This document shows positions 1-61,401 of a stretch of 61,401 nt of DNA, piece after piece. This DNA comes from a virus (Duplodnaviria; Caudoviricetes). Position 1 is the first letter of the stretch; each line of letters begins with the position of its first letter. The DNA is taken from the IMG/VR virus record IMGVR_UViG_3300030047_000019, positions 1-61,401 of that record, one strand, 5' to 3'. The translations under genes and the position numbers were made by a program. Under the pieces are notes generated by a model. That model saw only the letters and a list, made by a program, of their open reading frames with translations, was not told the origin of the DNA and did not search any database.

Positions 1-217
1 GCCCTACCGAAAGACGCAGAAAAGGGGGCAGATTCGAAGGAAATATGAGGGGCTGGGTGGTGCATACCAGTACGCTTGGTGGTGTGTGCTAATACGCACT
101 GTGGTGTATGTCAGAATCAGTCCTATACTTGGGCATACAAGCATAAGCAGTCCTATACGGATCGCCTTAGCATGATGAAAGTATGATGGGGTAGGGTAGG
201 GAACTGAACTGAAGCAA

Positions 218-1936
218 TTATAGTCTTGGGCTTACGAATGTAGAGTTGCCTGATTGATATAGGATGTCACCATACTTAGTCCACATGCGTTTATCGACAG
301 CATCGCCAAAGTGGGTGGCTTCTTCAGGCAGAATTTTATCCTTACGCTCGGATGATTTGTCCTTATCAAATTTGCCATCCCGTTCAATGACTCTGGTATT
401 GTTCATTGATATGATGGTGTACTTACAATTGCGACCATTGATGATCCACTTGGGATATCGGGGATCATTCCCTTTTAGGATGTTTGCCCACATCAGATAC
501 TTATCATGTTGTGGTGGCTCCATGCCTCGGTGTACACGTGCTGTCACTCTCCATCCGCGTTTCATTAGACGCTCAATGGCTTGCTCGTTGTATGGCTTTG
601 AATTTTTCACATTGGGCTGGCGATGATCGCCGTATCTATCCCTGAAGTAAAACAGATCCCTGCATGGATGTTCCTTGTAGTAATCACAAAACATATCAAC
701 CAGATCATCAACGGGTACGCTCTTGGCATCCTGTGGCTTGATGTGAAATTCATTGATCGTACAATCAACCGGCTCTACCATCTTGGTTGCAAAATTGTAG
801 TTTCGTTCCTGCCCAATACTAAACAGGTTGATCTTTGCTCCCCAGTCGGGAACTATCTCCAACGGACGATTAGGATCACAATCCAGATCGAAACGACAAT
901 CAGGCGTGGAAAGCTGATCAGCATCCCAGTTACTGTTTTCAGCAACTCCCCTGATAAAATCATCATTGTAAGCATCGTAATAGATATGCTTTTGCGAATC
1001 GAGCGGGTAATAACAGTCCTCTACTTTATCGATGATCCAATTCAGGATCTCGATCATGAAAGTAAGCAGTGTTTGCTTTTTATACTCCCTGGTAATATAC
1101 GACATGCCAAGATTCTGCACATTATCGAATGCATTGGCCAGGGTGAAGAGCAATCCATCTTTCGAAACAAAAGGAGCAATCTGTTTTTTCATCCTGACTG
1201 TTTCGTTCCAGATGTCTTTAAAAAGTCTTTTATCTCCTGAAATTGCAGCATCAATCACCTGCAGTTGCAGTTTTACGATTCTATTCCAGATATCGAATAT
1301 TTGGATTCCGGCTTCTTCCTTATAATAATCACCATATCGGAGCAACCACATCTGATCCCGGGTATAAGGCATCGAAGAAACATACCTGAAACCATGATGT
1401 TGTTTAATGCGTTTAGGAGCTTTGAATCCAAAGTATTCCTCATTTCCACGATTGGCTGGAGAAACTTCTTCGTCGTAGCGTTCTTTATTCAGGGTAAGCG
1501 CTTCGTCCACAATCTCACGGTCAAGATTGGGCCCGCGGCTGGATCCGGCTCGCTCCTGGGATAACATCATGAAGCCGGTACCGTTGGCGAAGGATATAAA
1601 ATTATCGAATCCTTGCTTGGTAATTTTTTCATAAGGCTCGGCAAAACCCAGCTTTTTATCTGGCCGGCCACCTATCTTGAAATCTTTATCTTTCTCATAT
1701 CCTAACTTTTCAAGAAATTTCAGGGTGGATGGTAATGTACGGGTATAAATCTGGCCGTATGTTCTGCCGGTAATGGAAGTAATCGATCTGGGCATTTTTC
1801 GCACGATCTGGTTGATCTCCCATCCAATTTTGTACGATTTACCCGTTCCACGGCCTTCAATGTCTACCTCGTTTTTGGCATCATTAATTACCGACAGCTG
1901 CTGCGGACCATTCAGTTCAATTAGTTCGGTTATCAT
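218..1936 (-). CDS. terL: Terminase large subunit
   Basis: Walker A-like GRGTGKS, Walker B-like EIVDEA, C-terminal nuclease-type D residues (DWG...HFGDAVD); 572 aa. Confidence 0.85.
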   Translation of the reverse strand: MITELIELNGPQQLSVINDAKNEVDIEGRGTGKSYKIGWEINQIVRKMPRSITSITGRTYGQIYTRTLPSTLKFLEKLGYEKDKDFKIGGRPDKKLGFAEPYEKITKQGFDNFISFANGTGFMMLSQERAGSSRGPNLDREIVDEALTLNKERYDEEVSPANRGNEEYFGFKAPKRIKQHHGFRYVSSMPYTRDQMWLLRYGDYYKEEAGIQIFDIWNRIVKLQLQVIDAAISGDKRLFKDIWNETVRMKKQIAPFVSKDGLLFTLANAFDNVQNLGMSYITREYKKQTLLTFMIEILNWIIDKVEDCYYPLDSQKHIYYDAYNDDFIRGVAENSNWDADQLSTPDCRFDLDCDPNRPLEIVPDWGAKINLFSIGQERNYNFATKMVEPVDCTINEFHIKPQDAKSVPVDDLVDMFCDYYKEHPCRDLFYFRDRYGDHRQPNVKNSKPYNEQAIERLMKRGWRVTARVHRGMEPPQHDKYLMWANILKGNDPRYPKWIINGRNCKYTIISMNNTRVIERDGKFDKDKSSERKDKILPEEATHFGDAVDKRMWTKYGDILYQSGNSTFVSPRL

Positions 1937-2526
1937 GTGCCCATTATTTCTTCGGCATCGGCTTCGGTAATTTCATTACCTCCATAAATGGCCCTGTTTA
2001 ATTCACGAAGTGCAGCTTCGGGAATATCTTTCAAATTATTCAGATTAACTTTTACCGACCTGTTATCATTCTGTATCAGGATATAGAACTGGTGTTTTTC
2101 ATTGCGTTCCGGATCCGGCGGATCTGTTGGTTTTTCACCAATGAGTTTTATTAGGTTGGCATGTTCCATGGCAATCACCCGACGGTCCTTTTCTGATTCG
2201 GCATTGCGACATTTTTGAATATTTTTCACAATATCATTCAAAACCCAGGTATGCCAGAAGTCAAAATCAAACGTATGTAGCGAGTTAAATATCCTCACAG
2301 CAAAGCGAAGATCTTCATAAGCCTGAACCCTGGTTATGTGGGGATATTTCTGGTGATGGATAGCAACCGCCTGGCGTTGCAAAGGATTTTTATCCAGTAT
2401 CTTGGCAGCCGACACAATACGGTCAAGCATTTCCTGGTGATCTTCCGGAAGCGGCGAATTATCCGGATCCAGCACATGCGCCTTGATCAGTTCAAATTTG
2501 GTATCTTCCAATGCTCTTCGACTCAT
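1933..2526 (-). CDS. Putative terminase small subunit
   Basis: 197-aa helical protein overlapping the terL start by 4 nt; positional inference. Confidence 0.5.
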   Translation of the reverse strand: MSRRALEDTKFELIKAHVLDPDNSPLPEDHQEMLDRIVSAAKILDKNPLQRQAVAIHHQKYPHITRVQAYEDLRFAVRIFNSLHTFDFDFWHTWVLNDIVKNIQKCRNAESEKDRRVIAMEHANLIKLIGEKPTDPPDPERNEKHQFYILIQNDNRSVKVNLNNLKDIPEAALRELNRAIYGGNEITEADAEEIMGT

Positions 2527-2705
2527 AAGTTTTTAATTTTGTTGAAAGTATAATTTATCAATCGAACAAACTGAACAGCCAAAAATGACGTAATCAAATT
2601 TTCTATAATGAGCATATATAAATTCTCATCACCTTTGATCAGATGTTCCAGTATTGAAATTGCATATATGATTAACCAATACATCAAAAATTTCTTTTTG
2701 CTCAT
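2523..2705 (-). CDS. Small membrane protein
   Basis: 60 aa, two hydrophobic segments, coupled to neighbours by 4-nt overlaps. Confidence 0.5.
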   Translation of the reverse strand: MSKKKFLMYWLIIYAISILEHLIKGDENLYMLIIENLITSFLAVQFVRLINYTFNKIKNL

Positions 2706-3019
2706 ACTCTTGCCTCCTTTTGAAAATTCAGCATCATTTGCTGGCTCGGACTGGATCCATTCATAGCCGATTGCTTTATGGCTGTTCTTAGACTAACTTC
2801 AGCTTCCAGCCAACCTTTATAATATGCAGCTGTACGAAAATGAAAGGTGTTCCTGGCTTCAATCTGGGCAAGAAACTCTTCTGTTTCATCTTCTGTTAAT
2901 TCAATATTGACTGCGATCAATTCAGGAGAAAAAAACAGTCCTGCCATTTCCTCAATCATCTTGAGTCTTTCAATTTCTTCGCTAGGTAGTGCCTCGTACA
3001 AATTCATTTTCAAGTACAT
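2702..3019 (-). CDS. Hypothetical phage protein (possible HTH)
   Basis: Coupled ORF in the packaging operon. Confidence 0.55.
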   Translation of the reverse strand: MYLKMNLYEALPSEEIERLKMIEEMAGLFFSPELIAVNIELTEDETEEFLAQIEARNTFHFRTAAYYKGWLEAEVSLRTAIKQSAMNGSSPSQQMMLNFQKEARV

Positions 3020-3590
3020 TTAAATCAAATTCAAAAACTTCCGGATCAGTAAAAATTGTTCCCCGCTCCAGTTTGGGATTATCGGTTGCATTTTGGCTGG
3101 TAGTGATACAAATCTTCCAGTTTTCGTTCCAAATCAGTGCAACTTTGGCATGAACCGACGTACATCTGTAATCAAAACTCTGGATGAGCATCTGGAAGGG
3201 TTTCGGGCTCATGCTCCGTACCCGGTTATCGATGATCACCCTGAACGATAACAATTCTTTTTGCTCAATCCGGTTCTGCAGCTGCTCAATGCTTTTTTGG
3301 CTGAACGAATAGGAAGTCATAAAGCAATGCGCCGGACCGGTCTGTTTCAGAATATAAACGATCAGCCTCACCAGGTTAAAGTTTCCCCAGCTGTAAAAAT
3401 GGGTGGTTTTACCGTTTTGAAGCTCACCGATGGCTTTACTCAGGTTCTGTCCATCATCCGCTACAAAAACCGAAGCTCCTTCCATACAAACTAACCCAAC
3501 CGGATCCGGTTTTAACTTCTTGGGTGGACAGGGTGGTGGATTTTCAAACCTCGGCAGACCAGGACCTGATTTAAATAGATTAGTGAGCAT
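2982..3590 (-). CDS. Phospholipase D-like (HKD) nuclease-domain protein
   Basis: VHAKVALI...TSQNAT motif typical of the PLD superfamily; start at MLTNLF chosen. Confidence 0.7.
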   Translation of the reverse strand: MLTNLFKSGPGLPRFENPPPCPPKKLKPDPVGLVCMEGASVFVADDGQNLSKAIGELQNGKTTHFYSWGNFNLVRLIVYILKQTGPAHCFMTSYSFSQKSIEQLQNRIEQKELLSFRVIIDNRVRSMSPKPFQMLIQSFDYRCTSVHAKVALIWNENWKICITTSQNATDNPKLERGTIFTDPEVFEFDLNVLENEFVRGTT

Positions 3591-3759
3591 GGAAGAAGCA
3601 ATCAAAGAATCCACCACAGTACAAAACGAAAAGTGATAATGCTAAACCTATAATGCAATTCATTGCATCAAAATACCTGTTTGTCGGTTCACCATCTCTA
3701 ACAATGTTCACAATCAACCTTATCAGATAAATTACCAGTAGTGTAATTTGCGGCCACAT
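3580..3759 (-). CDS. Small membrane protein (not in ORF track)
   Basis: Hand translation MWPQITLLVIYLIRL...LFVLYCGGFFDCFFHAH, 59 aa; fills the operon gap. Confidence 0.5.
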   Translation of the reverse strand: MWPQITLLVIYLIRLIVNIVRDGEPTNRYFDAMNCIIGLALSLFVLYCGGFFDCFFHAH

Positions 3760-3762
3760 AGC

Positions 3763-4557
3763 TTAAATTTTTAAAAGTTTATAATCAATTTCTTCAATCA
3801 GTTTCAACCTGGCTTTAATCCGGTTTTCAAGTTTCATCCGTTTAGGTCCGTTGGGCATCGGCTTCTTAACCGTACCCTGTTTTTCGCTCTGGTAATCCAG
3901 CAGACTCTGGTCCTTCGTATTGGCCGACTGTTGATTCTTCTTCATCTTTCGAAGCTGCTCTCCATCGTCGGGTAATTCGGTGACTACCTTTTCTTTAGGT
4001 TTTGGCCAAATTTCTTCTTCTTCCGGTACATGGCCCGACTTTTTATATTCCTCCTGAACTTCATAAAGAATTCCAAGCCGTTCACTTAATGCTTTAACCA
4101 TATCAAAAAGCTGAACCCGTTTACTTTTCAGCGCCTGGCTGTTACCTTCCGGCATTTCGCTCATGATGCGATGCAGCTTGCTCCGCTCCTGGAACGATTC
4201 ACCATATTCAGCAATCACCCTTCTCATCACCGACGGATATTCCGTTGGATCACTTGTCTGTAGTAATTCCGGCAATTCTTCATCCCAAACTTGTTTCGGG
4301 ATCCCATACTTAAGCTCCTTAATCTCTTTAATCTCCTTTTTTCTGCTCATTTCAATCAGAAATTCTCCGTAATCAAGTCCAACCGATTTACACATTTCAA
4401 CCACTATTTTAGTGGCATATCTATTTTGATGATTTGGAAAATCACGCTTCAGCATCATATTCTTGCCATATTTCCGATAAAGTTCTACGCCCTGGGTATA
4501 ATCGCAGCCTTCAGCAATCCAGTTCAATACTTCCTGTTTAATTTCCATTGATATCAT
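3763..4557 (-). CDS. Conserved hypothetical phage protein
   Basis: 264-aa charged helical protein; N-terminus resembles the C-terminus of the upstream glycosyltransferase. Confidence 0.6.
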   Translation of the reverse strand: MISMEIKQEVLNWIAEGCDYTQGVELYRKYGKNMMLKRDFPNHQNRYATKIVVEMCKSVGLDYGEFLIEMSRKKEIKEIKELKYGIPKQVWDEELPELLQTSDPTEYPSVMRRVIAEYGESFQERSKLHRIMSEMPEGNSQALKSKRVQLFDMVKALSERLGILYEVQEEYKKSGHVPEEEEIWPKPKEKVVTELPDDGEQLRKMKKNQQSANTKDQSLLDYQSEKQGTVKKPMPNGPKRMKLENRIKARLKLIEEIDYKLLKI

Positions 4558-6151
4558 CTACATTCCTTTCTAATTTATATTCCAGTTTTTTGCGTAAGCT
4601 GGGAGTTTCTCCCGACTCAAACATTTTCAGAAGATTTACTCCATGAAGGTATTTTTTGAATATTCTTATGCCTTCATTGAAATCACGATCACTTTCCAGC
4701 CATCTGCAGATATCAATCAGATTGACACTAATATCATTCGTTTCAAATTGTGATTTATCAGGGAACATCTTCCATAACCAATACATCAGTGGCCTATTCA
4801 AGCCCATATCATTGAATGACATAAACTGACAACTTGCTAATCGTTCATTCAACTCCTGAAGCGTATAGTTTTTAAAAATGGTTTTCTTCTGATCAGTCAA
4901 CAGGATGCCACTTTCAGCATATACTGAATTCCCATACAGGCTTTTCATGGTCAGGCCAATTCCTTCGGCATAATCGAAGCCGGACATGATTTCGATAAAT
5001 CGGGTTTTATTGAATAGGATAGGAGTATGGCAGTCGTAATGAAATGCCGGAAGTCCTTTGATAAAAAGGGTTTCCATCGTTCGTAGCAGACGTTTGCGCC
5101 AATAGTTAAGTTCCCAGTACATGGGTCTGAAATCGAGCATATTTCCCTTATGAAATGCCGGTATTTCGCCAACCTCCATAGGCTGCAATACCAGGTGATC
5201 ATCATTGATGAAGAGAAAATCATCGGCCAGACGTTCATCGGCACAGGCGGCCAATACTTTGTGGATTATATTTCCATCTGCATTCACAGCCGGATCAAAT
5301 ATATCTTCAGCCTCGAGGTGAATTACATTCTGTAAAAATTCGGGGTTTGCTCCAACTACAAATACTTGGCGAAATCCCTTCAGGTTTTTTTCCAGACTCC
5401 TTAAGCTGAAGCGGATCTCGTTGTCATTCCACTTCGATCCGGTACCAAGCACATATACCACATCAATATCTCCGGTTCTTTCAACCGTTTGGGCTGGACT
5501 GACGTTTACTTTATGGTTTGATTTTTCAGTCTTGCCATGGTTTCCGGGCGTATCAGTATGAACCAGTGCAAGATCAATCCATTCTGTTTTTTTTACAAAT
5601 TCCACCAGCTTGCTGATAAAATGAAAATCTGCATTGTAAAGGGGCAGCGTTTTGCTCGTGTTTTTAAACCGGGCATGAAACACGCACGATGCCCAGTCAA
5701 TTCCGCCGTTTTTAATTCTTTTGGACTGAAATTGCTGATCATTCGGGAATAGCCGTCCGTCAGGATAACGATATCTGATAATGTAAATGCAATATTCCTG
5801 GGTGATGCGCAATAATAACTTTTCTACCCCTTTGGGATCTGCCAGATAATTATCATCATCCAGCACCAGTATATATCCATCGGTAATGGGTTCAAATAAT
5901 TTTGAAATGTATTCATCTGCCGGAAAATCGTTATGCGATTTTCGTTCACGGCTCTCACACTTGATTATTTTGGTAGGATGGTAGGTTTCGGCATATTCCA
6001 TGCTTCCCGGAGTATCCACACCAACAATGATATCAATGTTTTTATGCGTTTGCATCCTGACCGATTCAATGCAGCGTTTAAAAGCTGCAGGTCGGTCATG
6101 CGTTCGGATCACCACAGTAAGCTTATCTGATGAAATGTGTTTTTCAATCAT
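4538..6151 (-). CDS. GT2 glycosyltransferase fused to a Stealth-like (hexose-phosphotransferase) domain
   Basis: N-terminal VVIRTHDR...LDDD GT-A motifs; IDVVYV, EIRFSLRSLEKN and FLFINDD match Stealth conserved regions. Confidence 0.7.
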   Translation of the reverse strand: MIEKHISSDKLTVVIRTHDRPAAFKRCIESVRMQTHKNIDIIVGVDTPGSMEYAETYHPTKIIKCESRERKSHNDFPADEYISKLFEPITDGYILVLDDDNYLADPKGVEKLLLRITQEYCIYIIRYRYPDGRLFPNDQQFQSKRIKNGGIDWASCVFHARFKNTSKTLPLYNADFHFISKLVEFVKKTEWIDLALVHTDTPGNHGKTEKSNHKVNVSPAQTVERTGDIDVVYVLGTGSKWNDNEIRFSLRSLEKNLKGFRQVFVVGANPEFLQNVIHLEAEDIFDPAVNADGNIIHKVLAACADERLADDFLFINDDHLVLQPMEVGEIPAFHKGNMLDFRPMYWELNYWRKRLLRTMETLFIKGLPAFHYDCHTPILFNKTRFIEIMSGFDYAEGIGLTMKSLYGNSVYAESGILLTDQKKTIFKNYTLQELNERLASCQFMSFNDMGLNRPLMYWLWKMFPDKSQFETNDISVNLIDICRWLESDRDFNEGIRIFKKYLHGVNLLKMFESGETPSLRKKLEYKLERNVDDINGN

Positions 6152-6702
6152 GGTTTTAAATGTTTGTCGTTGTCGAATCCTTCGGCCAGCCTCAGGTAAT
6201 GTAAAATATACAACTCCCTGATCAGCCTTATTTTCAGTCCTGATGCCAGTATAGCCTTACTTATTTTGGTATCTACCCCTAAAATATGCTTCGAAGCTGC
6301 AGTGCGGATAACTTCACTCCTGATCCTAGTCCAGGTATTTTTTCGGATCACCATCAGGTGTCCTGCAATCTTCCGGTCAAGGATTTCTGTTTGGTTATAT
6401 TCTAACGAGGATAGCAAATCAGCCATAGTTTTATGGTACCGAATCGAATCATTCTCCATATCCGCTCCGGTTGGCACCTGGCAGGCGTAATGACATCGGC
6501 TGGCATAACAGGTAAATAATCCGGTTTCGGGAAATAATTCGGTATATCGCTTAATCACCTCTCCAAAATTTGGCTTTAAAAATGCTGTATCGCCGTCCAT
6601 GATCACCACCCAGTCGTTGGGATTAGTGACTAATTTGAAATACAGGTCAATGGCTGCCAAAAATTTCTTGTCATGAGCGTATGGAGTGAAAAACCAGATC
6701 AT
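6148..6702 (-). CDS. GT-A fold glycosyltransferase-like protein
   Basis: WVVIMDGD DxD motif, GVD and LHY motifs. Confidence 0.6.
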   Translation of the reverse strand: MIWFFTPYAHDKKFLAAIDLYFKLVTNPNDWVVIMDGDTAFLKPNFGEVIKRYTELFPETGLFTCYASRCHYACQVPTGADMENDSIRYHKTMADLLSSLEYNQTEILDRKIAGHLMVIRKNTWTRIRSEVIRTAASKHILGVDTKISKAILASGLKIRLIRELYILHYLRLAEGFDNDKHLKP

Positions 6703-6956
6703 GCAGCCTTTTTATTATATCGACGTGCTTCTCGTTGATAACCTTTAAACTTCCTGCGTTTAGTGGTTTCTGCTAAAAACTGGTTCGAAACTATGTTTCT
6801 GGTGCCAAAAGAGAAATAATTATTTACAAACTTCCATTTTCCATCCGGACGTTTCTTTGGACCTCGTAGGTAAGCAGGTAAATGAGCATTCGAATTTCTT
6901 CTGAAAATTTTTGGAACAATCAATTGATCTTTCTTTTCACTTCTGGTCTTTTCCAT
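6699..6956 (-). CDS. Small basic hypothetical protein
   Basis: First ORF after the putative late promoter at 6985-7020. Confidence 0.5.
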   Translation of the reverse strand: MEKTRSEKKDQLIVPKIFRRNSNAHLPAYLRGPKKRPDGKWKFVNNYFSFGTRNIVSNQFLAETTKRRKFKGYQREARRYNKKAA

Positions 6957-6984
6957 AATTAGTTTATTGGTTTTAATTATGAAT

Positions 6985-7020
6985 CAAAAATAAAGAGCAG
7001 AAAAACCCGCAGAAAGGACA
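6985..7020 (-). promoter_or_regulatory. Putative late promoter, copy 1
   Basis: TGTCCTTT-N20-TATTTTTG. Confidence 0.7.
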
Positions 7021-7209
7021 AAATCAATCCTCATTATAGTCCTTAATCACCTTAACCTCCTTAAAGTCCTTTTTTCTTTCCTAAAAACAAAAAGCCCCGA
7101 TCATCCGGGGCTCCTCATTAAAACATACTTCTCCGATTTGGAAGTGAAACCCTCTGTTTCAACCATTTCGATATGTTTAATCCTTAAAAAGCAAAAAAGC
7201 CCCGATCTC

Positions 7210-7551
7210 TCAGAGCTTTTTCTTATTACTTTTCTTTTTTGAAGTTACAATAGGTTCCGAAACCTTCATTTCTTCAGGATTATCTTCTGCAGGTGGCAGC
7301 GGTTCAAATACCGGGTCCTCTCCCTTAAACTCCTCCGTCATTGCGAGCGGAGCGAAGCAATCCTCCCCTTCTTCCCCATAAAGCTCCCTTTTCCCTGCCT
7401 CCGTGATCTCCAGGTATGGAAAATCAGCTTCAAACAGTTCCTTGCAGATTTCAACCGGGATGTTAGGTCGGCTAAAGTCAAGTTCGCCATGGGAAGGAGT
7501 GATTATCCTTCCAGGGCGAACTTTAACTACTTTAAAATATTTGGTCCACAT
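7210..7551 (-). CDS. Hypothetical protein with in-frame palindromic repeat (DCFAPLAMT)
   Basis: Follows the tail-tube-like gene; repeat at 7336-7362. Confidence 0.6.
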   Translation of the reverse strand: MWTKYFKVVKVRPGRIITPSHGELDFSRPNIPVEICKELFEADFPYLEITEAGKRELYGEEGEDCFAPLAMTEEFKGEDPVFEPLPPAEDNPEEMKVSEPIVTSKKKSNKKKL

Positions 7552-7556
7552 GGCGC

Positions 7557-8117
7557 TTAAATGCTGCCGCTTGTGGCTTCAGTCAGAGGCACACTTCCCG
7601 TATACACGTATGCGTTCGGTGTTTTATAGACAAACTCGGCGCTCATTCCCTTACGGTCGGCAGTTGCCTTGCCGGTTCCGCTGGCGTCAGGAGCTCCCAC
7701 GTACACAGCGGCACGCATCGGGTCGCCCATCAGGTAACGTTGACCTTCAGCATCCTGAACGATAAACACAAGGTTGTCGTTCTTGGCTGCATTGATGAAT
7801 CCGAGGATCTTCTTCTGCAGTCCTGGTTGAAAGATGGTCAGGTGTTCTACAAACGATTTACCGTCAATTTCACCAACCGATTCAATTTTGAATTCGCCGG
7901 TGTCGTCGGTAATATACATTTCGAACAGGCGTTTGCCGGCTTTCATCACCAGGTCACCCGTTAAGCTTGCATTGGCTTCCAGTGTTAGTGGGTTGGTAGG
8001 CTTGGTTGGCCAGATGGCCACATCAGCATGAAACCCGAAATACACCTTTTGCCCGATACCCCCCATGTTTTCACCATTGGGCAGGTTCTTATTGATATCT
8101 GTAAATTCAATTGACAT
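7557..8117 (-). CDS. Putative major tail/structural protein
   Basis: 186-aa beta-rich protein directly after the capsid gene. Confidence 0.55.
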   Translation of the reverse strand: MSIEFTDINKNLPNGENMGGIGQKVYFGFHADVAIWPTKPTNPLTLEANASLTGDLVMKAGKRLFEMYITDDTGEFKIESVGEIDGKSFVEHLTIFQPGLQKKILGFINAAKNDNLVFIVQDAEGQRYLMGDPMRAAVYVGAPDASGTGKATADRKGMSAEFVYKTPNAYVYTGSVPLTEATSGSI

Positions 8118-8185
8118 GATATTTCCTTTTTATGGAGATGATAAATGAGCTCTCCTGAAAGCGAACAATCAGGAGAGCCAGTATC

Positions 8186-9151
8186 TTAGATCGAACCCGA
8201 TCCGCTTGGTAAGATGTTGGTCCAAACAGCCTGGTTGATTCCAAAACCCAATCCCTCGCTCCAGTCAGCCATAACAGCTACCGAACGTTTAACTTCTTCA
8301 AGTTTGAAATTGTTCTTGGTTAAAGTGGCAGGAGTTACCCAGATGAAGTTTGCCTGTGGTGTAACGAAAATATCGTTTGTACCAACCATCGACGACATTG
8401 GTTTCACATTCAATGGGGTGAAATCAATTCCACCGTCGATCTGTGCGTCAGAAGTTTTGAAATAAAATCCCTGTGCACGTTTATCCTGCATGTACTTTTT
8501 GTACCAGGCGCGGCTCATAAACACATTCATCTGAATGCCTTGATAAACTTCAGTGATTTTATCAGTGAAGGCTTCAACCTGATCAAAGATGGTGTCTTTG
8601 TGCAATTCACCAATATTAATCGAATTGATGGTACCGGCATTTACTCCGTTACGCAATTGCTTTTGCAATCCGTCCATTCCCGTTCCGTCCAATCCGGCAA
8701 CACCGGCTGCAGGAGCTGAATAAACGCCCTTGTAGTACTCGTTAAGTTCCATGTCCTGATCGATCTGACCGTTGTAATACACTTCGATCAGCCACTGTAC
8801 GAATGGCCAGGTCTTGCGATCGACATTCTTTGCAGTGAGGAATCCCAGCCAACTGGCATACAATTCATCAGGCATAAATTCGTCGTCAATCTTGAAACGA
8901 TACTGACGGATTTCGTTTGGAACGATTTCAACGCCACCTTTTTGAGTGAAAGTCTTCTGGAAAGGTTGAACCAGAGAACGGAAGGTAGCATTTGCCAAAC
9001 GGAAAATGGTATCATCCGATTTAAACGGAGTGGCATACCCTGTGATTTCACGAGGGGTGGTGAGCATCTTCAGAATCCGTTGTTTATTCTGACCGGCGTC
9101 GATGTAATACGCCCCATACTCCCGAATAACATCTGTGGTTGTAATTGACAT
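8186..9151 (-). CDS. Major capsid protein (putative)
   Basis: 321 aa, immediately downstream of the S49 protease/scaffold. Confidence 0.7.
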   Translation of the reverse strand: MSITTTDVIREYGAYYIDAGQNKQRILKMLTTPREITGYATPFKSDDTIFRLANATFRSLVQPFQKTFTQKGGVEIVPNEIRQYRFKIDDEFMPDELYASWLGFLTAKNVDRKTWPFVQWLIEVYYNGQIDQDMELNEYYKGVYSAPAAGVAGLDGTGMDGLQKQLRNGVNAGTINSINIGELHKDTIFDQVEAFTDKITEVYQGIQMNVFMSRAWYKKYMQDKRAQGFYFKTSDAQIDGGIDFTPLNVKPMSSMVGTNDIFVTPQANFIWVTPATLTKNNFKLEEVKRSVAVMADWSEGLGFGINQAVWTNILPSGSGSI

Positions 9152-9163
9152 GATTATAAAGAT

Positions 9164-10570
9164 TTAAATGTTAGCATCAACTTGTTTGTTGTGTGGAAGT
9201 GAATTGATCATATCCCAGTCAGCTCCATCCAAAACAGGATCTTCTTCTCCTAAATTTTGTGCAGGGGCAACTCCTGGTTTGGCAGCAAGCAGTGTGCGGA
9301 TGGCCTGAACTTTTTCTTCAGGAGTAGCAGCGATGGCAATGGTAGGGTCAATGGCATTGAACGGATCAATAACACCGGCAAGTTCTGTGCGGGCAGTGTC
9401 GCGTTCGGCGGTGATTTCGGTAACTGTTTGGGTAGCGGCGGCCACCTGTGCAGTTAATCCTTCAACGACCGAAGCATGTTCTTGTGTTAAAGTGTCAATT
9501 TGAGCGATTTGGCTGTCAATCGATTCGAGTTGTTCCTCATTGAGGAAAACTCCTTCTTCGGTCGATTCCAATACTTCCAGATTCAACACCTTATTCACGT
9601 TAAGAAATGTTTTCTTCATTTGTTGTGAATTATTTAAAGGTGAATTTTCATTCTCAGGATCCAAAGCCGGTTTAGGCTTAAAATTGGCAAGGGTCAGCAA
9701 ACGATCAACGGCGCAATTAAAATCGCCTACCGAGTCAACCAGGGTTCCAATCACATCCGAAGCAAAATAAGTCCTGCCTTTCAGCTGGTCAGCGGATACC
9801 GTTGGCCGGTTGTCTTTAACGTCAGACTTGAATTTTTCATTGATCGGATTTAGGATTCGATTCTTAACCGGTGCAAAATCAAAATCATTGATGGCCCGGT
9901 CATATTCTTCATTCTTCTCGTCCGATCCGTCGGCATAAATGGTTACCTGGACGTCTCCATCGTCATTCGCTTCCGATTTCGACTTACGGCCTTCATAAAC
10001 GACCATGGTACCAATGCATCCTACCATATCCGTTTCACGGCTGGCAATGATCTCTTTGGTATAGCTGGCAATATAATAGGCTGCTGAGCAGCAGCAACCA
10101 TCAATCCAGGTAAGTACAGGCTTTTGACATTTCAATATGGCTTCCGACAGTTCAGCAACGGCAGAGCTTTGACCGCCTCCCGATTCTATGACAAAGATGT
10201 GACCAACAACATTTGGCTCTTCATCGGCTTCAAGCAATCGGCTGGCTTGGGTTCGGGTTCCGCGTGGTCCGCAATCCTGGTCATGCTTGGTCAGGATCGA
10301 ACGCAGGGAAATGACATTGATTACTGAAAGTGCTGTCTCTTCCGGCTCTTCAGCCTCTACCAATTCTGGTTGATCATCGGCATAATAGCCTTGAATAATC
10401 CGCTTGGTAGCAGCTTCAACTGCGAACCTGCGGTAATTTTCAGGCTCTGGTGCCTTCTCTATGTTTAATCCCGTCGACAATCCTTTTAATACAGGCAACC
10501 AGGTATTACGGGTCACTGAGTCGACCTGCCAAGGGCTGCTAATAATATCTTTTAAAAACAAAAAGTTCAT
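9164..10570 (-). CDS. S49/ClpP-like prohead protease with C-terminal scaffold-like coiled coil
   Basis: ESGGG, CSAAYYIAS and VGCIGT motifs of S49 peptidases. Confidence 0.85.
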   Translation of the reverse strand: MNFLFLKDIISSPWQVDSVTRNTWLPVLKGLSTGLNIEKAPEPENYRRFAVEAATKRIIQGYYADDQPELVEAEEPEETALSVINVISLRSILTKHDQDCGPRGTRTQASRLLEADEEPNVVGHIFVIESGGGQSSAVAELSEAILKCQKPVLTWIDGCCCSAAYYIASYTKEIIASRETDMVGCIGTMVVYEGRKSKSEANDDGDVQVTIYADGSDEKNEEYDRAINDFDFAPVKNRILNPINEKFKSDVKDNRPTVSADQLKGRTYFASDVIGTLVDSVGDFNCAVDRLLTLANFKPKPALDPENENSPLNNSQQMKKTFLNVNKVLNLEVLESTEEGVFLNEEQLESIDSQIAQIDTLTQEHASVVEGLTAQVAAATQTVTEITAERDTARTELAGVIDPFNAIDPTIAIAATPEEKVQAIRTLLAAKPGVAPAQNLGEEDPVLDGADWDMINSLPHNKQVDANI

Positions 10571-10588
10571 AACTTGCTGTATTTTCAG

Positions 10589-10624
10589 CGAGTTTACCGC
10601 ATAAAAAAGGCGGTCGAAAGGACA
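10589..10624 (-). promoter_or_regulatory. Putative late promoter, copy 2
   Basis: TGTCCTTT-N20-TAAACTCG upstream of protease/capsid. Confidence 0.65.
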
Positions 10625-10781
10625 TCGACCGCCTGTAATAGCAGAAAATACAGTAAAAATAACCTACAGCCCCCTTCTTATTCCCCCTGAGGGGGAAAGC
10701 TAAAAACGCTCCGAATAACATTAACAGTTAATTGGAGCGTTCTTTAAGCCCTCCCTTTCGGGGAGGGTTTGGGAGGGGCAG

Positions 10782-11234
10782 TTAAAACGGATCCCCAACA
10801 AACTTCCCCTTCTCCACCTGTTTCCCGTAAAACGATACGCTGTGCCCATTCCGGTCCGGCGTATCCGCCCCTGTATCCAGGTCAAACGAAACCCGAAGCG
10901 GTACCTGTACCGTGCCCGAAACTTTAAACTGTTCATTCTGATCCTGGTAAATCACTATCCAGTGGCGGCCGGTCATACCCGCAATGATTTGCCGTGCAGC
11001 ATCCGTATCTTTAGGTACGAAGGCCTTCAGTTCAGTCTGGTAGGCTGTGCCCGCTTTTTCTAACGATTCCTTTTCAGTCATACTCATGCTACCTGGAGAG
11101 CAATACATCTCTACAATATTCTCGGTAGTCGTAAAACTTACCGTGTTCGATCCGATCGTGATATCCGATGGAGGTACGGCCCAAATTTTCAGGACTCCTC
11201 CCAGGTTGTCAGAGGGTTTGTTCAGCTGTTTCAT
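10782..11234 (-). CDS. Putative structural protein, distant paralog of 7557..8117
   Basis: NLGGVLKIW / WIVIYQDQNEQFKVSG resemble NMGGIGQKV / LVFIVQDAEGQRYLMG. Confidence 0.5.
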   Translation of the reverse strand: MKQLNKPSDNLGGVLKIWAVPPSDITIGSNTVSFTTTENIVEMYCSPGSMSMTEKESLEKAGTAYQTELKAFVPKDTDAARQIIAGMTGRHWIVIYQDQNEQFKVSGTVQVPLRVSFDLDTGADTPDRNGHSVSFYGKQVEKGKFVGDPF

Positions 11235-11784
11235 GTTGCGCTTTTTTGGGTGTAATATTGTCCTTTTTGCGGGACAATATTTCCATAAATAAACTGTCTA
11301 CTTTACCAATAATTTCAACAAAAAAATCAATCTCATTTTCAGGCCGACGGCGGTAATATTCTTTCTTGATAGACTCATACGACCAATATTCCTCCTCCAT
11401 CTTATAATGCTCCTGAAATTTCTGTATACTTTCCTTAATGCTCAATCCAACGCCCCGGTAAATGCTCACCACGTTATGCATTTTGCACTTCACAGTCGAT
11501 TCAAACATCTTTCCAAACGTCACAGTATCCGTCTTCGAGAACTCCCAGCCGTAACGGTAGAAATAGTCCTGCGATATTACTATTTCCATCGTTTCCGTGT
11601 AAGTACACAATTGCTGGCGGTCAAACTGCAGATCAAAACGGGTCCGGGGTTTCTTCAGGCAGCGAAGTACCTCCTTTTGTATGTCAGGATACCGGCTGAA
11701 ATCGGCTGGTAAACCATAGTTCAATTCAACGAAACGCTTTACGTAAGGCTTAACAGGAATGGTAACTACAAATTTTTCCGACAT
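11209..11784 (-). CDS. Hypothetical protein, candidate late-gene activator
   Basis: Last gene of the early/replication arm before the head genes; start MSEKFVV; function inferred from position only. Confidence 0.45.
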   Translation of the reverse strand: MSEKFVVTIPVKPYVKRFVELNYGLPADFSRYPDIQKEVLRCLKKPRTRFDLQFDRQQLCTYTETMEIVISQDYFYRYGWEFSKTDTVTFGKMFESTVKCKMHNVVSIYRGVGLSIKESIQKFQEHYKMEEEYWSYESIKKEYYRRRPENEIDFFVEIIGKVDSLFMEILSRKKDNITPKKAQHETAEQTL

Positions 11785-12042
11785 AACGGTATATTCACGG
11801 TTTAAAACTAGTTCAGTTAAAAAAACCGGTGAATGAAGCGTTTCCAATATACAAACTCATTTCAGCTTTACAAAACAAAAGCCTGTTCAAATACGAACAG
11901 GCTCTTGTTAATAGCGTCATCCCGACGCATGTCGGGACCATCCTTAAACTCCTTAATGACCTTAAGGTCCTTCTAAATGCTCGACAACGTATAAGTTGAA
12001 ATAGTAGGCAATGCACAGAACTACCCATACATTGCCTGTTTA

Positions 12043-12230
12043 CTACTGTGCAGCTTCAAAAGTCAGGTAGTATTCTTTACCCGGGATGAAGTAATTACTT
12101 GCAGGAAGCTCGGCATCAATATTGATATCCAAATTACCGCATGGAGTTGCTTTTGCAAAGTCTGCATTTTCACCAGTCTGGCTATAAACTGCCGACATCT
12201 TTGCTTGTTTTTGGCCTCCGAAATCTGTTA
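12043..12230 (-). pseudogene. 3' remnant of a small phage gene (ENADFAKATPCG...GKEYYLTF) joined to the truncated methylase
   Basis: ORF-track start lies inside the MTase in another frame; apparent deletion junction near 12230. Confidence 0.45.
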
Positions 12231-12728
12231 TGGTCCCCAGCTCATGAATTCTCTGACGTTCTCGATCCACACGTAATCAGGCTGAAGTTCATCTATATAC
12301 ATAAACAGAGCATGTGCCAGGGTTCGGCTGTCTGCATCGCGGGGTAACCCTCCTTTAGCTTTCGAGTAATTCGTACACTCCAGGCTGGCCCACAGGTTAA
12401 TCTTACACCCGGGAAATTCCGATCGCAATTTATTGACCAGCTCCCTCAATGCTTCAACAACCTTGAAATCCCTTACATCTTCTACAAAATGCATGCAGTT
12501 CGGGTGATTAAGCCAGTGACTCATCAGGGCATTGTAATCATGATTGATACAAGCCACCACCTTTACATTTTCCAATCCTGCCAGGTGGATCCCCGTGGTA
12601 GTTCCTCCAGCTCCTGCAAACAAATCGATCCAGAAGATCATGCAGCCTTTAGTTTCATCATAACCCGTCCTAAGATGCAGCATCAACGGACCAATCTGTA
12701 TTTTTTCGAGTAAGTATTGTGGTTTCAT
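12228..12728 (-). pseudogene. Truncated C5-cytosine DNA methyltransferase
   Basis: Motif I DLFAGAGG, motif IV-like SLECT, motif VI ENV, then stop; TRD and motifs VIII-X missing. Confidence 0.75.
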
Positions 12729-12994
12729 GGCTTCCTTAGTTTATATACAATCATTTTTTTATAGCAGTTAATTCCGAAATGTACATCAATATCAACCATC
12801 AGATCCATCAGATCCAGATCCCTGGTAACCTTGCATATACGGTCAGGTTCTTTAATCAGAAATATGCATCCTTCACAAACCGATTTTACCTTCACAATCT
12901 TAAATGCATCAGGCTTTAAACTTATTATATCTGCAAATGTCATAGTTCCCTCCTTAATCACCTTAAAGTCCTTAAACTCCTTAATCTGTGCCAT
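12725..12994 (-). CDS. Hypothetical protein (CxxC)
   Basis: Coupled to the MTase start; N-terminus encoded by a CCTTAA 9-mer repeat. Confidence 0.5.
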   Translation of the reverse strand: MAQIKEFKDFKVIKEGTMTFADIISLKPDAFKIVKVKSVCEGCIFLIKEPDRICKVTRDLDLMDLMVDIDVHFGINCYKKMIVYKLRKP

Positions 12995-13019
12995 AATTTC
13001 TAAATTTTAGGTTAAACTT

Positions 13020-13135
13020 AATTTCGCAATCTCACCCATTGAGCCGTGGCGGATTCTGTCAAGGGTGGCCGTTTCAATTACCCCATTTGTCCCTTGACTT
13101 TTCCGGCAGGCGATCAATAACTTTATTGCGTAATT
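13020..13135. promoter_or_regulatory. Frpo-like long hairpin (putative ssDNA promoter), copy E
   Basis: Nested inverted repeats gcaat/attgc, attga/tcaat, cgga/tccg, gtcaaggg/cccttgac; TTGA-N20-TAACTTTA on the 3' arm. Confidence 0.55.
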
Positions 13136-13177
13136 GAGTTTTTAACTTTCTCATATTCAAATTCTGTCAATCAATTG

Positions 13178-13483
13178 TCAGGTAAACAAATACCGTTCAT
13201 TCTCTTCAATTATAATTGTTGTAAAAGGAAACCCAGTTTCAGGCACTTGCTGTATCGTTTCCATCAACCAGCTCGATCCTGTAAAAACAATATGCTTTTT
13301 GCTATCGATCGATATCTGCAGATGTATACACTTACCAGATCCCTTCTCTTTGAAAACTTTAGAGTCCTCAATTTTAAAGTGATGGACCACAATTTCACGA
13401 TTAAGTATTTTAGACATCTTTATTTTCTCACCTTCAAATGCCTGACTTTTGATTTTGATATTAAACTGACTGAAGCTATTCAT
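13178..13483 (-). CDS. DGR-associated small beta-rich protein (candidate accessory factor)
   Basis: Overlaps the RT stop; not helical Avd-like. Confidence 0.6.
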   Translation of the reverse strand: MNSFSQFNIKIKSQAFEGEKIKMSKILNREIVVHHFKIEDSKVFKEKGSGKCIHLQISIDSKKHIVFTGSSWLMETIQQVPETGFPFTTIIIEENERYLFT

Positions 13484-14429
13484 GGAGTAATTTTTTAATT
13501 AGATTTTTACTATTACAGTGCGATGCCCATCCTTTATAAGAGGCAATTGACTTTGCATTTCTTTTTCTTTTTAGCATTCGGGCAAAATTCTGCTTGATAC
13601 TCTTACGGAGTAAGGTATGCGTGTGGCGAAATACATAGCCTACAAAATCAATTCCCCGGACATCAACAGGGAATACCTGATAGTTTCCTTTCACGGTTAG
13701 TTTCAGCCTGTCATTCATATAGGTTCTGATTTCAGCAAGCAATTGGTGTAAATAAGGTTTACTGCTGGAAAGGATTACAAGGTCATCGGCATACCGGAAG
13801 TAATATTTTACGCCTTTAACCTCCTTCATCCAGTGGTCGAAATAACTCAGGTAAAAATTGGCGAAATATTGGGAAAGATAGTTTCCGATCGGAAGGCCAT
13901 CCGTGCTGTCAATCACTTCATCGAGCAACCAAAGCAGGTCATTATCCTTGATTTTTCGACGAAGCAGCTGCTTGAGTATTTCATGATCAACATTCGGATA
14001 AAACTTCTTAATGTTTAGCTTCAGGCAGTACCCGGTATTTTCAACATTCTTTAAGGCATATTTTACTGCATTTGCCGCAGCATGAATGCCTTTCCCTTTG
14101 ATGCAGGAATAAGTATCTGCCGTAAATGTTGACACAAATATTGGCTCCAGCACGTTCATTACAGCGTGATGGGTGATCCTGTCAGGATAATAAGGCAACC
14201 GGAATATCAGACGCTCTTTGGGCTCAAAGATGGTGAACGTTGTATATTCAGATGTTTGATAGGTTTTGTCCTTCAGCATTTCATGCAGTTTTTGAATATT
14301 TTCTTCCCGGTTCTGATCGTGCCCGATTACTCCAGGCTGTTTCGTTTTGCCTTTTCGGGCAATTTCATCAGCCAATTGGAGGTTTTCGATGCTGTATATT
14401 TTCTCGTATAAATTGTTGATCCGTTTCAT
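13476..14429 (-). CDS. DGR reverse transcriptase (motif A Asp replaced by Asn)
   Basis: KGK, PKER, DRITHHA, GLPIGNYLSQ (DGR-type SQ) and YADD motifs; adjacent TR. Confidence 0.95.
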   Translation of the reverse strand: MKRINNLYEKIYSIENLQLADEIARKGKTKQPGVIGHDQNREENIQKLHEMLKDKTYQTSEYTTFTIFEPKERLIFRLPYYPDRITHHAVMNVLEPIFVSTFTADTYSCIKGKGIHAAANAVKYALKNVENTGYCLKLNIKKFYPNVDHEILKQLLRRKIKDNDLLWLLDEVIDSTDGLPIGNYLSQYFANFYLSYFDHWMKEVKGVKYYFRYADDLVILSSSKPYLHQLLAEIRTYMNDRLKLTVKGNYQVFPVDVRGIDFVGYVFRHTHTLLRKSIKQNFARMLKRKRNAKSIASYKGWASHCNSKNLIKKLLHE

Positions 14430-14535
14430 GCCTTTGCTTTTTTATGGTCGCTTTCTCCCGATTACTCGGAATACCAACACCCATTGAAAATGATTTATTT
14501 TTTGCACTGTTGGCAAGGTCTACGCTGCCAGTATC

Positions 14536-14616
14536 GCATAGGTGAGAGCTGACATTCGTATTCGTGTTATCGTAGTTGTAATTCGAATTCGAAAAACTGA
14601 ACCTGGAAGACAGAAC
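14536..14616 (-). ncRNA. DGR template repeat (TR)
   Basis: 81 bp, AAY-codon rich, 22 adenines on the minus strand; differs from four VRs only at those adenines. Confidence 0.95.
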
Positions 14617-14648
14617 TAGCAGCAACGCAGCGTACAACCTTTTTTATT

Positions 14649-15056
14649 TTATTCCGGATAGAGGAAGTATTCCTGGTATTCCGCTTGGAACTTTTCGGCT
14701 ATATACATGGCCTTTTCACTTGTATCAGTGCAAAGGCGAGAGCCGACAGTCGTATGCGTGTCAGCGTAGTAGCAAATCGAATCCGAAAAACCGAACCCGG
14801 AAGACAGAACCCTATACCAGGGATAGTATTTCCATTGCGAAGGTTTGCTCCAATCTGGACGCCATCCGTTGTTAATTGCCTTGAAAATAATCAAGAGCTT
14901 ATAGGCGTTGATGATTGGTTTTCTGAACTCTTCCGGGAGCATCGATACATCGGGCAATGCAGTTGTATCAATGTTTTCCTTCGTGCAGGCATCTTCAAAC
15001 GATTTGATTGTTCTGAAATCAAATACAGGTTGGTTTTTTACTGATTTTTTGGCCAT
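14649..15056 (-). CDS. DGR target protein 1 (135 aa)
   Basis: C-terminal VR1; IKSFEDAC...GWRPDW...KYYPW...VGSRLC family. Confidence 0.9.
   Translation of the reverse strand: MAKKSVKNQPVFDFRTIKSFEDACTKENIDTTALPDVSMLPEEFRKPIINAYKLLIIFKAINNGWRPDWSKPSQWKYYPWYRVLSSGFGFSDSICYYADTHTTVGSRLCTDTSEKAMYIAEKFQAEYQEYFLYPE
14730..14810 (-). repeat. DGR variable repeat VR1
   Basis: 13 mismatches to TR, all at TR adenines. Confidence 0.95.
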
Positions 15057-15061
15057 GATTT

Positions 15062-15571
15062 TTATTGTTTAATGGTTAGAAATTGTTCGTATATATCAAT
15101 GAATTGCTTGGCAGCATAAGTGCATTTTTCCTTAGTTTCAAAGCAAAGGCGAGAGCCGACAGTCGTACTCGCGTTACCGAAGTCGTAAACCGAATCCGAA
15201 AAACCGAACCCGGAAGACAGATTGAAATATGGCCAGTATTTGTATTGATTGGAATTACTCCAATCTGGAGTCCAGCCCTGGTTAATTGCTTTTACAACAA
15301 TTTTTGCCTTTTCATAATTGATGGTATCAGCATCAAGTCCGAGGCTGGCGAAGCGTTCATTGAACTCTTCTTCAGTAGTTCCGCATTCTTCGCAGGCATC
15401 TGCAAAAGTTTTGATGTCTGTGTAGTCTCTTTTTTTGAAGTAATTTTCTCCAAAGGTTTCGATCAATACTTTCTGAAACCACACTGGTGATTCCGGAAAA
15501 AGCTTTTTTGCTGTTGTTTTTTTAAGAGTTAATTCCATCATTTTTAAATGTGTTAAACTGTTAATATTCAA
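15062..15571 (-). CDS. DGR target protein 2 (paralog; start may be 15541)
   Basis: Same domain family, C-terminal VR2. Confidence 0.9.
   Translation of the reverse strand: MNINSLTHLKMMELTLKKTTAKKLFPESPVWFQKVLIETFGENYFKKRDYTDIKTFADACEECGTTEEEFNERFASLGLDADTINYEKAKIVVKAINQGWTPDWSNSNQYKYWPYFNLSSGFGFSDSVYDFGNASTTVGSRLCFETKEKCTYAAKQFIDIYEQFLTIKQ
15143..15221 (-). repeat. DGR variable repeat VR2
   Basis: 14 mismatches to TR over 79 bp, all at TR adenines. Confidence 0.95.
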
Positions 15572-15623
15572 TTATTTATTTTCAAAATATATACTTTTAA
15601 GTAAAAAAATAACTTGATAGTTT

Positions 15624-15790
15624 ACTTACCACACACCACACTTTAAAACATTGATAATCAATTATGTTTTTTTTATGCATACCGTGTGGTAGGTTAGTGG
15701 TACGTTGTGGTAAGTAGGCAAAAAACGGCTACTTACCACATTTTTTCCTTTGGTGGCGCATGTTCTGGCGGTGTGGTAAGTGTGGTAAGT
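15624..15790. repeat. TGTGGTAAGT direct/inverted repeat cluster (putative replication origin)
   Basis: About 7 copies in both orientations, AT-rich flanks, just downstream of the VapE-like gene. Confidence 0.55.
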
Positions 15791-15851
15791 GAATTTTTAT
15801 TTTTCATTTTTTCTTTGAGTTTTTTATATATTAGTGAATTAATAGATATGT

Positions 15852-17093
15852 TTATAAAGAATCTAAATGACAGACATGGTAGGCATAAATCGAATCAATA
15901 CCACGTCTTACTTTCTTCCGGTCAAAACCCAGTTGAGTCAGGGCACGGCCAATTGCTTCATTACTCATCGATCCTCGGTCCTCCGACCGTATAAGCTTCT
16001 TTTCAATCATGCAGTTTAAAACCTCGTTGGCTTGCATCCATTCACCCTCGCCATTGATGGGTTTGCGGAAATACATGCGGATATACTTTGTACACGATGT
16101 TTCCACCCGGTACCGCTCGTTTATCATCCTGAATTCTTCCCAGTCCGACTGGTGCCAGGTATAATCAAAATCCTGTTCCATCAGCGTGACGGCTTCTGCC
16201 CACAGCTGGTCCACGTCAACCTTCATACTATACTCCTGGTTAATCGATTCGAGTTCTATCACCAGCCATCGGCGATATCCCATTCCTGAAGTAATGAAAC
16301 CACCCATTTCAGGTGTTTTATTCGAGGTAAAACATCCAGATCCCAGGCGGGGCATTTCTTTGGGAAAAGGATCCCGGGGCAAAAGCACTTGTATTGTACT
16401 TTGCGACGATACTTTCTTCAAAATCTCATTCGATCGCTTGGTTACTCCAACCAGTTCGTCAAACAGAATCATCATATTTTGAGCAAAAGCGGTCTCCACA
16501 TCAAACTTATTGATATCATCCTTCGATATGGCCAGGTATGGACGAAGTACCGGTGGCATCAAAAATTCAAAAAAGAAAGTTTTGCCTATTCCTTCATCCT
16601 GATGGACCAGTCCTAAAAACACTGAATTTGCAATGCTTTTCATAGCGCAGGCCACGGTGGCCACCAACCACTTTTTTAAGTAACTGTAAAACCTGATCTT
16701 ATAATAATCCCTGCCCTGATCGCCATATTCCCTGATGCTCAGGTGAGCGGCCAACAGGTCGATATGACTGACCCCTTTCCATTTTTCCCGAAGGCTTTCA
16801 AAATATTCGGTCACCGGGTTATAAGTAGTCATGTAGTTGGGCGATCTGAGCAGCTTTCTGAGTACCGTATCCGAGCACTGAACGCCTTCTTCAATCATGT
16901 GGATAGATATTTCCTCCCAGGTCACTCCGTACTCAAATCGCTTGCTTTTGGGCTTAATTACCGCCCTGTTTGGGTTCGGATCGAAACGGTTAACCCGTAT
17001 TTCGTAATTTTCTGAAAGAAATGCTCTGACCTCGTCAATCTTATTTTGCGAGCTTACTCTTGATTCAGTCTTTAGAGAGGATATTTTAGCCAT
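15852..17093 (-). CDS. VapE/virulence-associated E family P-loop ATPase (primase-helicase-like)
   Basis: GIGKT Walker A, ILFDEL Walker B, TSN and GYRRW motifs. Confidence 0.8.
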   Translation of the reverse strand: MAKISSLKTESRVSSQNKIDEVRAFLSENYEIRVNRFDPNPNRAVIKPKSKRFEYGVTWEEISIHMIEEGVQCSDTVLRKLLRSPNYMTTYNPVTEYFESLREKWKGVSHIDLLAAHLSIREYGDQGRDYYKIRFYSYLKKWLVATVACAMKSIANSVFLGLVHQDEGIGKTFFFEFLMPPVLRPYLAISKDDINKFDVETAFAQNMMILFDELVGVTKRSNEILKKVSSQSTIQVLLPRDPFPKEMPRLGSGCFTSNKTPEMGGFITSGMGYRRWLVIELESINQEYSMKVDVDQLWAEAVTLMEQDFDYTWHQSDWEEFRMINERYRVETSCTKYIRMYFRKPINGEGEWMQANEVLNCMIEKKLIRSEDRGSMSNEAIGRALTQLGFDRKKVRRGIDSIYAYHVCHLDSL

Positions 17094-17151
17094 GGTATAG
17101 TATAAGTTTCAAATTTTAAGTTCAAGGGTTCATGTTGTGGGTGCGATAATG

Positions 17152-17487
17152 CTAATCGTTGTCATCATCCTCCCAAAGTTTCCTTGAATATTGTACTACT
17201 GGTTCTTTCAATGCCAGAAGTTTCTTTTGCATCTCCTTAATATCCCACGAATCAATAGGCTTTGAGGTAATCATTTCAGCCATTTGGAACATCACTTCTT
17301 CAGTTACCGGATTGATAGCGTAAATTGCTGAAGGATTGAGAAGTCGTGTAAACTTCGGTTGTTGTGTCGTTTCAGGAACATCGACCCTTACAAATGTTGC
17401 AACTCCAATATTTTGTTCTGTAACCTTTCCGGCCATTTTAGTATGACCAAATAATTCAACTACTGCATTTAATTCAAATTTTTCCAT
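17152..17487 (-). CDS. Conserved hypothetical phage protein
   Basis: Start MEKFELNAVVELFGH; the ORF-track extension is repeat sequence. Confidence 0.65.
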   Translation of the reverse strand: MEKFELNAVVELFGHTKMAGKVTEQNIGVATFVRVDVPETTQQPKFTRLLNPSAIYAINPVTEEVMFQMAEMITSKPIDSWDIKEMQKKLLALKEPVVQYSRKLWEDDDND

Positions 17488-17534
17488 GATTATTAATTTT
17501 ATGTTTTTTAAACTCCTTAAACTCCTTAACCTCC

Positions 17535-18971
17535 TTAATTCCCTATCCACTCATCAGGATCTACACTCCCTTTAGCGCTGTCAAAAATCTGCGAGAAGTC
17601 CGTGCTCTTCTTACACGTAATAGTCCTCAGATCTCCCTCCCTGTTCTTGGCAATTACCAGCTGAATAATGTTCTTGATTGAATTTCCGGCTTCATCCACC
17701 CCGTCCTTGTCGTAATATTCCGGTCTCCACGGGAAAATCACCATATCGGCATCCTGCTCGATAGCACCCGATTCGCGTAAATCAGATAACATAGGGGTTT
17801 TATCCTGGCGGCTTTCAACGCCTCGATTCAACTGGCACAGCAATATCACCGGCACATTGGTCTCTTTGGCCAGCTTCTTCAGCGATCGGCTGATCTCGGC
17901 CACTTCCCGTTCCCTATTCTTCTGTCCATAGCCATTCTCCTGGGGCGACTCCACCAGCTGCAGGTAATCAATCACAATCAGCTGACATTCTCCCCTTCTG
18001 GCTTTGTTGCGTGCCACTGCCGAAATATACCTGACATTAGCCGAGGCAGTATCGTCGATGTAAATGGGTAGATTTTCCAGTTCTGTTATAGATTTATGAT
18101 AGGCATCCCAGTCAATTCCGGTCATCTTTCCCGATTTCATATTATCCTGATCGATGCCACCATTACCTAAAATTAACCTCTGGCTTAATCGGGTATCCTT
18201 CATCTCAAGCGAGAAAATACACACCGATGCACGACTTTTAGCCGCGAATTTCGAAAAGTGAAGTGCAAAAGCCGTCTTACCCATACCCGGCCTGGCTGCT
18301 ATCACGATTAAATCCGATGGCTGCCATCCATAAATGGCCCGGTTCAGATCGGCCAACCCGGTGGGTATTCCTGCCATTTCACCCCGCTGGGCTTTCTCGG
18401 CCCGTTCCACTACCTCCCGGGTAGTTTCCTTCATCACCTCGCGGATATGGCGCATGCCGGTCTTACCTGCCATCAGGTCATCGATCGCCTGCGTATTCAT
18501 CGAATAACACATCTCTGCTTCGTCAAAATTATCCTGGTAGCTCAGCGAGATGATTTCCGAACATCGGCGGATCATTTCCCTTAAAACATATTTTTCATAA
18601 ATGATCCGTGCGTGTTGTTCGATGTGTGCTGCGCTGGCAATGCGCGAAGTAAGCTGTGTGATGGCCAGTGGACCGCCAACTTCTTCGAGTAAATTCAGCT
18701 GGCGTAATTCCTGGGTAATGGTTAGTAAGTCGGTCGTTTTTCCGGTCGAAACCATCTTATCAATGACTTCGAAAATCACCTGGTGTGTATTTTTGTAAAA
18801 CATTTCGCCTGTCAGCAGGTTCGAAATCTTGTGATAGGCATCCCGCTCCAGAAGCATGGCGCCAAGCACCACCTCTTCAAGTTCAATAACCTGTGGCGGT
18901 ACCTTGCCAAAAGCGGCATCTATCTGATTAGGCAAGTTTGAATACGGTTGGTTTTTTTTCTTCTGGTCCAT
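17535..18971 (-). CDS. dnaB: Replicative DNA helicase
   Basis: AARPGMGKT, FSLEM, IDYLQL, QLNR and SDLRESGAIEQDAD motifs. Confidence 0.97.
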   Translation of the reverse strand: MDQKKKNQPYSNLPNQIDAAFGKVPPQVIELEEVVLGAMLLERDAYHKISNLLTGEMFYKNTHQVIFEVIDKMVSTGKTTDLLTITQELRQLNLLEEVGGPLAITQLTSRIASAAHIEQHARIIYEKYVLREMIRRCSEIISLSYQDNFDEAEMCYSMNTQAIDDLMAGKTGMRHIREVMKETTREVVERAEKAQRGEMAGIPTGLADLNRAIYGWQPSDLIVIAARPGMGKTAFALHFSKFAAKSRASVCIFSLEMKDTRLSQRLILGNGGIDQDNMKSGKMTGIDWDAYHKSITELENLPIYIDDTASANVRYISAVARNKARRGECQLIVIDYLQLVESPQENGYGQKNREREVAEISRSLKKLAKETNVPVILLCQLNRGVESRQDKTPMLSDLRESGAIEQDADMVIFPWRPEYYDKDGVDEAGNSIKNIIQLVIAKNREGDLRTITCKKSTDFSQIFDSAKGSVDPDEWIGN

Positions 18972-19410
18972 TATTGAGTAAATTATTGGTTATTAATTCT
19001 TCTTCCTTTACCACGTAAAAGTTAGGATTACGTTTATACATGGCATATTCCAGGTACTTCACTGCCGTTTTTGGATTGTTATCCGTAATCTCTTTCAGCC
19101 TTTTCAGCGCCATCACCTCCGATCGGCTCTTGATCCACTGTCCGTGCTGCTCCTGAAGATATTCCTTCCAGAATTTCCAGGTCGATAAAAACTCCGGATC
19201 ATTCCATGGCTCTTTCACTTCCACTGCCTTCATGGGTGAAATAAACCCATCGAAATTATTCCACGACTTCTTAAATTTATCCCAGGATTTCTTCATTTTA
19301 TTCTCGGCCTTAAAGAAGCTTACCGATTGAGGAAGCATTACAAGAAGCTCCTCCATAGCCTCCTGTAAATTGCGGACATCAGTGCCCATTTGGTCCCATT
19401 CTTCTTGCAT
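18928..19410 (-). CDS. Hypothetical protein, possible replication initiator/loader
   Basis: Directly upstream of dnaB. Confidence 0.45.
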   Translation of the reverse strand: MQEEWDQMGTDVRNLQEAMEELLVMLPQSVSFFKAENKMKKSWDKFKKSWNNFDGFISPMKAVEVKEPWNDPEFLSTWKFWKEYLQEQHGQWIKSRSEVMALKRLKEITDNNPKTAVKYLEYAMYKRNPNFYVVKEEELITNNLLNNGPEEKKPTVFKLA

Positions 19411-19480
19411 AGTGTTTCTGTTTTAATCAGATTAATCATTTAATCAGGTTAATCATAACTTGTCCCGATCCCTCGGGAGT

Positions 19481-20398
19481 TCAGACTATTTTCGGCCACT
19501 CCTTAAACTCCTCCCCATCCAGTATATCACCGGCAGTTTTGCGACCAACACGAAACATTGTGTTAGTGGAGTAAGAATACCCAACCTCAATAGATCTCTT
19601 TGATTTAAAATATTGATCTTCATTAGTATGATCCATTGGCAACCATTCCCCCCATTGCTTAAAAAAGAATGCTGTCCCTGCCTTCTTACACTGATTCCTG
19701 ATCGATCTCACCCAATCCGGGTGCAACGGCCTTGCCTTCGATCCTGATTCACCTCCGCAGATAATCCAGTTAATCCCTTCATTATACCAAGCGATAAAAC
19801 TCTTTTTACCATTAACATCTACAATCATATTAAACTCATCAAAATCTATTGGCCCCAGCATTGGCTCAATACTCACAAACCTTTTGGCTGCTTTTATCTG
19901 AAGAAGTATTGGAATCCGTTTATTCGCCATCTCCTGGTTCTCAGCTGTTACTCCCAGCCATACATTTTCAGGAAAATCACCGGTCATTTTATCTTTAATA
20001 TTCTCCGGCCGTTTGGTCAGAATAATAAAAAGGTGTTGCGGACATTGCCTGATTACCTGCATTACCTGGTTAATCCAGTTGCAAGGCACATTTTTATGAA
20101 ACAAATCACTCATCGAGCAAACGAATATCATCCGTGGCGATTTCCATTGAAGCGGATTGTCAATGTGGTCGGTATTCAGGCAGGTATGTCCATTCCAACC
20201 TTGTTTATTGACAACATTACTATAAGCATAGTAAGTTTCACTTTTGCTCTTCTCAAGCATATATGGGATCCGCATGGCCATCTTCTCAGCATAACAATTA
20301 TCACAACCCGGGCTTACCTTCGAACATCCCACAATCGGGTTCCATGTTTCCGGCCGGTATCCCGGCATATTCAACCATGATATTTTATGTTCTTTCAT
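19481..20398 (-). CDS. Phage Gp37/Gp68 (DUF5131) family protein
   Basis: WNPIVGCSKVSPGCDNCYA, SMSDLFH, LTKRP, GGESG and FFFKQWG motifs. Confidence 0.92.
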   Translation of the reverse strand: MKEHKISWLNMPGYRPETWNPIVGCSKVSPGCDNCYAEKMAMRIPYMLEKSKSETYYAYSNVVNKQGWNGHTCLNTDHIDNPLQWKSPRMIFVCSMSDLFHKNVPCNWINQVMQVIRQCPQHLFIILTKRPENIKDKMTGDFPENVWLGVTAENQEMANKRIPILLQIKAAKRFVSIEPMLGPIDFDEFNMIVDVNGKKSFIAWYNEGINWIICGGESGSKARPLHPDWVRSIRNQCKKAGTAFFFKQWGEWLPMDHTNEDQYFKSKRSIEVGYSYSTNTMFRVGRKTAGDILDGEEFKEWPKIV

Positions 20399-20787
20399 TT
20401 TAAGAGTTTAAGTATGTTTGCCGTAGTTTTAGATACATAATCATCTATTTCAATGTGACTTCTTTTACTTGCTGGATGTGCTATTTTTAAAGTTCTTGGA
20501 ATATCAGATAAAAAGTTTCTATGAATCCAGGCACCAAGGAGAATAATTATATCCCAGTCTTCCGGGTGATTCTTATCGTGCCAATCTATTCTTAATTTAC
20601 ATATTTCAATTAAGTCAGTTGGCAAGTATTCTACATCACACAGGTTCGTTTTTAGGCATTCGTATGGCCGCAACTGTTTGATAATACGATCTATTAACTT
20701 TCCCGACTTAGTGCTACTGCACAATGGCATCTTACCAGGCTTATTGTGCATTCCTACAAAAATGATTCTTGGTCCCATCTGATTCAA
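20395..20787 (-). CDS. Uracil-DNA glycosylase-like fold protein
   Basis: IIFVG.., IILLG and HPAS motifs. Confidence 0.45.
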   Translation of the reverse strand: MNQMGPRIIFVGMHNKPGKMPLCSSTKSGKLIDRIIKQLRPYECLKTNLCDVEYLPTDLIEICKLRIDWHDKNHPEDWDIIILLGAWIHRNFLSDIPRTLKIAHPASKRSHIEIDDYVSKTTANILKLLK

Positions 20788-20843
20788 TTTGGTTCATCTT
20801 AATCTCCTTAAACTCCTTAATGACCTTAATCTCCTTACCCTCT

Positions 20844-21428
20844 TTACAATTTACCTTCGTTATATTCAGCTATTACCGTTCTCAATTCAAATGAGTAATT
20901 GCTGTATGCCGTCTCCGGATCATGATACTGAAGCGGATAATCGCTTCCCTTGAAAAAGCAGTTAAATTCAATCTCCTGGGCTTTCAGATCGTACTTCTTC
21001 ACCAATTTCAGCAAGCTTACACGCAGTCCGTACACTTCGAAAATAACCTTAATGATCCGGTCTTCCACCTCGCAATAAAAAGGCAGGTGCACCTTAAGCG
21101 GTTTAATCATATCACCCACATACGCCTCTGCAGCATCATGCAATAGCGCGGCCAGTTCAATGCCTGGAGACACGTACACATTATTCTTTTTCATCAGGTA
21201 ACGTACCAGCATACTGTGTTCAGCCACCGAGAAAAACCGTGGCGACATGCCCGAAAAATGAGGCTTATACGCCAATCCTTTGGCGATATCCATCAGATCC
21301 ACCATATCTGCAGTTGGCTCCAGCAGATTAAACTTCTTACCCGAAATAGTATTGATACAGCCATCCAGCTGCCTTAGCGGAATCAACTCTTCCTTAATTG
21401 CGATTTCTTTTTCCATTAAACTTTTCAT
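20844..21428 (-). CDS. HD-domain phosphohydrolase (YfbR/YfdR-like)
   Basis: SVAEHS, ALLHDAAEAYVGD. Confidence 0.85.
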   Translation of the reverse strand: MKSLMEKEIAIKEELIPLRQLDGCINTISGKKFNLLEPTADMVDLMDIAKGLAYKPHFSGMSPRFFSVAEHSMLVRYLMKKNNVYVSPGIELAALLHDAAEAYVGDMIKPLKVHLPFYCEVEDRIIKVIFEVYGLRVSLLKLVKKYDLKAQEIEFNCFFKGSDYPLQYHDPETAYSNYSFELRTVIAEYNEGKL

Positions 21429-21693
21429 TAATTGTTGGTTATTTTAAAGTCCTTATTGTCCTTATCATCCTTATGGTCATTACGGTCAATATATTCCGGC
21501 CTTCCACAGTTGCTTCTCACTTCAAATTCAATCACCCATACCCATGGATTTTTATCCCAGCTTTTTCTACCATTCAGTCACTGGGATTTTCATTCATTCG
21601 TTCAAGGCCTCTGGTTCTTCTGGTCATTCCTTTTAATAGGGCAAGAATAGCCTGCACCATTGGAGTGCTGAATAAAATTGGTAATTCTTTCAT
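21428..21693 (-). pseudogene. Internally deleted, frameshifted ASCH-like phage gene
   Basis: Hand translation: MKELPILFSTPMVQAIL...MTRR then stop; another frame gives SWDKNPWVWVIEF. Confidence 0.65.
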
Positions 21694-21696
21694 GGC

Positions 21697-21939
21697 TTAT
21701 AATATTAATCGCATGGAAATAGCTTCTATTGCTGGAGATGGAGGATTAACCTCTTGTAATTCACTGTGAAACTCTTCCGTCCTGATCTCATTGATATCAC
21801 AGGCTATCCGGCTCATAAAACAGACTACAGCAATACCGCTTTCCGTTATACCTTCCCATACTCTGGCCGGTACTCCCGTCTCCAAAGCGCTGGGTTTTAA
21901 AGTCACAATCTTTGAGGTTGGTGAAATAATGATTTTCAT
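21697..21939 (-). CDS. Hypothetical protein
   Basis: 80-aa ORF in the early operon. Confidence 0.55.
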   Translation of the reverse strand: MKIIISPTSKIVTLKPSALETGVPARVWEGITESGIAVVCFMSRIACDINEIRTEEFHSELQEVNPPSPAIEAISMRLIL

Positions 21940-22011
21940 TTGGTTATTTTTTTATTGATTATTGGATATTCATTATTGGTTATTTTCCAAATCCTCCCCC
22001 TTGTGGGGGAG

Positions 22012-22287
22012 TTAGAGGGGGCTTCTGTTTTCTCTTCCACCCTTTTTCAGCGGCTCATGATTAGGCTGTTGTGCTAGCCGTTCCAGGAACCGGTTCTTTC
22101 GTTCCAGCGATGTAAAATATTTAATGTACTTCTGCCGTGGATCATGATAAGAGAATGGATATTTAGAAACATCCGGGCTCTTGCAATGCCTCTGTTTCAG
22201 CATTTCCCGATCATGATTCGGTTTTAGTTTATTCATACCTGGCATAAGTTCCACCGGCAATGCTTTCGTTGGGTTCTTACTGATCAT
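22012..22287 (-). CDS. Hypothetical protein
   Basis: ORF in the early operon. Confidence 0.5.
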   Translation of the reverse strand: MISKNPTKALPVELMPGMNKLKPNHDREMLKQRHCKSPDVSKYPFSYHDPRQKYIKYFTSLERKNRFLERLAQQPNHEPLKKGGRENRSPL

Positions 22288-22297
22288 AATTTGGTTT

Positions 22298-22546
22298 TTA
22301 GTTAAGATCTCTTCTAAGCACTACATCACAATATGAATCTGCATTGATTTTTATAGACGTTATCGTCTCGATTTTAAAGCCACTTTCTAACATGTCTTTA
22401 AGTGTTTTATCTGAGATCCAAGAGCTTCTTAATTCGATATACTCACCAGGGAATGACAGTCCTGACATTTCTGTGGTTTTCCAATATCTTACCCAATTTT
22501 GGGCATTGTCTTTAATAATTCCGAAAATAATTTGTTCAATATTCAT
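22298..22546 (-). CDS. Hypothetical protein
   Basis: ORF in the early operon. Confidence 0.5.
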   Translation of the reverse strand: MNIEQIIFGIIKDNAQNWVRYWKTTEMSGLSFPGEYIELRSSWISDKTLKDMLESGFKIETITSIKINADSYCDVVLRRDLN

Positions 22547-22655
22547 TGCTTAAATTTTAATTTATAAATAGTTTAAATTGGTGTAAATCTGTAGTAATCT
22601 ATATCAGCGCATTCTTTAAGACTCCCCTTGTGGGGGAGGTTTGGTGGGGGCTTTT

Positions 22656-22994
22656 TTATTGCAGCCATTCAAATGGCCAGCTGCCCCTGGGTCTCATACT
22701 CCAATAGAATTCAATCCTGCTAGAGGCGCTTCCTTTAGCGGGTCCCATCCTTTGCTCCTTCTGTATCAGCTTGCATTTATGCTGTCTTGAGGCATATTTA
22801 CAACCCGAACATGAGGACAGCAATAGGTAAATAATAAGGATACCTACCGGGTATGTTATTTTTGAGAAAAACTTCGACCAGGTGAATGCGCATTCCGGGC
22901 AATTATTTCCATGCAGGTGAGCGTCAAATATGGCTCCGCATAAGGTACACTCGGTCCATATCTCATGGTTAAGAAGCCTGTTACTTGTTTTCAT
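22656..22994 (-). CDS. Hypothetical protein with CxxC...CxxC zinc ribbon and hydrophobic segment
   Basis: CTLC/CPEC; coupled to the upstream stop. Confidence 0.45.
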   Translation of the reverse strand: MKTSNRLLNHEIWTECTLCGAIFDAHLHGNNCPECAFTWSKFFSKITYPVGILIIYLLLSSCSGCKYASRQHKCKLIQKEQRMGPAKGSASSRIEFYWSMRPRGSWPFEWLQ

Positions 22995-23725
22995 TAGAAA
23001 AGAATTTGTCGGATTGAATTTTTGTAGTTATAAAGCTCCTCGATGTGATGGAGATACTCCTTGCACGAAGTCTGAGGCTCAATAGTGAGGCTGTGTTTCT
23101 CAAGCTTTTTGAATACCTGGCTTTGATCGTACTTTTCGCTGGCGTTCAGCTTCTCCATGGCCTGCAGAAATGCCCGCGATTTCCAGTCTGCATCAAACTT
23201 ATCATACTCCTTCGCCAGATTTAGAATCCTCATTGTAAATGGCTCATAATTTGCCTTAAACTGCCCAGACCTGAATGCTTCACTGCTTCCTCCGCTTCCA
23301 ACCTTGCCGTACATTAACAGATTAATGCAGACCGAAATATTAATTTTATATTTCTCTGCCGTAGATTCAAGAATTTTGTAATCGGCTTTGTTGATATCGG
23401 CATCGATATAGCAGTTCATGTAATCCTTGATCTTCCATTTGCTTTGATTATTGTTGATCTCTGCAATCTGCCGCAATGTAAAGTTGGGTACCACAACAAA
23501 AAATACTGGGAGAGCCAGTTTTTTACAGACATAAAACCGGTGTTGGCCATCGATGATGAAGTATTCTTCATTAACCATTACCGGGCAATATTTAAAGAAG
23601 TTTAGTCCTGACTTAACACTCTTGATAATTTTCTCAATTTTAGCCTCGTTCAGGTCACGGTTACCGTGCAGAAACCTGAACATACCATAATCACTGGTAT
23701 ATTGAATTTTGGTATTACTATCCAT
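22994..23725 (-). CDS. ParB/Srx-like N-terminal domain protein
   Basis: GNRDLN, IIDGQHR motif; start MDSNTK. Confidence 0.75.
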   Translation of the reverse strand: MDSNTKIQYTSDYGMFRFLHGNRDLNEAKIEKIIKSVKSGLNFFKYCPVMVNEEYFIIDGQHRFYVCKKLALPVFFVVVPNFTLRQIAEINNNQSKWKIKDYMNCYIDADINKADYKILESTAEKYKINISVCINLLMYGKVGSGGSSEAFRSGQFKANYEPFTMRILNLAKEYDKFDADWKSRAFLQAMEKLNASEKYDQSQVFKKLEKHSLTIEPQTSCKEYLHHIEELYNYKNSIRQILF

Positions 23726-23729
23726 GGGT

Positions 23730-24227
23730 TTATTTATTTGGAATTTTTGCGCTTTCTTGAGCTTCTTTAAGTGCGAAGTATTCAGAATTGAGTATCTCAA
23801 TCAGATCTGTATTGGTAAGGCTATTGGCATATTTATCAGGAATATTTAGGATAAAACAATTTTCAGCATTTTGAATTGCTGGACACCAAAAAGGTGATTT
23901 TGGTCCAAATAGACCATTTAATTCAGTATATCTGACTTCAGGCAGAGCAGCTATCTGGGCTGAAATTTCCTTTCCTAATTTTGAATTTAACCGTGGCATA
24001 TATTCCAACGGTCCGTATCCTGTTTTTTTCCAGATTTTCAAATCCTGTTCAACTGGAAAACAAATACTCGAAATACCGCCTCCAATACTCCATCCTGATG
24101 GGCGGAAGGTAATGCCACCCAATTTTTTGCATAAATCCATAGAGGCATTTATTGCTGCTACTTTTTCATTCAGAATATTGTAAATATTATTGTATAGTTC
24201 TGTATTTTTTAAAACTTTAAATTTCAT
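23730..24227 (-). CDS. Hypothetical protein
   Basis: 165-aa ORF. Confidence 0.6.
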   Translation of the reverse strand: MKFKVLKNTELYNNIYNILNEKVAAINASMDLCKKLGGITFRPSGWSIGGGISSICFPVEQDLKIWKKTGYGPLEYMPRLNSKLGKEISAQIAALPEVRYTELNGLFGPKSPFWCPAIQNAENCFILNIPDKYANSLTNTDLIEILNSEYFALKEAQESAKIPNK

Positions 24228-24230
24228 GGT

Positions 24231-24506
24231 TTATTGGTTTTGAAGTGTTATAAATTCATGCATAAGCTTTTTAAAGCACCGGTGTGATTCGCTCGGGATC
24301 AATACACGGATCTCGTCCCGGTGATGATCCCAGAATCCTTTCATTTTATCGTCAGTGGCATAGGGGTAGGCTTCAAGCTGACTTTTTAAGTGTTGCCTGG
24401 CTTGAATAACTGTTACCTGGTCAATGCGTCGATAACCTTTCTCTTCAATTTTCTTCTGAAGTCGAATGAGTTTCTCGATATATTGGCGGGCTTCCTTTGC
24501 GAACAT
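24231..24506 (-). CDS. Hypothetical protein
   Basis: 91-aa ORF. Confidence 0.55.
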   Translation of the reverse strand: MFAKEARQYIEKLIRLQKKIEEKGYRRIDQVTVIQARQHLKSQLEAYPYATDDKMKGFWDHHRDEIRVLIPSESHRCFKKLMHEFITLQNQ

Positions 24507-24658
24507 GGCTTAATGCTTATTTTGGTTATGTCTTGCCCGTACGATGCGTACATGTTGGATGGCGTCATAAATCGACCATACAATAATTACAACTACTATT
24601 GCCCAAAACAGTGGCACCACCATGTAGTGATAAATAAAAATTAATGCTTTCATGTCGG

Positions 24659-24877
24659 TTAGTTTAGGCAACAACTATACAATTGATTGACCCATAATTG
24701 CTGAAGCCATTCGGCGGTATCCATATCCAGCACGTATGTTTCTGCCAGTGGCACTCTGAAACCGTAAATAATCTGAACTTTTCGCACCAATAAACGGGTT
24801 CCTTCCAGGTGAATTCCGATCGTAAAAACCTTTTCACCTACAATTCTTTGTTCAATACTTATAGTGGATGTCATCAT
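24659..24877 (-). CDS. Hypothetical protein
   Basis: Coupled ORF. Confidence 0.45.
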   Translation of the reverse strand: MMTSTISIEQRIVGEKVFTIGIHLEGTRLLVRKVQIIYGFRVPLAETYVLDMDTAEWLQQLWVNQLYSCCLN

Positions 24878-25077
24878 CGGGAGTATAAGAGTTCCTGATC
24901 AATCTTCTTATACATATCCACACAGCTTTCACGCTGAGTGCTAAACTCATTCGACTTTGGCAGTCCATTTTGTTCGTAATTGATTAATCCTCCCTGGAGC
25001 AATTCAAGATCTTCAGCAGTCAGTTCGTGTATCGCGAACTTTTTCGGCTTTTCATTGTTTGTGACTTCAACATACAT
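24874..25077 (-). CDS. Hypothetical protein
   Basis: 67-aa ORF. Confidence 0.5.
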   Translation of the reverse strand: MYVEVTNNEKPKKFAIHELTAEDLELLQGGLINYEQNGLPKSNEFSTQRESCVDMYKKIDQELLYSR

Positions 25078-25222
25078 AGCTGTTTGGTTTTAGTTAATGC
25101 GTGGGGACGCCTTAGTTAATTCGTGTAATTCGTGTAATTCGTCTTAATTCGTGTAATTAGTAAATTAGTGAAAATTCAGGGGCACCACTTTAGGATCTAC
25201 CCCCGAAATGCTTCATCCACCG

Positions 25223-25295
25223 TAGCGAGGATGGGATTCGAACCCATGGCCTCAGGGTTATGAACCCTGCGAGCTGCCAACTGCTCTACCTCGCA
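25223..25295 (-). tRNA. tRNA-Met(CAT), initiator-like
   Basis: Cloverleaf: GCGAGG/CCTCGC acceptor with 1:72 mismatch, CAGGG-TTCATAA-CCCTG anticodon arm with three G-C pairs, GGTTCGAATCC T-arm; CCA not encoded. Confidence 0.9.
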
Positions 25296-25408
25296 AAATT
25301 TTGTACCGGCGATTAACCTTTACCGATACAGTGCATTCAGATTTGCAATTAAAGAACGACGGCCCTTTCAATTCAGCAGCGGCCCGACTGCCCAATCAAT
25401 ATTTTGGG

Positions 25409-25963
25409 TTAAAGTATTCCTTGTTTATGCATCCAGAGTGCAATTTCAATCCGATTATTAATGCCCAGTTTTTCGTGGATCCGGTTAATATGAGTTCTTA
25501 CTGTCGGAAGCTTAATGCCAAGTTCATCAGCAATCTCCTTATCCAGTTTTCCTCCCGAAATCAAAACAGCTATCTGGAATTCACGCCTGGCCAGTGATCC
25601 TCCCGGACCAACAGGCGCCTTACAAATAATATCGAATCCTGGGCAGGTCTCCGTTTCATCACAAACCGGCATGTCAGCAGTTGTTTTCCCGTCCATCAAG
25701 TCAGGGATATGATTACAGGCTCCATATCGGCAGGAGACAAACGTCTCTTCCATTTCATCAGCCCCGGTAATGCCTAATTTCATGCGAAGACAGTTACACG
25801 CCTTGCGATCGGCAATCAGATCAGCCTGGAAAGGTTCTCTCATTTCATCTGGCAAGGTGAGGTAATCAACCGTTGTCCCGTTTAAAATGGCTCTGGCCTT
25901 ATTTTTAAATCGGTAGATTTCCAGCGTATGATCTTCCAATCCTGCGGGGATATTCATATTCAT
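25409..25963 (-). CDS. LuxR-type HTH transcriptional regulator
   Basis: LARREFQIAVLISGGKLDKEIADELGIKLPTVRTHINRIHEKLGINNR. Confidence 0.88.
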   Translation of the reverse strand: MNMNIPAGLEDHTLEIYRFKNKARAILNGTTVDYLTLPDEMREPFQADLIADRKACNCLRMKLGITGADEMEETFVSCRYGACNHIPDLMDGKTTADMPVCDETETCPGFDIICKAPVGPGGSLARREFQIAVLISGGKLDKEIADELGIKLPTVRTHINRIHEKLGINNRIEIALWMHKQGIL

Positions 25964-26172
25964 AGCTTCTTGATTTGCGCCGTCAGGCCGTTTAAATGTT
26001 CCTGATGAAGTTTTGCTATTTTAATGGCGTATTCAATCACATCTGTTCTATCCTTATCGCCGCGTAAAATCTGGTCAATATATCCTGCAGAGATTTTAAA
26101 CTCATCTGCAAGGGTTTGGCGATACCCCTTTGGCATCATCCGCCTCAATTTCTGTAACTCTTTTTTAGTCAT
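25960..26172 (-). CDS. Cro-like HTH protein
   Basis: QTLADEFKISAGYIDQILRG; divergent from the repressor. Confidence 0.7.
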   Translation of the reverse strand: MTKKELQKLRRMMPKGYRQTLADEFKISAGYIDQILRGDKDRTDVIEYAIKIAKLHQEHLNGLTAQIKKL

Positions 26173-26295
26173 TATAATCCTGTATTTAAAAAGTGTTGTA
26201 ATTGTGTTATATTCGTGCTGTAATAGTGCTGTAAACCTACAGAAGAAATATGTAATTACAAAATAAATCTGTAATTATTTACAAATATTTTTTGT

Positions 26296-26760
26296 ATGAA
26301 TTATATATCATTGAATATTAAATACTTGTTTGATAGCCAGGATTTATCAGAAGAAAATTATGGTAAGCTTTTTGATTTGAATAGAGGTGCTATACAATCT
26401 TACACAACTGGGAAAGCATCACCCAAAATAGAAGCATTACAAAAAATAGCTGTAAAATACAATTTGCTTATTGATGATTTAGTGAACAGGGATATCAGTA
26501 AAATAATTAATACAGAGTCTGAATTACACTCATATCCTGTTAAAGAAGTCGCAAACCCCTCGAATGAATCAATTACTCTCTATTCCTGTCCTGAATGCAT
26601 TGTAAAGCAAAAGGATATTGAATCACTTGAAAAGGATAAGCGTTATTTAGAAAAAGAGAATGCGCTGCTAACAGAATTACTTGAAAATTATCGTGAGAAT
26701 GCAAAAAAAGAGACCGAACCTCCGGATAGTACACAAGAAAGGCAAGGTACAAAACTATAA
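26296..26760 (+). CDS. CI-like XRE repressor (no obvious S24 peptidase domain)
   Basis: N-terminal HTH (NIKYL...LNRGAIQSYTTGKASP); divergent switch arrangement. Confidence 0.75.
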   Translation: MNYISLNIKYLFDSQDLSEENYGKLFDLNRGAIQSYTTGKASPKIEALQKIAVKYNLLIDDLVNRDISKIINTESELHSYPVKEVANPSNESITLYSCPECIVKQKDIESLEKDKRYLEKENALLTELLENYRENAKKETEPPDSTQERQGTKL

Positions 26761-26851
26761 TAATATTATTAAACTGGTTTGGTGGGGTGGGAGAGAAATT
26801 AAGATTGTGAAAGTGATATAAGATGAAGATTGCATTTGAAAATTAAGTGAT

Positions 26852-27172
26852 ATGTATATAGAAGATTTAAAAGAGAACCTGAAACTTGTAAACGAATTAC
26901 GGGATGAACTAAAAGTATTGAAAAAGGAAGCCAGGCGTGGTTATACCTTACACGAATATATTGATCTAATACAAGAACGTTTATGGAACGATCATGGCGA
27001 AAGAGATCGGTTTGCGGAACCAAAACGACTTGCTAATTTCAAGTTAGATGAACTCAGAGACATTAATAAGGAACAGTTTAATTCTGCATTTTCAAAGAAT
27101 AAAACTAAGCTTCTCTCAATTCTGAATCGTTACATAAAGGATTTGCAAATCGGATTTCAGGAATCCGATTAA
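26852..27172 (+). CDS. Hypothetical protein (likely lysogen-expressed)
   Basis: Co-oriented downstream of the repressor. Confidence 0.55.
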   Translation: MYIEDLKENLKLVNELRDELKVLKKEARRGYTLHEYIDLIQERLWNDHGERDRFAEPKRLANFKLDELRDINKEQFNSAFSKNKTKLLSILNRYIKDLQIGFQESD

Positions 27173-27453
27173 GTATCAACGAAAGTTCATCAATATTACG
27201 CCAATATATACAAGTAATGTCCCTGTGTCCATTTGTATAAACCGTAAGGCCTTTAATTCCATTGATAATAAAGAATTTTAGTTCAATAGTTCGGCATCCT
27301 GATTTAAAGTTATAGTAAATCATTAAATGATGACACTCCTTTATTGGCCACAATACTTTCACTTCGAATCTGCGCCAGAAGTCGCTTGATGAGAAGAAAA
27401 TTTGAAGTTCATTTTTCATTGATTAAAATGTATATAAACGATTTAATTTATAC

Positions 27454-27489
27454 CAAAGCTAATGATTTAGGTAAATGCGTTAAAGGACA
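27454..27489 (-). promoter_or_regulatory. Putative late promoter, copy 3
   Basis: TGTCCTTT-N20-TAGCTTTG pointing toward ORF 27105..27419 and antisense to the repressor operon. Confidence 0.65.
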
Positions 27490-27493
27490 AAGT

Positions 27494-27705
27494 TGACATA
27501 CACATTATATACTATCAACATTCCCAAATACAATACAAAACGAACAGATACACAAAACACGTTTTTTGAAATAGTAAGGATTAAGTGGTTGCAAGGGTTT
27601 TGAATCTCCCGCCAGCTCCACGAAGTTCTATAACATCACTGATATTCACGTATTTACATTAAAAATGTGTATGTCAGTTTAAAAAAAGTGTATGTCGTTG
27701 TGTAT
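27494..27705. other. attP: attP: core CTCCCGCCAGCTCCAC (27606-27621) with arm-type repeats
   Basis: Core resembles the tmRNA/tRNA 3' end; TGACATACACAT (27494-27505) is inverted at 27665-27676, with further GTGTAT copies; upstream of int. Confidence 0.75.
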
Positions 27706-27748
27706 TTTTAGGTTTTAGTGTGCGTGGGGACGCTGCTTTACTGACTAT

Positions 27749-29008
27749 ATGAAACGACAGAAATTGTTCAGGGCGCCGCGCCTGTTTGATCAGGGCGGTG
27801 ACCTTACAAAACCCTGGTGGATCGAACTGGGGTATCGGGATCCTCGCGACGGCATGATGAAGCGTAAGCGATATCAGGATGGTTTTGCCCAGTTGCGGAC
27901 AAAAAAAGACCGGTATAAGTTTGCAGAAGAATTGATCAACAACCTCACTGCAAAACTTCTTAAAGGTTGGAACCCTACCGACGATTCATCGGTACAGGTA
28001 GTATATGTCGATGATCTGGAGTATCACCAGGCAGCTCAGGTATACGGCCGCAAACGGAAAGCAAATAAAAACGTCCGGTTCTACGCATCAGAATATGTCA
28101 CTCTTCAGAAAAGCATCAAAGCAAAAAAGACTTATGAGAGTTACCGCGGAAAGCTGCGCGAATTCGTCTCCTGGCTTGAACGGGAAAAATTAATCGATAA
28201 TGATCTTACCACCTACAACCATGATTTAATACTGCGATTTTTCGATTACCTGATCATTGATCGAAAATTAGCTGGACCAACGATTGAAAAATACAAATTA
28301 ACGCTCGATGGATTCTGGGCTTACCTCATTGATCGCAAAGCAATAAACGAAAGTCCGGTTGGTAAAATTCAATTGCCCGAAACAGGCGAAGACTTTTCAG
28401 CTATTCCTTTTCTCGACGAAGATCTTCAGCAAATACTTCCCATCATCAGATCCGAAGATCCCCAGCTATTCATGGGAGCGATGATTCAGTACTTTTGTTT
28501 TGTTCGCCCTGGTGACGAGCTACTCAAGTTAAAACTAAACCAGGTAAACTTATCGGCTCGAACAATCCATATCCCAAAAAATGTAGCAAAAAAGAGGAAA
28601 GAACGGACCGTTGATATCCCCGAACAGATGTATAAGATTTTGGTCGATCAGGGAATACAATGCTATGGCAAGGATATGTACCTGATAGGTCCGTTTGGCC
28701 GACCTGGTAACCGACCAATAGGTTATAACACTTTGCGGGGCCGCTTCAATAAATACCGTGACCGGTTGGGATTAACTGATCTTTATAAATGGTATTCATT
28801 CAAGCATACTGGCGCCGGAAAATTACTGGAGAGCGGTGCGACAATTATCGAGATCATGAACCAGCTGGGACATACTGATATCGCCTCCACCTATCGATAC
28901 ATCCGCCGTCACTTTGGCGATCGTTCGGAGCATGTCCGTACTAAGTTCCCCGATCCTCCTGGTTTCGGTTTTAATGAGGTACCGGAGTCAATTGAATTCT
29001 TTATTTAA
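27749..29008 (+). CDS. int: Tyrosine integrase
   Basis: R (VRPGDEL), K, KHTG, LGH and Y (TYRY) catalytic residues; 419 aa. Confidence 0.95.
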   Translation: MKRQKLFRAPRLFDQGGDLTKPWWIELGYRDPRDGMMKRKRYQDGFAQLRTKKDRYKFAEELINNLTAKLLKGWNPTDDSSVQVVYVDDLEYHQAAQVYGRKRKANKNVRFYASEYVTLQKSIKAKKTYESYRGKLREFVSWLEREKLIDNDLTTYNHDLILRFFDYLIIDRKLAGPTIEKYKLTLDGFWAYLIDRKAINESPVGKIQLPETGEDFSAIPFLDEDLQQILPIIRSEDPQLFMGAMIQYFCFVRPGDELLKLKLNQVNLSARTIHIPKNVAKKRKERTVDIPEQMYKILVDQGIQCYGKDMYLIGPFGRPGNRPIGYNTLRGRFNKYRDRLGLTDLYKWYSFKHTGAGKLLESGATIIEIMNQLGHTDIASTYRYIRRHFGDRSEHVRTKFPDPPGFGFNEVPESIEFFI

Positions 29009-29201
29009 ATCGAAGCTTTTTTAAGCCTCCCCTTGAGGGGGAGGTTTGGTGGGGGCTAAAAAAACCCCCGGACAACGCGTGACCGGGGGAAACCAATAAT
29101 CTATAAAAAAAAGAGAAAATCCTAACCTTCAGTATCAACCCTGATATTAACCGGATTATGGCTGATTTCATTAAATATTGAATTGCCTTAAAGTCCTTAT
29201 T

Positions 29202-29885
29202 CTACTTTGCAATAAAAATCCCTCCAACCAACCCAACTGCTCCATACACATACCAATGATCCCACCATCTGCTTACAGGTTTTACGATCAAGGCATTTCC
29301 AACAGTAATTTTGCCATATGGGTTTTTAATCTTCGGATCGAACGGATCTGTTAGTCTTGCCTGTACCAGGTTATCCTTGCCGTTCTGAGTTGTATAGAGT
29401 TCGATTCCGGTTTGATAAAAATAACTTAAATCTGAACTGCCTGGTTGTATTGTCTGGTTCAAAAATAAATACCGGTCATTCCATTTCCCAATTTGTCCAT
29501 GTATGGTATCCGTTTTAGTTTTCCAAAGGGTATCATGCAGAGCCATGGTTGAGTGGTTAGAGGCTTCATATTTTAGTCTCAGCGCCTCCGTAAGATCTCT
29601 CCATTTAATATCATTTTTTCGCAGTTCCGACGCGCTACTTAGTCCGGCATCCAATAGGGCCTGCTTCAGGTTGTCTTTTTCAACCACATCAGCTCGGATG
29701 ATCGAGATAAGATCACCGTTTTTACCCTTATGAAAGGTAACCGAATCATTCATCGCACTTAGTTGCACACTCTTCAGTTGTAGTTCGTCCTTGAGTTTGT
29801 TATTCGAACATCGCTGAACGCCAAACACGCAGACAGCCAGTACTACTAGCGCCACCCACCAATACTTTAAAACAATTGCTTTCAT
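29202..29885 (-). CDS. Membrane-anchored lysis accessory (spanin-like) protein
   Basis: N-terminal TM, coiled coil, C-terminal hydrophobic tail; end of the lysis cassette. Confidence 0.5.
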   Translation of the reverse strand: MKAIVLKYWWVALVVLAVCVFGVQRCSNNKLKDELQLKSVQLSAMNDSVTFHKGKNGDLISIIRADVVEKDNLKQALLDAGLSSASELRKNDIKWRDLTEALRLKYEASNHSTMALHDTLWKTKTDTIHGQIGKWNDRYLFLNQTIQPGSSDLSYFYQTGIELYTTQNGKDNLVQARLTDPFDPKIKNPYGKITVGNALIVKPVSRWWDHWYVYGAVGLVGGIFIAK

Positions 29886-29889
29886 ACTC

Positions 29890-30075
29890 TCAGTTTAAAT
29901 ATTTGTTCTCAATTTCGCAGCCAGCAGCGCCCTGTTGGATCAGGTCAATAGCGCTTACCATATCAACCCGGTTATTATACTTCTCCGAATGTGCCAGTGT
30001 TTTACCGTTTTTAGAAACAATCTTGAAACTCCACTTCTGTTTGAAAAGTCCGTTTCTGGTGATTACTATTTTCAT
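29890..30075 (-). CDS. YegP/DUF1508 family protein
   Basis: WSFKIVSKNGKTLAHSEKY pattern. Confidence 0.75.
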   Translation of the reverse strand: MKIVITRNGLFKQKWSFKIVSKNGKTLAHSEKYNNRVDMVSAIDLIQQGAAGCEIENKYLN

Positions 30076-30446
30076 GGGTTTGATATTGTTTGTGATGATG
30101 AAGCAGTTATTGTTGATGTTTCGCTCGTATCCTTCACTCCTGTTCGCATCTCTGCAAACTTCTGGATTGCTTTTGGTACCACCGTGGCCACCACCAGGAT
30201 CGTGAATATATCCCAGTCGATTCGTTTAAGCTGGGTCATCAGCATATTAAACGACTGTTCGCTGATGCTCTTATCCCTAAGCAACTGAACATACTGGGCA
30301 AAATGCGATTCATACGACTCATTCGAGAAAAACATATAAATGATCAAAAGCACAAAAAACAGCGCCTCAAGCAACCGCATAAACGATCTGGAAACACTTC
30401 CATCCTTCTGTACCTCCTCCAAAAAACCTGTCTTCCCTTTCATCAT
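30072..30446 (-). CDS. Holin-like two-TM protein
   Basis: SFMRL..., two TM segments, next to the endolysin. Confidence 0.55.
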   Translation of the reverse strand: MMKGKTGFLEEVQKDGSVSRSFMRLLEALFFVLLIIYMFFSNESYESHFAQYVQLLRDKSISEQSFNMLMTQLKRIDWDIFTILVVATVVPKAIQKFAEMRTGVKDTSETSTITASSSQTISNP

Positions 30447-30598
30447 TTTAATTTTTTAATCAGTACAATCCTCAAATCAGCTTAATCATAGTTCAGACTC
30501 CTTTTTTTTAAGCCCTCCCTTGTGGGGAGGGTTTGTTTGGGGCTTTAAGTCTCCCCTTGTGGGGGAGATTTAGAGGGGGCTGGAGGGTTTGGGTGGGG

Positions 30599-31033
30599 CT
30601 ATCCTTTCACTCTCAACAGTTCCCCGCCCGTCCAGTACCTCACATCGCTGTGCACCCAGCTTACTCTATCCTCAATACAAGTGATCCCCAGCTCCTGCCA
30701 ATGCTCCTGGATATATTGCCTCACTTCTTCAGCCGGTACCGCGAAAAGCTTATCCGAAGCCCGCCCAAACGAATGCTGTGAAGTTGGCGAGTAAAAGCTG
30801 CTATCCGGCGTCCTCAATCCCGACCAGTTTCGGTCCCCGCCGTTCCACCAGCTGTTGATCGTCACGCTCCCAAACACATCCCTTAGTTTTTGATCAGCCT
30901 CAATCAACCGTGCATCGAGCAACCCGATTAAAATATGAGGTACCGACGAATATTTTAGATATAAATCCTTCGGAATATACTCGTCAAGAAATAAGTTGTC
31001 AGTCAGTTTAATTCGTTCCATTTTGTATGACAT
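30599..31033 (-). CDS. Endolysin, peptidase M15-like
   Basis: SGLR, SQHSFGRASD and WVHSD Zn-binding motifs. Confidence 0.8.
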   Translation of the reverse strand: MSYKMERIKLTDNLFLDEYIPKDLYLKYSSVPHILIGLLDARLIEADQKLRDVFGSVTINSWWNGGDRNWSGLRTPDSSFYSPTSQHSFGRASDKLFAVPAEEVRQYIQEHWQELGITCIEDRVSWVHSDVRYWTGGELLRVKG

Positions 31034-31036
31034 TAT

Positions 31037-31696
31037 TTAAGCTTCTTCTAATAATTTCATCCGCCACACTGCGCTCGTTTCATCTCCGGTCAGCACGCAG
31101 AGATATTCAGCGTCGATTGTATACGAGCGGTCACCCAGATTACCGGCATCCACTCCTGAGTGTTTTTCGCCAGTGGTAATCGTTGGCACTGAATAAAGAT
31201 TATACCATTCTTCATCATTTAAAAAATGCCATTGAATCATCCCCTGCATTACCCTGAATTCAAACCGTGGACCATACACGAAATTTATCCAATCCTCCTC
31301 CGATCCTGGGAATCCATTGTCAACTGCAATTTCATAGTTCGATTTTCCATCTTCACCTTTTAAAAATGCAATCTGCTCTTCGGTCAAATCCTGCCACCGC
31401 AGCGGGTCGCCCTTCAGTTCAGCCTTCTGTGCGTCAGTCATATCCTCCCAGTAAAGCCCTTTAAGCATCTGAAGTTGTTCAGGAGTGAAATCCTCAAACA
31501 CAAACGGATTTCCCTTTATCGAGGCAAACCACTCTTCCTTGGTACCCGTAAAAATGCCCGACAAAACAGCATCCAGGTAAGCAGATATTCCGGCCACCGC
31601 ATTACTCACTGTGATGTTTACCTCTTCAATAGGCTCTTCAACAGTTAAATTTACCTGCTCAATGGTCTCGTTTACTATGATTTGGAAAATTTCCAT
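31037..31696 (-). CDS. Tail-fibre-associated protein
   Basis: SAY..A...GF.GT.EEW..S.KG and FT.EQL..LKG repeats typical of phage tail proteins. Confidence 0.6.
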   Translation of the reverse strand: MEIFQIIVNETIEQVNLTVEEPIEEVNITVSNAVAGISAYLDAVLSGIFTGTKEEWFASIKGNPFVFEDFTPEQLQMLKGLYWEDMTDAQKAELKGDPLRWQDLTEEQIAFLKGEDGKSNYEIAVDNGFPGSEEDWINFVYGPRFEFRVMQGMIQWHFLNDEEWYNLYSVPTITTGEKHSGVDAGNLGDRSYTIDAEYLCVLTGDETSAVWRMKLLEEA

Positions 31697-31835
31697 TATA
31701 ACAGCCCCCCTGCCCCCCGTTGGGGGGTTCCTTTGCGATCTGTTGTTTTATCAATATATCTTCTCATAGCAATCATCTCGTTTCTTCGTTCTTTAAGCCC
31801 CCTCTTTTGGAGGGGGTTTGGGGGAGGCTTGTCCA

Positions 31836-32183
31836 TTACAGCGCCGAAATATAGCTTTGTATTACCCATTTCCCTTCAACGTAAATTTTTTCGCGCTGGT
31901 CCTGAAACCTGATCCGCAGATCCCACATATATGTCCCTGCTGCTAATTTGATTATCTGCGGAGGAATAGTGATTGTACGTTGCTCAACATTTATAACCAT
32001 AGTCCCATCCCCTGGCCTGAATTGCTGCATCACCGGTGTGCCTGACGATTTCCTCACCTGCATGATGGCTGCTGCATACTGAAGATTATACAAATCACCT
32101 TCGGGCAGTGTAAACTTGATGCCCTCAAAAGTAGTGTGGCTCTTGTATTCCTTTAGATTATGAGTTTGTGTCCCCATTTTCAT
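31836..32183 (-). CDS. BppU-like/tail accessory protein
   Basis: MQVRK...GTYMWDL...YVEG pattern. Confidence 0.5.
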   Translation of the reverse strand: MKMGTQTHNLKEYKSHTTFEGIKFTLPEGDLYNLQYAAAIMQVRKSSGTPVMQQFRPGDGTMVINVEQRTITIPPQIIKLAAGTYMWDLRIRFQDQREKIYVEGKWVIQSYISAL

Positions 32184-32205
32184 AATATGAGTGATAAATT
32201 TAACT

Positions 32206-32457
32206 TCACATTCCTAATAAAAAATAATCGGGACAATCACCCTCCTCCATCTCTTCCGGTCCCGATATATTTTTAATAAAACTACCTTTGTGCGCCCGTT
32301 GACGAAAGGACAAATCAACAGGCATGTCCCGGGACGATAGACTCCGCCCGATCAGCTTTTTTATATCCCCTTCATCCAACGGAATGAAAACAAATCGATT
32401 CAGCCCATCATCCCAATGAAATATCACTTCTTTACCCTTCTCTAATCCAACGTATGC
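32206..32457 (-). CDS. Hypothetical protein
   Basis: Likely start MAYVGL; the ORF-track extension is REP sequence. Confidence 0.4.
   Translation of the reverse strand, partial: AYVGLEKGKEVIFHWDDGLNRFVFIPLDEGDIKKLIGRSLSSRDMPVDLSFRQRAHKGSFIKNISGPEEMEEGDCPDYFLLGM
32277..32312 (-). promoter_or_regulatory. Putative late promoter, copy 4
   Basis: TGTCCTTT-N20-TAGTTTTA. Confidence 0.5.
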
Positions 32458-32612
32458 CATCAAAGCCTCCCCAACCCCTCCACAGGGAGGGGCTTTTTGC
32501 AATTCGTTATTTCAAAATTGTTTCTTTTCATATCATAAATCTAATTTCTTCGTTCTTCAAGTCCCCTCCCTTTGGAGGGGATTTAGGGGAGGCTGTAGGT
32601 TTGGAGGGGGCT

Positions 32613-33044
32613 CTATTTCTTCATCCACCACTCGTAAAAATCCTTCACCGTCGCCCGTCGCTGCCTGATCCTGCAAACCTTATTTCGGTGTATGCATAGT
32701 TGTTTTGGTTCGTAATAATAACTCCTGGGCTTTGGCGACGTCGATATCGATCCCGCCTTATAATCACGGCAAACCACCGCGAACCACACCGTATCCGGCG
32801 TATTCCCGAAAAAATAATCAGGTTCCCCGGCCTTCAGCACCTTCCCGTTTCCCAACCTGATATCAGCTTTCGGATACACCACAAACTTGTAAGTTATTCG
32901 ACCCAGCTGCTCAACTGTATCTGCAACCAACTTATTACAATAAGCCAGGTACTTCGTATACTCCCCTTGATCTGCCTTTTTAACAACCGTCGGCGTTGCT
33001 GCCATCAGCAGCGGAAACAAAAGCAATAAGTAAAGTTTTTTCAT
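32613..33044 (-). CDS. Secreted hypothetical protein
   Basis: Signal-peptide-like MKKLYLLLLFPLLMAA. Confidence 0.55.
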   Translation of the reverse strand: MKKLYLLLLFPLLMAATPTVVKKADQGEYTKYLAYCNKLVADTVEQLGRITYKFVVYPKADIRLGNGKVLKAGEPDYFFGNTPDTVWFAVVCRDYKAGSISTSPKPRSYYYEPKQLCIHRNKVCRIRQRRATVKDFYEWWMKK

Positions 33045-33141
33045 TTTTTTTGATTCTTTATTGGATATTCAATATTCGATATTGGTTATTTTCCTTACTG
33101 ACCTTAACCTCCTTACTTCCCTTATTTTTATTCCAGTCTTA

Positions 33142-33582
33142 TTAATCCGTACCTAATTCATCTTTAATCTTTTTCTTAAAAAGTCCTTCCAGATTATAAA
33201 ACCCTTGCCATTGTGTAATTTTAAAGCCGTTTTTTGCAATCGAGAATATAAGTACTCCCGAAATAAACCATCCGATTAGATTGTAAGTGGGTAACCATTG
33301 CTGTTTGCAGGTAGTATCCCACAGATACGCCATAATAATTAAAACGATGGAAATTAACATCCTTGGAAATGTTGTGCACCAAACAATTTTTGTTGAAAAT
33401 CTTTCGCCTCTCAATCGTCTGGCTGCCCAATATCCAAAAAGCATGTCCAGAATAAAAAATAGTATTACCAGGTGAACCAGATCCTTAATCGGAAGAAAAT
33501 AACCAATGATAGCACTGATCGTTCCGCAGAGTGTTTTCCAAACCCAATCAGCCATCGAATCTAAAGAGAGTAAAGTGTTCAT
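33142..33582 (-). CDS. Phage holin family protein
   Basis: Three to four TM segments, ILDMLFGYWAA...SIAKN pattern. Confidence 0.7.
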   Translation of the reverse strand: MNTLLSLDSMADWVWKTLCGTISAIIGYFLPIKDLVHLVILFFILDMLFGYWAARRLRGERFSTKIVWCTTFPRMLISIVLIIMAYLWDTTCKQQWLPTYNLIGWFISGVLIFSIAKNGFKITQWQGFYNLEGLFKKKIKDELGTD

Positions 33583-33595
33583 GACGTTTTGATTT

Positions 33596-33631
33596 CAAAT
33601 ATGGTGTGAAATGCTACTTAACGAAAGGACA
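33596..33631 (-). promoter_or_regulatory. Putative late promoter, copy 5
   Basis: TGTCCTTT-N20-CATATTTG upstream of the holin. Confidence 0.65.
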
Positions 33632-33753
33632 AAAAAAAAGCGACCTCCGCCGCTCTCTTTCTTTAAGCCCTCCCTTGTGCGGAGGGTTTGGGTGGGGCTT
33701 CTTTTTTTAAGCCTCCCCCCACGGGGGAGATTTAGAGGGGGCTGTTGGGCTGT

Positions 33754-34941
33754 TTACATTTCCACCAATCCCGCCGGCCTATACCCTTCTTTCAAATTAA
33801 TCAGATGGGCCTTGACCCAGCAAACTTGTTGTAAGTTTTTTTCGGTGGTGTACAACCTCGATGCCTGGAAACGTACAGGTGTATCAATATATTTGGCCCA
33901 ATACTCGTTGGTGTAATATAAAAACGAATTCTCATTCCAATATGAGACATGCGTCGGGTCCTGGAACGCACCCCGGCCATCAGTCGAAGGAACCTGGCAA
34001 ATAAGGTAACCGCCCGGAGCCAATACCCTCGAAACTTCCTGCATGGTATGTATTGAATCTCTTAAATGTTCAAATACATCCATCGCCCTGATTATCCCTA
34101 CCGAACTGTCATCAAATGGCCACCGTCCGTTCAGATCGCAACAAAAATCAGCATCCTTTAAATCAACCGTCTCATATCCCGGCTTTGACGCCATCCGGCC
34201 ACCCAATTCAACCTGGCGCAATCCGTTCAGATCCGCCCAACGTTCAACCAGCGTTTCAATATACTGATCATGTATCCTATGTACATTTTGCTGAATCTCC
34301 GTATGATACCTCCGGTAGGTTTGACCGGCGTGGTTCCGGTAAAAATATAATCCCCGGTCAATATGCCTGAATTGGGTAACAGCATACAACCGGCACATCA
34401 GATCCAGGTCATCCAATATCCGCATTTCAATGTTAAAACCACCAATAGCCTCATAAATCGTCCTCCGGAATGCACGTAAATGATTGGGCGCATACCATAT
34501 TTTCGAAATCGAATCAGGTGTTGGCGCAAACGAAATATGCTCCTCCCACAGCTCGTCATATTCCCTGTACCTCCAGCCATAAACCTCCGGAAAATGATCG
34601 CCTTTGTCATGTATCGTATTGCTGTATGCAAATCCCACCTCCGGATCTTCAAACGCTTTCTTCACTTCCTCAATGGCATCCGGGTGTAACCAGTCATCAT
34701 GATCCATCTCCAGTAAAACATCACCGGTACATTGCTTGCAAGCCAGCGCTTTTAACGGTCCAACCCATTCCGGAGCCGTCTCAATCACATAGTTCTTAAC
34801 TCTTTTGTCATCGAAGTCTAACACTTTTGCCCCATTATTGTACACAATCACCCATTCAAAAAAATCCTGGTCTTTAATCGATTCATACAATTCGGGTAAA
34901 TACTTGCTGTCATGGGTCGGGGTAAAAAGTGAAACTTTCAT
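33754..34941 (-). CDS. GT2 glycosyltransferase fused to a class I SAM methyltransferase-like domain
   Basis: SLFTPTH, EMDHDD and DDLD motifs; then ELGG, DVFEHL, RVLAPGG, DPTH. Confidence 0.8.
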   Translation of the reverse strand: MKVSLFTPTHDSKYLPELYESIKDQDFFEWVIVYNNGAKVLDFDDKRVKNYVIETAPEWVGPLKALACKQCTGDVLLEMDHDDWLHPDAIEEVKKAFEDPEVGFAYSNTIHDKGDHFPEVYGWRYREYDELWEEHISFAPTPDSISKIWYAPNHLRAFRRTIYEAIGGFNIEMRILDDLDLMCRLYAVTQFRHIDRGLYFYRNHAGQTYRRYHTEIQQNVHRIHDQYIETLVERWADLNGLRQVELGGRMASKPGYETVDLKDADFCCDLNGRWPFDDSSVGIIRAMDVFEHLRDSIHTMQEVSRVLAPGGYLICQVPSTDGRGAFQDPTHVSYWNENSFLYYTNEYWAKYIDTPVRFQASRLYTTEKNLQQVCWVKAHLINLKEGYRPAGLVEM

Positions 34942-35014
34942 AGATTAATTAAATATTGTTGTTAAAAAAAATCAGATTAATCAGCGTAATTAGCTTAATC
35001 ATAGTTCAGACTAT

Positions 35015-35701
35015 TTAAACGTTTGTCCAATCATTATTGTATGCACATAATCCAGGTGTGGTTAATGATGCCCATGCTGAGTTCCCTGTTACTTCTGGTA
35101 TTGGTGATCCATCTGCATAATGCTGTGCTTTCAGGTTTTCTGCCAACCAAACTTGTGTTCCAATTTTTACTGTATTATATCGGTAGCCGTCAATATCTAC
35201 AAAGCCGGGGTCTGTGGATGAATCACAAAGAAGGCGAATAGGGTGACCACAAGCTAAAAATTCATCTGAAACATTAAAATCATCATTGTTATAAGAAGTC
35301 AAAACATTATAGTGCATTCCATAATAGACATTTGACGTCCAGAACCCACCATAAGTCATCAGGTATCTATACACCCCATCATATCCTCTTGCACCTGTCC
35401 CCCTAAGATTAAAACCGCTTGAATTATCTGCACCCGTATTTGGACTATTCCAATGTAAGTATCCTGTTTCCTTTAAATGCCCTCCTCCAGTAGGCTGTCC
35501 TCCAACATTTGATTGTAACGTAAATACTTCTTGTGCTGTGGGTACATGCCATCCACTAACAAATGTTCCTCCTGTTGCGGCATACCAATTATAAAGCGGT
35601 CCAAATTTGGAGTTGGCGGGAACAATGATCGGTCTCGCTCTCAACAGTTTTCCAGTCGATCCAATCAGTAACCTCGTATTATTTAATATCAGGTCGCTCA
35701 T
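35015..35701 (-). CDS. FISUMP (Fib_succ_major) domain protein, circularly permuted
   Basis: LYNW, GWHVPT, W.SPN.GA.N.SGF, then DIDG..Y.TVKIG.QVW.AENL at the C-terminus. Confidence 0.8.
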   Translation of the reverse strand: MSDLILNNTRLLIGSTGKLLRARPIIVPANSKFGPLYNWYAATGGTFVSGWHVPTAQEVFTLQSNVGGQPTGGGHLKETGYLHWNSPNTGADNSSGFNLRGTGARGYDGVYRYLMTYGGFWTSNVYYGMHYNVLTSYNNDDFNVSDEFLACGHPIRLLCDSSTDPGFVDIDGYRYNTVKIGTQVWLAENLKAQHYADGSPIPEVTGNSAWASLTTPGLCAYNNDWTNV

Positions 35702-36387
35702 ACGTTTGCCCAATTGTTATTATATGCACAAAGTCCGGGAGTTGTAAGCGCTACCCAAGCTGTATTGTCGGTCACTTCGGGTATTGGATCTCCATCGTAA
35801 TAATGGGTGGCTTTTAAATTAGAAGATAAACAAACTATATCTCCTATCTTTATGGTTGCATATGTGGTACCATCAATTATAACGGTATCTCCTGGGCTCC
35901 AGGTAGAATCATCTTTGAATAAACGAATAATATTACCATACATAAATTCCTGCAAATATGCATCGGATAATTCAGCAGATGTGTTTGTAATGTAAGCTAT
36001 ATAAGCATGAGTTCCCCATAAGGAATCTGAAGTCCAAAAATTCCCATGTACATTAAATACAGAAAAATTTCCTGCTGCCCCACGAGTGCCTGTCCCCTTT
36101 GCATTAAATCCAAAACTATTATCTGCTCCTGTGTTTGGTGTTGCCCAATAAGTTGTTCCAGCCGCTTTTAAGTGTCCTCCCGCAACAGAAGTACCTCCGC
36201 AAGCGGAAATTAACGCTGTTAACTCTAACCTGGTCGGCACATGCCAACCACTTCTAAATATTCCACCATTTACTACATTCCAGTTATATAATAAACCATA
36301 ATTTGATCCTATAATTTGCCTTGTTCTCAGAAGCTTTCCCCCTGTTCCCATAAACCCAGCGCTATGTTTGAATATCACATCAGCCAT
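35698..36387 (-). CDS. FISUMP domain protein, circularly permuted (paralog)
   Basis: Same motif order as the adjacent paralog. Confidence 0.8.
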   Translation of the reverse strand: MADVIFKHSAGFMGTGGKLLRTRQIIGSNYGLLYNWNVVNGGIFRSGWHVPTRLELTALISACGGTSVAGGHLKAAGTTYWATPNTGADNSFGFNAKGTGTRGAAGNFSVFNVHGNFWTSDSLWGTHAYIAYITNTSAELSDAYLQEFMYGNIIRLFKDDSTWSPGDTVIIDGTTYATIKIGDIVCLSSNLKATHYYDGDPIPEVTDNTAWVALTTPGLCAYNNNWANV

Positions 36388-36389
36388 TA

Positions 36390-38801
36390 CTAAGTCGTTT
36401 TGGTAAGCTTTAAATAACAATTAGGCTTGGCATACCACGCCTGTGAAACCTGTACACCTTTTACCTGTACCCCGATAGTGGGCGAACCTGCCGGAGTTAT
36501 GATGATCCCGCTTAAACGAACAGATTGTGCGCCTGCAACATTCTGGATCGGAATTATTCCTGACCCCTGGCCTGTTTGTCGATATGATTTATCTGCGGCT
36601 CCTGCCGTTTGCGGACCCATTACAACCCCTTCAACGGTGGCTCCGACAACACTACATTGAATACCAACCTGGCACCCCTGGGTTCCGGCAGCCGGTTGAA
36701 GCCCTATTACCGCTTCGTACTGATAGGTAGTTGAAGGTAAAACAGAAATTGGAGTAAAAATATTGGTAACGGTTTGTGCCGTACAGGCAACCTGGTTGCC
36801 TTGCACGCCAAAATCAACATGAAAACCTTCTCCCTGGTTGCCTTGCGGCCCGGTAACTGATGCCCCTTGATTGCCTTGATTTCCCTGGTTACCTGATCCG
36901 GTAGCACCTTGATTTCCTTGGTTGCCCTGCGGTCCGGTTCCGGCTGAAACAAATTCCAATCCATCTTGAGTTCCTTTTACAGCTAAAAACTTCCCTTGCT
37001 GACCGGTATAACTCGATGGACAATCGAACAACAAAATGAATTTCCCATCTTCCGTGGCAAATTGATTCCCTTCATTTCCCTGGTTTCCTTGGTTACCTTG
37101 ATTTCCAGCTCCCTGACTTCCCTGATTTCCCTGGTTACCTTGATTTCCAGCTCCCTGACTTCCCTGATTTCCTTGGTTCCCTTGATTTCCGGCTCCCTGG
37201 TTGCCCTGATTCCCCTGGTTCCCTTGTGGTCCGGTTCCGGCTGAAACAAATTCAAGCCCGTCTTGAGTTCCTTTAACAGCTACAACTTTACCTTGTTGAC
37301 CGGTATAACTCGATGGACAATCAAACAACAACGTAAACTTGGCATCAATCACCTCTACCTGGTTCCCGGCATTCCCTTGATTTCCCTGGTTCCCCTGATT
37401 CCCGGCTCCCTGATTTCCTTGGTTCCCTTGATTTCCTGCTCCCTGATTCCCTTGATTTCCCTGATTCCCCTGGTTGCCTTGGTTTCCCTGGTTACCAGCA
37501 CCTTGATTTCCTTGATTTCCTTGCGGTCCATCTTCCGGTGGTACATAACTGGCCAGCCATTCCATAAATACCGGGTCGGTCTCGGTTGTAACCGAAGCAA
37601 TTCCCTTCTGTATCTTGATCAGGTCAAAATCTATTATCGTATCCGTCTCAATAGTCGTTGATGTTCCGGTAAAACTGATCCGCACCCGGTTAATCAGGTT
37701 ACTGGTCGCCTTGAAGTCCGTAAACGGTATAGTAATGGGCTGGTAAGTGGTCAAAGAAGAATCAAATCCATATTTTCCATCCTTGATATATACAGGCTGA
37801 CTGCATACATTAAAGCCGTTCATCAGCTTAATGTAAATGCTTTCCGAAGTGCCAAACATCCGATTGGTCCGCACACTTAAAACCAGGGTCGATTGACTAA
37901 TGTCAACCGTTGTGCTTTTGATAAACGAAAACAAGATCCGGCCAAAAGTTTCCGGGTCAAACGTTACCCTTGTTTGCTTCGTACCATGCGAAGGACTTAC
38001 CGTACTTTCATAATCAATCGAAGCCGTGGCTTCGGTATGATCGGTAAACGAATCCCATTCCACATTCTCATCATAAATCATTTCATCGGTTATCGATGCT
38101 GGCGAAGTCTCCCCGGTTGCTACCAGTATATTTTCAAGTAAAAGCTGTGTGAGCGGGTCAAGCTCCGGGGCCAGCGGCGGATCGGCAGGCGTACCGGTTG
38201 CAACTCCTGAAACTGACGAAGTATTAACGTAAAACGAATCAATCCGGTCAAGCGTTCCATCGGCAGGGTCAAGGGTAATCTCATGTGCAGGCGAAGTGTA
38301 ATACTCGCCCTGTATGTAATAACCACATTCCGAAACCAAAAACACCAAATCATGCAGCCAGGTAACTGTTCCATATACCCTGTAATCCGGATCTTTCGAT
38401 TGTTTCAGGTGCAAAATCTGATCCGGGCCAATCTTTGCCTGGTCTTTCGATTCTGCTCCGATGGTTACGGGTGCATGCCCTCCAGAGAAAATCTCCACAA
38501 AGTTTTCTCTTTCTAACCCATCTACGAAAGTATAAGTATGAGTAGTGAAATTATCCTGAACCGTATCCCATTCATTAATCGTGTAATGAATAGGGACTTC
38601 ATACCCTTCTTTTGGTAGTCTTATAGTTACCGGTGCGCCTATGCTTCGGGTCCCGGGCAGAACTCTATCCAGGTATTGATCGATGGTTTCAACAACCACA
38701 TACGCAGGATCAGGCAAATTGGCAACATAGTAGTAATTGCATGATTTTGCATCATAAGGTGTCGGAATACGAACTTGTCTCGATGCGTTTATATCAATCA
38801 T
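36390..38801 (-). CDS. Collagen-like (GNQ)n tail fibre
   Basis: Three Gly-X-Y tracts, duplicated 39-aa spacer, C-terminal beta domain. Confidence 0.8.
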   Translation of the reverse strand: MIDINASRQVRIPTPYDAKSCNYYYVANLPDPAYVVVETIDQYLDRVLPGTRSIGAPVTIRLPKEGYEVPIHYTINEWDTVQDNFTTHTYTFVDGLERENFVEIFSGGHAPVTIGAESKDQAKIGPDQILHLKQSKDPDYRVYGTVTWLHDLVFLVSECGYYIQGEYYTSPAHEITLDPADGTLDRIDSFYVNTSSVSGVATGTPADPPLAPELDPLTQLLLENILVATGETSPASITDEMIYDENVEWDSFTDHTEATASIDYESTVSPSHGTKQTRVTFDPETFGRILFSFIKSTTVDISQSTLVLSVRTNRMFGTSESIYIKLMNGFNVCSQPVYIKDGKYGFDSSLTTYQPITIPFTDFKATSNLINRVRISFTGTSTTIETDTIIDFDLIKIQKGIASVTTETDPVFMEWLASYVPPEDGPQGNQGNQGAGNQGNQGNQGNQGNQGNQGAGNQGNQGNQGAGNQGNQGNQGNAGNQVEVIDAKFTLLFDCPSSYTGQQGKVVAVKGTQDGLEFVSAGTGPQGNQGNQGNQGAGNQGNQGNQGSQGAGNQGNQGNQGSQGAGNQGNQGNQGNEGNQFATEDGKFILLFDCPSSYTGQQGKFLAVKGTQDGLEFVSAGTGPQGNQGNQGATGSGNQGNQGNQGASVTGPQGNQGEGFHVDFGVQGNQVACTAQTVTNIFTPISVLPSTTYQYEAVIGLQPAAGTQGCQVGIQCSVVGATVEGVVMGPQTAGAADKSYRQTGQGSGIIPIQNVAGAQSVRLSGIIITPAGSPTIGVQVKGVQVSQAWYAKPNCYLKLTKTT

Positions 38802-39826
38802 GTGAGTATAATTTTAAAGGTAACGGGAATGGTTGTTTCAAAAGGAGCATCCAGCCGGTAAATGGTATTCGCATGATACCCGCCTCTCGACTGCGAACTG
38901 ATAATTCCGAAATGTTCGGTAATATCCTTATCATCTGCATCAAAAACCTTCAATGTCTTATGTTCGGGGATGGAATAAAACAAGTAATTCGTGCCTGTTT
39001 GCATCAGGCTGTTGGCTCGTATCTTTACATTATCCTGTGTCCCGTCGTAAATTAACTTTTCTTCATTCGAAGTATTATAAATGTTATAGATAGGTCCAAC
39101 TGACACCCATACGCCAAATAATAGCGTCGGACAAAACCCCTCGCTGTCAACCAAATATTGATTAAGCTTTTCCGGTACAGTATCCTGCCAATTATCTGCA
39201 CCCGTCCTGAACTGTTCTTTGGTAATCACAACCAACATTCCCGTACTGTAGCCGCCAATCGATTCACAATAAGTATCTCCCCGTTCAATCCACCGGGTAA
39301 CCCGCGGAGGTAATGCACGGGGAATATAAATGATGCCGTTCCACAGATTCGAAAATATACGGTCAGGACATGGCTCACTGATAACCCCCATCAGGATATT
39401 GATGTAGCCGGGATAAAACTCCTCATAATGATACACAGCATCAAAAACAAGAGTTGCAGTCGTTACTTCTTCATCAATAGGAACCTTGGCAAAAATGTAA
39501 TAGATCGCATCTGAAGGGAGTGTTATCGTATCCATTTCAACGGTCCACCAGCGTTCAGGGTGATAATTTTCAGGCCCTATAGCAACTATTTGAGCCGGCG
39601 ACAACTTATTCCACAGATGAATGCATATTTTCCCGGCAGTGTAACTGATAATATTTGGATTCACTTCATCCTCCGAAAACAGTATCCCATCCGGGTGCCA
39701 CTTCACATTGATGCCCTCCTTATCGCGCCATAACTTACGGATCATCTCCGAAAGCTGCATATAAGTCACCGGGTTCGGTTTACTTACCCCCCGTATAGTC
39801 TTCAACAAACTTTGTAACTCATCCAT
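38798..39826 (-). CDS. Tail protein
   Basis: Start MDELQ; located in the tail module. Confidence 0.55.
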   Translation of the reverse strand: MDELQSLLKTIRGVSKPNPVTYMQLSEMIRKLWRDKEGINVKWHPDGILFSEDEVNPNIISYTAGKICIHLWNKLSPAQIVAIGPENYHPERWWTVEMDTITLPSDAIYYIFAKVPIDEEVTTATLVFDAVYHYEEFYPGYINILMGVISEPCPDRIFSNLWNGIIYIPRALPPRVTRWIERGDTYCESIGGYSTGMLVVITKEQFRTGADNWQDTVPEKLNQYLVDSEGFCPTLLFGVWVSVGPIYNIYNTSNEEKLIYDGTQDNVKIRANSLMQTGTNYLFYSIPEHKTLKVFDADDKDITEHFGIISSQSRGGYHANTIYRLDAPFETTIPVTFKIILT

Positions 39827-39941
39827 CTCTTTTCTTCTTTTTAAGCCCTCCCTTGTGGGGAGGGTTTGGGTGGGGCTTTCGTTCTTCAAGTCTCCCCCTT
39901 GGGGGAGATTTAGAGGGGGCTGTAGGGTTTGGGTGGGGCTT

Positions 39942-41141
39942 TTAGAAATGATTATTCTTATGCGCCTCCGTAAACACCAGTTCCAGCTCGTCATTAATCA
40001 CCATATCCCTGAAAGTATCTGTCAGATCAAAATCTCCGTCTTCCAGATTCACTGGCACAATCTTTCCTTTCCATACCAGCCAGATGAATTTCGAATAAAT
40101 CAGATCCTGCAGGGCTTCAATTTCTGCCACACTGATCCGGTTGCCCGGTATGATCGTCCATTTCCTCGAAGCGCTCTTCGAAGTCACAACAACCGACCGG
40201 TCCCTGGTCTTAGCAGTTCTGTCCAGCGTTTGCATTCCCGTTTCTCCTTCCGATCCTATACTCAGTTTTACGGCACCCGTAAACCAGGCATCATCTATCC
40301 CTGCCAGCGAATTAGCATAAAACAGAAAAGTGTTATTTTCATAGTGATCCTGATCAATGATGAAGGTACGCATCTCCCCTATAGTGGTAAGTCCCTCCAT
40401 CTGGAACACGGTAAATTGAGTGGTGTTGGCAGGTAAATTCCAGTGCGCAGGGTCAAGTATAAACTCATAAAGCCCATCAGGATCAAGTGTAACCATTCGC
40501 ATCGTCGAGCCTGCCGTCCCGTCAGCCATAGTGTATATAATATACAGCGCTCTTTCTACCGGTTCCGTTCCCGGAAGCAGGTACCATAACCTCACAGGTT
40601 GATTGTAACATATCCGCTGATTATTTGGCCGGCGGGTCAGATACTTATTTCCCTGGATAAAATCCGTGTAAAAATTGGTTACCGCCTCGTTATATTGCGC
40701 CTGCCGGTCCTGGCTCATGCCACCTTTCAGTATGCGCATTGCAATGCCTGTACCTGTCTGCCAGGCTTCAATTTTTTGCCCGAAGGTTGCCGATGCATCA
40801 TCATCATCGATGTAGCTGGCCCCTGCTAAAATGTTAATATTAAACGAGCGTAGCGGATGCTTCACCGCTGTCTGATCTCCGTACGGAAAAGTAAAATTAT
40901 AATCAGTCGGAGCATCCAGGTATTCCGAAAAGTCAAAAATAGCCTTTCCCGAATCATCATCCTGCAAAATCCACGGTCTCGAGTCGATAAACGGACCGCC
41001 GGCCACTGCTCCATCCACACTGGTAGCCTTCAGCAATGCCCTGGGCGATTCCCCCTGTAAATCATCATTCGTCACCTCAATTTCAACCCTATTGCCCGAT
41101 AACTGAACAACCCCGCCATATATACTGTGATTTACTGCCAT
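39942..41141 (-). CDS. Tail/distal tail-like protein
   Basis: F.NSLAGID..FTG motif, located in the tail module. Confidence 0.6.
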   Translation of the reverse strand: MAVNHSIYGGVVQLSGNRVEIEVTNDDLQGESPRALLKATSVDGAVAGGPFIDSRPWILQDDDSGKAIFDFSEYLDAPTDYNFTFPYGDQTAVKHPLRSFNINILAGASYIDDDDASATFGQKIEAWQTGTGIAMRILKGGMSQDRQAQYNEAVTNFYTDFIQGNKYLTRRPNNQRICYNQPVRLWYLLPGTEPVERALYIIYTMADGTAGSTMRMVTLDPDGLYEFILDPAHWNLPANTTQFTVFQMEGLTTIGEMRTFIIDQDHYENNTFLFYANSLAGIDDAWFTGAVKLSIGSEGETGMQTLDRTAKTRDRSVVVTSKSASRKWTIIPGNRISVAEIEALQDLIYSKFIWLVWKGKIVPVNLEDGDFDLTDTFRDMVINDELELVFTEAHKNNHF

Positions 41142-41189
41142 CTGATTTACTGTTTTGAATATTGGTTATTGATTATTTTTTACTATCCT

Positions 41190-41225
41190 CAAATTTACCT
41201 CCAAAACCCATCATCCCAAAGGACA
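41190..41225 (-). promoter_or_regulatory. Putative late promoter, copy 6
   Basis: TGTCCTTT-N20-TAAATTTG. Confidence 0.7.
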
Positions 41226-41347
41226 ACGTCATCCCGAATTTATTTCGGGATCCCCTGATCAAAGCACCCCCTTCTTAATGACCTTACTGACCTTAAAGTC
41301 CTTTTTTAATCCTGCCAATCCCTTAATCAGCTTAATCCTGTTCAAGA

Positions 41348-44185
41348 CTAATAAAGCCACAGCTTCCCAAAAAATGCCCCCACATTCATTAAACTCCATG
41401 GAGTTCCAGGTATCGTCGGAATATCATAAGGCGTATAGGTTCCTATCTTCGCATAACCCGCCGAATCCTTTACCGATACATAAACATTCGTTGTCCCATC
41501 GAAGCAAGCGCCTCCTGCATTCTTGATCCCTGCCGGAGTAATGTTTGCACTGCTTATTCCCCCGTTGACAGTCGAAACTTCCATCCTCCAGATTCCTTCA
41601 TTATCATCTTCACACATCCATAGCGATTGATCTCCCGTTAACGGTTCGATTGCCCGCACCTGCTGCTGCTTGGTACCTGCTAATCCGCTGAAAATGTAAA
41701 AATTCCATGCAGCGCTTAAAGATGAATACTGCGACCGGTCGCTCCGCTCGGCTGCCCACATCCGTGTTGCCGTCTTTCGCAGTTGAATAAGTTCCCCCGG
41801 GTGAATATACGATACCCTGTTCCACGCATCATAAATACCCTCATGTCCCCTGAATATTTCTCCATCCCGGCTGCATGCATAGATGTAAGTATCGTAAAAA
41901 ATGAAGCTGCGCAAATGTCCTGTGCCCCCTCCGGGTGCCTGCATCGCCTGTGCCTGTCCCGAGGCGTAATTGTCAAACGCTGCAAGTATGGGCAATTTAT
42001 AAGCCTGGCATCCGTGTGCCCTGCCAATCATCAGCTGTTTGCCTTCATAAACAGTATCAACGATGCTTATCCCGGAAACGCTGTACGTATCGAAAATTTG
42101 TATCGTTTTATACCGGATATTATCCATGTCGCTCAAATCACAAACATGGACCTGTCCAGCTTTCCCACCAACAAACAGAAGTTTATGCTCCGCCGAATAA
42201 TCCACGCAGGTATAAGGAGCATAATCAGCGTCCGATATTTCACCAAACACAGGCATTGGGCGTGTCAATCCGGCTTCATCAACCAACATAGGCTGTCCGT
42301 TTAGTGTTACACCTATAAATTTCGGCACGAACACAACTCCTCCGGCATGTTCCCCGGTCCCGTCAACTGTTTCGCTGTTGTAAACAAACACATTATCTTC
42401 ATTCTTGAATACAGTTAGCCTGGCGTTAACATACTCCGAATGATTCGCCTGAATTTCCATCTCCTTAATAAAGAACGATCCGTCCCGGTCCAGGTATGGC
42501 TTGTAAATCTCATTCAGCACCTTGTAAAAAATGTTCCCCGGAAATCTGAAATCTGCCAGTACCGGCAGCGCATTGGCATAAAATGGCGCCGTCCGTCGGT
42601 ATCTTTTCTCCACCAGGCTTTTCCAGTCAATGGCCAGTCCGCTCGTAGCCGTCGATCCTCCCGTATTATTGCCGGTATAAAACAGCAGCCGTGGAGTGAA
42701 ATTCTCCGAAAATTGCGAAAACTGGCTGTTATTCCCTTTCTGGTACACGATCGGGTACCCATTCTTATGCATCCGCAGCGTCGAGAACTTCGTCTGAATA
42801 TCTTCCGAATCGTCTCCCGTTTTATTATACTTGTAATCCTGTATGTCTACCGTGATTGGCGCCCATATCAGCACATCCTTCTCATTAACCGTCTCCTGCC
42901 GGTACTCATAATACATTTTTTCGACCTCTACCAGCCTGATATCACCTATCGTGGGGCTTACTATCGCTGCCAGATCCGCGTAATAGGTTACCGGGTCCTT
43001 AATGTCATCTTCCCTCGAGCTGATATCCGTATAATTTTCATTAAACTCCTGATCATCCGCATCATGCTCAAACTTAAATCTAAGCAGCAGGTTCTGACGT
43101 TGCCCCGGAAGCCACCGGCTGACCCGGTATTTCGATAAATCAAACGGCTCCATATCGAACAGGCTCTCCCGGTCAATATTGTCCACATCATCAATGCCCG
43201 TGAAATGGAAAAACGTGTTGGTCAGGTTTTGAACCGACAACAACAACTCGTTCATCGCGAGTTTTGGCAAAAGCTTTTTAAGTTGAAAAGTATTAGTTGC
43301 CCAGGTTTGCGTATTGATCTTTTCAGTGCCAACCAATGAATACTCCAAATGATAGGTATTTATATAAGTTACTTCCACCTCCTCCACAGTATTAACAACC
43401 TTGCAAATCGACCGGTTATTATACAGGCACAAAGTTTTCAGCGTATCATCTGTCAAAAGGAAACTGTCCCGCACGAAAAACTTATTCTCACGCAGCAACA
43501 ATTCAATCAGCCTCGAAATAAACGGATATGGACTCACTACCACAACTTCATCATCTGCGCCACTTGTCTTTACTCCGCCGGTCGCCGGGTAGTTCACCAT
43601 GAACTCAAAATTGGTGGCGTGTTCAAATTTTCGGGTCAGTATCTCGCGCGTGGTATCTTCCGGAGTATCAGGTGAGCCATCGTCTTTAAATTTCGGCTTC
43701 TTCCACGGTTCGGTATCACCTTTATCCACCCAAAATCCCGGGTTCGCCAGCCTGATGGTGCAATACAAATCCGTATCCGGGTCGTAATCTGGTTTATTCT
43801 CAAAAGTCAGATCGCCTCCCAGTTCCGAATCACTAATCAGCTTCTCCCGCTGCGCATCGCTCAGGCTTCGCAACTCACTCTGAATATAACCCGAGTAACC
43901 ATCCTCACTCGCTTCAGTGATAACCAGGGTCCCGAAAATATACAGATACCCTCTCCAGCGCAGTTCAGCCCTGGGGAACTTCCGGTCGTTCGATCTGGCC
44001 TTCTTGGCAAACCGTCCCGGAAAACCCAGGTAATTCCGGTTCACATCATTATCCGGGATGGTCACATCCAGACACAATGGCGCCGGTATCTCATCAAAAC
44101 ACCAGCACGGATTCTTGTAAATCAATGGCACCCCAAAATCAGTACCCAATATCAGCTGCTTATTGTCAATTGTTAATGTAAACAT
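41348..44185 (-). CDS. Large tail/baseplate protein with beta-propeller-like C-terminus
   Basis: Immediately after the tape measure gene; about 945 aa. Confidence 0.65.
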   Translation of the reverse strand: MFTLTIDNKQLILGTDFGVPLIYKNPCWCFDEIPAPLCLDVTIPDNDVNRNYLGFPGRFAKKARSNDRKFPRAELRWRGYLYIFGTLVITEASEDGYSGYIQSELRSLSDAQREKLISDSELGGDLTFENKPDYDPDTDLYCTIRLANPGFWVDKGDTEPWKKPKFKDDGSPDTPEDTTREILTRKFEHATNFEFMVNYPATGGVKTSGADDEVVVVSPYPFISRLIELLLRENKFFVRDSFLLTDDTLKTLCLYNNRSICKVVNTVEEVEVTYINTYHLEYSLVGTEKINTQTWATNTFQLKKLLPKLAMNELLLSVQNLTNTFFHFTGIDDVDNIDRESLFDMEPFDLSKYRVSRWLPGQRQNLLLRFKFEHDADDQEFNENYTDISSREDDIKDPVTYYADLAAIVSPTIGDIRLVEVEKMYYEYRQETVNEKDVLIWAPITVDIQDYKYNKTGDDSEDIQTKFSTLRMHKNGYPIVYQKGNNSQFSQFSENFTPRLLFYTGNNTGGSTATSGLAIDWKSLVEKRYRRTAPFYANALPVLADFRFPGNIFYKVLNEIYKPYLDRDGSFFIKEMEIQANHSEYVNARLTVFKNEDNVFVYNSETVDGTGEHAGGVVFVPKFIGVTLNGQPMLVDEAGLTRPMPVFGEISDADYAPYTCVDYSAEHKLLFVGGKAGQVHVCDLSDMDNIRYKTIQIFDTYSVSGISIVDTVYEGKQLMIGRAHGCQAYKLPILAAFDNYASGQAQAMQAPGGGTGHLRSFIFYDTYIYACSRDGEIFRGHEGIYDAWNRVSYIHPGELIQLRKTATRMWAAERSDRSQYSSLSAAWNFYIFSGLAGTKQQQVRAIEPLTGDQSLWMCEDDNEGIWRMEVSTVNGGISSANITPAGIKNAGGACFDGTTNVYVSVKDSAGYAKIGTYTPYDIPTIPGTPWSLMNVGAFFGKLWLY

Positions 44186-44377
44186 ATCAAGCCTCCCCAA
44201 CCCCTCCTCAAGAGGGGCTTTTTGTGATCCGTTATAATAAAATTGTTCCTATTCATATCATTTTGTTATTAAAAGCGTTCTTTGTCCCCCTCTTGTGGAG
44301 GGGGTCGGGGGAGGCTTTAAGTGGGGCTTCCGTTCTTTAAGCCTCCCCCTGTGGGGAGGGTTTGGGTGGGGCTGTCT

Positions 44378-47300
44378 TTATTTTTTAAATCCTCCCATCC
44401 CCGTCTGATTAATCAAATCACTCACCTCGTCCAGCTGCTTCTTAAACGGCACAATCGGAAACTGTACTCCATTCTTCATGAGCAATGCAGCTACATGCGA
44501 CATGGTATTTATCGCTGCCGTCAGCTCCGGATCCCTTATCATCCCATTATCCCCCATCGAAGGGTTCTTAAAGTCCCCTCCCTGTGGAGGGGATTTAGGG
44601 GAGGCTATATATTCATTTTCCCCGCTTGCCGCCACAGCTCCCTGTGTAGGTATATATCCTGTCCGTTGGAAACTCTCCAATCTTGCAATAATTGGCCCTG
44701 TAAGTGGATTATTTAACAATTTGGCATTGGCAACCCATTCCCCCTTATGTACCATCCCTGCCGGTTGATTTTTATCACCCGATCCGGTATATCCGCCTTC
44801 CGAAAACCCTGCAATCGTTTGAGCCACAACGCTGGCAATACTACCAACTCCAATAGCTGTATTGATGGCTACCCACGGCATACCCGCTGTAAGAGGAGAG
44901 GCAGCAATCGCTTTCATATTAGCAATGCTCATATCAAAAATTATCTGCCCGATTGCAGCAGCCTGTTGAAACAGAAATAAAGCCTTTCCCAGGGCTGTTT
45001 CTTTACCAACCAATTCACTCAAACCGCCAAACAGCGAATTTGCAGCCCCAAACACTGCATCACCAATCTCTTTCCGTTTATCCAGTTCATCCTGTTTTAT
45101 CTGTACAAGTTTATCCGATAAAGTTCGTTCAGCTGTAGCAATTTTGGCATGATCTCCTTTGGCATCAATTAATTCTTGTTTATAACTGGCCCTGGCCATG
45201 TCTCGCTCAGCCAGGAATTTATCGGCGTCAGTTTGTGACTTGGCCTGTTCTATAATGGCTGCATCCATTATTTTCTTCTGAGCCGTTGCCTGATCCAGAT
45301 CCGCCATCTTCTTCAGATGTGCCTTCTGTTTCTCCTCGATGATCAGGTTAATCGAATCATTCAACGCTGCTTCCTCTGCTGACAAATCCTTTTTATCATT
45401 CAACTGCTTCTTTAGTCCGGCCAGTTCGTCTGCCCAACGGTTTTCTTCCAGTGCTTTCTCCTTCGCGATACCATCCTCCAGATTCTCAATACCGGCATCA
45501 GCCAACTCCTTTTGTGCTTTTAGAAGTAATTCATGGACGGTTTTTTCGGCTTCCACTTGCTTCGTCAGCGATTCGTTCTTTGCAGCTTCGTATTCCTTGC
45601 TCCCTTTCTTATAAATCGTCATCTTTTTAGCAAGGAATTTCAGATCCTCACTCAATAAATCCGCCTTATACTGATCATCCGATGATTTTCCCTCCAGGTG
45701 TTCCCGGTTAATTCGGGCCATCTCGTCATTATGTGCCGCTTCAGCCTGTGTAATGCGCTTCTTAATGGCCGCTTCATCTGCTTTTTCTCCGGTTTCACCC
45801 TCCTTGGTCGTTCCCAGCTCATTTAATTTGTTTATTTTATTCTGAATGGCTTCCGCTTCCTGATTTCTGGCCGCTACTTCCTTTGGGGTAGCAGCTATGC
45901 GTTCTTTTACTACTTTTAATTCAGCTTCGTATCCCGCAATTAAGTCTGGCTCGTGTTTATTATCAACTGGAGGTTTTGGAGGCCCTCCGGGAATTATATA
46001 TTTAATTGGGTTATTTTTTACGAAATCGCCAACAGACTTAAGTGCAGTCATAAATTTATACATCGCCCCGGTTTCTTTTTCTGAATAATCGGTTGATGCC
46101 TCTGATTGATTTGTTACGAGAGCATATACCTTTTTCCGCTGAGCATAAAGCTCATCCTCTTGTATTTTAGTATTGTCTGAAATAATTTTTTGGCGTTCAG
46201 CGGTTGTTTTTTCACCCAGAATAAATGCATGCCAAAACGCCTGCCAAGTAGTTATATCGGCACCATTAGTTTGTAATTCTATTAATTGTTTATCTATTTC
46301 TTTAATTTTTTCTATGGCTGATTGAGTTTGTGCCATTTTGAAAAGCGAATCAGTGTAATCCTTTATGGAATCTGTAGCTTTTTGAGTATGAATCGATTCG
46401 AGCGTAAGATTTCCTAAATATGTTGGCGACAATTCATTTAACTGTTTAATAGCCTTAAGTCGTTCTTCCTTTGATAGCCTGTCGTTTTTTGCAGTATTAA
46501 GAAGCATTTCGAGCTTCAACTTTTCGTCCACAATATTTTTTTGCGCCTCTAAATTAACATCGTTCATTACTTTTTGCGCTTTTTGCGCCGCGGTCAATTG
46601 ACCTGACATCATATAAAGAGCTGCTCCTAAGCCTGCAATAGCAGCGGTGATCAATGCTACTGCACCCAGTCCCGAAAAAGCCCAGAACAATTGCATAGCC
46701 CGGGTGGCACGGGCCAGATTACCCGTCAACAAGGCAACTGCAGCTTGGTACAGCAACATGGCGCTGCTGGCAGCTCTGTTCCATACAATTGATAGTTTGG
46801 TAATGGCTAGTCCGATTCCTCTTTCCCTGTTTAAACCGTTTTCGAGTATATAAACCACCTTAGCAGCCACTGAATAAGCAACAAGAGAAATAATCAATGT
46901 AGTGAGCATTGCTTTATTCCGTGCCACAAAGTCAATCGTAACGCTCATCGCTTTGATAAAGTACGACAATCCGCTGGTACTTACAGTAAGTGCCGGAGTT
47001 AGTTTCTCGCCTAATTCAATGCTCATAAGGTTCAGCCTGTTCGATGCCTGTGCCAGTTTGGCGGCATGGGTATCGGTATTTATGGCGGCCTGTTCAAAGG
47101 CCACATTAGTGCCGGTTACTGCCTTCGTAAAATGATCGAACCGTTCAATACTGGTTGATAGTATTGTTCCAACAGTGATATTCCTTTTTCCAAAAACATC
47201 AATTAATACAGTATCCTTTTCAAGGGCTGTACTCTTAGCATCAATTTTGGCTTTTAACTCAACCAGCGCATCACGCATGTTGAAAATACCGCTGGTATAA

Positions 47301-48193
47301 CCCAATCCGGCAGCTTTTAAACTGATCAGCGTAGTTTTCAATTGGGTACCGGCCTCTTCACCTTTCAATTGTCGTTCGGCCAATGTCTCCAGGGTACCGA
47401 CAGTATCCTCTAGTGTCATGTTCGAATTAGCGGCCACCGTACCAACCGTTGACAACGATTTGGTAAGGTCGTCCACTTCCGAGCTACCTGCGAGCGATCC
47501 TGCACCCATGGTATTAATGATTCGGGTGGCCTCTGAAGCTCCTAATCCGAATTGGTTCATTGCAGCTGCAACGGCCTCGATGGCCGGTAAAGTTTCCAGT
47601 TTCGAACCTTCAGCCAGTATCAGTGCAGCCTTGGTCACTTCCACCAGGTCTTCCTTATTCTTCAGCAGGTCAGGCCGTGCCGATCCCATTTTTTCAAACG
47701 CATCCACAATGTCGGTGGCGCTCTTGGTAATCCGGATCCCGCCTTCAAGCGTAGTAGTCGAAAGTTCTTTAGCCTTTGCACCCAGCCACGTCAGATCATC
47801 TCCGGCCAATCCTGTTATGGCCGATAGATTGGCCATGCGTGCCTCAAAATCTTCAAACGATTTAATAACCGTGCGTACCGAGAAAACCAATCCGGCAAGC
47901 GAAGCCATTCCAGCCATGATCATCGAAGTATACCGGTTAAACGAATCGCCCATCTTGGCAAACGACCACGATTTATCCACACTGGCTATATCAGCCCGGT
48001 GCTGATCCAGTATCCCCTTAAGTTGCTTGATTTTTTGTGCCGCCAGTACATATTCCTGCGAACCGATTGTCATGCGAGCCTGTGCGTTCACTATCTTATT
48101 CATCTCGGCCCGTATGCTCGCTGCATTATTAACTACCTGCTTACCGTCAATATTGACGTAAAGATTTATCTGCCGGTTGTACGATTGTGCCAT
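44378..48193 (-). CDS. Tail tape measure protein
   Basis: 1271 aa, Ala-rich TP901-type core, GF..GGYTG...AG.VH.GEWV C-terminal motif. Confidence 0.93.
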   Translation of the reverse strand: MAQSYNRQINLYVNIDGKQVVNNAASIRAEMNKIVNAQARMTIGSQEYVLAAQKIKQLKGILDQHRADIASVDKSWSFAKMGDSFNRYTSMIMAGMASLAGLVFSVRTVIKSFEDFEARMANLSAITGLAGDDLTWLGAKAKELSTTTLEGGIRITKSATDIVDAFEKMGSARPDLLKNKEDLVEVTKAALILAEGSKLETLPAIEAVAAAMNQFGLGASEATRIINTMGAGSLAGSSEVDDLTKSLSTVGTVAANSNMTLEDTVGTLETLAERQLKGEEAGTQLKTTLISLKAAGLGYTSGIFNMRDALVELKAKIDAKSTALEKDTVLIDVFGKRNITVGTILSTSIERFDHFTKAVTGTNVAFEQAAINTDTHAAKLAQASNRLNLMSIELGEKLTPALTVSTSGLSYFIKAMSVTIDFVARNKAMLTTLIISLVAYSVAAKVVYILENGLNRERGIGLAITKLSIVWNRAASSAMLLYQAAVALLTGNLARATRAMQLFWAFSGLGAVALITAAIAGLGAALYMMSGQLTAAQKAQKVMNDVNLEAQKNIVDEKLKLEMLLNTAKNDRLSKEERLKAIKQLNELSPTYLGNLTLESIHTQKATDSIKDYTDSLFKMAQTQSAIEKIKEIDKQLIELQTNGADITTWQAFWHAFILGEKTTAERQKIISDNTKIQEDELYAQRKKVYALVTNQSEASTDYSEKETGAMYKFMTALKSVGDFVKNNPIKYIIPGGPPKPPVDNKHEPDLIAGYEAELKVVKERIAATPKEVAARNQEAEAIQNKINKLNELGTTKEGETGEKADEAAIKKRITQAEAAHNDEMARINREHLEGKSSDDQYKADLLSEDLKFLAKKMTIYKKGSKEYEAAKNESLTKQVEAEKTVHELLLKAQKELADAGIENLEDGIAKEKALEENRWADELAGLKKQLNDKKDLSAEEAALNDSINLIIEEKQKAHLKKMADLDQATAQKKIMDAAIIEQAKSQTDADKFLAERDMARASYKQELIDAKGDHAKIATAERTLSDKLVQIKQDELDKRKEIGDAVFGAANSLFGGLSELVGKETALGKALFLFQQAAAIGQIIFDMSIANMKAIAASPLTAGMPWVAINTAIGVGSIASVVAQTIAGFSEGGYTGSGDKNQPAGMVHKGEWVANAKLLNNPLTGPIIARLESFQRTGYIPTQGAVAASGENEYIASPKSPPQGGDFKNPSMGDNGMIRDPELTAAINTMSHVAALLMKNGVQFPIVPFKKQLDEVSDLINQTGMGGFKK

Positions 48194-48223
48194 CTCGAAG
48201 AGTATTACTATTATTCGTCATTG

Positions 48224-48259
48224 CGAACATAGTGAAGCAATCCCCCTCCCGAAAGGACA
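48224..48259 (-). promoter_or_regulatory. Putative late promoter, copy 7
   Basis: TGTCCTTT-N20-TATGTTCG upstream of the tape measure gene. Confidence 0.65.
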
Positions 48260-48312
48260 ACAAAAAAGCCACTGGGAACAGCGGCTTTCATATTCTATTA
48301 AGTGCATTCTTA

Positions 48313-48678
48313 TCACCCCTCCTTTGGAGGGGCAGGGGGGAGGCTGTCTAACCTTTCTTTCAACATCCACACATATTCCCCGCCCGTATAATGCAGTTTA
48401 AACCCACATTCTTTCAATGCCATCACCACCTTATTCTTCGAAACCTCCGAGCTCGATTCCATCTCGTCCACCAGATCCATCGTAGTTTTCTGCTCCGTAC
48501 TTTCAGGAAGACTATCAACTGGGGCATACCGGTCAAAAATCAGTGCGACCAGTTCTTCTTCCATGCTCGGAGTTTTTTCTTCGTCATCCCCGTCATTGCG
48601 AGCTTGCGAAGCAATCCCGTCCACTTCATCATCGATGTAAGCGTGCCGAAATCCTGTAATGTTGACTTTTTTACTCAT
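48313..48678 (-). CDS. Hypothetical protein with in-frame palindromic repeat (GIASQARND)
   Basis: Coupled to the upstream ORF. Confidence 0.55.
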   Translation of the reverse strand: MSKKVNITGFRHAYIDDEVDGIASQARNDGDDEEKTPSMEEELVALIFDRYAPVDSLPESTEQKTTMDLVDEMESSSEVSKNKVVMALKECGFKLHYTGGEYVWMLKERLDSLPPAPPKEG

Positions 48679-48938
48679 GGCTTTTGTAATGCTTTTAGTT
48701 CGTCGCGTAATTGTCCGAGCAAGCTCATTAGGATTACCGCTTCTTCCTGCCCTTTAGTATAATCATCCATTTTTTTAGCAAGAAAGCATACTGTATTCGA
48801 TATTTCTTCTAAAAGATACTTTAACCAGTAATTATCAGTTTCCTGAAATTGTTTCAGTATTTCAATCGCTTTTTCAGTCAACACTACCCCGTTCACAATC
48901 GTGCAATTTTCGGTTTTGTTTTCTTCCGCTTTTTTCAT
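48675..48938 (-). CDS. Hypothetical protein
   Basis: 87-aa ORF downstream of the antirepressor. Confidence 0.55.
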   Translation of the reverse strand: MKKAEENKTENCTIVNGVVLTEKAIEILKQFQETDNYWLKYLLEEISNTVCFLAKKMDDYTKGQEEAVILMSLLGQLRDELKALQKP

Positions 48939-49020
48939 TTTCTTTGTTGTGTTAATGTCACATTAATAAATATCCCCAGGCAGGCTGCTTCAATCACCTG
49001 AGTCCCGGGGGATTGTTTTT

Positions 49021-49791
49021 CTATCCATTTGTAATTTCAATAAGCTTTTGGTTTACTTCTTCAAGTTGTTGCTCAAACTTTTTAATTCGCAGTTTTGCCA
49101 TCTCTTTTTTATAACCTTCTGGCATCGGATTTTCAATTTCCTTTTTGTATTTACTATTATACAGCATTCTGTTTTTGTTTTTAATCAGGTTTGTCTGTAT
49201 ATTTTTCTTCATGTTTCTCAATTGCTCAATGTCATTTGGCAATTCTACTCCAATTGCTTTCAGTTGCACTGGTGCTTCAGGCAATTGTTTTTCCTGAAAA
49301 AGATTTGCTTTAATCTCTATCCAGTCACTTGGCGAAGACGAAAGACATAAATCACGATGTTGTTTCTGTTCTGCTATGTATTCCATCAACTGCCTATTTA
49401 TTCTGACTGCCTTATTAATGTTCAACGCAAAGGTTCTGATATCTTCAAGCTGGGCCGTTTTCTGTTCGTTACCGTTATAGAGGTAATCGAATACTGCTAC
49501 CTGGTATTGAACAAATAATATTTGTAACTGGGGGTGCACAATCTCCGCATTTATAAGCTGAATCCACCGAATAAAACCCCTCTTACGGAGGCATAACCTT
49601 GATCTTTTGTCGCCAAAATACAACTCGTGGTACTTTTTTGTACCCTCAGTTTGCAAAATTGGATCATCATTAATGGTTCTTTTTTGATTTTTGAAGTTAA
49701 TTCCGAAGAATTTGCAAACAGGTTCAACGAAAATATTTCCTTCATCATCAATAAAGACCGCTTTCAGCGCTAATTCTAAATTCTGTTCCAT
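49021..49791 (-). CDS. Phage antirepressor (P22 Ant N-terminal-like domain)
   Basis: VEPVCKFFGINF..Q...I..DPIL...LCL....F..W...IN pattern. Confidence 0.7.
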   Translation of the reverse strand: MEQNLELALKAVFIDDEGNIFVEPVCKFFGINFKNQKRTINDDPILQTEGTKKYHELYFGDKRSRLCLRKRGFIRWIQLINAEIVHPQLQILFVQYQVAVFDYLYNGNEQKTAQLEDIRTFALNINKAVRINRQLMEYIAEQKQHRDLCLSSSPSDWIEIKANLFQEKQLPEAPVQLKAIGVELPNDIEQLRNMKKNIQTNLIKNKNRMLYNSKYKKEIENPMPEGYKKEMAKLRIKKFEQQLEEVNQKLIEITNG

Positions 49792-49948
49792 TTTTAACTG
49801 TATTAATGATTTGATGTGACAAATATATGTATTCTATTGTAATACTCAAACATTATATAAGAATATTTTAATAATATTTTAGAATATTTTTTTAATCATT
49901 CAAAATTATTACATTTGCATTACTATGTAATACCTTAAAATACTATTT

Positions 49949-50107
49949 ATGGTAAAAGAAGCTACAAGCTTAAAGATTGATAAGGCAGTTTTGGAAAGAG
50001 TTAGAAGTCAGGCTAAAAAGGAAAATAGGCCAATAAGTAATTTCATTGAAACTGTTTTAATCAAGTACTTAGATGAGCAAGAAGAAAAAGAAAAACCCGC
50101 TGAATGA
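49949..50107 (+). CDS. Ribbon-helix-helix (Arc/CopG-like) repressor (not in ORF track)
   Basis: Hand translation MVKEATSLKIDKAVLERVRSQAKKENRPISNFIETVLIKYLDEQEEKEKPAE; TACATTTG at 49910-49917. Confidence 0.75.
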   Translation: MVKEATSLKIDKAVLERVRSQAKKENRPISNFIETVLIKYLDEQEEKEKPAE

Positions 50108-50118
50108 GCGGGTTTTTT
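50092..50118. terminator. Bidirectional intrinsic terminator
   Basis: aaaacccgct-gaatg-agcgggtttttt between convergent genes. Confidence 0.7.
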
Positions 50119-50141
50119 GTTAGCGTATTCTGATTAAATTT

Positions 50142-50534
50142 CTATTTTGTTACAGCCTTTGTTGCTGAAGGCGTTGGTTTTTTATCATCCCTTTTTTCGA
50201 ATATATAGGTAAGCTGATCATTTGCTGTTATATTTAATGATATTGGATCTACATATTTCCAACCTGTTTTATCCATAAAATTAAATATCTCAGTAAGACT
50301 TAAAAAAGCAACATCCTTACCTGTAGTTTTATCCAGAAAGACCAATTTGTCACGGTCGGCATAGATTGTTGCATGCCATTCTGTTGTGAGGTGATAAACT
50401 CCAATAATACAATACTTCGAAACCAATTCTTTTAAATCACCGGTTTCTGATCCTTCCTTATATGACTTTGTCGGTTGGGCATAACAGGAAATCGACACTA
50501 CTAAAATAATTAATGCAAGCAATAGTTTTTTCAT
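50142..50534 (-). CDS. Secreted/periplasmic protein (moron-like)
   Basis: Signal peptide MKKLLLALIILVVSISCYA. Confidence 0.6.
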   Translation of the reverse strand: MKKLLLALIILVVSISCYAQPTKSYKEGSETGDLKELVSKYCIIGVYHLTTEWHATIYADRDKLVFLDKTTGKDVAFLSLTEIFNFMDKTGWKYVDPISLNITANDQLTYIFEKRDDKKPTPSATKAVTK

Positions 50535-50639
50535 TTGGTTTTGATTTTTGGTTTACCCCACTAAGTTAAACCAATTTAACCAAATAAAAAAATCTTTGTT
50601 TTTTAACCCTTCCCTTGTGGGGGAGGTTTGGAGGGGGCT

Positions 50640-51212
50640 TCAAAGTATCTTCATCGCCACCGAATTAACCACCGCATCCGCGTTAATCCGTGCAATTTTC
50701 TCAACCAACTCAGGCAAATACTGGTCCAGCACCGGGTTAAACCATTCAACGGCCACCCTCGGGTGCACCTGCGGACCTTTAGCCGTCCGGTTCACAAATC
50801 CGGTACCCGTCGCATGATAACCCCTTCCCACACCTTTATGAACAAACACCCCATGCCGCTCAAACTTAAAGGCTATTTTAGTGATCGTTTCATAATCTTT
50901 CTTGGTATAACTACCTATACTATCGGCCAGTTTCTTTTCTGTTTGTTTCCCATGGTCCCGGATCACAAACGACTCTGTCTTCCCATCCGAGAACCAACGA
51001 GCTGAGCTTATCAAGGCTCTTCTCACCTTGGGAACCCACATCTCAATCAGTTCATTCTGCCTCACTCCCGCAAGCATATCCTGAAGCGTTTCCTGCTCGC
51101 TGCGATTCACCAGGATAACCGGCTTCGAATTCCCATATCCTCTGCCTCCGCCAACCCTGTTGCCCGTCAGCTGATTAATCCCTGAGTTCGATGAATTCGG
51201 ATCGTATCCCAT
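50640..51212 (-). CDS. Putative neck/tail-completion protein
   Basis: GVFVHKGVGRGY...WFNPV; head-tail region. Confidence 0.55.
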   Translation of the reverse strand: MGYDPNSSNSGINQLTGNRVGGGRGYGNSKPVILVNRSEQETLQDMLAGVRQNELIEMWVPKVRRALISSARWFSDGKTESFVIRDHGKQTEKKLADSIGSYTKKDYETITKIAFKFERHGVFVHKGVGRGYHATGTGFVNRTAKGPQVHPRVAVEWFNPVLDQYLPELVEKIARINADAVVNSVAMKIL

Positions 51213-51326
51213 TTCAGTTTATTGATTATTGTTTATTCCCCGTCATTGCGAGCGTAGCGAAGCAATCTGTTATTAGAAGCTTTTTAAGCCCTCCCTTGTG
51301 GGGAGGGTTTGGGTGGGGCTTCCTTT

Positions 51327-51830
51327 TTATTCCTCCCATTTCGCTGGATTCACTTCATTACTCCTTGGAGAAGTCAGCACATATGTATACCTTATCCCGT
51401 AATTACCATCCAGTTCATTCGCTATCAGCGTCGCTTCCGAAGTCGAAAACTCAAAATTGCGGATCACTGGCGCTAATGGATTATATTTATCAGCCTTCAT
51501 CTTTATCAACAGCTCGTCCCCAATCTCCTCCATGTGGTCCCACACATCATGAATAGCGTCAAAGTTGGTCGGATCAGCCACATGATCGAGCAAAACAAAC
51601 GCTCCCCGTCGGTTTTTCAGCAGGTTATCCGACTTATTATCCATAAAATCATAACTATATCCTTCCAGAATCAAAAAAGGATGTTTAACATCCGTTCGGT
51701 TAATACCGGCCAGCACTTCATCAATCTCCATCCTGAAAAAATGCTTCTCTGTATCCGTATGCCCGATCTCCTTATGCTTCCGTGCCAGGTTCTCAAAATA
51801 ACTAACCAACTGTGAAAATTTCGCTGCCAT
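51327..51830 (-). CDS. Putative tail terminator/head-tail protein
   Basis: Position and size. Confidence 0.5.
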   Translation of the reverse strand: MAAKFSQLVSYFENLARKHKEIGHTDTEKHFFRMEIDEVLAGINRTDVKHPFLILEGYSYDFMDNKSDNLLKNRRGAFVLLDHVADPTNFDAIHDVWDHMEEIGDELLIKMKADKYNPLAPVIRNFEFSTSEATLIANELDGNYGIRYTYVLTSPRSNEVNPAKWEE

Positions 51831-51955
51831 AAAAGCCTCCCCAACCCCTCCACAGGGAGGGGCTTTTTAATTAATGGTTAATAATATCGATTACTTTCAT
51901 TGTATGTAGCGCCTTTTTTAAGCCCTCCCTTGTGGGGAGGGTTTGGGTGGGGCTT

Positions 51956-52762
51956 CTATTTCCTTTGCGCATTCTCCTTATACTTCCTGGTCATATACTG
52001 AAATATCGTATTAACCGGCATCTCTGCCCATTTATCGTTATTCAACACATCATCCCCCACAAAATTCTGAAATATCTTAATCCATGCGGTTCCGTCATCC
52101 CGAACTTTTATTGGTTCGTCCTCCTGAACTTGTTTCAGGACCTCCTCCCTCTTCTGAAAAATCAGCGGATAAGCCAGCGACAGCCATTCATGGATCAACT
52201 GGTAATTAATCACAATGGCTTCCCGGGTATTTCGGTCAAGTTTTCCGACATACCTGTAATTGCGTTGAATAAATATCTCATCAAATTTTTCATTGCGTCT
52301 CAAATAGAGTGAGGCGATGAATTTATTTAAATCGTCTTCCTTTTGGCTTTCCTGGTAATTGCTGAAGTAAGTATCGGCAAAAATAAACTGTCCAAAACTT
52401 ACGCCTTTCAGCTTAGGTTCTGGAGAATATAGGTTTGTTTCCCTGAAAAAGTTTGCAGCATAACGGTCAAAGGTTATTTTTCGAACTATGAATTCATGAA
52501 ATGGCTTGCGGCCGCCAATAAACTCAATACATTCAATCAATTTATAGCGTTCATAATCCGAGCAGTGCTTGAATAAACGATGACTTATACCCGACATTCT
52601 CGACAGAAATACCGTATCACTTATCCTGTTTTTATACAGGCAGGCTATTGAAGTCAGCTGTTTGGCTGTTATTTCCCCCCAATTCTGCGGAAATTGACCC
52701 TTTTTGGTCCGGTAAAGTGGCAAAAATCCTATTGGCCTGTATGTAATCGTAACACTCTTCAT
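51956..52762 (-). CDS. Conserved phage morphogenesis protein
   Basis: P..W.E.T N-terminus; head-tail region. Confidence 0.5.
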   Translation of the reverse strand: MKSVTITYRPIGFLPLYRTKKGQFPQNWGEITAKQLTSIACLYKNRISDTVFLSRMSGISHRLFKHCSDYERYKLIECIEFIGGRKPFHEFIVRKITFDRYAANFFRETNLYSPEPKLKGVSFGQFIFADTYFSNYQESQKEDDLNKFIASLYLRRNEKFDEIFIQRNYRYVGKLDRNTREAIVINYQLIHEWLSLAYPLIFQKREEVLKQVQEDEPIKVRDDGTAWIKIFQNFVGDDVLNNDKWAEMPVNTIFQYMTRKYKENAQRK

Positions 52763-52843
52763 ATCTGCCCTTTTAATGTCCTTAAACTCATTATTGTCCT
52801 TATCCTCATTATTTCCCGAAGGAACTTGAAACTTAAAACTTCT

Positions 52844-53827
52844 TTATCCCCAAAACGTCTTCTTCATCGCATTATCACGGTTGTAAACGCTACCTATTTG
52901 CAGCGAATACACGGGCCAGTCACTGATATGAGCAACCAGGTAACTCTTCAGCTGATCCAGGTAGGAGTTTCCATGCATCCGGTGGCGCGAATACAGCGTG
53001 GCGATGCTATCTCCACTGCTCGGTTTTTTAGTAATGATCGAATCCTTGTTTGCCGTCAAACTGTCGAAATACAAACCTTTCTCAGTCAGGTCCGCGCCCG
53101 ATTCTTCAATCAGCATAGCGGTTGACAGATAGGCAATAGGTTTTCTGATATAGGGAAGTATCGCAACAACTTTCGCTGCCGGAACATCCTTGACCATTTC
53201 TGCCTTTATTTCTTCAAAAATCGATGTTCCCAGGATCGTACGAATCTCCGTATCTTCCACCAATCCCGAATAAGATCTCAACCGAAGGAAAGTCAGTCGG
53301 CTGTTATTGATAAAAATGATCTGATCAAAGGTTTTGGTATCGGGGATGAATGCCGATTTCAGGATGGTCCAGTTGGGAGCCAGTTTAAATTCATTGAAAC
53401 TGTCAATATTGATTTCGATATACTCCAAAATTTCGTCCATGGCGTTAAACCCTGCCGTTTTAAAATACTCCTTCAGCTCGTCCTCCTGGTAATGAAATAG
53501 GCTTTTTACGGTTGTACTTTCCGTACGTTTAAAGCCCATCGATGAGATTGTTGCATTCAACACCTGGAATCCCATCCAGTATGCCAGATGGATCAGCGAT
53601 TTTTGGACCTTGCTTAGCAGTTCTTTCATGGCTTGCTGCACATCGGTAAGTTCACCATCAGGAAATTCATCGTAAAACTCCTGAAGTTCATCAAACAGCG
53701 CCGCACCAAGCAACGGCCGCATATATGCAGTCTCTGCATTCCCAATATGTGGCTTCAACTGACCCATATCCGAACCTGCTCCAATAGCAATAAACTCCTG
53801 AATCTCAACAATCGTTTTAAACAGCAT
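52844..53827 (-). CDS. DUF6712-like head-tail adaptor protein
   Basis: Two internal repeats, directly after the portal; start MLFKT. Confidence 0.6.
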   Translation of the reverse strand: MLFKTIVEIQEFIAIGAGSDMGQLKPHIGNAETAYMRPLLGAALFDELQEFYDEFPDGELTDVQQAMKELLSKVQKSLIHLAYWMGFQVLNATISSMGFKRTESTTVKSLFHYQEDELKEYFKTAGFNAMDEILEYIEINIDSFNEFKLAPNWTILKSAFIPDTKTFDQIIFINNSRLTFLRLRSYSGLVEDTEIRTILGTSIFEEIKAEMVKDVPAAKVVAILPYIRKPIAYLSTAMLIEESGADLTEKGLYFDSLTANKDSIITKKPSSGDSIATLYSRHRMHGNSYLDQLKSYLVAHISDWPVYSLQIGSVYNRDNAMKKTFWG

Positions 53828-53924
53828 GGCAAAATATTTTAAGTTTATCCTTAAACTCCTTAATGTCCTTAATGTCTTTTTAAAGCCCTCCACCTGTGGG
53901 GAGGCTTTGGGTGGGGCTTTTTTT

Positions 53925-55292
53925 TTAACTCAGTACCTTCGTCGTTCCAGCTCCCGTATCCAGCGTTGTCAATACCGTATTTCTGAATCTCCATTCAACC
54001 GTTTCGTCACCTCCGTTATACCGGTGCACGATTTCAATCGGGTCAAGTATTCCCTGCCTGTCCAGCCAGGCATTGGCCACATTCACCAGGTAAGCCTCCC
54101 TGATGTTCGATCCTCCCTGGTTTCCTGCATATGTACCACCGGGCATTCCGGCGCCCATCACGTTTGGATTCACCATGATGGCAAACATGATCTCCGAGTT
54201 GGCAGCTCCAGAAGTGATTAGGTTTTGCTGATTATCCAGTTTATTATCGAGGGGAGCAATGATCCACTGCTCTTCAGCCTTCCCGTTTTGTGGATTGATC
54301 TCGAAAAAAGTAAATATCGGCTTGTCTGCATTGTCGGTGCCGCAAAGATTATCTTCGATAGAGTCCATGTAATCTTCAATGGCTCTCTGTCGTAACGACA
54401 GGTTTTCGAAATCATTTTTGGGAAACTTACGGTCCCAGAACGAATAGGGAATTTGGATGTGCCATTTCCAGGTAATCTGGTTGGAATAAGCCTTTTTAAG
54501 AAAAGCAGGGACCATCCCGGCAATATCCACCCATCCGGCCAGATAAGCGGCATACCAAAGCGGTGACGAATAATATTCATTGTTGCTCCATGAATCACGG
54601 ATGCACATAATGAATGTTTTGCCCTTGGTCTGATTTCCAAATTTCCGGCGCTGCAGGTCTGCCATCGGATCATATTCATCGAGCACATCAATCGTTTGAT
54701 AAATTCCCGAAACGGGAATATTTGGCCATCTGCCCGAAACAACGCACTTTTCAATAACTCCCTGGTCATTGGCAGCGGTCAACCGGCAATATTTGGCATT
54801 AATCGTATTCATTCCCACAATCTGCGAACCATCGGCGTTCATCATAAATTGAACGAAAGCAATGCCATACTTCAGGTAATCGCGCATGGCTTTCTCCATA
54901 TAGCGGCGAACCATGCGACTATTGGCAAAAACAGGAAGGTTTTTATCATTCGGAGCGGCAAGTGTTTCATTGCCATTGGGGTCATAACCGGTCACAATGC
55001 AAGGATAAATACCCTGTCCAAGCGTAAAATTGCGGGTAAAACGCAACCCCGTATTCAGCACTCCCACCTTGCTGATGATGGCATCCGCGGTAGTCGGCCA
55101 TAAATTATCAGATCCCCAGCTGGCTAACGTGACACCATCAAGCCAGGTTCGGTCCAGATCCACCCCTGCCGGTTTTGGCGATGCAGTAGTTTTAGGCCTG
55201 ATTGGATCCGGAGCTCCTTTTGTAACACCCATATACGACTTACCTGAAATCATCAACGGGTCACCTGCCTTATTCCAAAGTATATCTGCCAT
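53925..55292 (-). CDS. Portal protein (putative)
   Basis: WG.DN..P, YYS.P.W and GSNIREA motifs; 455 aa. Confidence 0.7.
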   Translation of the reverse strand: MADILWNKAGDPLMISGKSYMGVTKGAPDPIRPKTTASPKPAGVDLDRTWLDGVTLASWGSDNLWPTTADAIISKVGVLNTGLRFTRNFTLGQGIYPCIVTGYDPNGNETLAAPNDKNLPVFANSRMVRRYMEKAMRDYLKYGIAFVQFMMNADGSQIVGMNTINAKYCRLTAANDQGVIEKCVVSGRWPNIPVSGIYQTIDVLDEYDPMADLQRRKFGNQTKGKTFIMCIRDSWSNNEYYSSPLWYAAYLAGWVDIAGMVPAFLKKAYSNQITWKWHIQIPYSFWDRKFPKNDFENLSLRQRAIEDYMDSIEDNLCGTDNADKPIFTFFEINPQNGKAEEQWIIAPLDNKLDNQQNLITSGAANSEIMFAIMVNPNVMGAGMPGGTYAGNQGGSNIREAYLVNVANAWLDRQGILDPIEIVHRYNGGDETVEWRFRNTVLTTLDTGAGTTKVLS

Positions 55293-55319
55293 CTCTTATA
55301 TTGTTTATTGAAAATTCAT

Positions 55320-56276
55320 TTACCGTCTTTGCGAAATACTGCCTGTCCCGATCCCTCTGGAAAATAATCTATTATTCATAACGTCTTCCCGAACTTGTTT
55401 CGGAACCACTTCTTCAACGTTTTTTTCTTGAAAACTCTTTGATTCCATAATCCTATCCAGACTATTTTTATTATATTCAGAATAAAGGAATAATTTCTGG
55501 TATTCAACTTTAAACTGTTCTGCTATATATGCAATCTTCTCTTCAGAATCAGTGCAAAGGCGAGAGCCGACAGCCGTAAGCGTGCCATCGTAGTCGTAAT
55601 CCGAAGCCGAAAAACCGAACCCGGAAGACAGAACCTCAAACCAGGGATAGTACTTATTTTGTTCAGAATTACTCCAATCCGGTCGCCATCCATTGTTGAT
55701 GGCCTTATAGATAATCAGCAGTTTGTAATATGCAATGATTGGCTTTCTGAATTGTGTAGGGATCAACCTGACATGATGCAAAAAAGTTGGAAAAATATTT
55801 TCCTTAATACGGGCATCCTCGAAGGTTTTGATTGTCCTGAAATCAAATGCAGGATTGGTTTCTGTTGATTCTGTACTTATCTCTTCCGAATATAGGAGAA
55901 AATCCTGGTATTCAATTTGGAACTGTTCGGCTATATATATGGCCTTTTCGCCTGTATCAGTGCAAAGGCGAGAGCCGACAAACGTAGACGTGAAATCGTA
56001 GTAGTAATGCGAATACGAAAAACCGAACCCGGAAGACAGAACCTCAAACCAGGGATAGTACTTATTTTGTTCATAATTACTCCAATCCGGTCGCCATCCA
56101 TTGTTGATGGCCTTATAGATGACCAGTAGTTTGTAATAAGCAAAGATTGGCTTTCTGAATTCCGCCGGGATCCACCTAAGGTAATGCAGAAAAGTCGGAA
56201 AAATATTTTCCTTACTACAGGCATCATCAAAGGTTTTGATTGTCCTGAAATCAAATGTAGGGTTGATTGTGGTCAT
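55320..56276 (-). CDS. Remote DGR target protein 3: tandem duplication of the target domain with two VRs
   Basis: Two copies of FDFRTIKTF...VGSRLCTD; contains VR3 and VR4. Confidence 0.92.
   Translation of the reverse strand: MTTINPTFDFRTIKTFDDACSKENIFPTFLHYLRWIPAEFRKPIFAYYKLLVIYKAINNGWRPDWSNYEQNKYYPWFEVLSSGFGFSYSHYYYDFTSTFVGSRLCTDTGEKAIYIAEQFQIEYQDFLLYSEEISTESTETNPAFDFRTIKTFEDARIKENIFPTFLHHVRLIPTQFRKPIIAYYKLLIIYKAINNGWRPDWSNSEQNKYYPWFEVLSSGFGFSASDYDYDGTLTAVGSRLCTDSEEKIAYIAEQFKVEYQKLFLYSEYNKNSLDRIMESKSFQEKNVEEVVPKQVREDVMNNRLFSRGIGTGSISQRR
55554..55634 (-). repeat. DGR variable repeat VR3
   Basis: 15 mismatches to TR, all at TR adenines. Confidence 0.95.
55962..56042 (-). repeat. DGR variable repeat VR4
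   Basis: 14 mismatches to TR, all at TR adenines. Confidence 0.95.
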
Positions 56277-56415
56277 GATTTTATTTTTAATGGTTAAAAA
56301 TTATTTTATTTATTGAATATTCATTTTTCGTCATTGCGAGGTACGAAGCAATCTGTTACTCTATGCTTCTTTAAGTCTCCCCCTTCCGGGGGAGATTTAG
56401 AGGGGGCTTTGGCTT

Positions 56416-56703
56416 TCACATCCTCACCTTCATCCCGTTCCACTCCACCAACCCGTCAATATGCACCGGGGTAACATGTCCGCAGCCTTCGCCCATCGCA
56501 TCAACCGGCAATACCCCTCTCATCCGGTTCTCCTTCATATTCATCTTCAATCCTGCAGCCACTGCCCGGTGCATAAACACCAGTTCGCCGTCCTTCTTCA
56601 CAAACTTCAGTGAGAAAGTAACCTGCTTCCCGTTCGGAGTTTCCTTTACCTCATATTCTTTCAGCGCCAGGTTCCGGCGTATGGTGATCGGTTTTACAGC
56701 CAT
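56416..56703 (-). CDS. Conserved hypothetical phage protein
   Basis: FSLKFVKKDG...EWNG; first gene of the portal operon. Confidence 0.6.
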   Translation of the reverse strand: MAVKPITIRRNLALKEYEVKETPNGKQVTFSLKFVKKDGELVFMHRAVAAGLKMNMKENRMRGVLPVDAMGEGCGHVTPVHIDGLVEWNGMKVRM

Positions 56704-56731
56704 TCTGCTTAATATTTTTAATTTATGCTTA

Positions 56732-56767
56732 CGAATGTAAGCAGCCCGTTATCTCATGGAAAGGACA
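56732..56767 (-). promoter_or_regulatory. Putative late promoter, copy 8
   Basis: TGTCCTTT-N20-TACATTCG upstream of the portal operon. Confidence 0.7.
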
Positions 56768-56858
56768 AAAAAAATCCTTGCACTTTCCTTTTCCTTAAAG
56801 TTCCTAAACTGCATATGATCCTTAATATCCTTACTCCACAAAAAAAGCCCCGTAGGGC

Positions 56859-57623
56859 TTAAAACAAGGTAAGCTGCTTTACTCCCGTCAACAATTCATC
56901 CAGCAAATCCTCCTTAAACTCCTTAATGACCTTAAAGTCCTTTTCCTCCTTTAAACTTTCAACTTCCTTCAGCACAATCTCACTTTCCTCTTCCCCAATC
57001 GCCACAATGTATGGTCCCAATCCGCTTGGATGAATCTGTACCCTCCATGCCCCGTAAAATTGGTTAGAAAGAGAGTTCATCCATGCCACTTCTCCCAACA
57101 TTCCATTAAGACACATATTAATCACGCACATCATAGCACAATTCCTGTCCACATCCGCTCCATAAAACAATGCATTCCTGTTCACCCTGGCCGCTGCCAT
57201 CAATATCCGTCCCGATCCGCATGCACAATCCATCACCCTCGGTGCGCAGCCAACTTGAAACTTTGAACTTTGAACTTGAAACTCTTCTTGTGTCATCCTT
57301 GCCATCAGATCGCAAATCGGTTCCGGTGTAAAAAACTGCCCGTTATGTCCAAAACTGACAAACTCCATGAAGAATTCTCCAAACACATCATGTAAACCTT
57401 CGCCGTGGTCATCCATCTCCATCACCAGGGCGCCAAACGCTTCAGCTATCAGGTAAGCTTCCGGTTTATCGTATCGCCTCACTATTTCAAGATACCGGTC
57501 TTCCATCGCTCCCAGGCTAAGGGCGCACACTGTCATTTCTAAAAAATCACTGAATACATTCGAAATGCTGTTCCTACGCGCCAACTGCTGCATGTACTGG
57601 GCAAAGCTTTTCTGTTTTTCCAT
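56859..57623 (-). CDS. N-6 DNA methylase-like (HsdM N-half) protein lacking the NPP(Y/F) motif
   Basis: GQFFTP and DCACGSG present; no motif IV. Confidence 0.75.
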   Translation of the reverse strand: MEKQKSFAQYMQQLARRNSISNVFSDFLEMTVCALSLGAMEDRYLEIVRRYDKPEAYLIAEAFGALVMEMDDHGEGLHDVFGEFFMEFVSFGHNGQFFTPEPICDLMARMTQEEFQVQSSKFQVGCAPRVMDCACGSGRILMAAARVNRNALFYGADVDRNCAMMCVINMCLNGMLGEVAWMNSLSNQFYGAWRVQIHPSGLGPYIVAIGEEESEIVLKEVESLKEEKDFKVIKEFKEDLLDELLTGVKQLTLF

Positions 57624-57714
57624 AGTCGTAATGATTAAAAAAAAAGGCCCCGCATCCCTGCAAAGCCTTTCTTTTTTAAGCCTCCCCTCTCGGGGGAGGT
57701 TTGGAGGGGGCTGT

Positions 57715-58188
57715 TTACATTTTCCCTTCATCCGCAAACGAATAATAACTCTCCGAAGTCAGAATCAAATGATCCAGTACCGGTATATCCAGAACCTTAC
57801 CCGCTTCCTGAATCTTCTTTGTCAAATCTTTATCCGCTTCACTGGGTTCCAGGTTTCCCGATGGGTGGCAGTGACTTAGAATTATACTTGCTGAATTTGA
57901 TTTTAAAGCCGTTTGCATAATCATTCGCACATCAGCAATCGTTCCAGTGAGCCCTCCAACCGAAATCTGGCAGTAACCCAGCACTCTGTTATTTCGGTTC
58001 AGACAAAGAATGTAGAAGAATTCCCGGTAATCCAAACTGGGAAAAACACCCTTCAGGCAATCGTAAGCTTCCCATGATGTAACCACCTTTGGCAGTTCCG
58101 AAGCTTTTAACTTTGGTTTATAACTGATTTCGATTTCTGCCAAAGTAGAATTAAACATTGGCACCGGAGTAAATAAATTAGTTTGCAT
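57715..58188 (-). CDS. radC: RadC-like JAB domain protein
   Basis: REFFYILCLNRNN, HCHPSGNLEPSEAD, LDHLIL. Confidence 0.92.
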   Translation of the reverse strand: MQTNLFTPVPMFNSTLAEIEISYKPKLKASELPKVVTSWEAYDCLKGVFPSLDYREFFYILCLNRNNRVLGYCQISVGGLTGTIADVRMIMQTALKSNSASIILSHCHPSGNLEPSEADKDLTKKIQEAGKVLDIPVLDHLILTSESYYSFADEGKM

Positions 58189-58236
58189 TCTATGTCACCA
58201 CTGCCCTGTGGATTTATGTAGGCTGGCTCTCCTGTT

Positions 58237-58397
58237 AATTTTGAGCCATCACCAATTGAGCAGACCGGATTCTAGTCAAGGGCGAATGTCAGTTTCGAAG
58301 AAAGTGACCAAGCGCGAAGCGTGGCTTCCATAAGGGACCAGGAAAGAAGCCACCCTTTACTTTTCCGGCCGGCGATCAATAACTTTGCTCCAAAATT
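58237..58397. promoter_or_regulatory. Frpo-like long hairpin, copy A
   Basis: aattttgagc/gctccaaaatt, attga/tcaat, ccgga/tccgg stems; TTTA-N20-TAACTTTG on the 3' arm. Confidence 0.6.
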
Positions 58398-58490
58398 GAG
58401 TGAGAGTAATCCCCTTCCACCATAAGTCAAGCCCGATTCAAGGCATAAAAAAAGAGGCCTTAGCCTCTTGGAGTTAAAATATCAGCAGCA

Positions 58491-58661
58491 TCAACTTGCG
58501 ATGCTGCTTACAAACTGGTTATATTCAAAGCTGATCAGTTCCTGATCGAGTAATTCAGATGCTCCTTCGAAGTAAATGGAGTCGAGGTACTGGGTGAAGG
58601 CTTCCCAAAGGTTTTGGCGGGTTTCCTGATCTTCTTTTTTGGTCAATCTGTAAGTTTTCAT
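58491..58661 (-). CDS. Small acidic protein (not in ORF track)
   Basis: Hand translation MKTYRLTKKEDQ...YLDSIYFEGASELLDQELISFEYNQFVSSIAS, 56 aa; terminator-like hairpins on both sides. Confidence 0.6.
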   Translation of the reverse strand: MKTYRLTKKEDQETRQNLWEAFTQYLDSIYFEGASELLDQELISFEYNQFVSSIAS

Positions 58662-58714
58662 ACGATAGTTTTTAAAGGTTTTTAAAGCCCCCGGTTTCCC
58701 GGGGGCAATTTCTT

Positions 58715-59020
58715 TTAGAAAGGAAGATCATCTTCAGCAGGCTCTTTCTTCGATTTCTTTTTTGAAGATTTTTGAGCTTTCTTCTGTTCTTCAGGGCCAT
58801 AAGGCTGTTCGCTCTGTTCTTTGGTCTGGTAGTAACAAGTGTGGGTACGGTTGAATTTGTCGGGGCTTTTCATTTTAGCCACTTCAAACGAGAGGTAGGT
58901 GATTCCGTTCTTTTCGAACGTTGCCTTTAGGGCGTCTTCCATTGGGATTACTACTTTCACGATGTCGAGATCGTTTACCTGAGTTCCTTTACCGATGTAA
59001 TGTTTTTCAAAAGTTGTCAT
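58715..59020 (-). CDS. Small protein with SSB-like acidic C-terminal tail (DDLPF)
   Basis: YIGKG..., ends in EDDLPF. Confidence 0.6.
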   Translation of the reverse strand: MTTFEKHYIGKGTQVNDLDIVKVVIPMEDALKATFEKNGITYLSFEVAKMKSPDKFNRTHTCYYQTKEQSEQPYGPEEQKKAQKSSKKKSKKEPAEDDLPF

Positions 59021-59558
59021 AACTGAAAAGTTTAAGTTAAAAAATGATATGCAGGTAATCGGCTACTTGAACCGGAGCCGGCAAAGAGGAACTGGAATAC
59101 CGGTAAGCAGCGCTTGTCCTGAACTTGTTTCAGGAAGGATATGCCGGGAAAATCCTTGACGGGTTCCACTTCTCCGAGGGCAAGGAAGCCACCTTAGCAG
59201 ATTATTTGGCAAACTAAACCAGGCATGATCCACTTGAACATTACACCGATATGGGATAGGAAGGTGATATCGACAGCCGGGAGTAATCGCCGGATGACAG
59301 CCTGGCATATTCGAAACTGGAATAAACCTATAGGTTGATCGGGACTGAAAAACATGACGAACGTACTCATGCCATTCACCAGACCAAAGATCGAATTGCC
59401 ACCATGAGCCCAAAGAAAGTTGACGGCAAAAAGGAAGAAAGGCCGGAAGGTGATCTATCAAAAATAATTGCTCCGGAAATTGGGGGATAAAGAAAAAACG
59501 GGGAGTATGGAGCTTCTGAGTCAACGAACAAAAAAAGGGGCGTTAGCCCCTCTCTTTG

Positions 59559-59933
59559 TCAAAGATTGATCAGTTCTTCAACATCTCTTACCTTGCCATC
59601 CAGTGTCCTCTTCATTTCGTCGATCACTGAGGTAATCACTGCCGAGTTTGAAGTTTTGAATTCATTCCCGTTGGCATCCCTCAGACTGATCACTGAACTC
59701 AGCGAATCGGCCCCGATCTGGAAGGTCTGCAACTTCCTTCTCGAATCGTTCAGTGTCTTCCACCGGTCAATCAGCATCGACAAATCTTCCACCCGCTGGA
59801 TCCGTTCCTCCAGACTCAGCTTGCGAGGTTCTTCAACTACGTCCTTAACCACCGTTAGAACTGGAGCAACTTCAACAACTTCAACAACTTCAGCAACTAC
59901 TGCTGTTTTTTCGGCAACATTTGTTTTACCCAT
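59559..59933 (-). CDS. Hypothetical coiled-coil protein
   Basis: 124 aa, preceded by the conserved leader motif. Confidence 0.6.
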   Translation of the reverse strand: MGKTNVAEKTAVVAEVVEVVEVAPVLTVVKDVVEEPRKLSLEERIQRVEDLSMLIDRWKTLNDSRRKLQTFQIGADSLSSVISLRDANGNEFKTSNSAVITSVIDEMKRTLDGKVRDVEELINL

Positions 59934-59984
59934 AACATTATGCCGCTGCCCTGCGGACTTATTTTGGCATCTGGCTCAGCCGGT

Positions 59985-60163
59985 TAAATTTAAATTACGG
60001 GAAATCACCATTGAGCCGGACGGATTCTAGTCAAGGGCGAATGTCAGTTTCGAAGAAAGTGACCAAGTGCGAAGCATGGAATGGAATAGGTTATTCTGTA
60101 TTTCAATCCCCATTCCACCCTTTACTTTTCCGGACGGCGATCAATACCTTTGCCCGGAATTTG
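59985..60163. promoter_or_regulatory. Frpo-like long hairpin, copy B
   Basis: Close to copy A in sequence; TTTA-N20-TACCTTTG on the 3' arm. Confidence 0.6.
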
Positions 60164-60244
60164 AGTGTAACAAGCAATTCTCTGTCAACTTCGTAAAGCC
60201 TTACCATTTGTAGCGACCAAAAAAAGGGGCGCAAGCCCCTCACA

Positions 60245-60388
60245 TTACAATCCCGGATCAGCATCTGAATACGATTCATCACCATGTCCGGTACCACCGA
60301 AATCTTCATCCTATCCACATACGTCAAAATGCTCATTGTAGGAGTCACACATCGAGCAATCACCATCTGGTCTGATACAATATGCCAT
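60245..60388 (-). pseudogene. Cys-rich/acidic mini-ORF interrupted by in-frame TAG
   Basis: MAYCIRPDGDCSMCDSYNEHFDVCG*DEDFGGTGHGDESYSDADPGL; conserved leader upstream, terminator downstream. Confidence 0.5.
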
Positions 60389-60443
60389 AGTTACTTTGCC
60401 GCTGCCCTGCGGGCTTATTTTGGCATCTGGCACGCCCGGTTAA

Positions 60444-60929
60444 TTACTGAATAAAATTTCCCTGATTTGCATACTTCGATTCAACCTTCTCTGATCCCCA
60501 GGTATCCCGCATTTCATCCATCGATTGAATCTTGCCGTTTTTCTTCTTGTATTCACCTTTGTGCCAGTACCAGGCAGCTTTAGGATGTGAGAACCAGAAT
60601 CCTTCAGACTTCAATGTTTCACGGACCGCAAACGTGTTACCGGTGATCCATATCCATGAACCAATCATCTCAATTTCGATTCCGGGAATGAAGATTATGC
60701 GGTCAAGCCTTTGTTTGATTTCTTCTGAAACCTGTTGCTCATATTCCTTCCTTGCTTCCGTAAAATCAGTATTCGAGTTGATAAGCCTTTTCGAAAGCCT
60801 TTCATACTGATCATTAATAACCTGCATTGTTGCAGTGTCGCCGCCTTTATCCGGATGATACAGAAATGCAAGGCGTCGGTACTCCTTGCGTAACTCATCC
60901 AATGTCTTAACACCTTCGAAAAATTTCAT
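60444..60929 (-). CDS. J-domain (HPD) protein
   Basis: LRKEYRRLAFLYHPDKGGD...MQVIN; C-terminal GSWIWITGNT domain. Confidence 0.8.
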   Translation of the reverse strand: MKFFEGVKTLDELRKEYRRLAFLYHPDKGGDTATMQVINDQYERLSKRLINSNTDFTEARKEYEQQVSEEIKQRLDRIIFIPGIEIEMIGSWIWITGNTFAVRETLKSEGFWFSHPKAAWYWHKGEYKKKNGKIQSMDEMRDTWGSEKVESKYANQGNFIQ

Positions 60930-60976
60930 TGAGTTCACCGCTGCCCTGCGGATTTATGTAGGCTGGCTCTCCTGTT

Positions 60977-61093
60977 AATTTTGAGCCAACCACCCATTGA
61001 ACAGACCGGATTCTAGTCAAGGGTAGTTCCGGTAATCAAGGTCAAAACCCCTTGACTTTTCCGGGATGCGATCAATAACTTCGCGGCAAAATT
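60977..61093. promoter_or_regulatory. Frpo-like long hairpin, copy D
   Basis: agtcaaggg/cccttgact, ccgga/tccgg, attga/tcaat; TTGA-N20-TAACTTCG on the 3' arm. Confidence 0.6.
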
Positions 61094-61401
61094 GTAGGAG
61101 AGATAATACCACTCTGTCCTCTGGGCGATCCATCGGCAGTCTCTTTTGGTTCTTTTCTCTGATGCCTTGCCTGCAAATTCAGAGAAAAGAACTGCGCAAA
61201 ATTTTTAGGAGCATAGCTGGTCCCTGAAAATTCATGAGTTTGCAAAACGAATGGCGCAAGGTTCTTTTTGGTCGCTTTTTCTTACAAGAAAAAGCGTAGA
61301 GGACAATTCGCCCTTATAAAGTTCATTTTCTCATAAATTGCTGTAATTTATGCCATTCCGACAATAAAAACGCTCAAACGTTTTTATTTAACAAGGGACT
61401 G

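What the first reader, a model, noticed from the sequence alone, without database searches (positions are those of the whole stretch)
14536..56042. One DGR template diversifies four VRs in three small non-tail genes, including a remote two-VR gene
Seen: TR 14536-14616 differs from VR1 (14730-14810), VR2 (15143-15221), VR3 (55554-55634) and VR4 (55962-56042) at 13, 14, 15 and 14 positions, every one a TR adenine (22 adenines, 4^22 possible sequences, no stop reachable). The targets are a compact ~130-aa domain with no signal peptide, TM segment or fibre stalk. Two lie in the replication arm, one in the portal operon 41 kb away. Known: phage DGRs classically diversify tail receptor-binding proteins through C-terminal CLec VRs. 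Inference: a family of hypervariable, probably cytoplasmic binders expressed both early and late, perhaps adaptive anti-defence or host-protein-binding modules rather than tropism switches.
Basis: partly seen in the sequence, partly recalled or inferred. Interest (0 to 1): 0.9.

Follow-up and report, generated by a model that had tools for sequence, protein, structure and literature searches.

The report
Phage retroelement diversifying small non-tail proteins
A phage from peat carries a working mutagenic retroelement that rewrites a 12-residue hairpin in four copies of a small, widespread protein domain of unknown function that is not encoded among tail genes, so it may serve something other than host-range switching.

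Summary
On the minus strand an 81-nt template repeat (14536-14616, 22 adenines) lies 107 nt upstream of a DGR-type reverse transcriptase (13476-14429). It matches four variable repeats with 13, 14, 15 and 14 mismatches, all 56 at template adenines.

Both remote repeats are diversified in nature: a natural variant differs only in VR4 codons, and two VR3 forms coexist in one peat run.

Five adenine sites are fixed differences, three in an IMH-like 3' end, leaving 17 mutable sites in 11 codons.

The cassette (two small targets, TR, RT, a conserved 101-aa non-Avd protein) recurs in at least 68 of 80 related viral loci and is mobile. The two-VR gene is a 1.1-kb insertion between two genes that are neighbours in relatives.

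The targets belong to phrog_11581. No Pfam domain, solved-fold match or fusion was found, and they do not sit among tail genes. In cultured Bacteroides phage Versailles one TR serves a tail protein and a remote phrog_11581 protein.

Multi-target and non-adjacent phage DGRs are published. Function remains inferred.

The parts
13476..14429 (-). DGR reverse transcriptase, 317 aa
   Evidence: Pfam RVT_1 E 2.1e-15. phrog_1423 reverse transcriptase E 1.1e-130. 33% identity over 318 aa to BPP-1 Brt, E 3e-48, including the shared IGxxxSQxFAN stretch.
13178..13483 (-). Conserved 101-aa protein overlapping the RT stop; candidate non-Avd accessory factor
   Evidence: Found directly after the RT in 68 of 80 related loci. 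61-81% identical in 14 aligned orthologues. phrog_19665, unknown function. No Pfam, NCBIfam or PDB sequence match. hhalign to BPP-1 Avd (Bbp7) gives probability 0.16%. Its accessory role is inferred from conservation only.
14536..14616 (-). Template repeat, 81 nt with 22 A. The mutable segment is TR positions 28-62 (14555-14589). The IMH*-like 3' end is positions 64-81 (14536-14553).
14649..15056 (-). Target T1, 135 aa, phrog_11581; VR1 at 14730-14810
   Evidence: phrog_11581 E 5.7e-24. 13 of 13 mismatches to the TR at A.
15062..15538 (-). Target T2, about 158 aa (the ORF extends to a TTG at 15571; the ATG at 15538 matches orthologue starts), phrog_11581; VR2 at 15143-15221
   Evidence: phrog_11581 E 5.7e-27. 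14 of 14 mismatches at A. Orthologue N-termini. pI 5.0.
55320..56276 (-). Target T3, 318 aa: two tandem T1-type domains plus a 53-aa tail. VR4 (55962-56042) lies in the first domain and VR3 (55554-55634) in the second.
   Evidence: phrog_11581 E 1.2e-45 with 4 stretches. The two 300-nt halves are 85% identical. 14 of 14 and 15 of 15 mismatches at A. Natural VR4 variant P0281. Two VR3 forms in run X1.
55296..55339 (.). Downstream copy of a 44-nt imperfect direct repeat flanking T3
   Evidence: 82% identical to 56301-56344, spacing 1005 nt.
56301..56344 (.). Upstream copy of the 44-nt direct repeat flanking T3
56369..56402 (.). Hairpin (15-nt arms, 4-nt loop) between the 95-aa gene and T3, inside the inserted segment
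   Evidence: Absent from relatives in which the 95-aa gene abuts the portal-like gene.

Best explanation
This is an active, Avd-less diversity-generating retroelement of a temperate phage of Bacteroidota (probably Prolixibacteraceae) from peat. SHOWN: the RT (13476-14429) is a full-length homologue of BPP-1 Brt. The TR lies 107 nt upstream of it. Four VRs differ from the TR only at template adenines. VR3 and VR4, in the remote gene, vary among natural copies only at those sites. The cassette T2-T1-TR-RT-101aa recurs as a mobile module in related phages. The remote two-VR gene is a tandem duplicate of a T1-type domain, inserted with about 140 nt of upstream sequence and flanked by a 44-nt direct repeat. 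It sits between a 95-aa gene and a portal-like gene that are direct neighbours in relatives. INFERRED mechanism: TR RNA is reverse transcribed with misincorporation opposite A, and the cDNA replaces positions about 20-63 of each VR. The invariant VR sequence CGCCTTTGC, against CACCTATGC in the TR, acts as the IMH that fixes direction. The repertoire is about 15^6 x 4^5 = 1.2e10 variants of a 12-residue beta-hairpin per domain. The 101-aa protein would replace Avd. INFERRED function: the targets (phrog_11581) are soluble ligand-binding modules that present one hypervariable hairpin on a mostly helical scaffold. They are not tail-fibre tips. I put about 0.4 on an intracellular role in phage-host or phage-phage conflict (binding variable host or competitor proteins). 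I put about 0.35 on a virion-associated accessory adhesin, with the rest elsewhere. The confidence given is for the shown and mechanistic parts, not for the function.
For: The TR/VR pattern is 56 of 56 mismatches at A, and no other site exists in the record. RT homology: E 3e-48 to Brt and phrog_1423 1.1e-130. Activity: P0281 is identical to T3 at 310 of 318 residues, and all 8 differences fall in VR4 codons templated by A. In run X1 two VR3 contigs coexist at depths 9.8 and 10.4, and 7 of 7 listed differences fall on the 22 A sites. Logan contigs break at both VRs in 4 of 4 runs laid. Family: 70 of 80 loci have the RT, 68 of 80 the 101-aa gene, and 75 of 80 have two or more adjacent targets. 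Across 88 unique VRs and 37 TRs there are 1384 mismatches, of which 88 are non-A. IMH: TR position 78 is a silent Leu site, A in 32 of 37 TRs yet T in 88 of 88 VRs. CGCCTTTGC is invariant in 33 of 33 VR flanks, while synonymous sites in the neighbouring Gly and Ser codons vary. Insertion: 0 of 80 loci with the portal-like orthologue hold a target gene within 5 kb. In 14 of 14 loci printed, the 95-aa and portal-like genes are neighbours with gaps of 0-312 nt, against 1123 nt here. Non-tail: no tail family appears among the 25 commonest PHROGs of 75 upstream or 75 downstream neighbours, which are methyltransferases, primases, terS, terL, portal and HNH. Only 8 longer relatives exist, all two-domain forms, and none of the 10 long or two-domain forms scanned had a Pfam domain. 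No TM or signal core. In phage Versailles the family member sits between NinB and the replisome organiser, while the same TR also serves a tail protein next to the RT.
Against: Nothing shows where the proteins act. Virion proteins also lack signal peptides, and accessory fibres or decoration proteins can be encoded outside the morphogenesis block. T3 sits directly upstream of a portal-like gene, and the cassette often neighbours terminase and portal genes, which fits late expression. In Versailles the small protein shares its VR with a tail protein (71% over 38 aa), and its VR ends in GFRLC. The hairpin may therefore be the same recognition element as in tail C-type lectin domains and may bind the same kind of ligand. 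The Versailles record itself calls the protein 'tail protein', but this appears to rest only on the VR stretch matching phrog_5302. No hairpin or cruciform 3' of the VRs was found, so target recognition may differ from BPP-1. The accessory role of the 101-aa protein rests on conservation alone. The fold statements rest on AlphaFold models whose VR part has pLDDT about 60.
Confidence: 0.85

Rival explanations
1. Ordinary tropism DGR. The small proteins are virion-associated accessory receptor-binding or adhesin subunits, for example docking on a fibre or the capsid through the conserved N-terminal half. The DGR varies host or surface recognition as in BPP-1.
For: Phage DGR targets are mostly tail proteins (Roux 2021, PMC8144416, section 9 read). 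In Versailles the same TR diversifies a tail protein and the small protein, which share a 38-aa VR stretch ending in GFRLC. T3 lies just upstream of a portal-like gene, and cassettes often neighbour terL and portal genes. Bacteroidota surfaces vary greatly (recalled).
Against: No tail family appears among the commonest neighbours in 55 distinct loci. No anchoring or stalk domain and no fusion to any structural domain was found among 3752 representative relatives and 8 longer forms. The Versailles copy lies in the recombination and replication module. The window's own tail-fibre-like gene (36390-38801) carries no VR.
Confidence: 0.35
2. Prophage-encoded defence sensor. The proteins are made in the lysogen, and their hypervariable hairpins recognise incoming competitor phages or plasmids, like the cytoplasmic DGR-diversified 'antigen sensors' of multicellular bacteria.
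For: The phage is temperate: integrase at 27749-29008. Relatives sit as prophages in Bacteroidota genomes. Neighbours include methyltransferases and RadC. Cytoplasmic DGR targets in conflict systems are published (PMC10907252, abstract seen in the listing).
Against: No effector or signalling domain is fused or conserved next to the targets. The cassette is co-oriented with lytic genes. There are no expression data.
Confidence: 0.15
3. The remote VRs are relics. T3 arose by duplication and merely keeps sequence similarity to the TR without being a current substrate.
For: T3 is lineage-specific, being absent from 40 of 40 related records searched whole. No conserved 3' hairpin was found.
Against: P0281 differs from T3 only in VR4 codons, 8 of 8 differences. 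Two VR3 forms in one run differ at A sites only, 7 of 7. The two T3 halves are 85% identical overall, yet both VRs show zero non-A mismatches to the TR.
Confidence: 0.03

Closest known systems
Bordetella phage BPP-1 DGR (mtd-avd-TR-brt), record AY029185.2
   Same: Homologous RT (33% identity, E 3e-48). TR just upstream of the RT. Adenine-specific TR-to-VR differences. A 3' IMH-like element in which the VR and TR differ.
   Different: No Avd; a conserved 101-aa protein follows the RT instead. The targets are small and not tail proteins, with no sequence similarity to Mtd (hhalign probability 0.1%). The VR is followed by 27 to about 80 more codons instead of ending the gene. There are four VRs, two in one gene. 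No 3' hairpin was detected.
DGR of cultured Bacteroides phage Versailles (ON453897.1), worked out here
   Same: RT 47% identical. A phrog_11581 protein (WAK79127.1, hhalign probability 99.5% to the family profile) is a non-adjacent target: 16 mismatches to the TR, 15 at A. It lies in a non-structural module.
   Different: Versailles keeps a classical C-terminal VR in a 453-aa tail protein next to the TR and RT (13 mismatches, 12 at A). The window's element has only phrog_11581 targets. The Versailles family member carries a roughly 25-residue insertion before the VR. The three papers found that name this phage do not contain the term DGR (listing counts only).
Quimbyvirus DGR (Benler et al. 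2021, PMC8008677)
   Same: A Bacteroidota phage DGR with two targets. One is distal to the structural genes and lies among methyltransferases and a nuclease, and the authors read it as a non-structural conflict protein (passages read).
   Different: Both Quimbyvirus targets are reported as C-type lectin proteins, and one is structural. Its RT is split by frameshifts. I did not compare the sequences.
Avd-less 'Lineage 3/3a' DGRs of Bacteroides and relatives with the CH1 accessory (Wu et al. 2018, PMC5758913)
   Same: No avd. Host phylum. CH1 is described as 160-169 aa, acidic (pI 4.7) and without motifs (passages read), which resembles T2 (about 158 aa, pI 5.0).
   Different: Identity of T2 with CH1, or of this RT with Lineage 3, was not tested. 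The sequences are in supplements that were closed.
C-type lectin fold DGR variable proteins (Mtd, TvpA, TaqVP, AvpA; names recalled)
   Same: A hypervariable hairpin near the C-terminal end, closed by a conserved G-x-R-L-C motif. In Versailles the VR stretch is shared with a tail protein's C-terminal VR.
   Different: No Pfam lectin-type domain. No solved chain reached Z 4 or more for two models (best Z 3.6). The predicted scaffold is four helices plus one hairpin, with two helices after the VR.

Membership tests
Diversity-generating retroelement (DGR) | Reverse transcriptase of the DGR clade | tested here: met
   33% identity over 318 aa to BPP-1 Brt, E 3e-48, with the shared IGxxxSQxFAN stretch. 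phrog_1423 E 1.1e-130. Below the curated cut-offs of the group II intron, retron and Drt models.
Diversity-generating retroelement (DGR) | TR/VR pair differing only at template adenines | tested here: met
   56 of 56 mismatches at A in four VRs; p of 1e-9 to 2e-11 per VR.
Diversity-generating retroelement (DGR) | TR next to the RT on the same strand | tested here: met
   The TR ends at 14536 and the RT starts at 14429. The same order holds in relatives.
Diversity-generating retroelement (DGR) | IMH in the VR versus IMH* in the TR at the 3' boundary | tested here: met
   VR CGCCTTTGC against TR CACCTATGC. The silent site 78 is T in 88 of 88 VRs and A in 32 of 37 TRs. The sequence is invariant at the nucleotide level in 33 of 33 flanks. 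Function is inferred, not assayed.
Diversity-generating retroelement (DGR) | Hairpin or cruciform 3' of the VR, as in BPP-1 | tested here: inconclusive
   RNAalifold on 33 VR flanks gave -3.3 kcal/mol, with 0 of 6 pairs showing compensatory change.
Diversity-generating retroelement (DGR) | Avd accessory protein (present in most DGRs but not all: 29% lack accessory genes according to Wu 2018) | tested here: not met
   No Pfam hit for any small ORF of the cassette. hhalign of the 101-aa family against Bbp7 gives probability 0.16%.
Diversity-generating retroelement (DGR) | Ongoing diversification in natural populations | tested here: met
   VR4: P0281 against T3. VR3: two forms in run X1. Shown on assembled contigs, not raw reads.
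C-type lectin fold variable proteins | Sequence match to a lectin-type family (DUF1566, FGE-sulfatase, Lectin_C; names recalled) | tested here: not met
   0 Pfam families at E of 0.1 or less for T1 and T2, and only two sub-threshold unrelated hits for T3. 0 NCBIfam. The profile against Mtd gives probability 0.1%.
C-type lectin fold variable proteins | Structural similarity to solved C-type lectin fold chains | tested here: inconclusive
   Two AlphaFold models (pLDDT 79.6 and 86.6). Foldseek against the PDB gave no hit at E of 0.001 or less. VIA-align against 48,161 chains gave a best Z of 3.6. The VR part of the models has low confidence.
C-type lectin fold variable proteins | VR at the extreme C-terminus | tested here: not met
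   27 codons follow VR1 and VR2, and about 80 and 216 codons follow VR3 and VR4, including two predicted helices after each VR.
PHROG family phrog_11581 (unknown function) | Significant match to the profile | tested here: met
   E 5.7e-24, 5.7e-27 and 1.2e-45 for T1, T2 and T3. The Versailles member matches at 1.3e-78 over the full profile.
Phage tail fibre or receptor-binding protein | Encoded in the tail module, or carrying an N-terminal virion-anchoring or stalk domain | tested here: not met
   No tail family among the top 25 PHROGs of 150 neighbours. No fused domains. Presence in virions is not testable with these tools.

The most novel reading that the evidence does not exclude
phrog_11581 proteins are a large, unrecognised class of phage DGR targets built on a scaffold that is not the C-type lectin fold. 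They act inside the cell as programmable binders of host defence or competitor-phage proteins. The family in this window is a DGR lineage that has dropped the tail target altogether and uses a new 101-aa accessory protein in place of Avd.
Probability: 0.25. Interest if true: 0.85.

Novelty: new variant of a known kind. Interest (0 to 1): 0.6.

Why it matters
DGRs are the only known natural system of targeted protein hypermutation outside adaptive immunity. In phages they are understood almost wholly as tail-tip tropism switches on C-type lectin folds. Here a whole DGR lineage is devoted to a small protein domain with 3752 representative clusters in metagenomes. That domain has no annotated function, no detectable lectin domain and no place among tail genes. 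A cultured Bacteroides phage carries the same kind of target beside a classical tail target. This makes an open question directly testable: what do non-structural phage DGR targets bind? The compact scaffold (about 120 aa with a 12-residue programmable hairpin) and the Avd-less RT with its 101-aa partner are also of practical interest for DGR-based directed evolution.

Tried and rejected
A heterodimer of T1 and T2 was tested with complex prediction, using alignments A8 and A7. It returned no verdict (score 0.28, mark 0.32), so it counts neither for nor against binding.

Fold searches found no lectin-type or other solved fold above Z 3.6. Absence from those lists does not show a new fold. BFVD returned only uncharacterised phage proteins, some from crAss-like viruses. 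The ESM Atlas returned unnamed viral clusters for T1. For the 101-aa protein it gave one rank-14 cluster in which 44% of members carry Phi29_Phage_SSB (score 0.94). This is a lead only, and Pfam scans of 14 orthologues did not confirm it.

PDB sequence searches were blank for the target profile apart from a chance FN3 hit at E 0.57. They were also blank for the 101-aa profile, the portal-like protein, the 572-aa protein and the Versailles tail protein. A megablast of the cassette against GenBank phages found nothing.

No RNA holder was listed among the sequencing runs, so nothing can be said about expression. A scan for a Bacteroidota-type promoter pattern gave 3 matches against 2.1 expected, none near the cassette. 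The sigma-70 and terminator scan near T3 was at chance level.

I rejected assembly chimerism as an explanation for the VR3 variant. The other divergent contig at 55903-55980 proved to be the T1 paralogue, with 7 of 7 differences at the T1/T3 divergent sites, whereas the VR3 variant differs only at A sites.

I could not map this element onto the lineages, VR classes (Ig1, Ig2, CLec1-3) or the CH1 accessory of Wu 2018, nor onto the protein clusters of Roux 2021.

Full report
OBSERVATION. The window is a whole virus record of 61,401 bases (GC 42.7%, no terminal repeat), and almost all genes run on the minus strand. On that strand the claimed template repeat (TR, 14536-14616) is 81 nt long with 22 adenines. 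VR1 (14730-14810), VR3 (55554-55634) and VR4 (55962-56042) align to it without gaps over 81 nt, and VR2 (15143-15221) over 79 nt. They carry 13, 15, 14 and 14 mismatches, and all 56 lie at TR adenines.

A scan of both strands with the A positions left free, allowing up to 12 other mismatches, found these five places and nothing else. Given the number of mismatches, the chance that all fall on A sites is 1.3e-9 to 2.1e-11 per VR. In the reading frame of the targets the TR reads VLSSRFSFSNSNYNYDNTNTNVSSHLC, with the classic AAY codons, and no A substitution can make a stop codon.

THE ELEMENT. The ORF at 13476-14429 is a reverse transcriptase: Pfam RVT_1 at 2.1e-15 and phrog_1423 at 1.1e-130. 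It is 33% identical to BPP-1 Brt over its full length (E 3e-48) and shares the IGxxxSQxFAN stretch. It stays below the curated cut-offs for group II intron, retron and Drt models. The TR lies 107 nt upstream of it.

No Avd is present. None of the small ORFs has a Pfam match. The 101-aa ORF that overlaps the RT stop (13178-13483) shows no similarity to BPP-1 Bbp7 (hhalign probability 0.16%). Yet this 101-aa protein follows the RT in 68 of 80 related loci. It is 61-81% identical among 14 aligned orthologues and belongs to phrog_19665. I read it as the accessory factor of this DGR lineage, on conservation alone.

THE MUTABLE PART IS SMALLER THAN 22 ADENINES. At five A sites (TR positions 13, 19, 67, 74, 78) all four VRs carry the same non-A base. 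I examined 37 distinct TRs and 88 unique VRs from relatives; VRs were picked by a protein motif that itself requires the Gly and Arg residues. The TR keeps A at position 19 in 34 of 37, at 67 in 37 of 37, at 74 in 35 of 37 and at 78 in 32 of 37.

Position 78 is decisive because the motif does not constrain it. It is a silent third position of a Leu codon, yet it is T in 88 of 88 VRs. In 33 aligned VR flanks the nine bases CGCCTTTGC never vary, while the third positions of the preceding Gly and Ser codons do. This is nucleotide-level constraint on the 3' end of the VR. It is what an IMH would show, with the TR's CACCTATGC as the IMH*.

The segment that really varies is TR positions 28-62. It holds 17 adenines in 11 codons: six AAY, two TAC, one GAT and two ACG. 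That gives about 15^6 x 4^5 = 1.2e10 protein variants (my arithmetic), not 4^22. I found no conserved hairpin 3' of the VRs.

ACTIVITY, INCLUDING AT THE REMOTE GENE. The 90%-identity cluster of T3 holds a second full-length natural sequence, P0281. It matches T3 at 310 of 318 residues, and all 8 differences lie in VR4 codons that the TR templates with A. The phage occurs in at least 12 peat-metagenome runs at half or more of the sampled words.

I laid Logan contigs of four of those runs on 55300-56300. The contigs break at both VRs in all four. In run X1 two VR3 forms coexist at depths 9.8 and 10.4. All 7 listed differences between them fall on the 22 TR-adenine sites. A further divergent contig at 55903-55980 is simply the T1 paralogue. 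These are assembled contigs, not reads, so they show presence of variants, not frequencies. Among close relatives (loci L001-L004) the T1-type VR is identical while the T2-type VR has two forms.

THE CASSETTE IS A WIDESPREAD MOBILE MODULE. A search of viral contigs with the target profile returned 80 loci. Seventy-five hold two or more adjacent target genes, 70 hold the RT and 68 the 101-aa gene. The order is always T2-like (about 150-160 aa), T1-like (about 135 aa), TR, RT, 101 aa. TRs were found with 0-3 non-A mismatches in most loci. Overall there were 1384 mismatches, of which 88 were non-A.

The genes flanking the cassette in the window are almost never conserved. The VapE-like primase gene is found in 1 of 80 loci and the 89-aa ORF below the cassette in 1 of 80. 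I took the two nearest ORFs on each side in 55 distinct loci and scanned the first 75 of 79 upstream and the first 75 of 106 downstream. The commonest PHROG families were DNA methyltransferases, primases, small terminase and integrase upstream. Downstream they were large terminase, portal and HNH endonuclease. No tail family is among the 25 commonest on either side. The element therefore usually sits at the border between the DNA-metabolism and packaging modules.

Prophage copies occur across Bacteroidota. The closest, at 83-85% identity, are in Prolixibacteraceae MAGs. Others occur in Maribellus, Draconibacterium, Flavobacterium, Chitinophaga, Bacteroides and Dysgonomonas.

THE REMOTE TWO-VR GENE IS A RECENT INSERTION. 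I searched 40 related virus records whole, 13 of them at least 90% complete by CheckV. Thirty-seven have only the adjacent pair. One has three adjacent targets, one has an extra copy about 4.5 kb away, and one has an odd array. None has a distant two-domain gene.

Conversely, 80 loci that carry an orthologue of the portal-like gene (53925-55292) have no target-family gene within 5 kb (0 of 80). In all 14 loci I printed, the orthologues of the 95-aa gene (56416-56703) and the portal-like gene are direct neighbours. Gaps are 0-312 nt, and in L106 the stop and start codons overlap. In the window they are 1123 nt apart.

The gap holds a hairpin (56369-56402) and T3. T3 is bracketed by a 44-nt direct repeat that is 82% identical (55296-55339 and 56301-56344). 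T3 itself is a tandem duplication: its halves are 85% identical in DNA and about 73.5% identical to T1, but only 54.5% to T2. A 53-residue tail follows. Two-domain relatives exist elsewhere. About 17 of the best 150 representatives have two matched stretches, and all 8 longer relatives found are of this kind.

Synteny with L106 also shows that the record is circularly permuted. The label 'portal' rests on one weak PHROG match (E 2e-5).

WHAT THE TARGETS ARE. T1, T2 and both halves of T3 belong to phrog_11581, annotated 'unknown function'. The family is large. There are 728 relatives of near length in the 90%-clustered collection. A profile search of 50%-identity representatives found 3752 at E of 0.001 or less and 2057 at 1e-10 or less.

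No Pfam or NCBIfam family matches. None of the 10 long or two-domain forms scanned carries a Pfam domain. The proteins are acidic to neutral (pI 5.0-6.6), hydrophilic, and without a hydrophobic stretch.

In alignments the scaffold is well conserved and the variable columns coincide with the VR (FSxSxYxYxxTxTxVGSRLC). AlphaFold with 132 diverse sequences gave pLDDT 86.6 and pTM 0.80. The model has helices at 20-26 and 42-62, a long conserved loop, a beta-hairpin at 94-101 that carries the variable residues (pLDDT about 60), and then helices at 113-131.

Neither model matches a solved structure. Foldseek gave nothing at E of 0.001 or less. VIA-align against 48,161 chains gave a best Z of 3.6, below the usual noise level. 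The profile shows no similarity to Mtd. I therefore cannot file the domain under the C-type lectin fold, but I cannot exclude a very reduced variant either.

A CULTURED RELATIVE TIES THE FAMILY TO A CLASSICAL DGR. The only GenBank phage hit was Bacteroides phage Versailles (ON453897.1, host B. caecimuris). Its 193-aa protein WAK79127.1 is a full-length phrog_11581 member (1.3e-78; hhalign probability 99.5% to the family profile). It lies between a NinB/Orf recombination mediator and the replisome organiser.

The same genome has an RT 47% identical to the window's. That RT lies next to a TR (53832-53943) and a 453-aa tail protein, in turn following the tape-measure and tail genes. The TR matches the tail protein's C-terminal VR with 13 mismatches, 12 at A. 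It matches the small protein's VR (10550-10661), 43 kb away, with 16 mismatches, 15 at A. The single shared non-A difference lies at the 3' end.

The two Versailles targets resemble each other only in the 38-residue TR-templated stretch (71% identity, ending GFRLC). The record's 'tail protein' label for the small protein seems to come from that stretch alone (phrog_5302, residues 114-161). So phrog_11581 proteins recur as the second, non-structural-module target of Bacteroidota phage DGRs. The window's lineage has only such targets. The three papers I found that name this phage contain no occurrence of 'DGR' (listing only).

COMPARISON WITH PRINT. I read passages, not the whole texts, of three papers. 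Wu et al. 2018 (PMC5758913) report the following:
- 45 of 372 have non-adjacent targets, and phage-associated ones are nearly always within 50 kb.
- One gene carries three VRs, and internal VRs occur.
- 29% of DGRs lack accessory genes.
- An Avd-less Lineage 3/3a is restricted to Bacteroides and relatives, with an acidic 160-169-aa 'CH1' gene.

Roux et al. 2021 (PMC8144416, sections 8 and 9) state that annotated VR regions were systematically lectin folds. They note that unannotated ones are probably new lectin variants, that some viral targets are 'unknown', and that their method missed remote targets. Benler et al. 2021 (PMC8008677) describe a Quimbyvirus DGR with one structural and one non-structural target beside methyltransferases.

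The architecture is therefore not new. What may be new is a lineage devoted wholly to phrog_11581 targets, the lack of any detectable lectin fold, the conserved 101-aa partner, and the link to a cultured phage. Supplements that could show whether this family is already tabulated were closed.

VERDICT. The finding is a real and active DGR. Its multi-target, partly remote layout is a known kind of arrangement. Its target family and accessory protein are uncharacterised. I score interest at 0.6 and rate it a new variant of a known kind.

Noticed in passing
window 15625-15789: All five exact copies of CTTACCACA in the record, plus one one-mismatch copy, cluster in both orientations in the 280-nt gap between the VapE-like primase gene and T2. 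They look like iterons of a replication origin or operator sites.
   Followed up: partly
L021 (record G011), locus 1-1500 and the record's ends: A relative shows three or more T1-type genes alternating with TR-like pieces at a period of about 613 nt, with no RT within the locus. One copy has an in-frame TGA. This is either a tandem amplification of target plus TR or an assembly artefact at repeats.
   Followed up: no
L134, 2430-3374: One of 80 loci with the portal-like orthologue has an RT 61% identical to the window's about 1.6 kb upstream of that gene, but no phrog_11581 target within 5 kb. This may be a DGR with a different target.
   Followed up: no
window 4538-6151 (-): A 537-aa phage protein combines a family 2 glycosyltransferase domain with a sub-threshold Stealth CR2 match. 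It may be a host-surface-modifying (lysogenic conversion) gene.
   Followed up: no
window 56859-58188 (-): An N6-adenine methyltransferase-like gene and a RadC-like JAB gene lie directly upstream of the inserted T3 region. The same pair precedes the portal-like gene in relatives.
   Followed up: partly
window 1-2526 and 58000-61401: Synteny with L106 places genes 1933-2526 and 218-1936 upstream of the RadC gene, so the record is a circular permutation of the phage genome although no terminal repeat is present.
   Followed up: partly
ON453897.1 10181-10762 and 53630-55269 (L246, L247, L248): Cultured Bacteroides phage Versailles has a DGR with a tail-protein target and a remote phrog_11581 target. 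The record annotates the TR as a hypothetical protein and the small target as 'tail protein'.
   Followed up: yes
L036, L037, L052 (record G017): Some relatives carry three adjacent targets (T2-like plus two T1-like) before the TR and RT, so target number varies within the family.
   Followed up: partly

Follow-up and report, generated by a model that had tools for sequence, protein, structure and literature searches.

The whole stretch of DNA analysed here, the 61,401-nt phage record IMGVR_UViG_3300030047_000019:1-61401 (the window), carried four complete copies of one hairpin element, all on the + strand and each just upstream of a minus-strand gene. With a probability of roughly 0.6, these four hairpins belong to a family, not described before, of promoters that work only on single-stranded DNA. 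They would be functional analogues of Frpo of the F plasmid, adapted to the primary sigma factor of the Bacteroidota, and are unexpected in a tailed dsDNA phage. The data show the family, its structure, the folding strand, the conservation of the boxes, the cargo and the contexts; recognition by the polymerase, the start sites and any single-stranded stage of the phage are inferred.

Hairpin elements in the window

Two four-copy families were returned by a repeat finder (D19 at 13033, 58250, 60005 and 60991; D16 at 13088, 58350, 60115 and 61046), and they were the two arms of one element. The 3'-arm pattern, with 20 specified bases and up to three mismatches, had four forward and no reverse matches in the whole record, and its backwards control had none there. 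Furthermore, nhmmer with the family profiles found exactly four 5' arms and exactly four 3' arms in the record, all on the + strand (Table 1). These arms matched the starts of the imperfect hairpins that a previous, sequence-only reading had reported at 58237, 59985, 60977 and 13020, and the element sizes were about 123-188 nt.

In the window copies, a -33-like TTTA or TTGA lay 20 nt upstream of the -7-like box, and TAnnTTTG was exact in c1 and c2 and had one mismatch in c3 and c4. The type-A leaders (c1 and c3) also contained an exact TAATTTTG on the + strand inside the outer stem (58236-58243 and 60976-60983). The DNA minimum-energy fold of c2 was the consensus structure (z -3.0); in that of c3, the outer stem formed and the inner stem did not. 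The fold evidence from the window only was modest, with DNA-fold z-scores of -1.5 to -4.2. Neither TAnnTTTG (44 sites vs 56 expected) nor the two-box promoter pattern (4 vs 2.9 expected, not above chance) was enriched in the window. The case for the elements rests on the family.

Table 1. Hairpin elements and related genes in the window.
Feature	Coordinates	Strand	Parts and evidence
Element c1	58195-58408	+	-7 box TAACTTTG 58380-58387; -33-like TTTA 58356-58359; H0/leader 58195-58232; 5' arm 58235-58283; insert with sub-hairpins 58284-58352; 3' arm 58353-58405; outer stem 5' strand CTCTC 58227-58231 and AATTTTG 58237-58243; repeat finder, pattern, nhmmer, family alignment
Element c2, long form	59935-60175	+	-7 box TACCTTTG 60145-60152; H0/leader 59939-59977; 5' arm 59983-60038; insert 60039-60116 with sub-hairpins P2, P3 (CGAAG mini-hairpin) and P4; 3' arm 60117-60170; repeat finder, pattern, nhmmer
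Element c3, short form without P2-P4	60931-61106	+	-7-like box TAACTTCG 61076-61083; H0/leader 60934-60972; 5' arm 60975-61024; 3' arm 61048-61097; repeat finder, pattern, nhmmer
Element c4, short form without H0 hairpin	13003-13146	+	-7-like box TAACTTTA 13118-13125; 5' arm 13011-13066; 3' arm 13090-13136; repeat finder, pattern, nhmmer
Orphan H0 hairpin and leader, without promoter hairpin	60395-60436	+	precedes ORF 60103-60366 (-); nhmmer E 9e-11
RadC-like JAB protein, behind c1	57715-58188	-	PF04002 E 2e-38
N6 DNA-methylase-like protein, next after RadC	56859-57737	-	PF02384 E 2e-10
124-aa protein of unknown function, behind c2	59559-59933	-	phrog_19224
DnaJ-domain protein, behind c3	60444-60929	-	PF00226 E 7.5e-7; phrog_15863
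Small ORF, behind c4	12725-12994	-	overlaps start of C5-methylase-like ORF
C5-methylase-like gene, after small ORF of c4	12228-12728	-	
101-aa beta-rich protein with SSB-tip-like tail (ends DDLPF)	58715-59020	-	
Probable large terminase, bounds island upstream	218-1936	-	assignment inferred
Portal-like protein, bounds island downstream	53925-55292	-	phrog_11226 E 2e-5 (weak); conserved synteny in prophages

Fold and folding strand of the family

The 3'-arm pattern identified no fewer than 189 distinct family members among IMG/VR phage contigs and genomes of Bacteroidota, including those of two cultured Sunxiuqinia species, and 167 of the 189 were aligned over their full length. The search patterns fixed at least 20 bases of the 3' arm, and conservation there arises partly by this selection. 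Over 146 sequences and 45 pairs, 89.4% of the cells were paired; shuffles gave 82.3%, and sliding the partners gave 32-47%. In the fold and covariation check that the sequence-only reading had proposed, 432 double-change cells were counted, whereas shuffles gave 119.5 and none of the 500 reached the observed number; because of the relatedness of the copies, these shuffle tests overstate significance. Examples of covarying pairs were CG 95/TA 39/AT 25 and AT 66/GC 41/CG 32. As far as the alignment indicates, the hairpin structure is maintained by covariation.

At five pairs left free by the search pattern, G:T exceeded A.C by 141 to 6. Moreover, energies were lower for the + strand in 139 of 166 copies under RNA parameters and in 135 of 166 under DNA parameters (Wilcoxon p ~1e-19). 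Because of this asymmetry and these energies, the folding strand is, by comparative evidence, the + strand, which is antisense to the genes, i.e. their template. The same asymmetry and energies ruled out the main hairpin as a 5'-UTR structure or RNase III site in the gene-strand mRNA. The small hairpin H0 showed the opposite trend (A.C 20 vs G:T 6), and it may act in the mRNA. Each base of the core C-GAA-G of the sub-hairpin P3 was present in at least 80% of the copies. A GNA triloop closed by C:G is described as unusually stable in DNA (PMC13037366, PMC3201870); by analogy, the C-GAA-G loop of P3 is a DNA-favoured motif and not an RNA-favoured one.

Promoter boxes

The Bacteroides promoter consensus is given as TAnnTTTG at -7 and TTTG at -33 (PMC7366714). 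On the 3' arm, this -7 box of sigma-A (sigma-ABfr) was exact in 121 of 167 copies, with TTCG in 24 more. Its four pattern-free positions held T, T, T and G in 162, 164, 131 and 154 of the 167 copies, respectively. The -33-like box was either TTGA (85 copies) or TTTA (82 copies), thus matching TTTG at three of four bases, and lay 20 nt (133 copies) or 21 nt (30 copies) from the -7 box, compared with about 19-21 nt for sigma-ABfr; this part of the arm was fixed by the pattern. The -7 box was located in a conserved internal loop that opens precisely at the T|A step, where the T was paired to the initial A of the 5' arm (AT 146, GT 14) and the following A was unpaired.

The gene strand had no conserved -7 box, an exact TAnnTTTG being found within about 420 nt in 10 of 167 copies and at no fixed place. 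On the + strand outside the 3' arm, exact -7 boxes were present in at most 8 of 167 copies for any 20-nt bin. Judged by the aligned copies, the only conserved sigma-A-type -7 box sits on the 3' arm. Under a strict rule, an upstream terminator was found on the gene strand in 40 of 159 copies and on the other strand in 10.

Cargo, phage context and distribution

The Pfam-type counts among 136 cargo ORFs scanned were RadC 28, ArdC 26, DUF6573 15, DnaJ 13, YspA/DprA-like 6 and SymE 4, and methylase-like proteins were also among the downstream genes. By clustering, the family of the 124-aa protein behind c2 was the commonest cargo (38 of 137 ORFs). Such cargo is typical of establishment or anti-restriction functions. 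A cassette was composed of the hairpin, the leader, an anti-restriction or establishment gene and often a terminator; H0 lay 8-10 nt from the ATG in 131 of 143 copies, and the inserts between the arms ranged from 10 to 165 nt across the family. Elements within a cluster were 1-3 kb apart, with three or four copies per island. In four metagenome DNA runs (Logan), unitigs broke at the elements and 3-6-fold depth spikes occurred at the conserved parts, which bears on neither genome ends nor transcripts. Among RNA runs, none was listed as containing the stretch.

The Frpo-type geometry described in the sequence-only reading was borne out by the fold on the template strand of the adjacent genes, the sole conserved -7 box on the 3' arm and the establishment-type cargo. 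Among the downstream genes that it had listed, the J-domain, RadC/JAB and methylase-like genes held, and the SSB-tail gene did not: it was not directly behind a family hairpin and had its own, different conserved leader at about 59018-59200. For the SSB-tail protein, the fold model (pLDDT 71) gave 0 Foldseek matches at E<=0.001 and a best VIA Z of 3.1, and as modelled it neither shows nor excludes an OB fold.

The window had matches of a tailed temperate phage: tape measure, head maturation protease, integrase and DnaB, and a weak portal match. The ORF upstream of the island had no Pfam, PHROG or PDB sequence match; its 18 homologues had an invariant G-R-G-x-G-K, a poor model (pLDDT 49.9) gave weak RNase-H-like or terminase-nuclease fold matches, and it is probably the large terminase. 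Neither a relaxase, as had been remarked before, nor a coupling protein (T4CP) was found in the 61,401-nt record.

The search against ICEs that had been suggested found the family in Bacteroidota ICEs, with relaxase, TraG P-loop, TraM, DUF4138 and T4SS-DNA_transf beside the elements, and TraN was also present in such ICEs. The copies were 6-55 kb from TraG or relaxase. In eight of the nine clusters with such a match on the same contig, the element-linked genes were co-directional with TraG/relaxase, as is also the case in F. The idea of a captured ICE leading region was supported in so far as the same element and cargo families occurred in ICEs with relaxase, TraG, TraM and TraN. In prophages, the same island was found between the probable terminase and the portal. 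The cassettes are common to ICEs and a group of temperate tailed phages and have clearly been shuffled between them.

One 7.2-Mb chromosome (G003) had four such prophages, in both orientations, with 13 pattern matches, 12 of them inside the four clusters, and 0 relaxase and 0 TraG matches; therefore, conjugation cannot be the trigger there. The same chromosome spoke against mobilisation through an oriT at the window end. An oriT at 61100-61401 or 1-217 had been proposed; the window ends are an assembly break, across which relatives (L045 and four prophages) are continuous. In addition, for the + strand to be the transferred template, the nick should lie to the left of the cluster, at lower coordinates, as follows from 5'-to-3' transfer (PMC9849209). 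A physical genome end near c3, with end-resection exposing the + strand, was likewise dropped, L045 and the four prophages being continuous from 61401 to 1.

The exact pattern was present in 5 of 60 other genomes in the family of one carrier (G001) and in 0 of 400 other genomes sampled across its phylum, where diverged relatives would be missed. A blastn search with c3 had no match in INPHARED (cultured phages).

Proposed mechanism

In the proposed single-strand promoter, the + strand, when single-stranded, would fold back on itself. The inner stem P1 would make the -33 box and the spacer double-stranded and would end exactly at the T of TAnnTTTG, leaving the rest of the -7 box unpaired in an internal loop of about 7-8 nt, where it would resemble the non-template strand of an open complex. 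The AT-rich outer stem, built from the leader and the 3' flank, would mimic the downstream duplex. RNA polymerase would then read leftward, with the + strand as the template, into the adjacent gene. The mRNA 5' ends are predicted near 58239-58242, 59995-59998 and 60979-60982, with a predicted leader of 50-65 nt containing the H0 hairpin 8-10 nt before the ATG. Duplex DNA would have no leftward promoter, because the 5' arm is without a -7 box. In ICEs, the incoming transferred strand would trigger the cassettes; phages would keep them in the island between the probable terminase and the portal.

By its sequence, the 3' arm as a duplex should be a good rightward promoter; antisense transcription to the right is thus to be expected, and it may be what the element actually delivers. 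The TAATTTTG in the type-A leaders could, from its sequence, drive + strand RNA. Against the model, a tailed dsDNA phage is not known to have a stage exposing one strand over kilobases. Neither an oriT nor a nick was located in the ICEs. In one ICE case (G005:C3), a short, divergent relaxase gene adjoined the first element; use of its oriT, with the relaxase entering last, would make the sense strand the transferred one and so break the model. The leading regions of ICEs are described as not assignable by the plasmid rule (2026 preprint, 10.64898/2026.01.13.699239).

It is a tentative suggestion, to which we give rather low odds, that temperate tailed phages of Bacteroidota use host-sigma hairpin promoters, firing only from single-stranded or extruded DNA, for the anti-defence island between terminase and portal. 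If this is true, such dsDNA phages would pass through a single-stranded or cruciform state that matters for function, be it at entry, following nuclease attack or in replication, and ICEs and phages would draw on a common pool of cassettes of an ssDNA promoter plus an anti-defence gene. A corollary would be a two-way switch: the hairpin would read leftward into the gene, and the duplex 3' arm would read rightward, antisense to the neighbouring cassette, with the island off.

Comparison with known systems

Frpo1 and Frpo2 of plasmid F and ssi1-3 of ColIb-P9 are class 1 ssDNA promoters, inactive as a duplex (PMC9849209, PMC11541004, PMC12672017), and in F the leading genes have the T-strand as the template (PMC9849209). 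The present family would resemble them in having a long, imperfect stem-loop that lies on the template strand for the genes downstream and restores the upstream promoter box (both boxes in Frpo), in driving anti-defence or establishment genes and in several copies per region. A template-strand stem-loop rebuilding both boxes was found here in silico, from fold, covariation, strand and boxes. Homology to Frpo/ssi has been defined by BLAST e <1e-6 (PMC11541004); the c3 query, which is not Frpo itself, had no match at E up to 0.01 among the 72,556 plasmid records of PLSDB (blastn, word 11), and the previously suggested search against plasmids thus came back empty. By 5' RACE, hairpin promoters in front of methylase and KlcA operons, likewise homology-independent, were validated (PMC12672017). 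The latter are described as enterobacterial with sigma-70 boxes, and they are not known to be related to the Bacteroidota family. Unlike Frpo/ssi, the family had no similarity of c3 to any PLSDB plasmid, -33/-7 Bacteroidota boxes in place of -35/-10, a -7 box left unpaired in a built-in loop, a long form with a branched insert, and carriers that were tailed phages and ICEs.

The minus-strand origin of filamentous phages and the rolling-circle ssoA are promoter-mimicking ssDNA hairpins recognised by the host RNA polymerase. They differ from the family elements in that they yield a short primer and not an mRNA, occur once per replicon and have no link to a start codon. The early promoters of N4, a tailed phage, are hairpins extruded from duplex DNA with the help of SSB; unlike the family elements, they are tiny, with a stem of 5-7 bp, are used by the virion RNA polymerase and are without host sigma boxes.

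STAXI (RF01728) and the radC motif (RF01754) are, like the family, conserved structures adjoining ssb, anti-restriction, integrase or radC genes, and STAXI was considered possibly active as ssDNA by its authors (PMC2864571). Both are proteobacterial or enterobacterial, with a different architecture and no promoter boxes described. In cmscan, neither covariance model matched the window at gathering thresholds, where only a tRNA was found, or 57600-61401 at E up to 10, where nothing was credible. A repeated conserved module before each establishment gene is also described for Reg576 of p576 and ArdK/ArdR of pKM101 (PMC6294495). Those modules are duplex operators with ordinary promoters, whereas the Bacteroidota family is under selection for single-strand pairing.

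Alternative explanations

The hairpins might belong to a duplex-DNA control region, either a module bound by an element-encoded repressor (zygotic induction) or a cruciform extruded by supercoiling, with the genes using a non-canonical or alternative-sigma leader promoter. This would work in a dsDNA phage without a single-stranded stage, and the N4 hairpins offer a precedent. The leader block TTATTTTGGCATCTGGC.CGCC was highly conserved without a pairing partner, and conserved regions recurring in front of establishment genes are known repressor targets in p576 and were proposed as such for pKM101 (PMC6294495). However, the covariation and the G:T excess show selection on intramolecular pairing of one strand, needless for a protein operator; with the arms separated by inserts of 10-165 nt, a dimer-binding site is unlikely, and the gene strand, where this reading would start transcription, is without a canonical promoter. 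We regard it as unlikely. Nor do we favour a role as RNA, which seems about as improbable: a cis-antisense or non-coding RNA of about 200-300 nt from the + strand, covering the 5' leader of the gene and starting either at a + strand promoter to the left of the hairpin or at a neighbouring element's rightward promoter, from which transcription would read on. The fold is on the + strand, where sequence alone cannot separate RNA from DNA, and the clustered elements each have a rightward duplex promoter; the exact TAATTTTG of c1 and c3 could be another source. Yet the -7 box did not recur on the + strand outside the 3' arm, no + strand terminator followed, no Rfam family matched in cmscan, and the C-GAA-G loop is DNA-favoured by the cited analogy. 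Nor would this reading explain why the -7 box is near-invariant and unpaired, or why the helix ends at its T|A step.

An ssDNA signal with another main job, either a priming site for the complementary strand (sso/ssi, M13 minus-origin type) or an attC-like recombination site for cassette shuffling, is a still weaker candidate. The core order of attC is RYYYAAC...GTTRRRY; the stem base of the family was GTTA...TAAC, the reverse order. The shuffling of cassettes between ICEs and phages would suit recombination, and the long form with three inner hairpins would suit an ssDNA signal; Frpo itself was originally discovered as a priming signal, and primers may arise from ssDNA promoters (PMC12672017). 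Nevertheless, three or four copies per island, a fixed spacing to the start codon and a conserved leader point to gene expression. A selfish, MITE-like inverted-repeat element without function for the carrier would account for the multiple copies, the inverted-repeat arms, the variable middle and the depth spikes in the metagenome runs. It is very improbable in view of the fixed orientation and spacing to start codons, the ties to few gene families, the compensatory changes among non-identical copies and the preference for one strand.

Novelty and implications

Experimental demonstration of single-strand promoters is limited to enterobacterial plasmids (PMC9849209, PMC12672017). In the literature searched, no report of such promoters in Bacteroidota or tailed phages was found; the main text of PMC11541004 had no word starting with "Bacteroid", and its supplementary tables of Frpo candidates may bear on the point. 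The single-strand promoter family would offer a testable non-proteobacterial case, with hundreds of covarying copies and a different sigma factor, and its carriage by the two cultured Sunxiuqinia species makes experiments possible. The element is also usable as a sequence tag for anti-defence islands in mobile elements of Bacteroidota.

The presence and upkeep of the elements in tailed phages, including a host genome without conjugation genes, suggest an exchange between ICEs and phages of anti-restriction cassettes that bring along an "entry sensor" promoter. They also pose the question of the stage at which the host polymerase would meet a dsDNA phage in single-stranded form. The phage-context copies (n=62) paired as well as the others (Watson-Crick 85.9% vs 85.6%), with G:T at 3.5% against A.C at 0.8%, and showed no decay.

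The Elements in the Window

The IMG/VR virus record of the window (61,401 bp) is labelled linear, with a CheckV completeness estimate of 100%, and its long ORFs lie on the minus strand almost throughout. The repeat finder detected two four-copy repeat families, which were both arms of one element. The 3'-arm pattern (20 specified bases, up to 3 mismatches) gave four forward and no reverse matches, and a backwards control pattern gave no match in the record. Moreover, the family profile HMMs recovered each of the two arms exactly four times, always on the + strand. A minus-strand gene starts immediately to the left of each of the four elements (c1 to c4). The elements c1 and c2 were of the long form, and c3 and c4 of the short form.

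Coordinates of the elements, their genes and other features in the window
Feature	Position	Strand	Remark
c1, arm pair	58250/58350	+	
c1 gene, RadC/JAB	57715-58188	-	N6-methylase-like gene next
c2, arm pair	60005/60115	+	
c2 gene	59559-59933	-	124-aa protein, no assigned function
c3, arm pair	60991/61046	+	
c3 gene	60444-60929	-	DnaJ-domain protein
c4, arm pair	13033/13088	+	
c4 gene, small ORF		-	C5-methylase-like ORF next
C5-methylase-like ORF	12228-12728	-	profile positions 4-115 of 324 only; may be truncated or split
Exact TAATTTTG in outer-stem 5' strand	58236-58243 (c1), 60976-60983 (c3)	+	
H0 and leader without promoter hairpin	60395-60436		before ORF 60103-60366
101-aa DDLPF-tailed protein	58715-59020	-	beta-rich, C-terminus like an SSB tip
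Module upstream of DDLPF-tailed gene	59018-59200		unitig depth spikes at 58956-59109
Probable large terminase	218-1936		
Piece with perfect 10-bp hairpin	61253-61309		about 56 nt
GC-rich intergenic repeat, about 46 nt	10740-57717		17 copies, e.g. 29017-29062, 33659-33748, 57672-57717
9-nt-period runs, examples	12941-13007, 20795-20861, 53839-53895, 56902-56958		
Repeat pair	14536-15301, 55476-56278		ORFs 14649-15571, 55320-56276
tRNA gene	25223-25295	-	66.5 bits
Tyrosine integrase	27749-29008	+	sole long + strand gene

The Family and Its Fold

The window alone makes a weak case for the element, and the evidence is comparative. The DNA-fold z-scores of the window copies ranged from -1.5 to -4.2, and a window scan showed no enrichment of the -7 consensus in the phage genome. 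In IMG/VR, three pattern scans gave 16, 33 and 31 stretches with the element, and a scan of GTDB genomes gave at least 120; the distinct copies numbered at least 189. Nearly all matches listed bore Bacteroidota labels, among them Prolixibacteraceae, Sunxiuqinia, Draconibacterium, Mariniphaga, Maribellus, Lentimicrobiaceae and Odoribacter. Among the carriers are Sunxiuqinia indica and S. dokdonensis. Five of 40 distinct 5'-arm-pattern matches were set aside as chance, being inside coding sequence and without a 3' arm.

Covariation was counted over 146 sequences and 45 pairs, with shuffles (500) and slid partners as controls. Paired cells made up 89.4%, compared with 82.3% after shuffling and 32-47% with slid partners; double-change cells numbered 432, compared with 119.5 (none of the 500 shuffles as high) and 50-124; and the covariation score was 0.191, compared with 0.081 and at most 0.067, the shuffle figures overstating significance because the copies are mutually related. 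The slid-partner controls and the variety of pair types (CG 95, TA 39 and AT 25 at one example position) are independent of this kinship.

At the five pairs left free by the search pattern, G:T outnumbered A.C by 141 to 6, and over all 45 pairs G:T made up 3.5% and A.C 0.8-1.4%. Furthermore, of 166 copies, 139 had the lower folding energy on the + strand when RNA parameters were used, and 135 when DNA parameters were used. Both results argue that the main hairpin is under selection on the + strand, antisense to the genes, and for this hairpin an mRNA 5'-UTR structure or RNase III site was therefore excluded.

The anatomy was derived from an alignment of 167 copies. On the + strand, 5' to 3', the start codon (read as CAT) and 8-10 nt are followed by H0, a hairpin of 4-5 bp whose loop reads TGCCCT. 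A leader block comes next that is conserved and unpaired; the outer stem, rich in AT, then begins with its 5' strand, which a loop of about 7-8 nt separates from the 5' arm (ATTGAGC..CGGA..GTCAAGGG). Between this arm and the 3' arm (CCCTTKAC..TCCG..GC-GA-TCAAT) lies an insert of 10-165 nt, and after the 3' arm an unpaired AnnTTTG precedes the 3' strand that completes the outer stem. The long-form insert holds three additional hairpins, one with the core C-GAA-G. The distance from H0 to the ATG was 8-10 nt in 131 of 143 copies, and c4 was without H0. In H0, A.C exceeded G:T (20 vs 6), opposite to the trend of the main hairpin, and in a single case H0 and the leader occur in the window without the promoter hairpin. 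Thus, they are probably a separate module acting at the mRNA level.

Promoter Features

Pairing in the inner stem stops after the box T (A:T in 146 copies, G:T in 14), and the next A is unpaired. In sigma-70-type open complexes, this T/A position marks the border between the duplex and the flipped-out non-template bases, a junction that the stem end appears to resemble. At the pattern-free positions of the -7 box, T was found in 162, 164 and 131 and G in 154 of 167 copies. The -7 bases are unpartnered yet conserved, which points to sequence-specific recognition. TAnnTTTG was exact in 121 of the 167 copies, with TTCG in 24 more, and the spacer from the box to the stem TTGA or TTTA was 20 nt (133 copies) or 21 nt (30 copies). 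Judged by sequence, the -7 box matches the Bacteroides consensus (-7 TAnnTTTG, -33 TTTG) described in PMC7366714, and the -33-like part agrees with it at 3 of 4 bases. A strict terminator-like site was present just upstream on the gene strand in at least 40 of 159 copies vs 10 on the other strand, making many cassettes separate transcription units. The exact TAATTTTG in c1 and c3, both with type-A leaders, is possibly an extra + strand promoter or a by-product of the AT-rich stem.

The sequence-only reading had proposed hairpins of these coordinates and sizes, folding on the + strand antisense to the adjacent genes, with a Bacteroidota -33/-7 promoter on the 3' arm. The coordinates and sizes were right by repeat finder, pattern and HMMs, and the covariation, strand bias and box counts bear out the fold and the -7 box.

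Interpretation of the Elements

The elements are best read as ssDNA-dependent promoters, with a probability of roughly 0.6. The leftward promoter would exist in the folded element only, since the gene strand is without a conserved -7 box of its own: an exact one occurred in only 10 of 167 copies (about 420 nt), at variable positions, and the 5' arm, read as its reverse complement, offers the -33-like part and no -7 box. Leftward RNAs are predicted to start near 58239-58242 (c1), 59995-59998 (c2) and 60979-60982 (c3). In duplex form, the 3' arm is expected to fire rightward, which counts against this reading. A duplex operator or cruciform module is unlikely; the covariation and the one-sided G:T excess speak for selection on pairing within one strand, which a protein operator would not require. 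Antisense RNA from the + strand is likewise unlikely: the rightward duplex promoters of neighbouring elements speak for it, and the near-invariant, unpaired -7 box speaks against it. An ssDNA signal for priming or recombination is more doubtful, as the copies are tied to start codons at fixed spacing, and a selfish repeat, suggested by the many copies and opposed by their fixed orientation and spacing at gene starts, is very improbable.

For the ssDNA-promoter reading, the main weakness is biological: the sequence gives no indication how the phage + strand would become single-stranded. In this reading, the elements are analogues and not homologues of Frpo, the ssDNA-dependent hairpin promoter of plasmid F; blastn of c3 against the PLSDB plasmids gave no match. 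According to PMC12672017, ssDNA promoters are established for IncF/IncI plasmids, and new classes were found without homology. No report of such promoters in Bacteroidota or tailed phages was found in the literature, the supplementary candidate lists of PMC11541004 being outside its scope. The surprising part of the find is the phage setting.

Cargo Genes and Genomic Contexts

The downstream ORFs of at least 60 aa numbered 137, in 11 clusters, with Pfam labels from 136 scanned. The clusters were the c2-gene family without assigned function (38 ORFs), RadC (30; Pfam 28), ArdC (ArdcN plus zincin, 26), DUF6573 (15), DnaJ-domain (13), YspA/DprA-like (6), SymE (4), and four small ones (2, 1, 1 and 1). 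At many loci, the cargo gene is followed by methylase-like genes and by the gene for the DDLPF-tailed protein of 101 aa. The same gene set is described for plasmid leading regions in PMC11541004. A C-terminal LPF, mostly (D/E)-(D/E)-L-P-F, was present in 25 of 31 listed homologues of the 101-aa protein and PF in 2 more, and its N-terminal domain had no Pfam or fold match. The conserved module upstream of its gene is distinct, with the 3'-arm pattern in 0 of 34 distinct copies and an inverted repeat of its own (TCAAGGA...CCGG / CCGG...TCCTTGA). This module may represent a further class of such elements.

On one Bacteroidota contig (G005:C3), elements precede DUF6573, ArdC plus methylase, and the c2-gene family, and adjoin relaxase, TraG P-loop, TraM, DUF4138 and T4SS-DNA_transf. 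In 8 of 9 clusters sharing a contig with TraG/relaxase (five genomes), the genes were co-directional with them, in the cyclic order cassettes, T4SS, relaxase. The order is the same in the F plasmid, where oriT separates the leading genes from the tra operon. The leading genes of F are transcribed from the T-strand as template (PMC9849209). Order and direction are thus consistent with an F-like leading region rather than proof of one, because no oriT was found. A short, divergent relaxase gene next to the first element of G005:C3 could mean opposite transfer polarity.

The 7.2-Mb chromosome G003 had 13 pattern matches, 12 of them in four clusters, and no relaxase or TraG match. These four clusters are all prophages whose gene order is collinear with that of the window, and in each the island (ArdC, methylase, DDLPF protein, DUF6573, c2-gene family) lies between a portal-like gene and a homologue of ORF 218-1936. 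This ORF is probably the large terminase: it has an invariant G-R-G-x-G-K motif and weak terminase-nuclease fold rows from a poor model, with no sequence-search matches. The window ends meet in the upstream intergenic region of the island, and relatives run on across the join. An oriT at the window end, suggested earlier, is therefore without support, and the strand polarity would place a nick at the opposite side of the cluster. Copies in a phage context were paired as well as the others and retained the box, with TTTG in 38 of 62 vs 83 of 105. The 61253-61309 piece recurs with 86-96% identity in five further loci, and three of these carry a homologue of ORF 218-1936; the piece could be a terminator or packaging signal.

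Other Features of the Window

The GC-rich repeat of about 46 nt forms two nested or overlapping G/C hairpins and may be a phage terminator family; metagenome unitig depth spiked about tenfold at 57570-57723. Runs of 9-nt period, CCTTAANNN on the + strand and TTAAGGAGN on the gene strand, stand at at least 10 gene starts. They encode a shared N-terminal peptide (KEFKDFKVIKE behind c4) or are stacked SD-like sites. The repeat pair, with 66-85% identity, is a duplicated protein domain family (phrog_11581). The tRNA gene lies 2.5 kb from the tyrosine integrase gene, and this region is probably the attachment region of a temperate phage.
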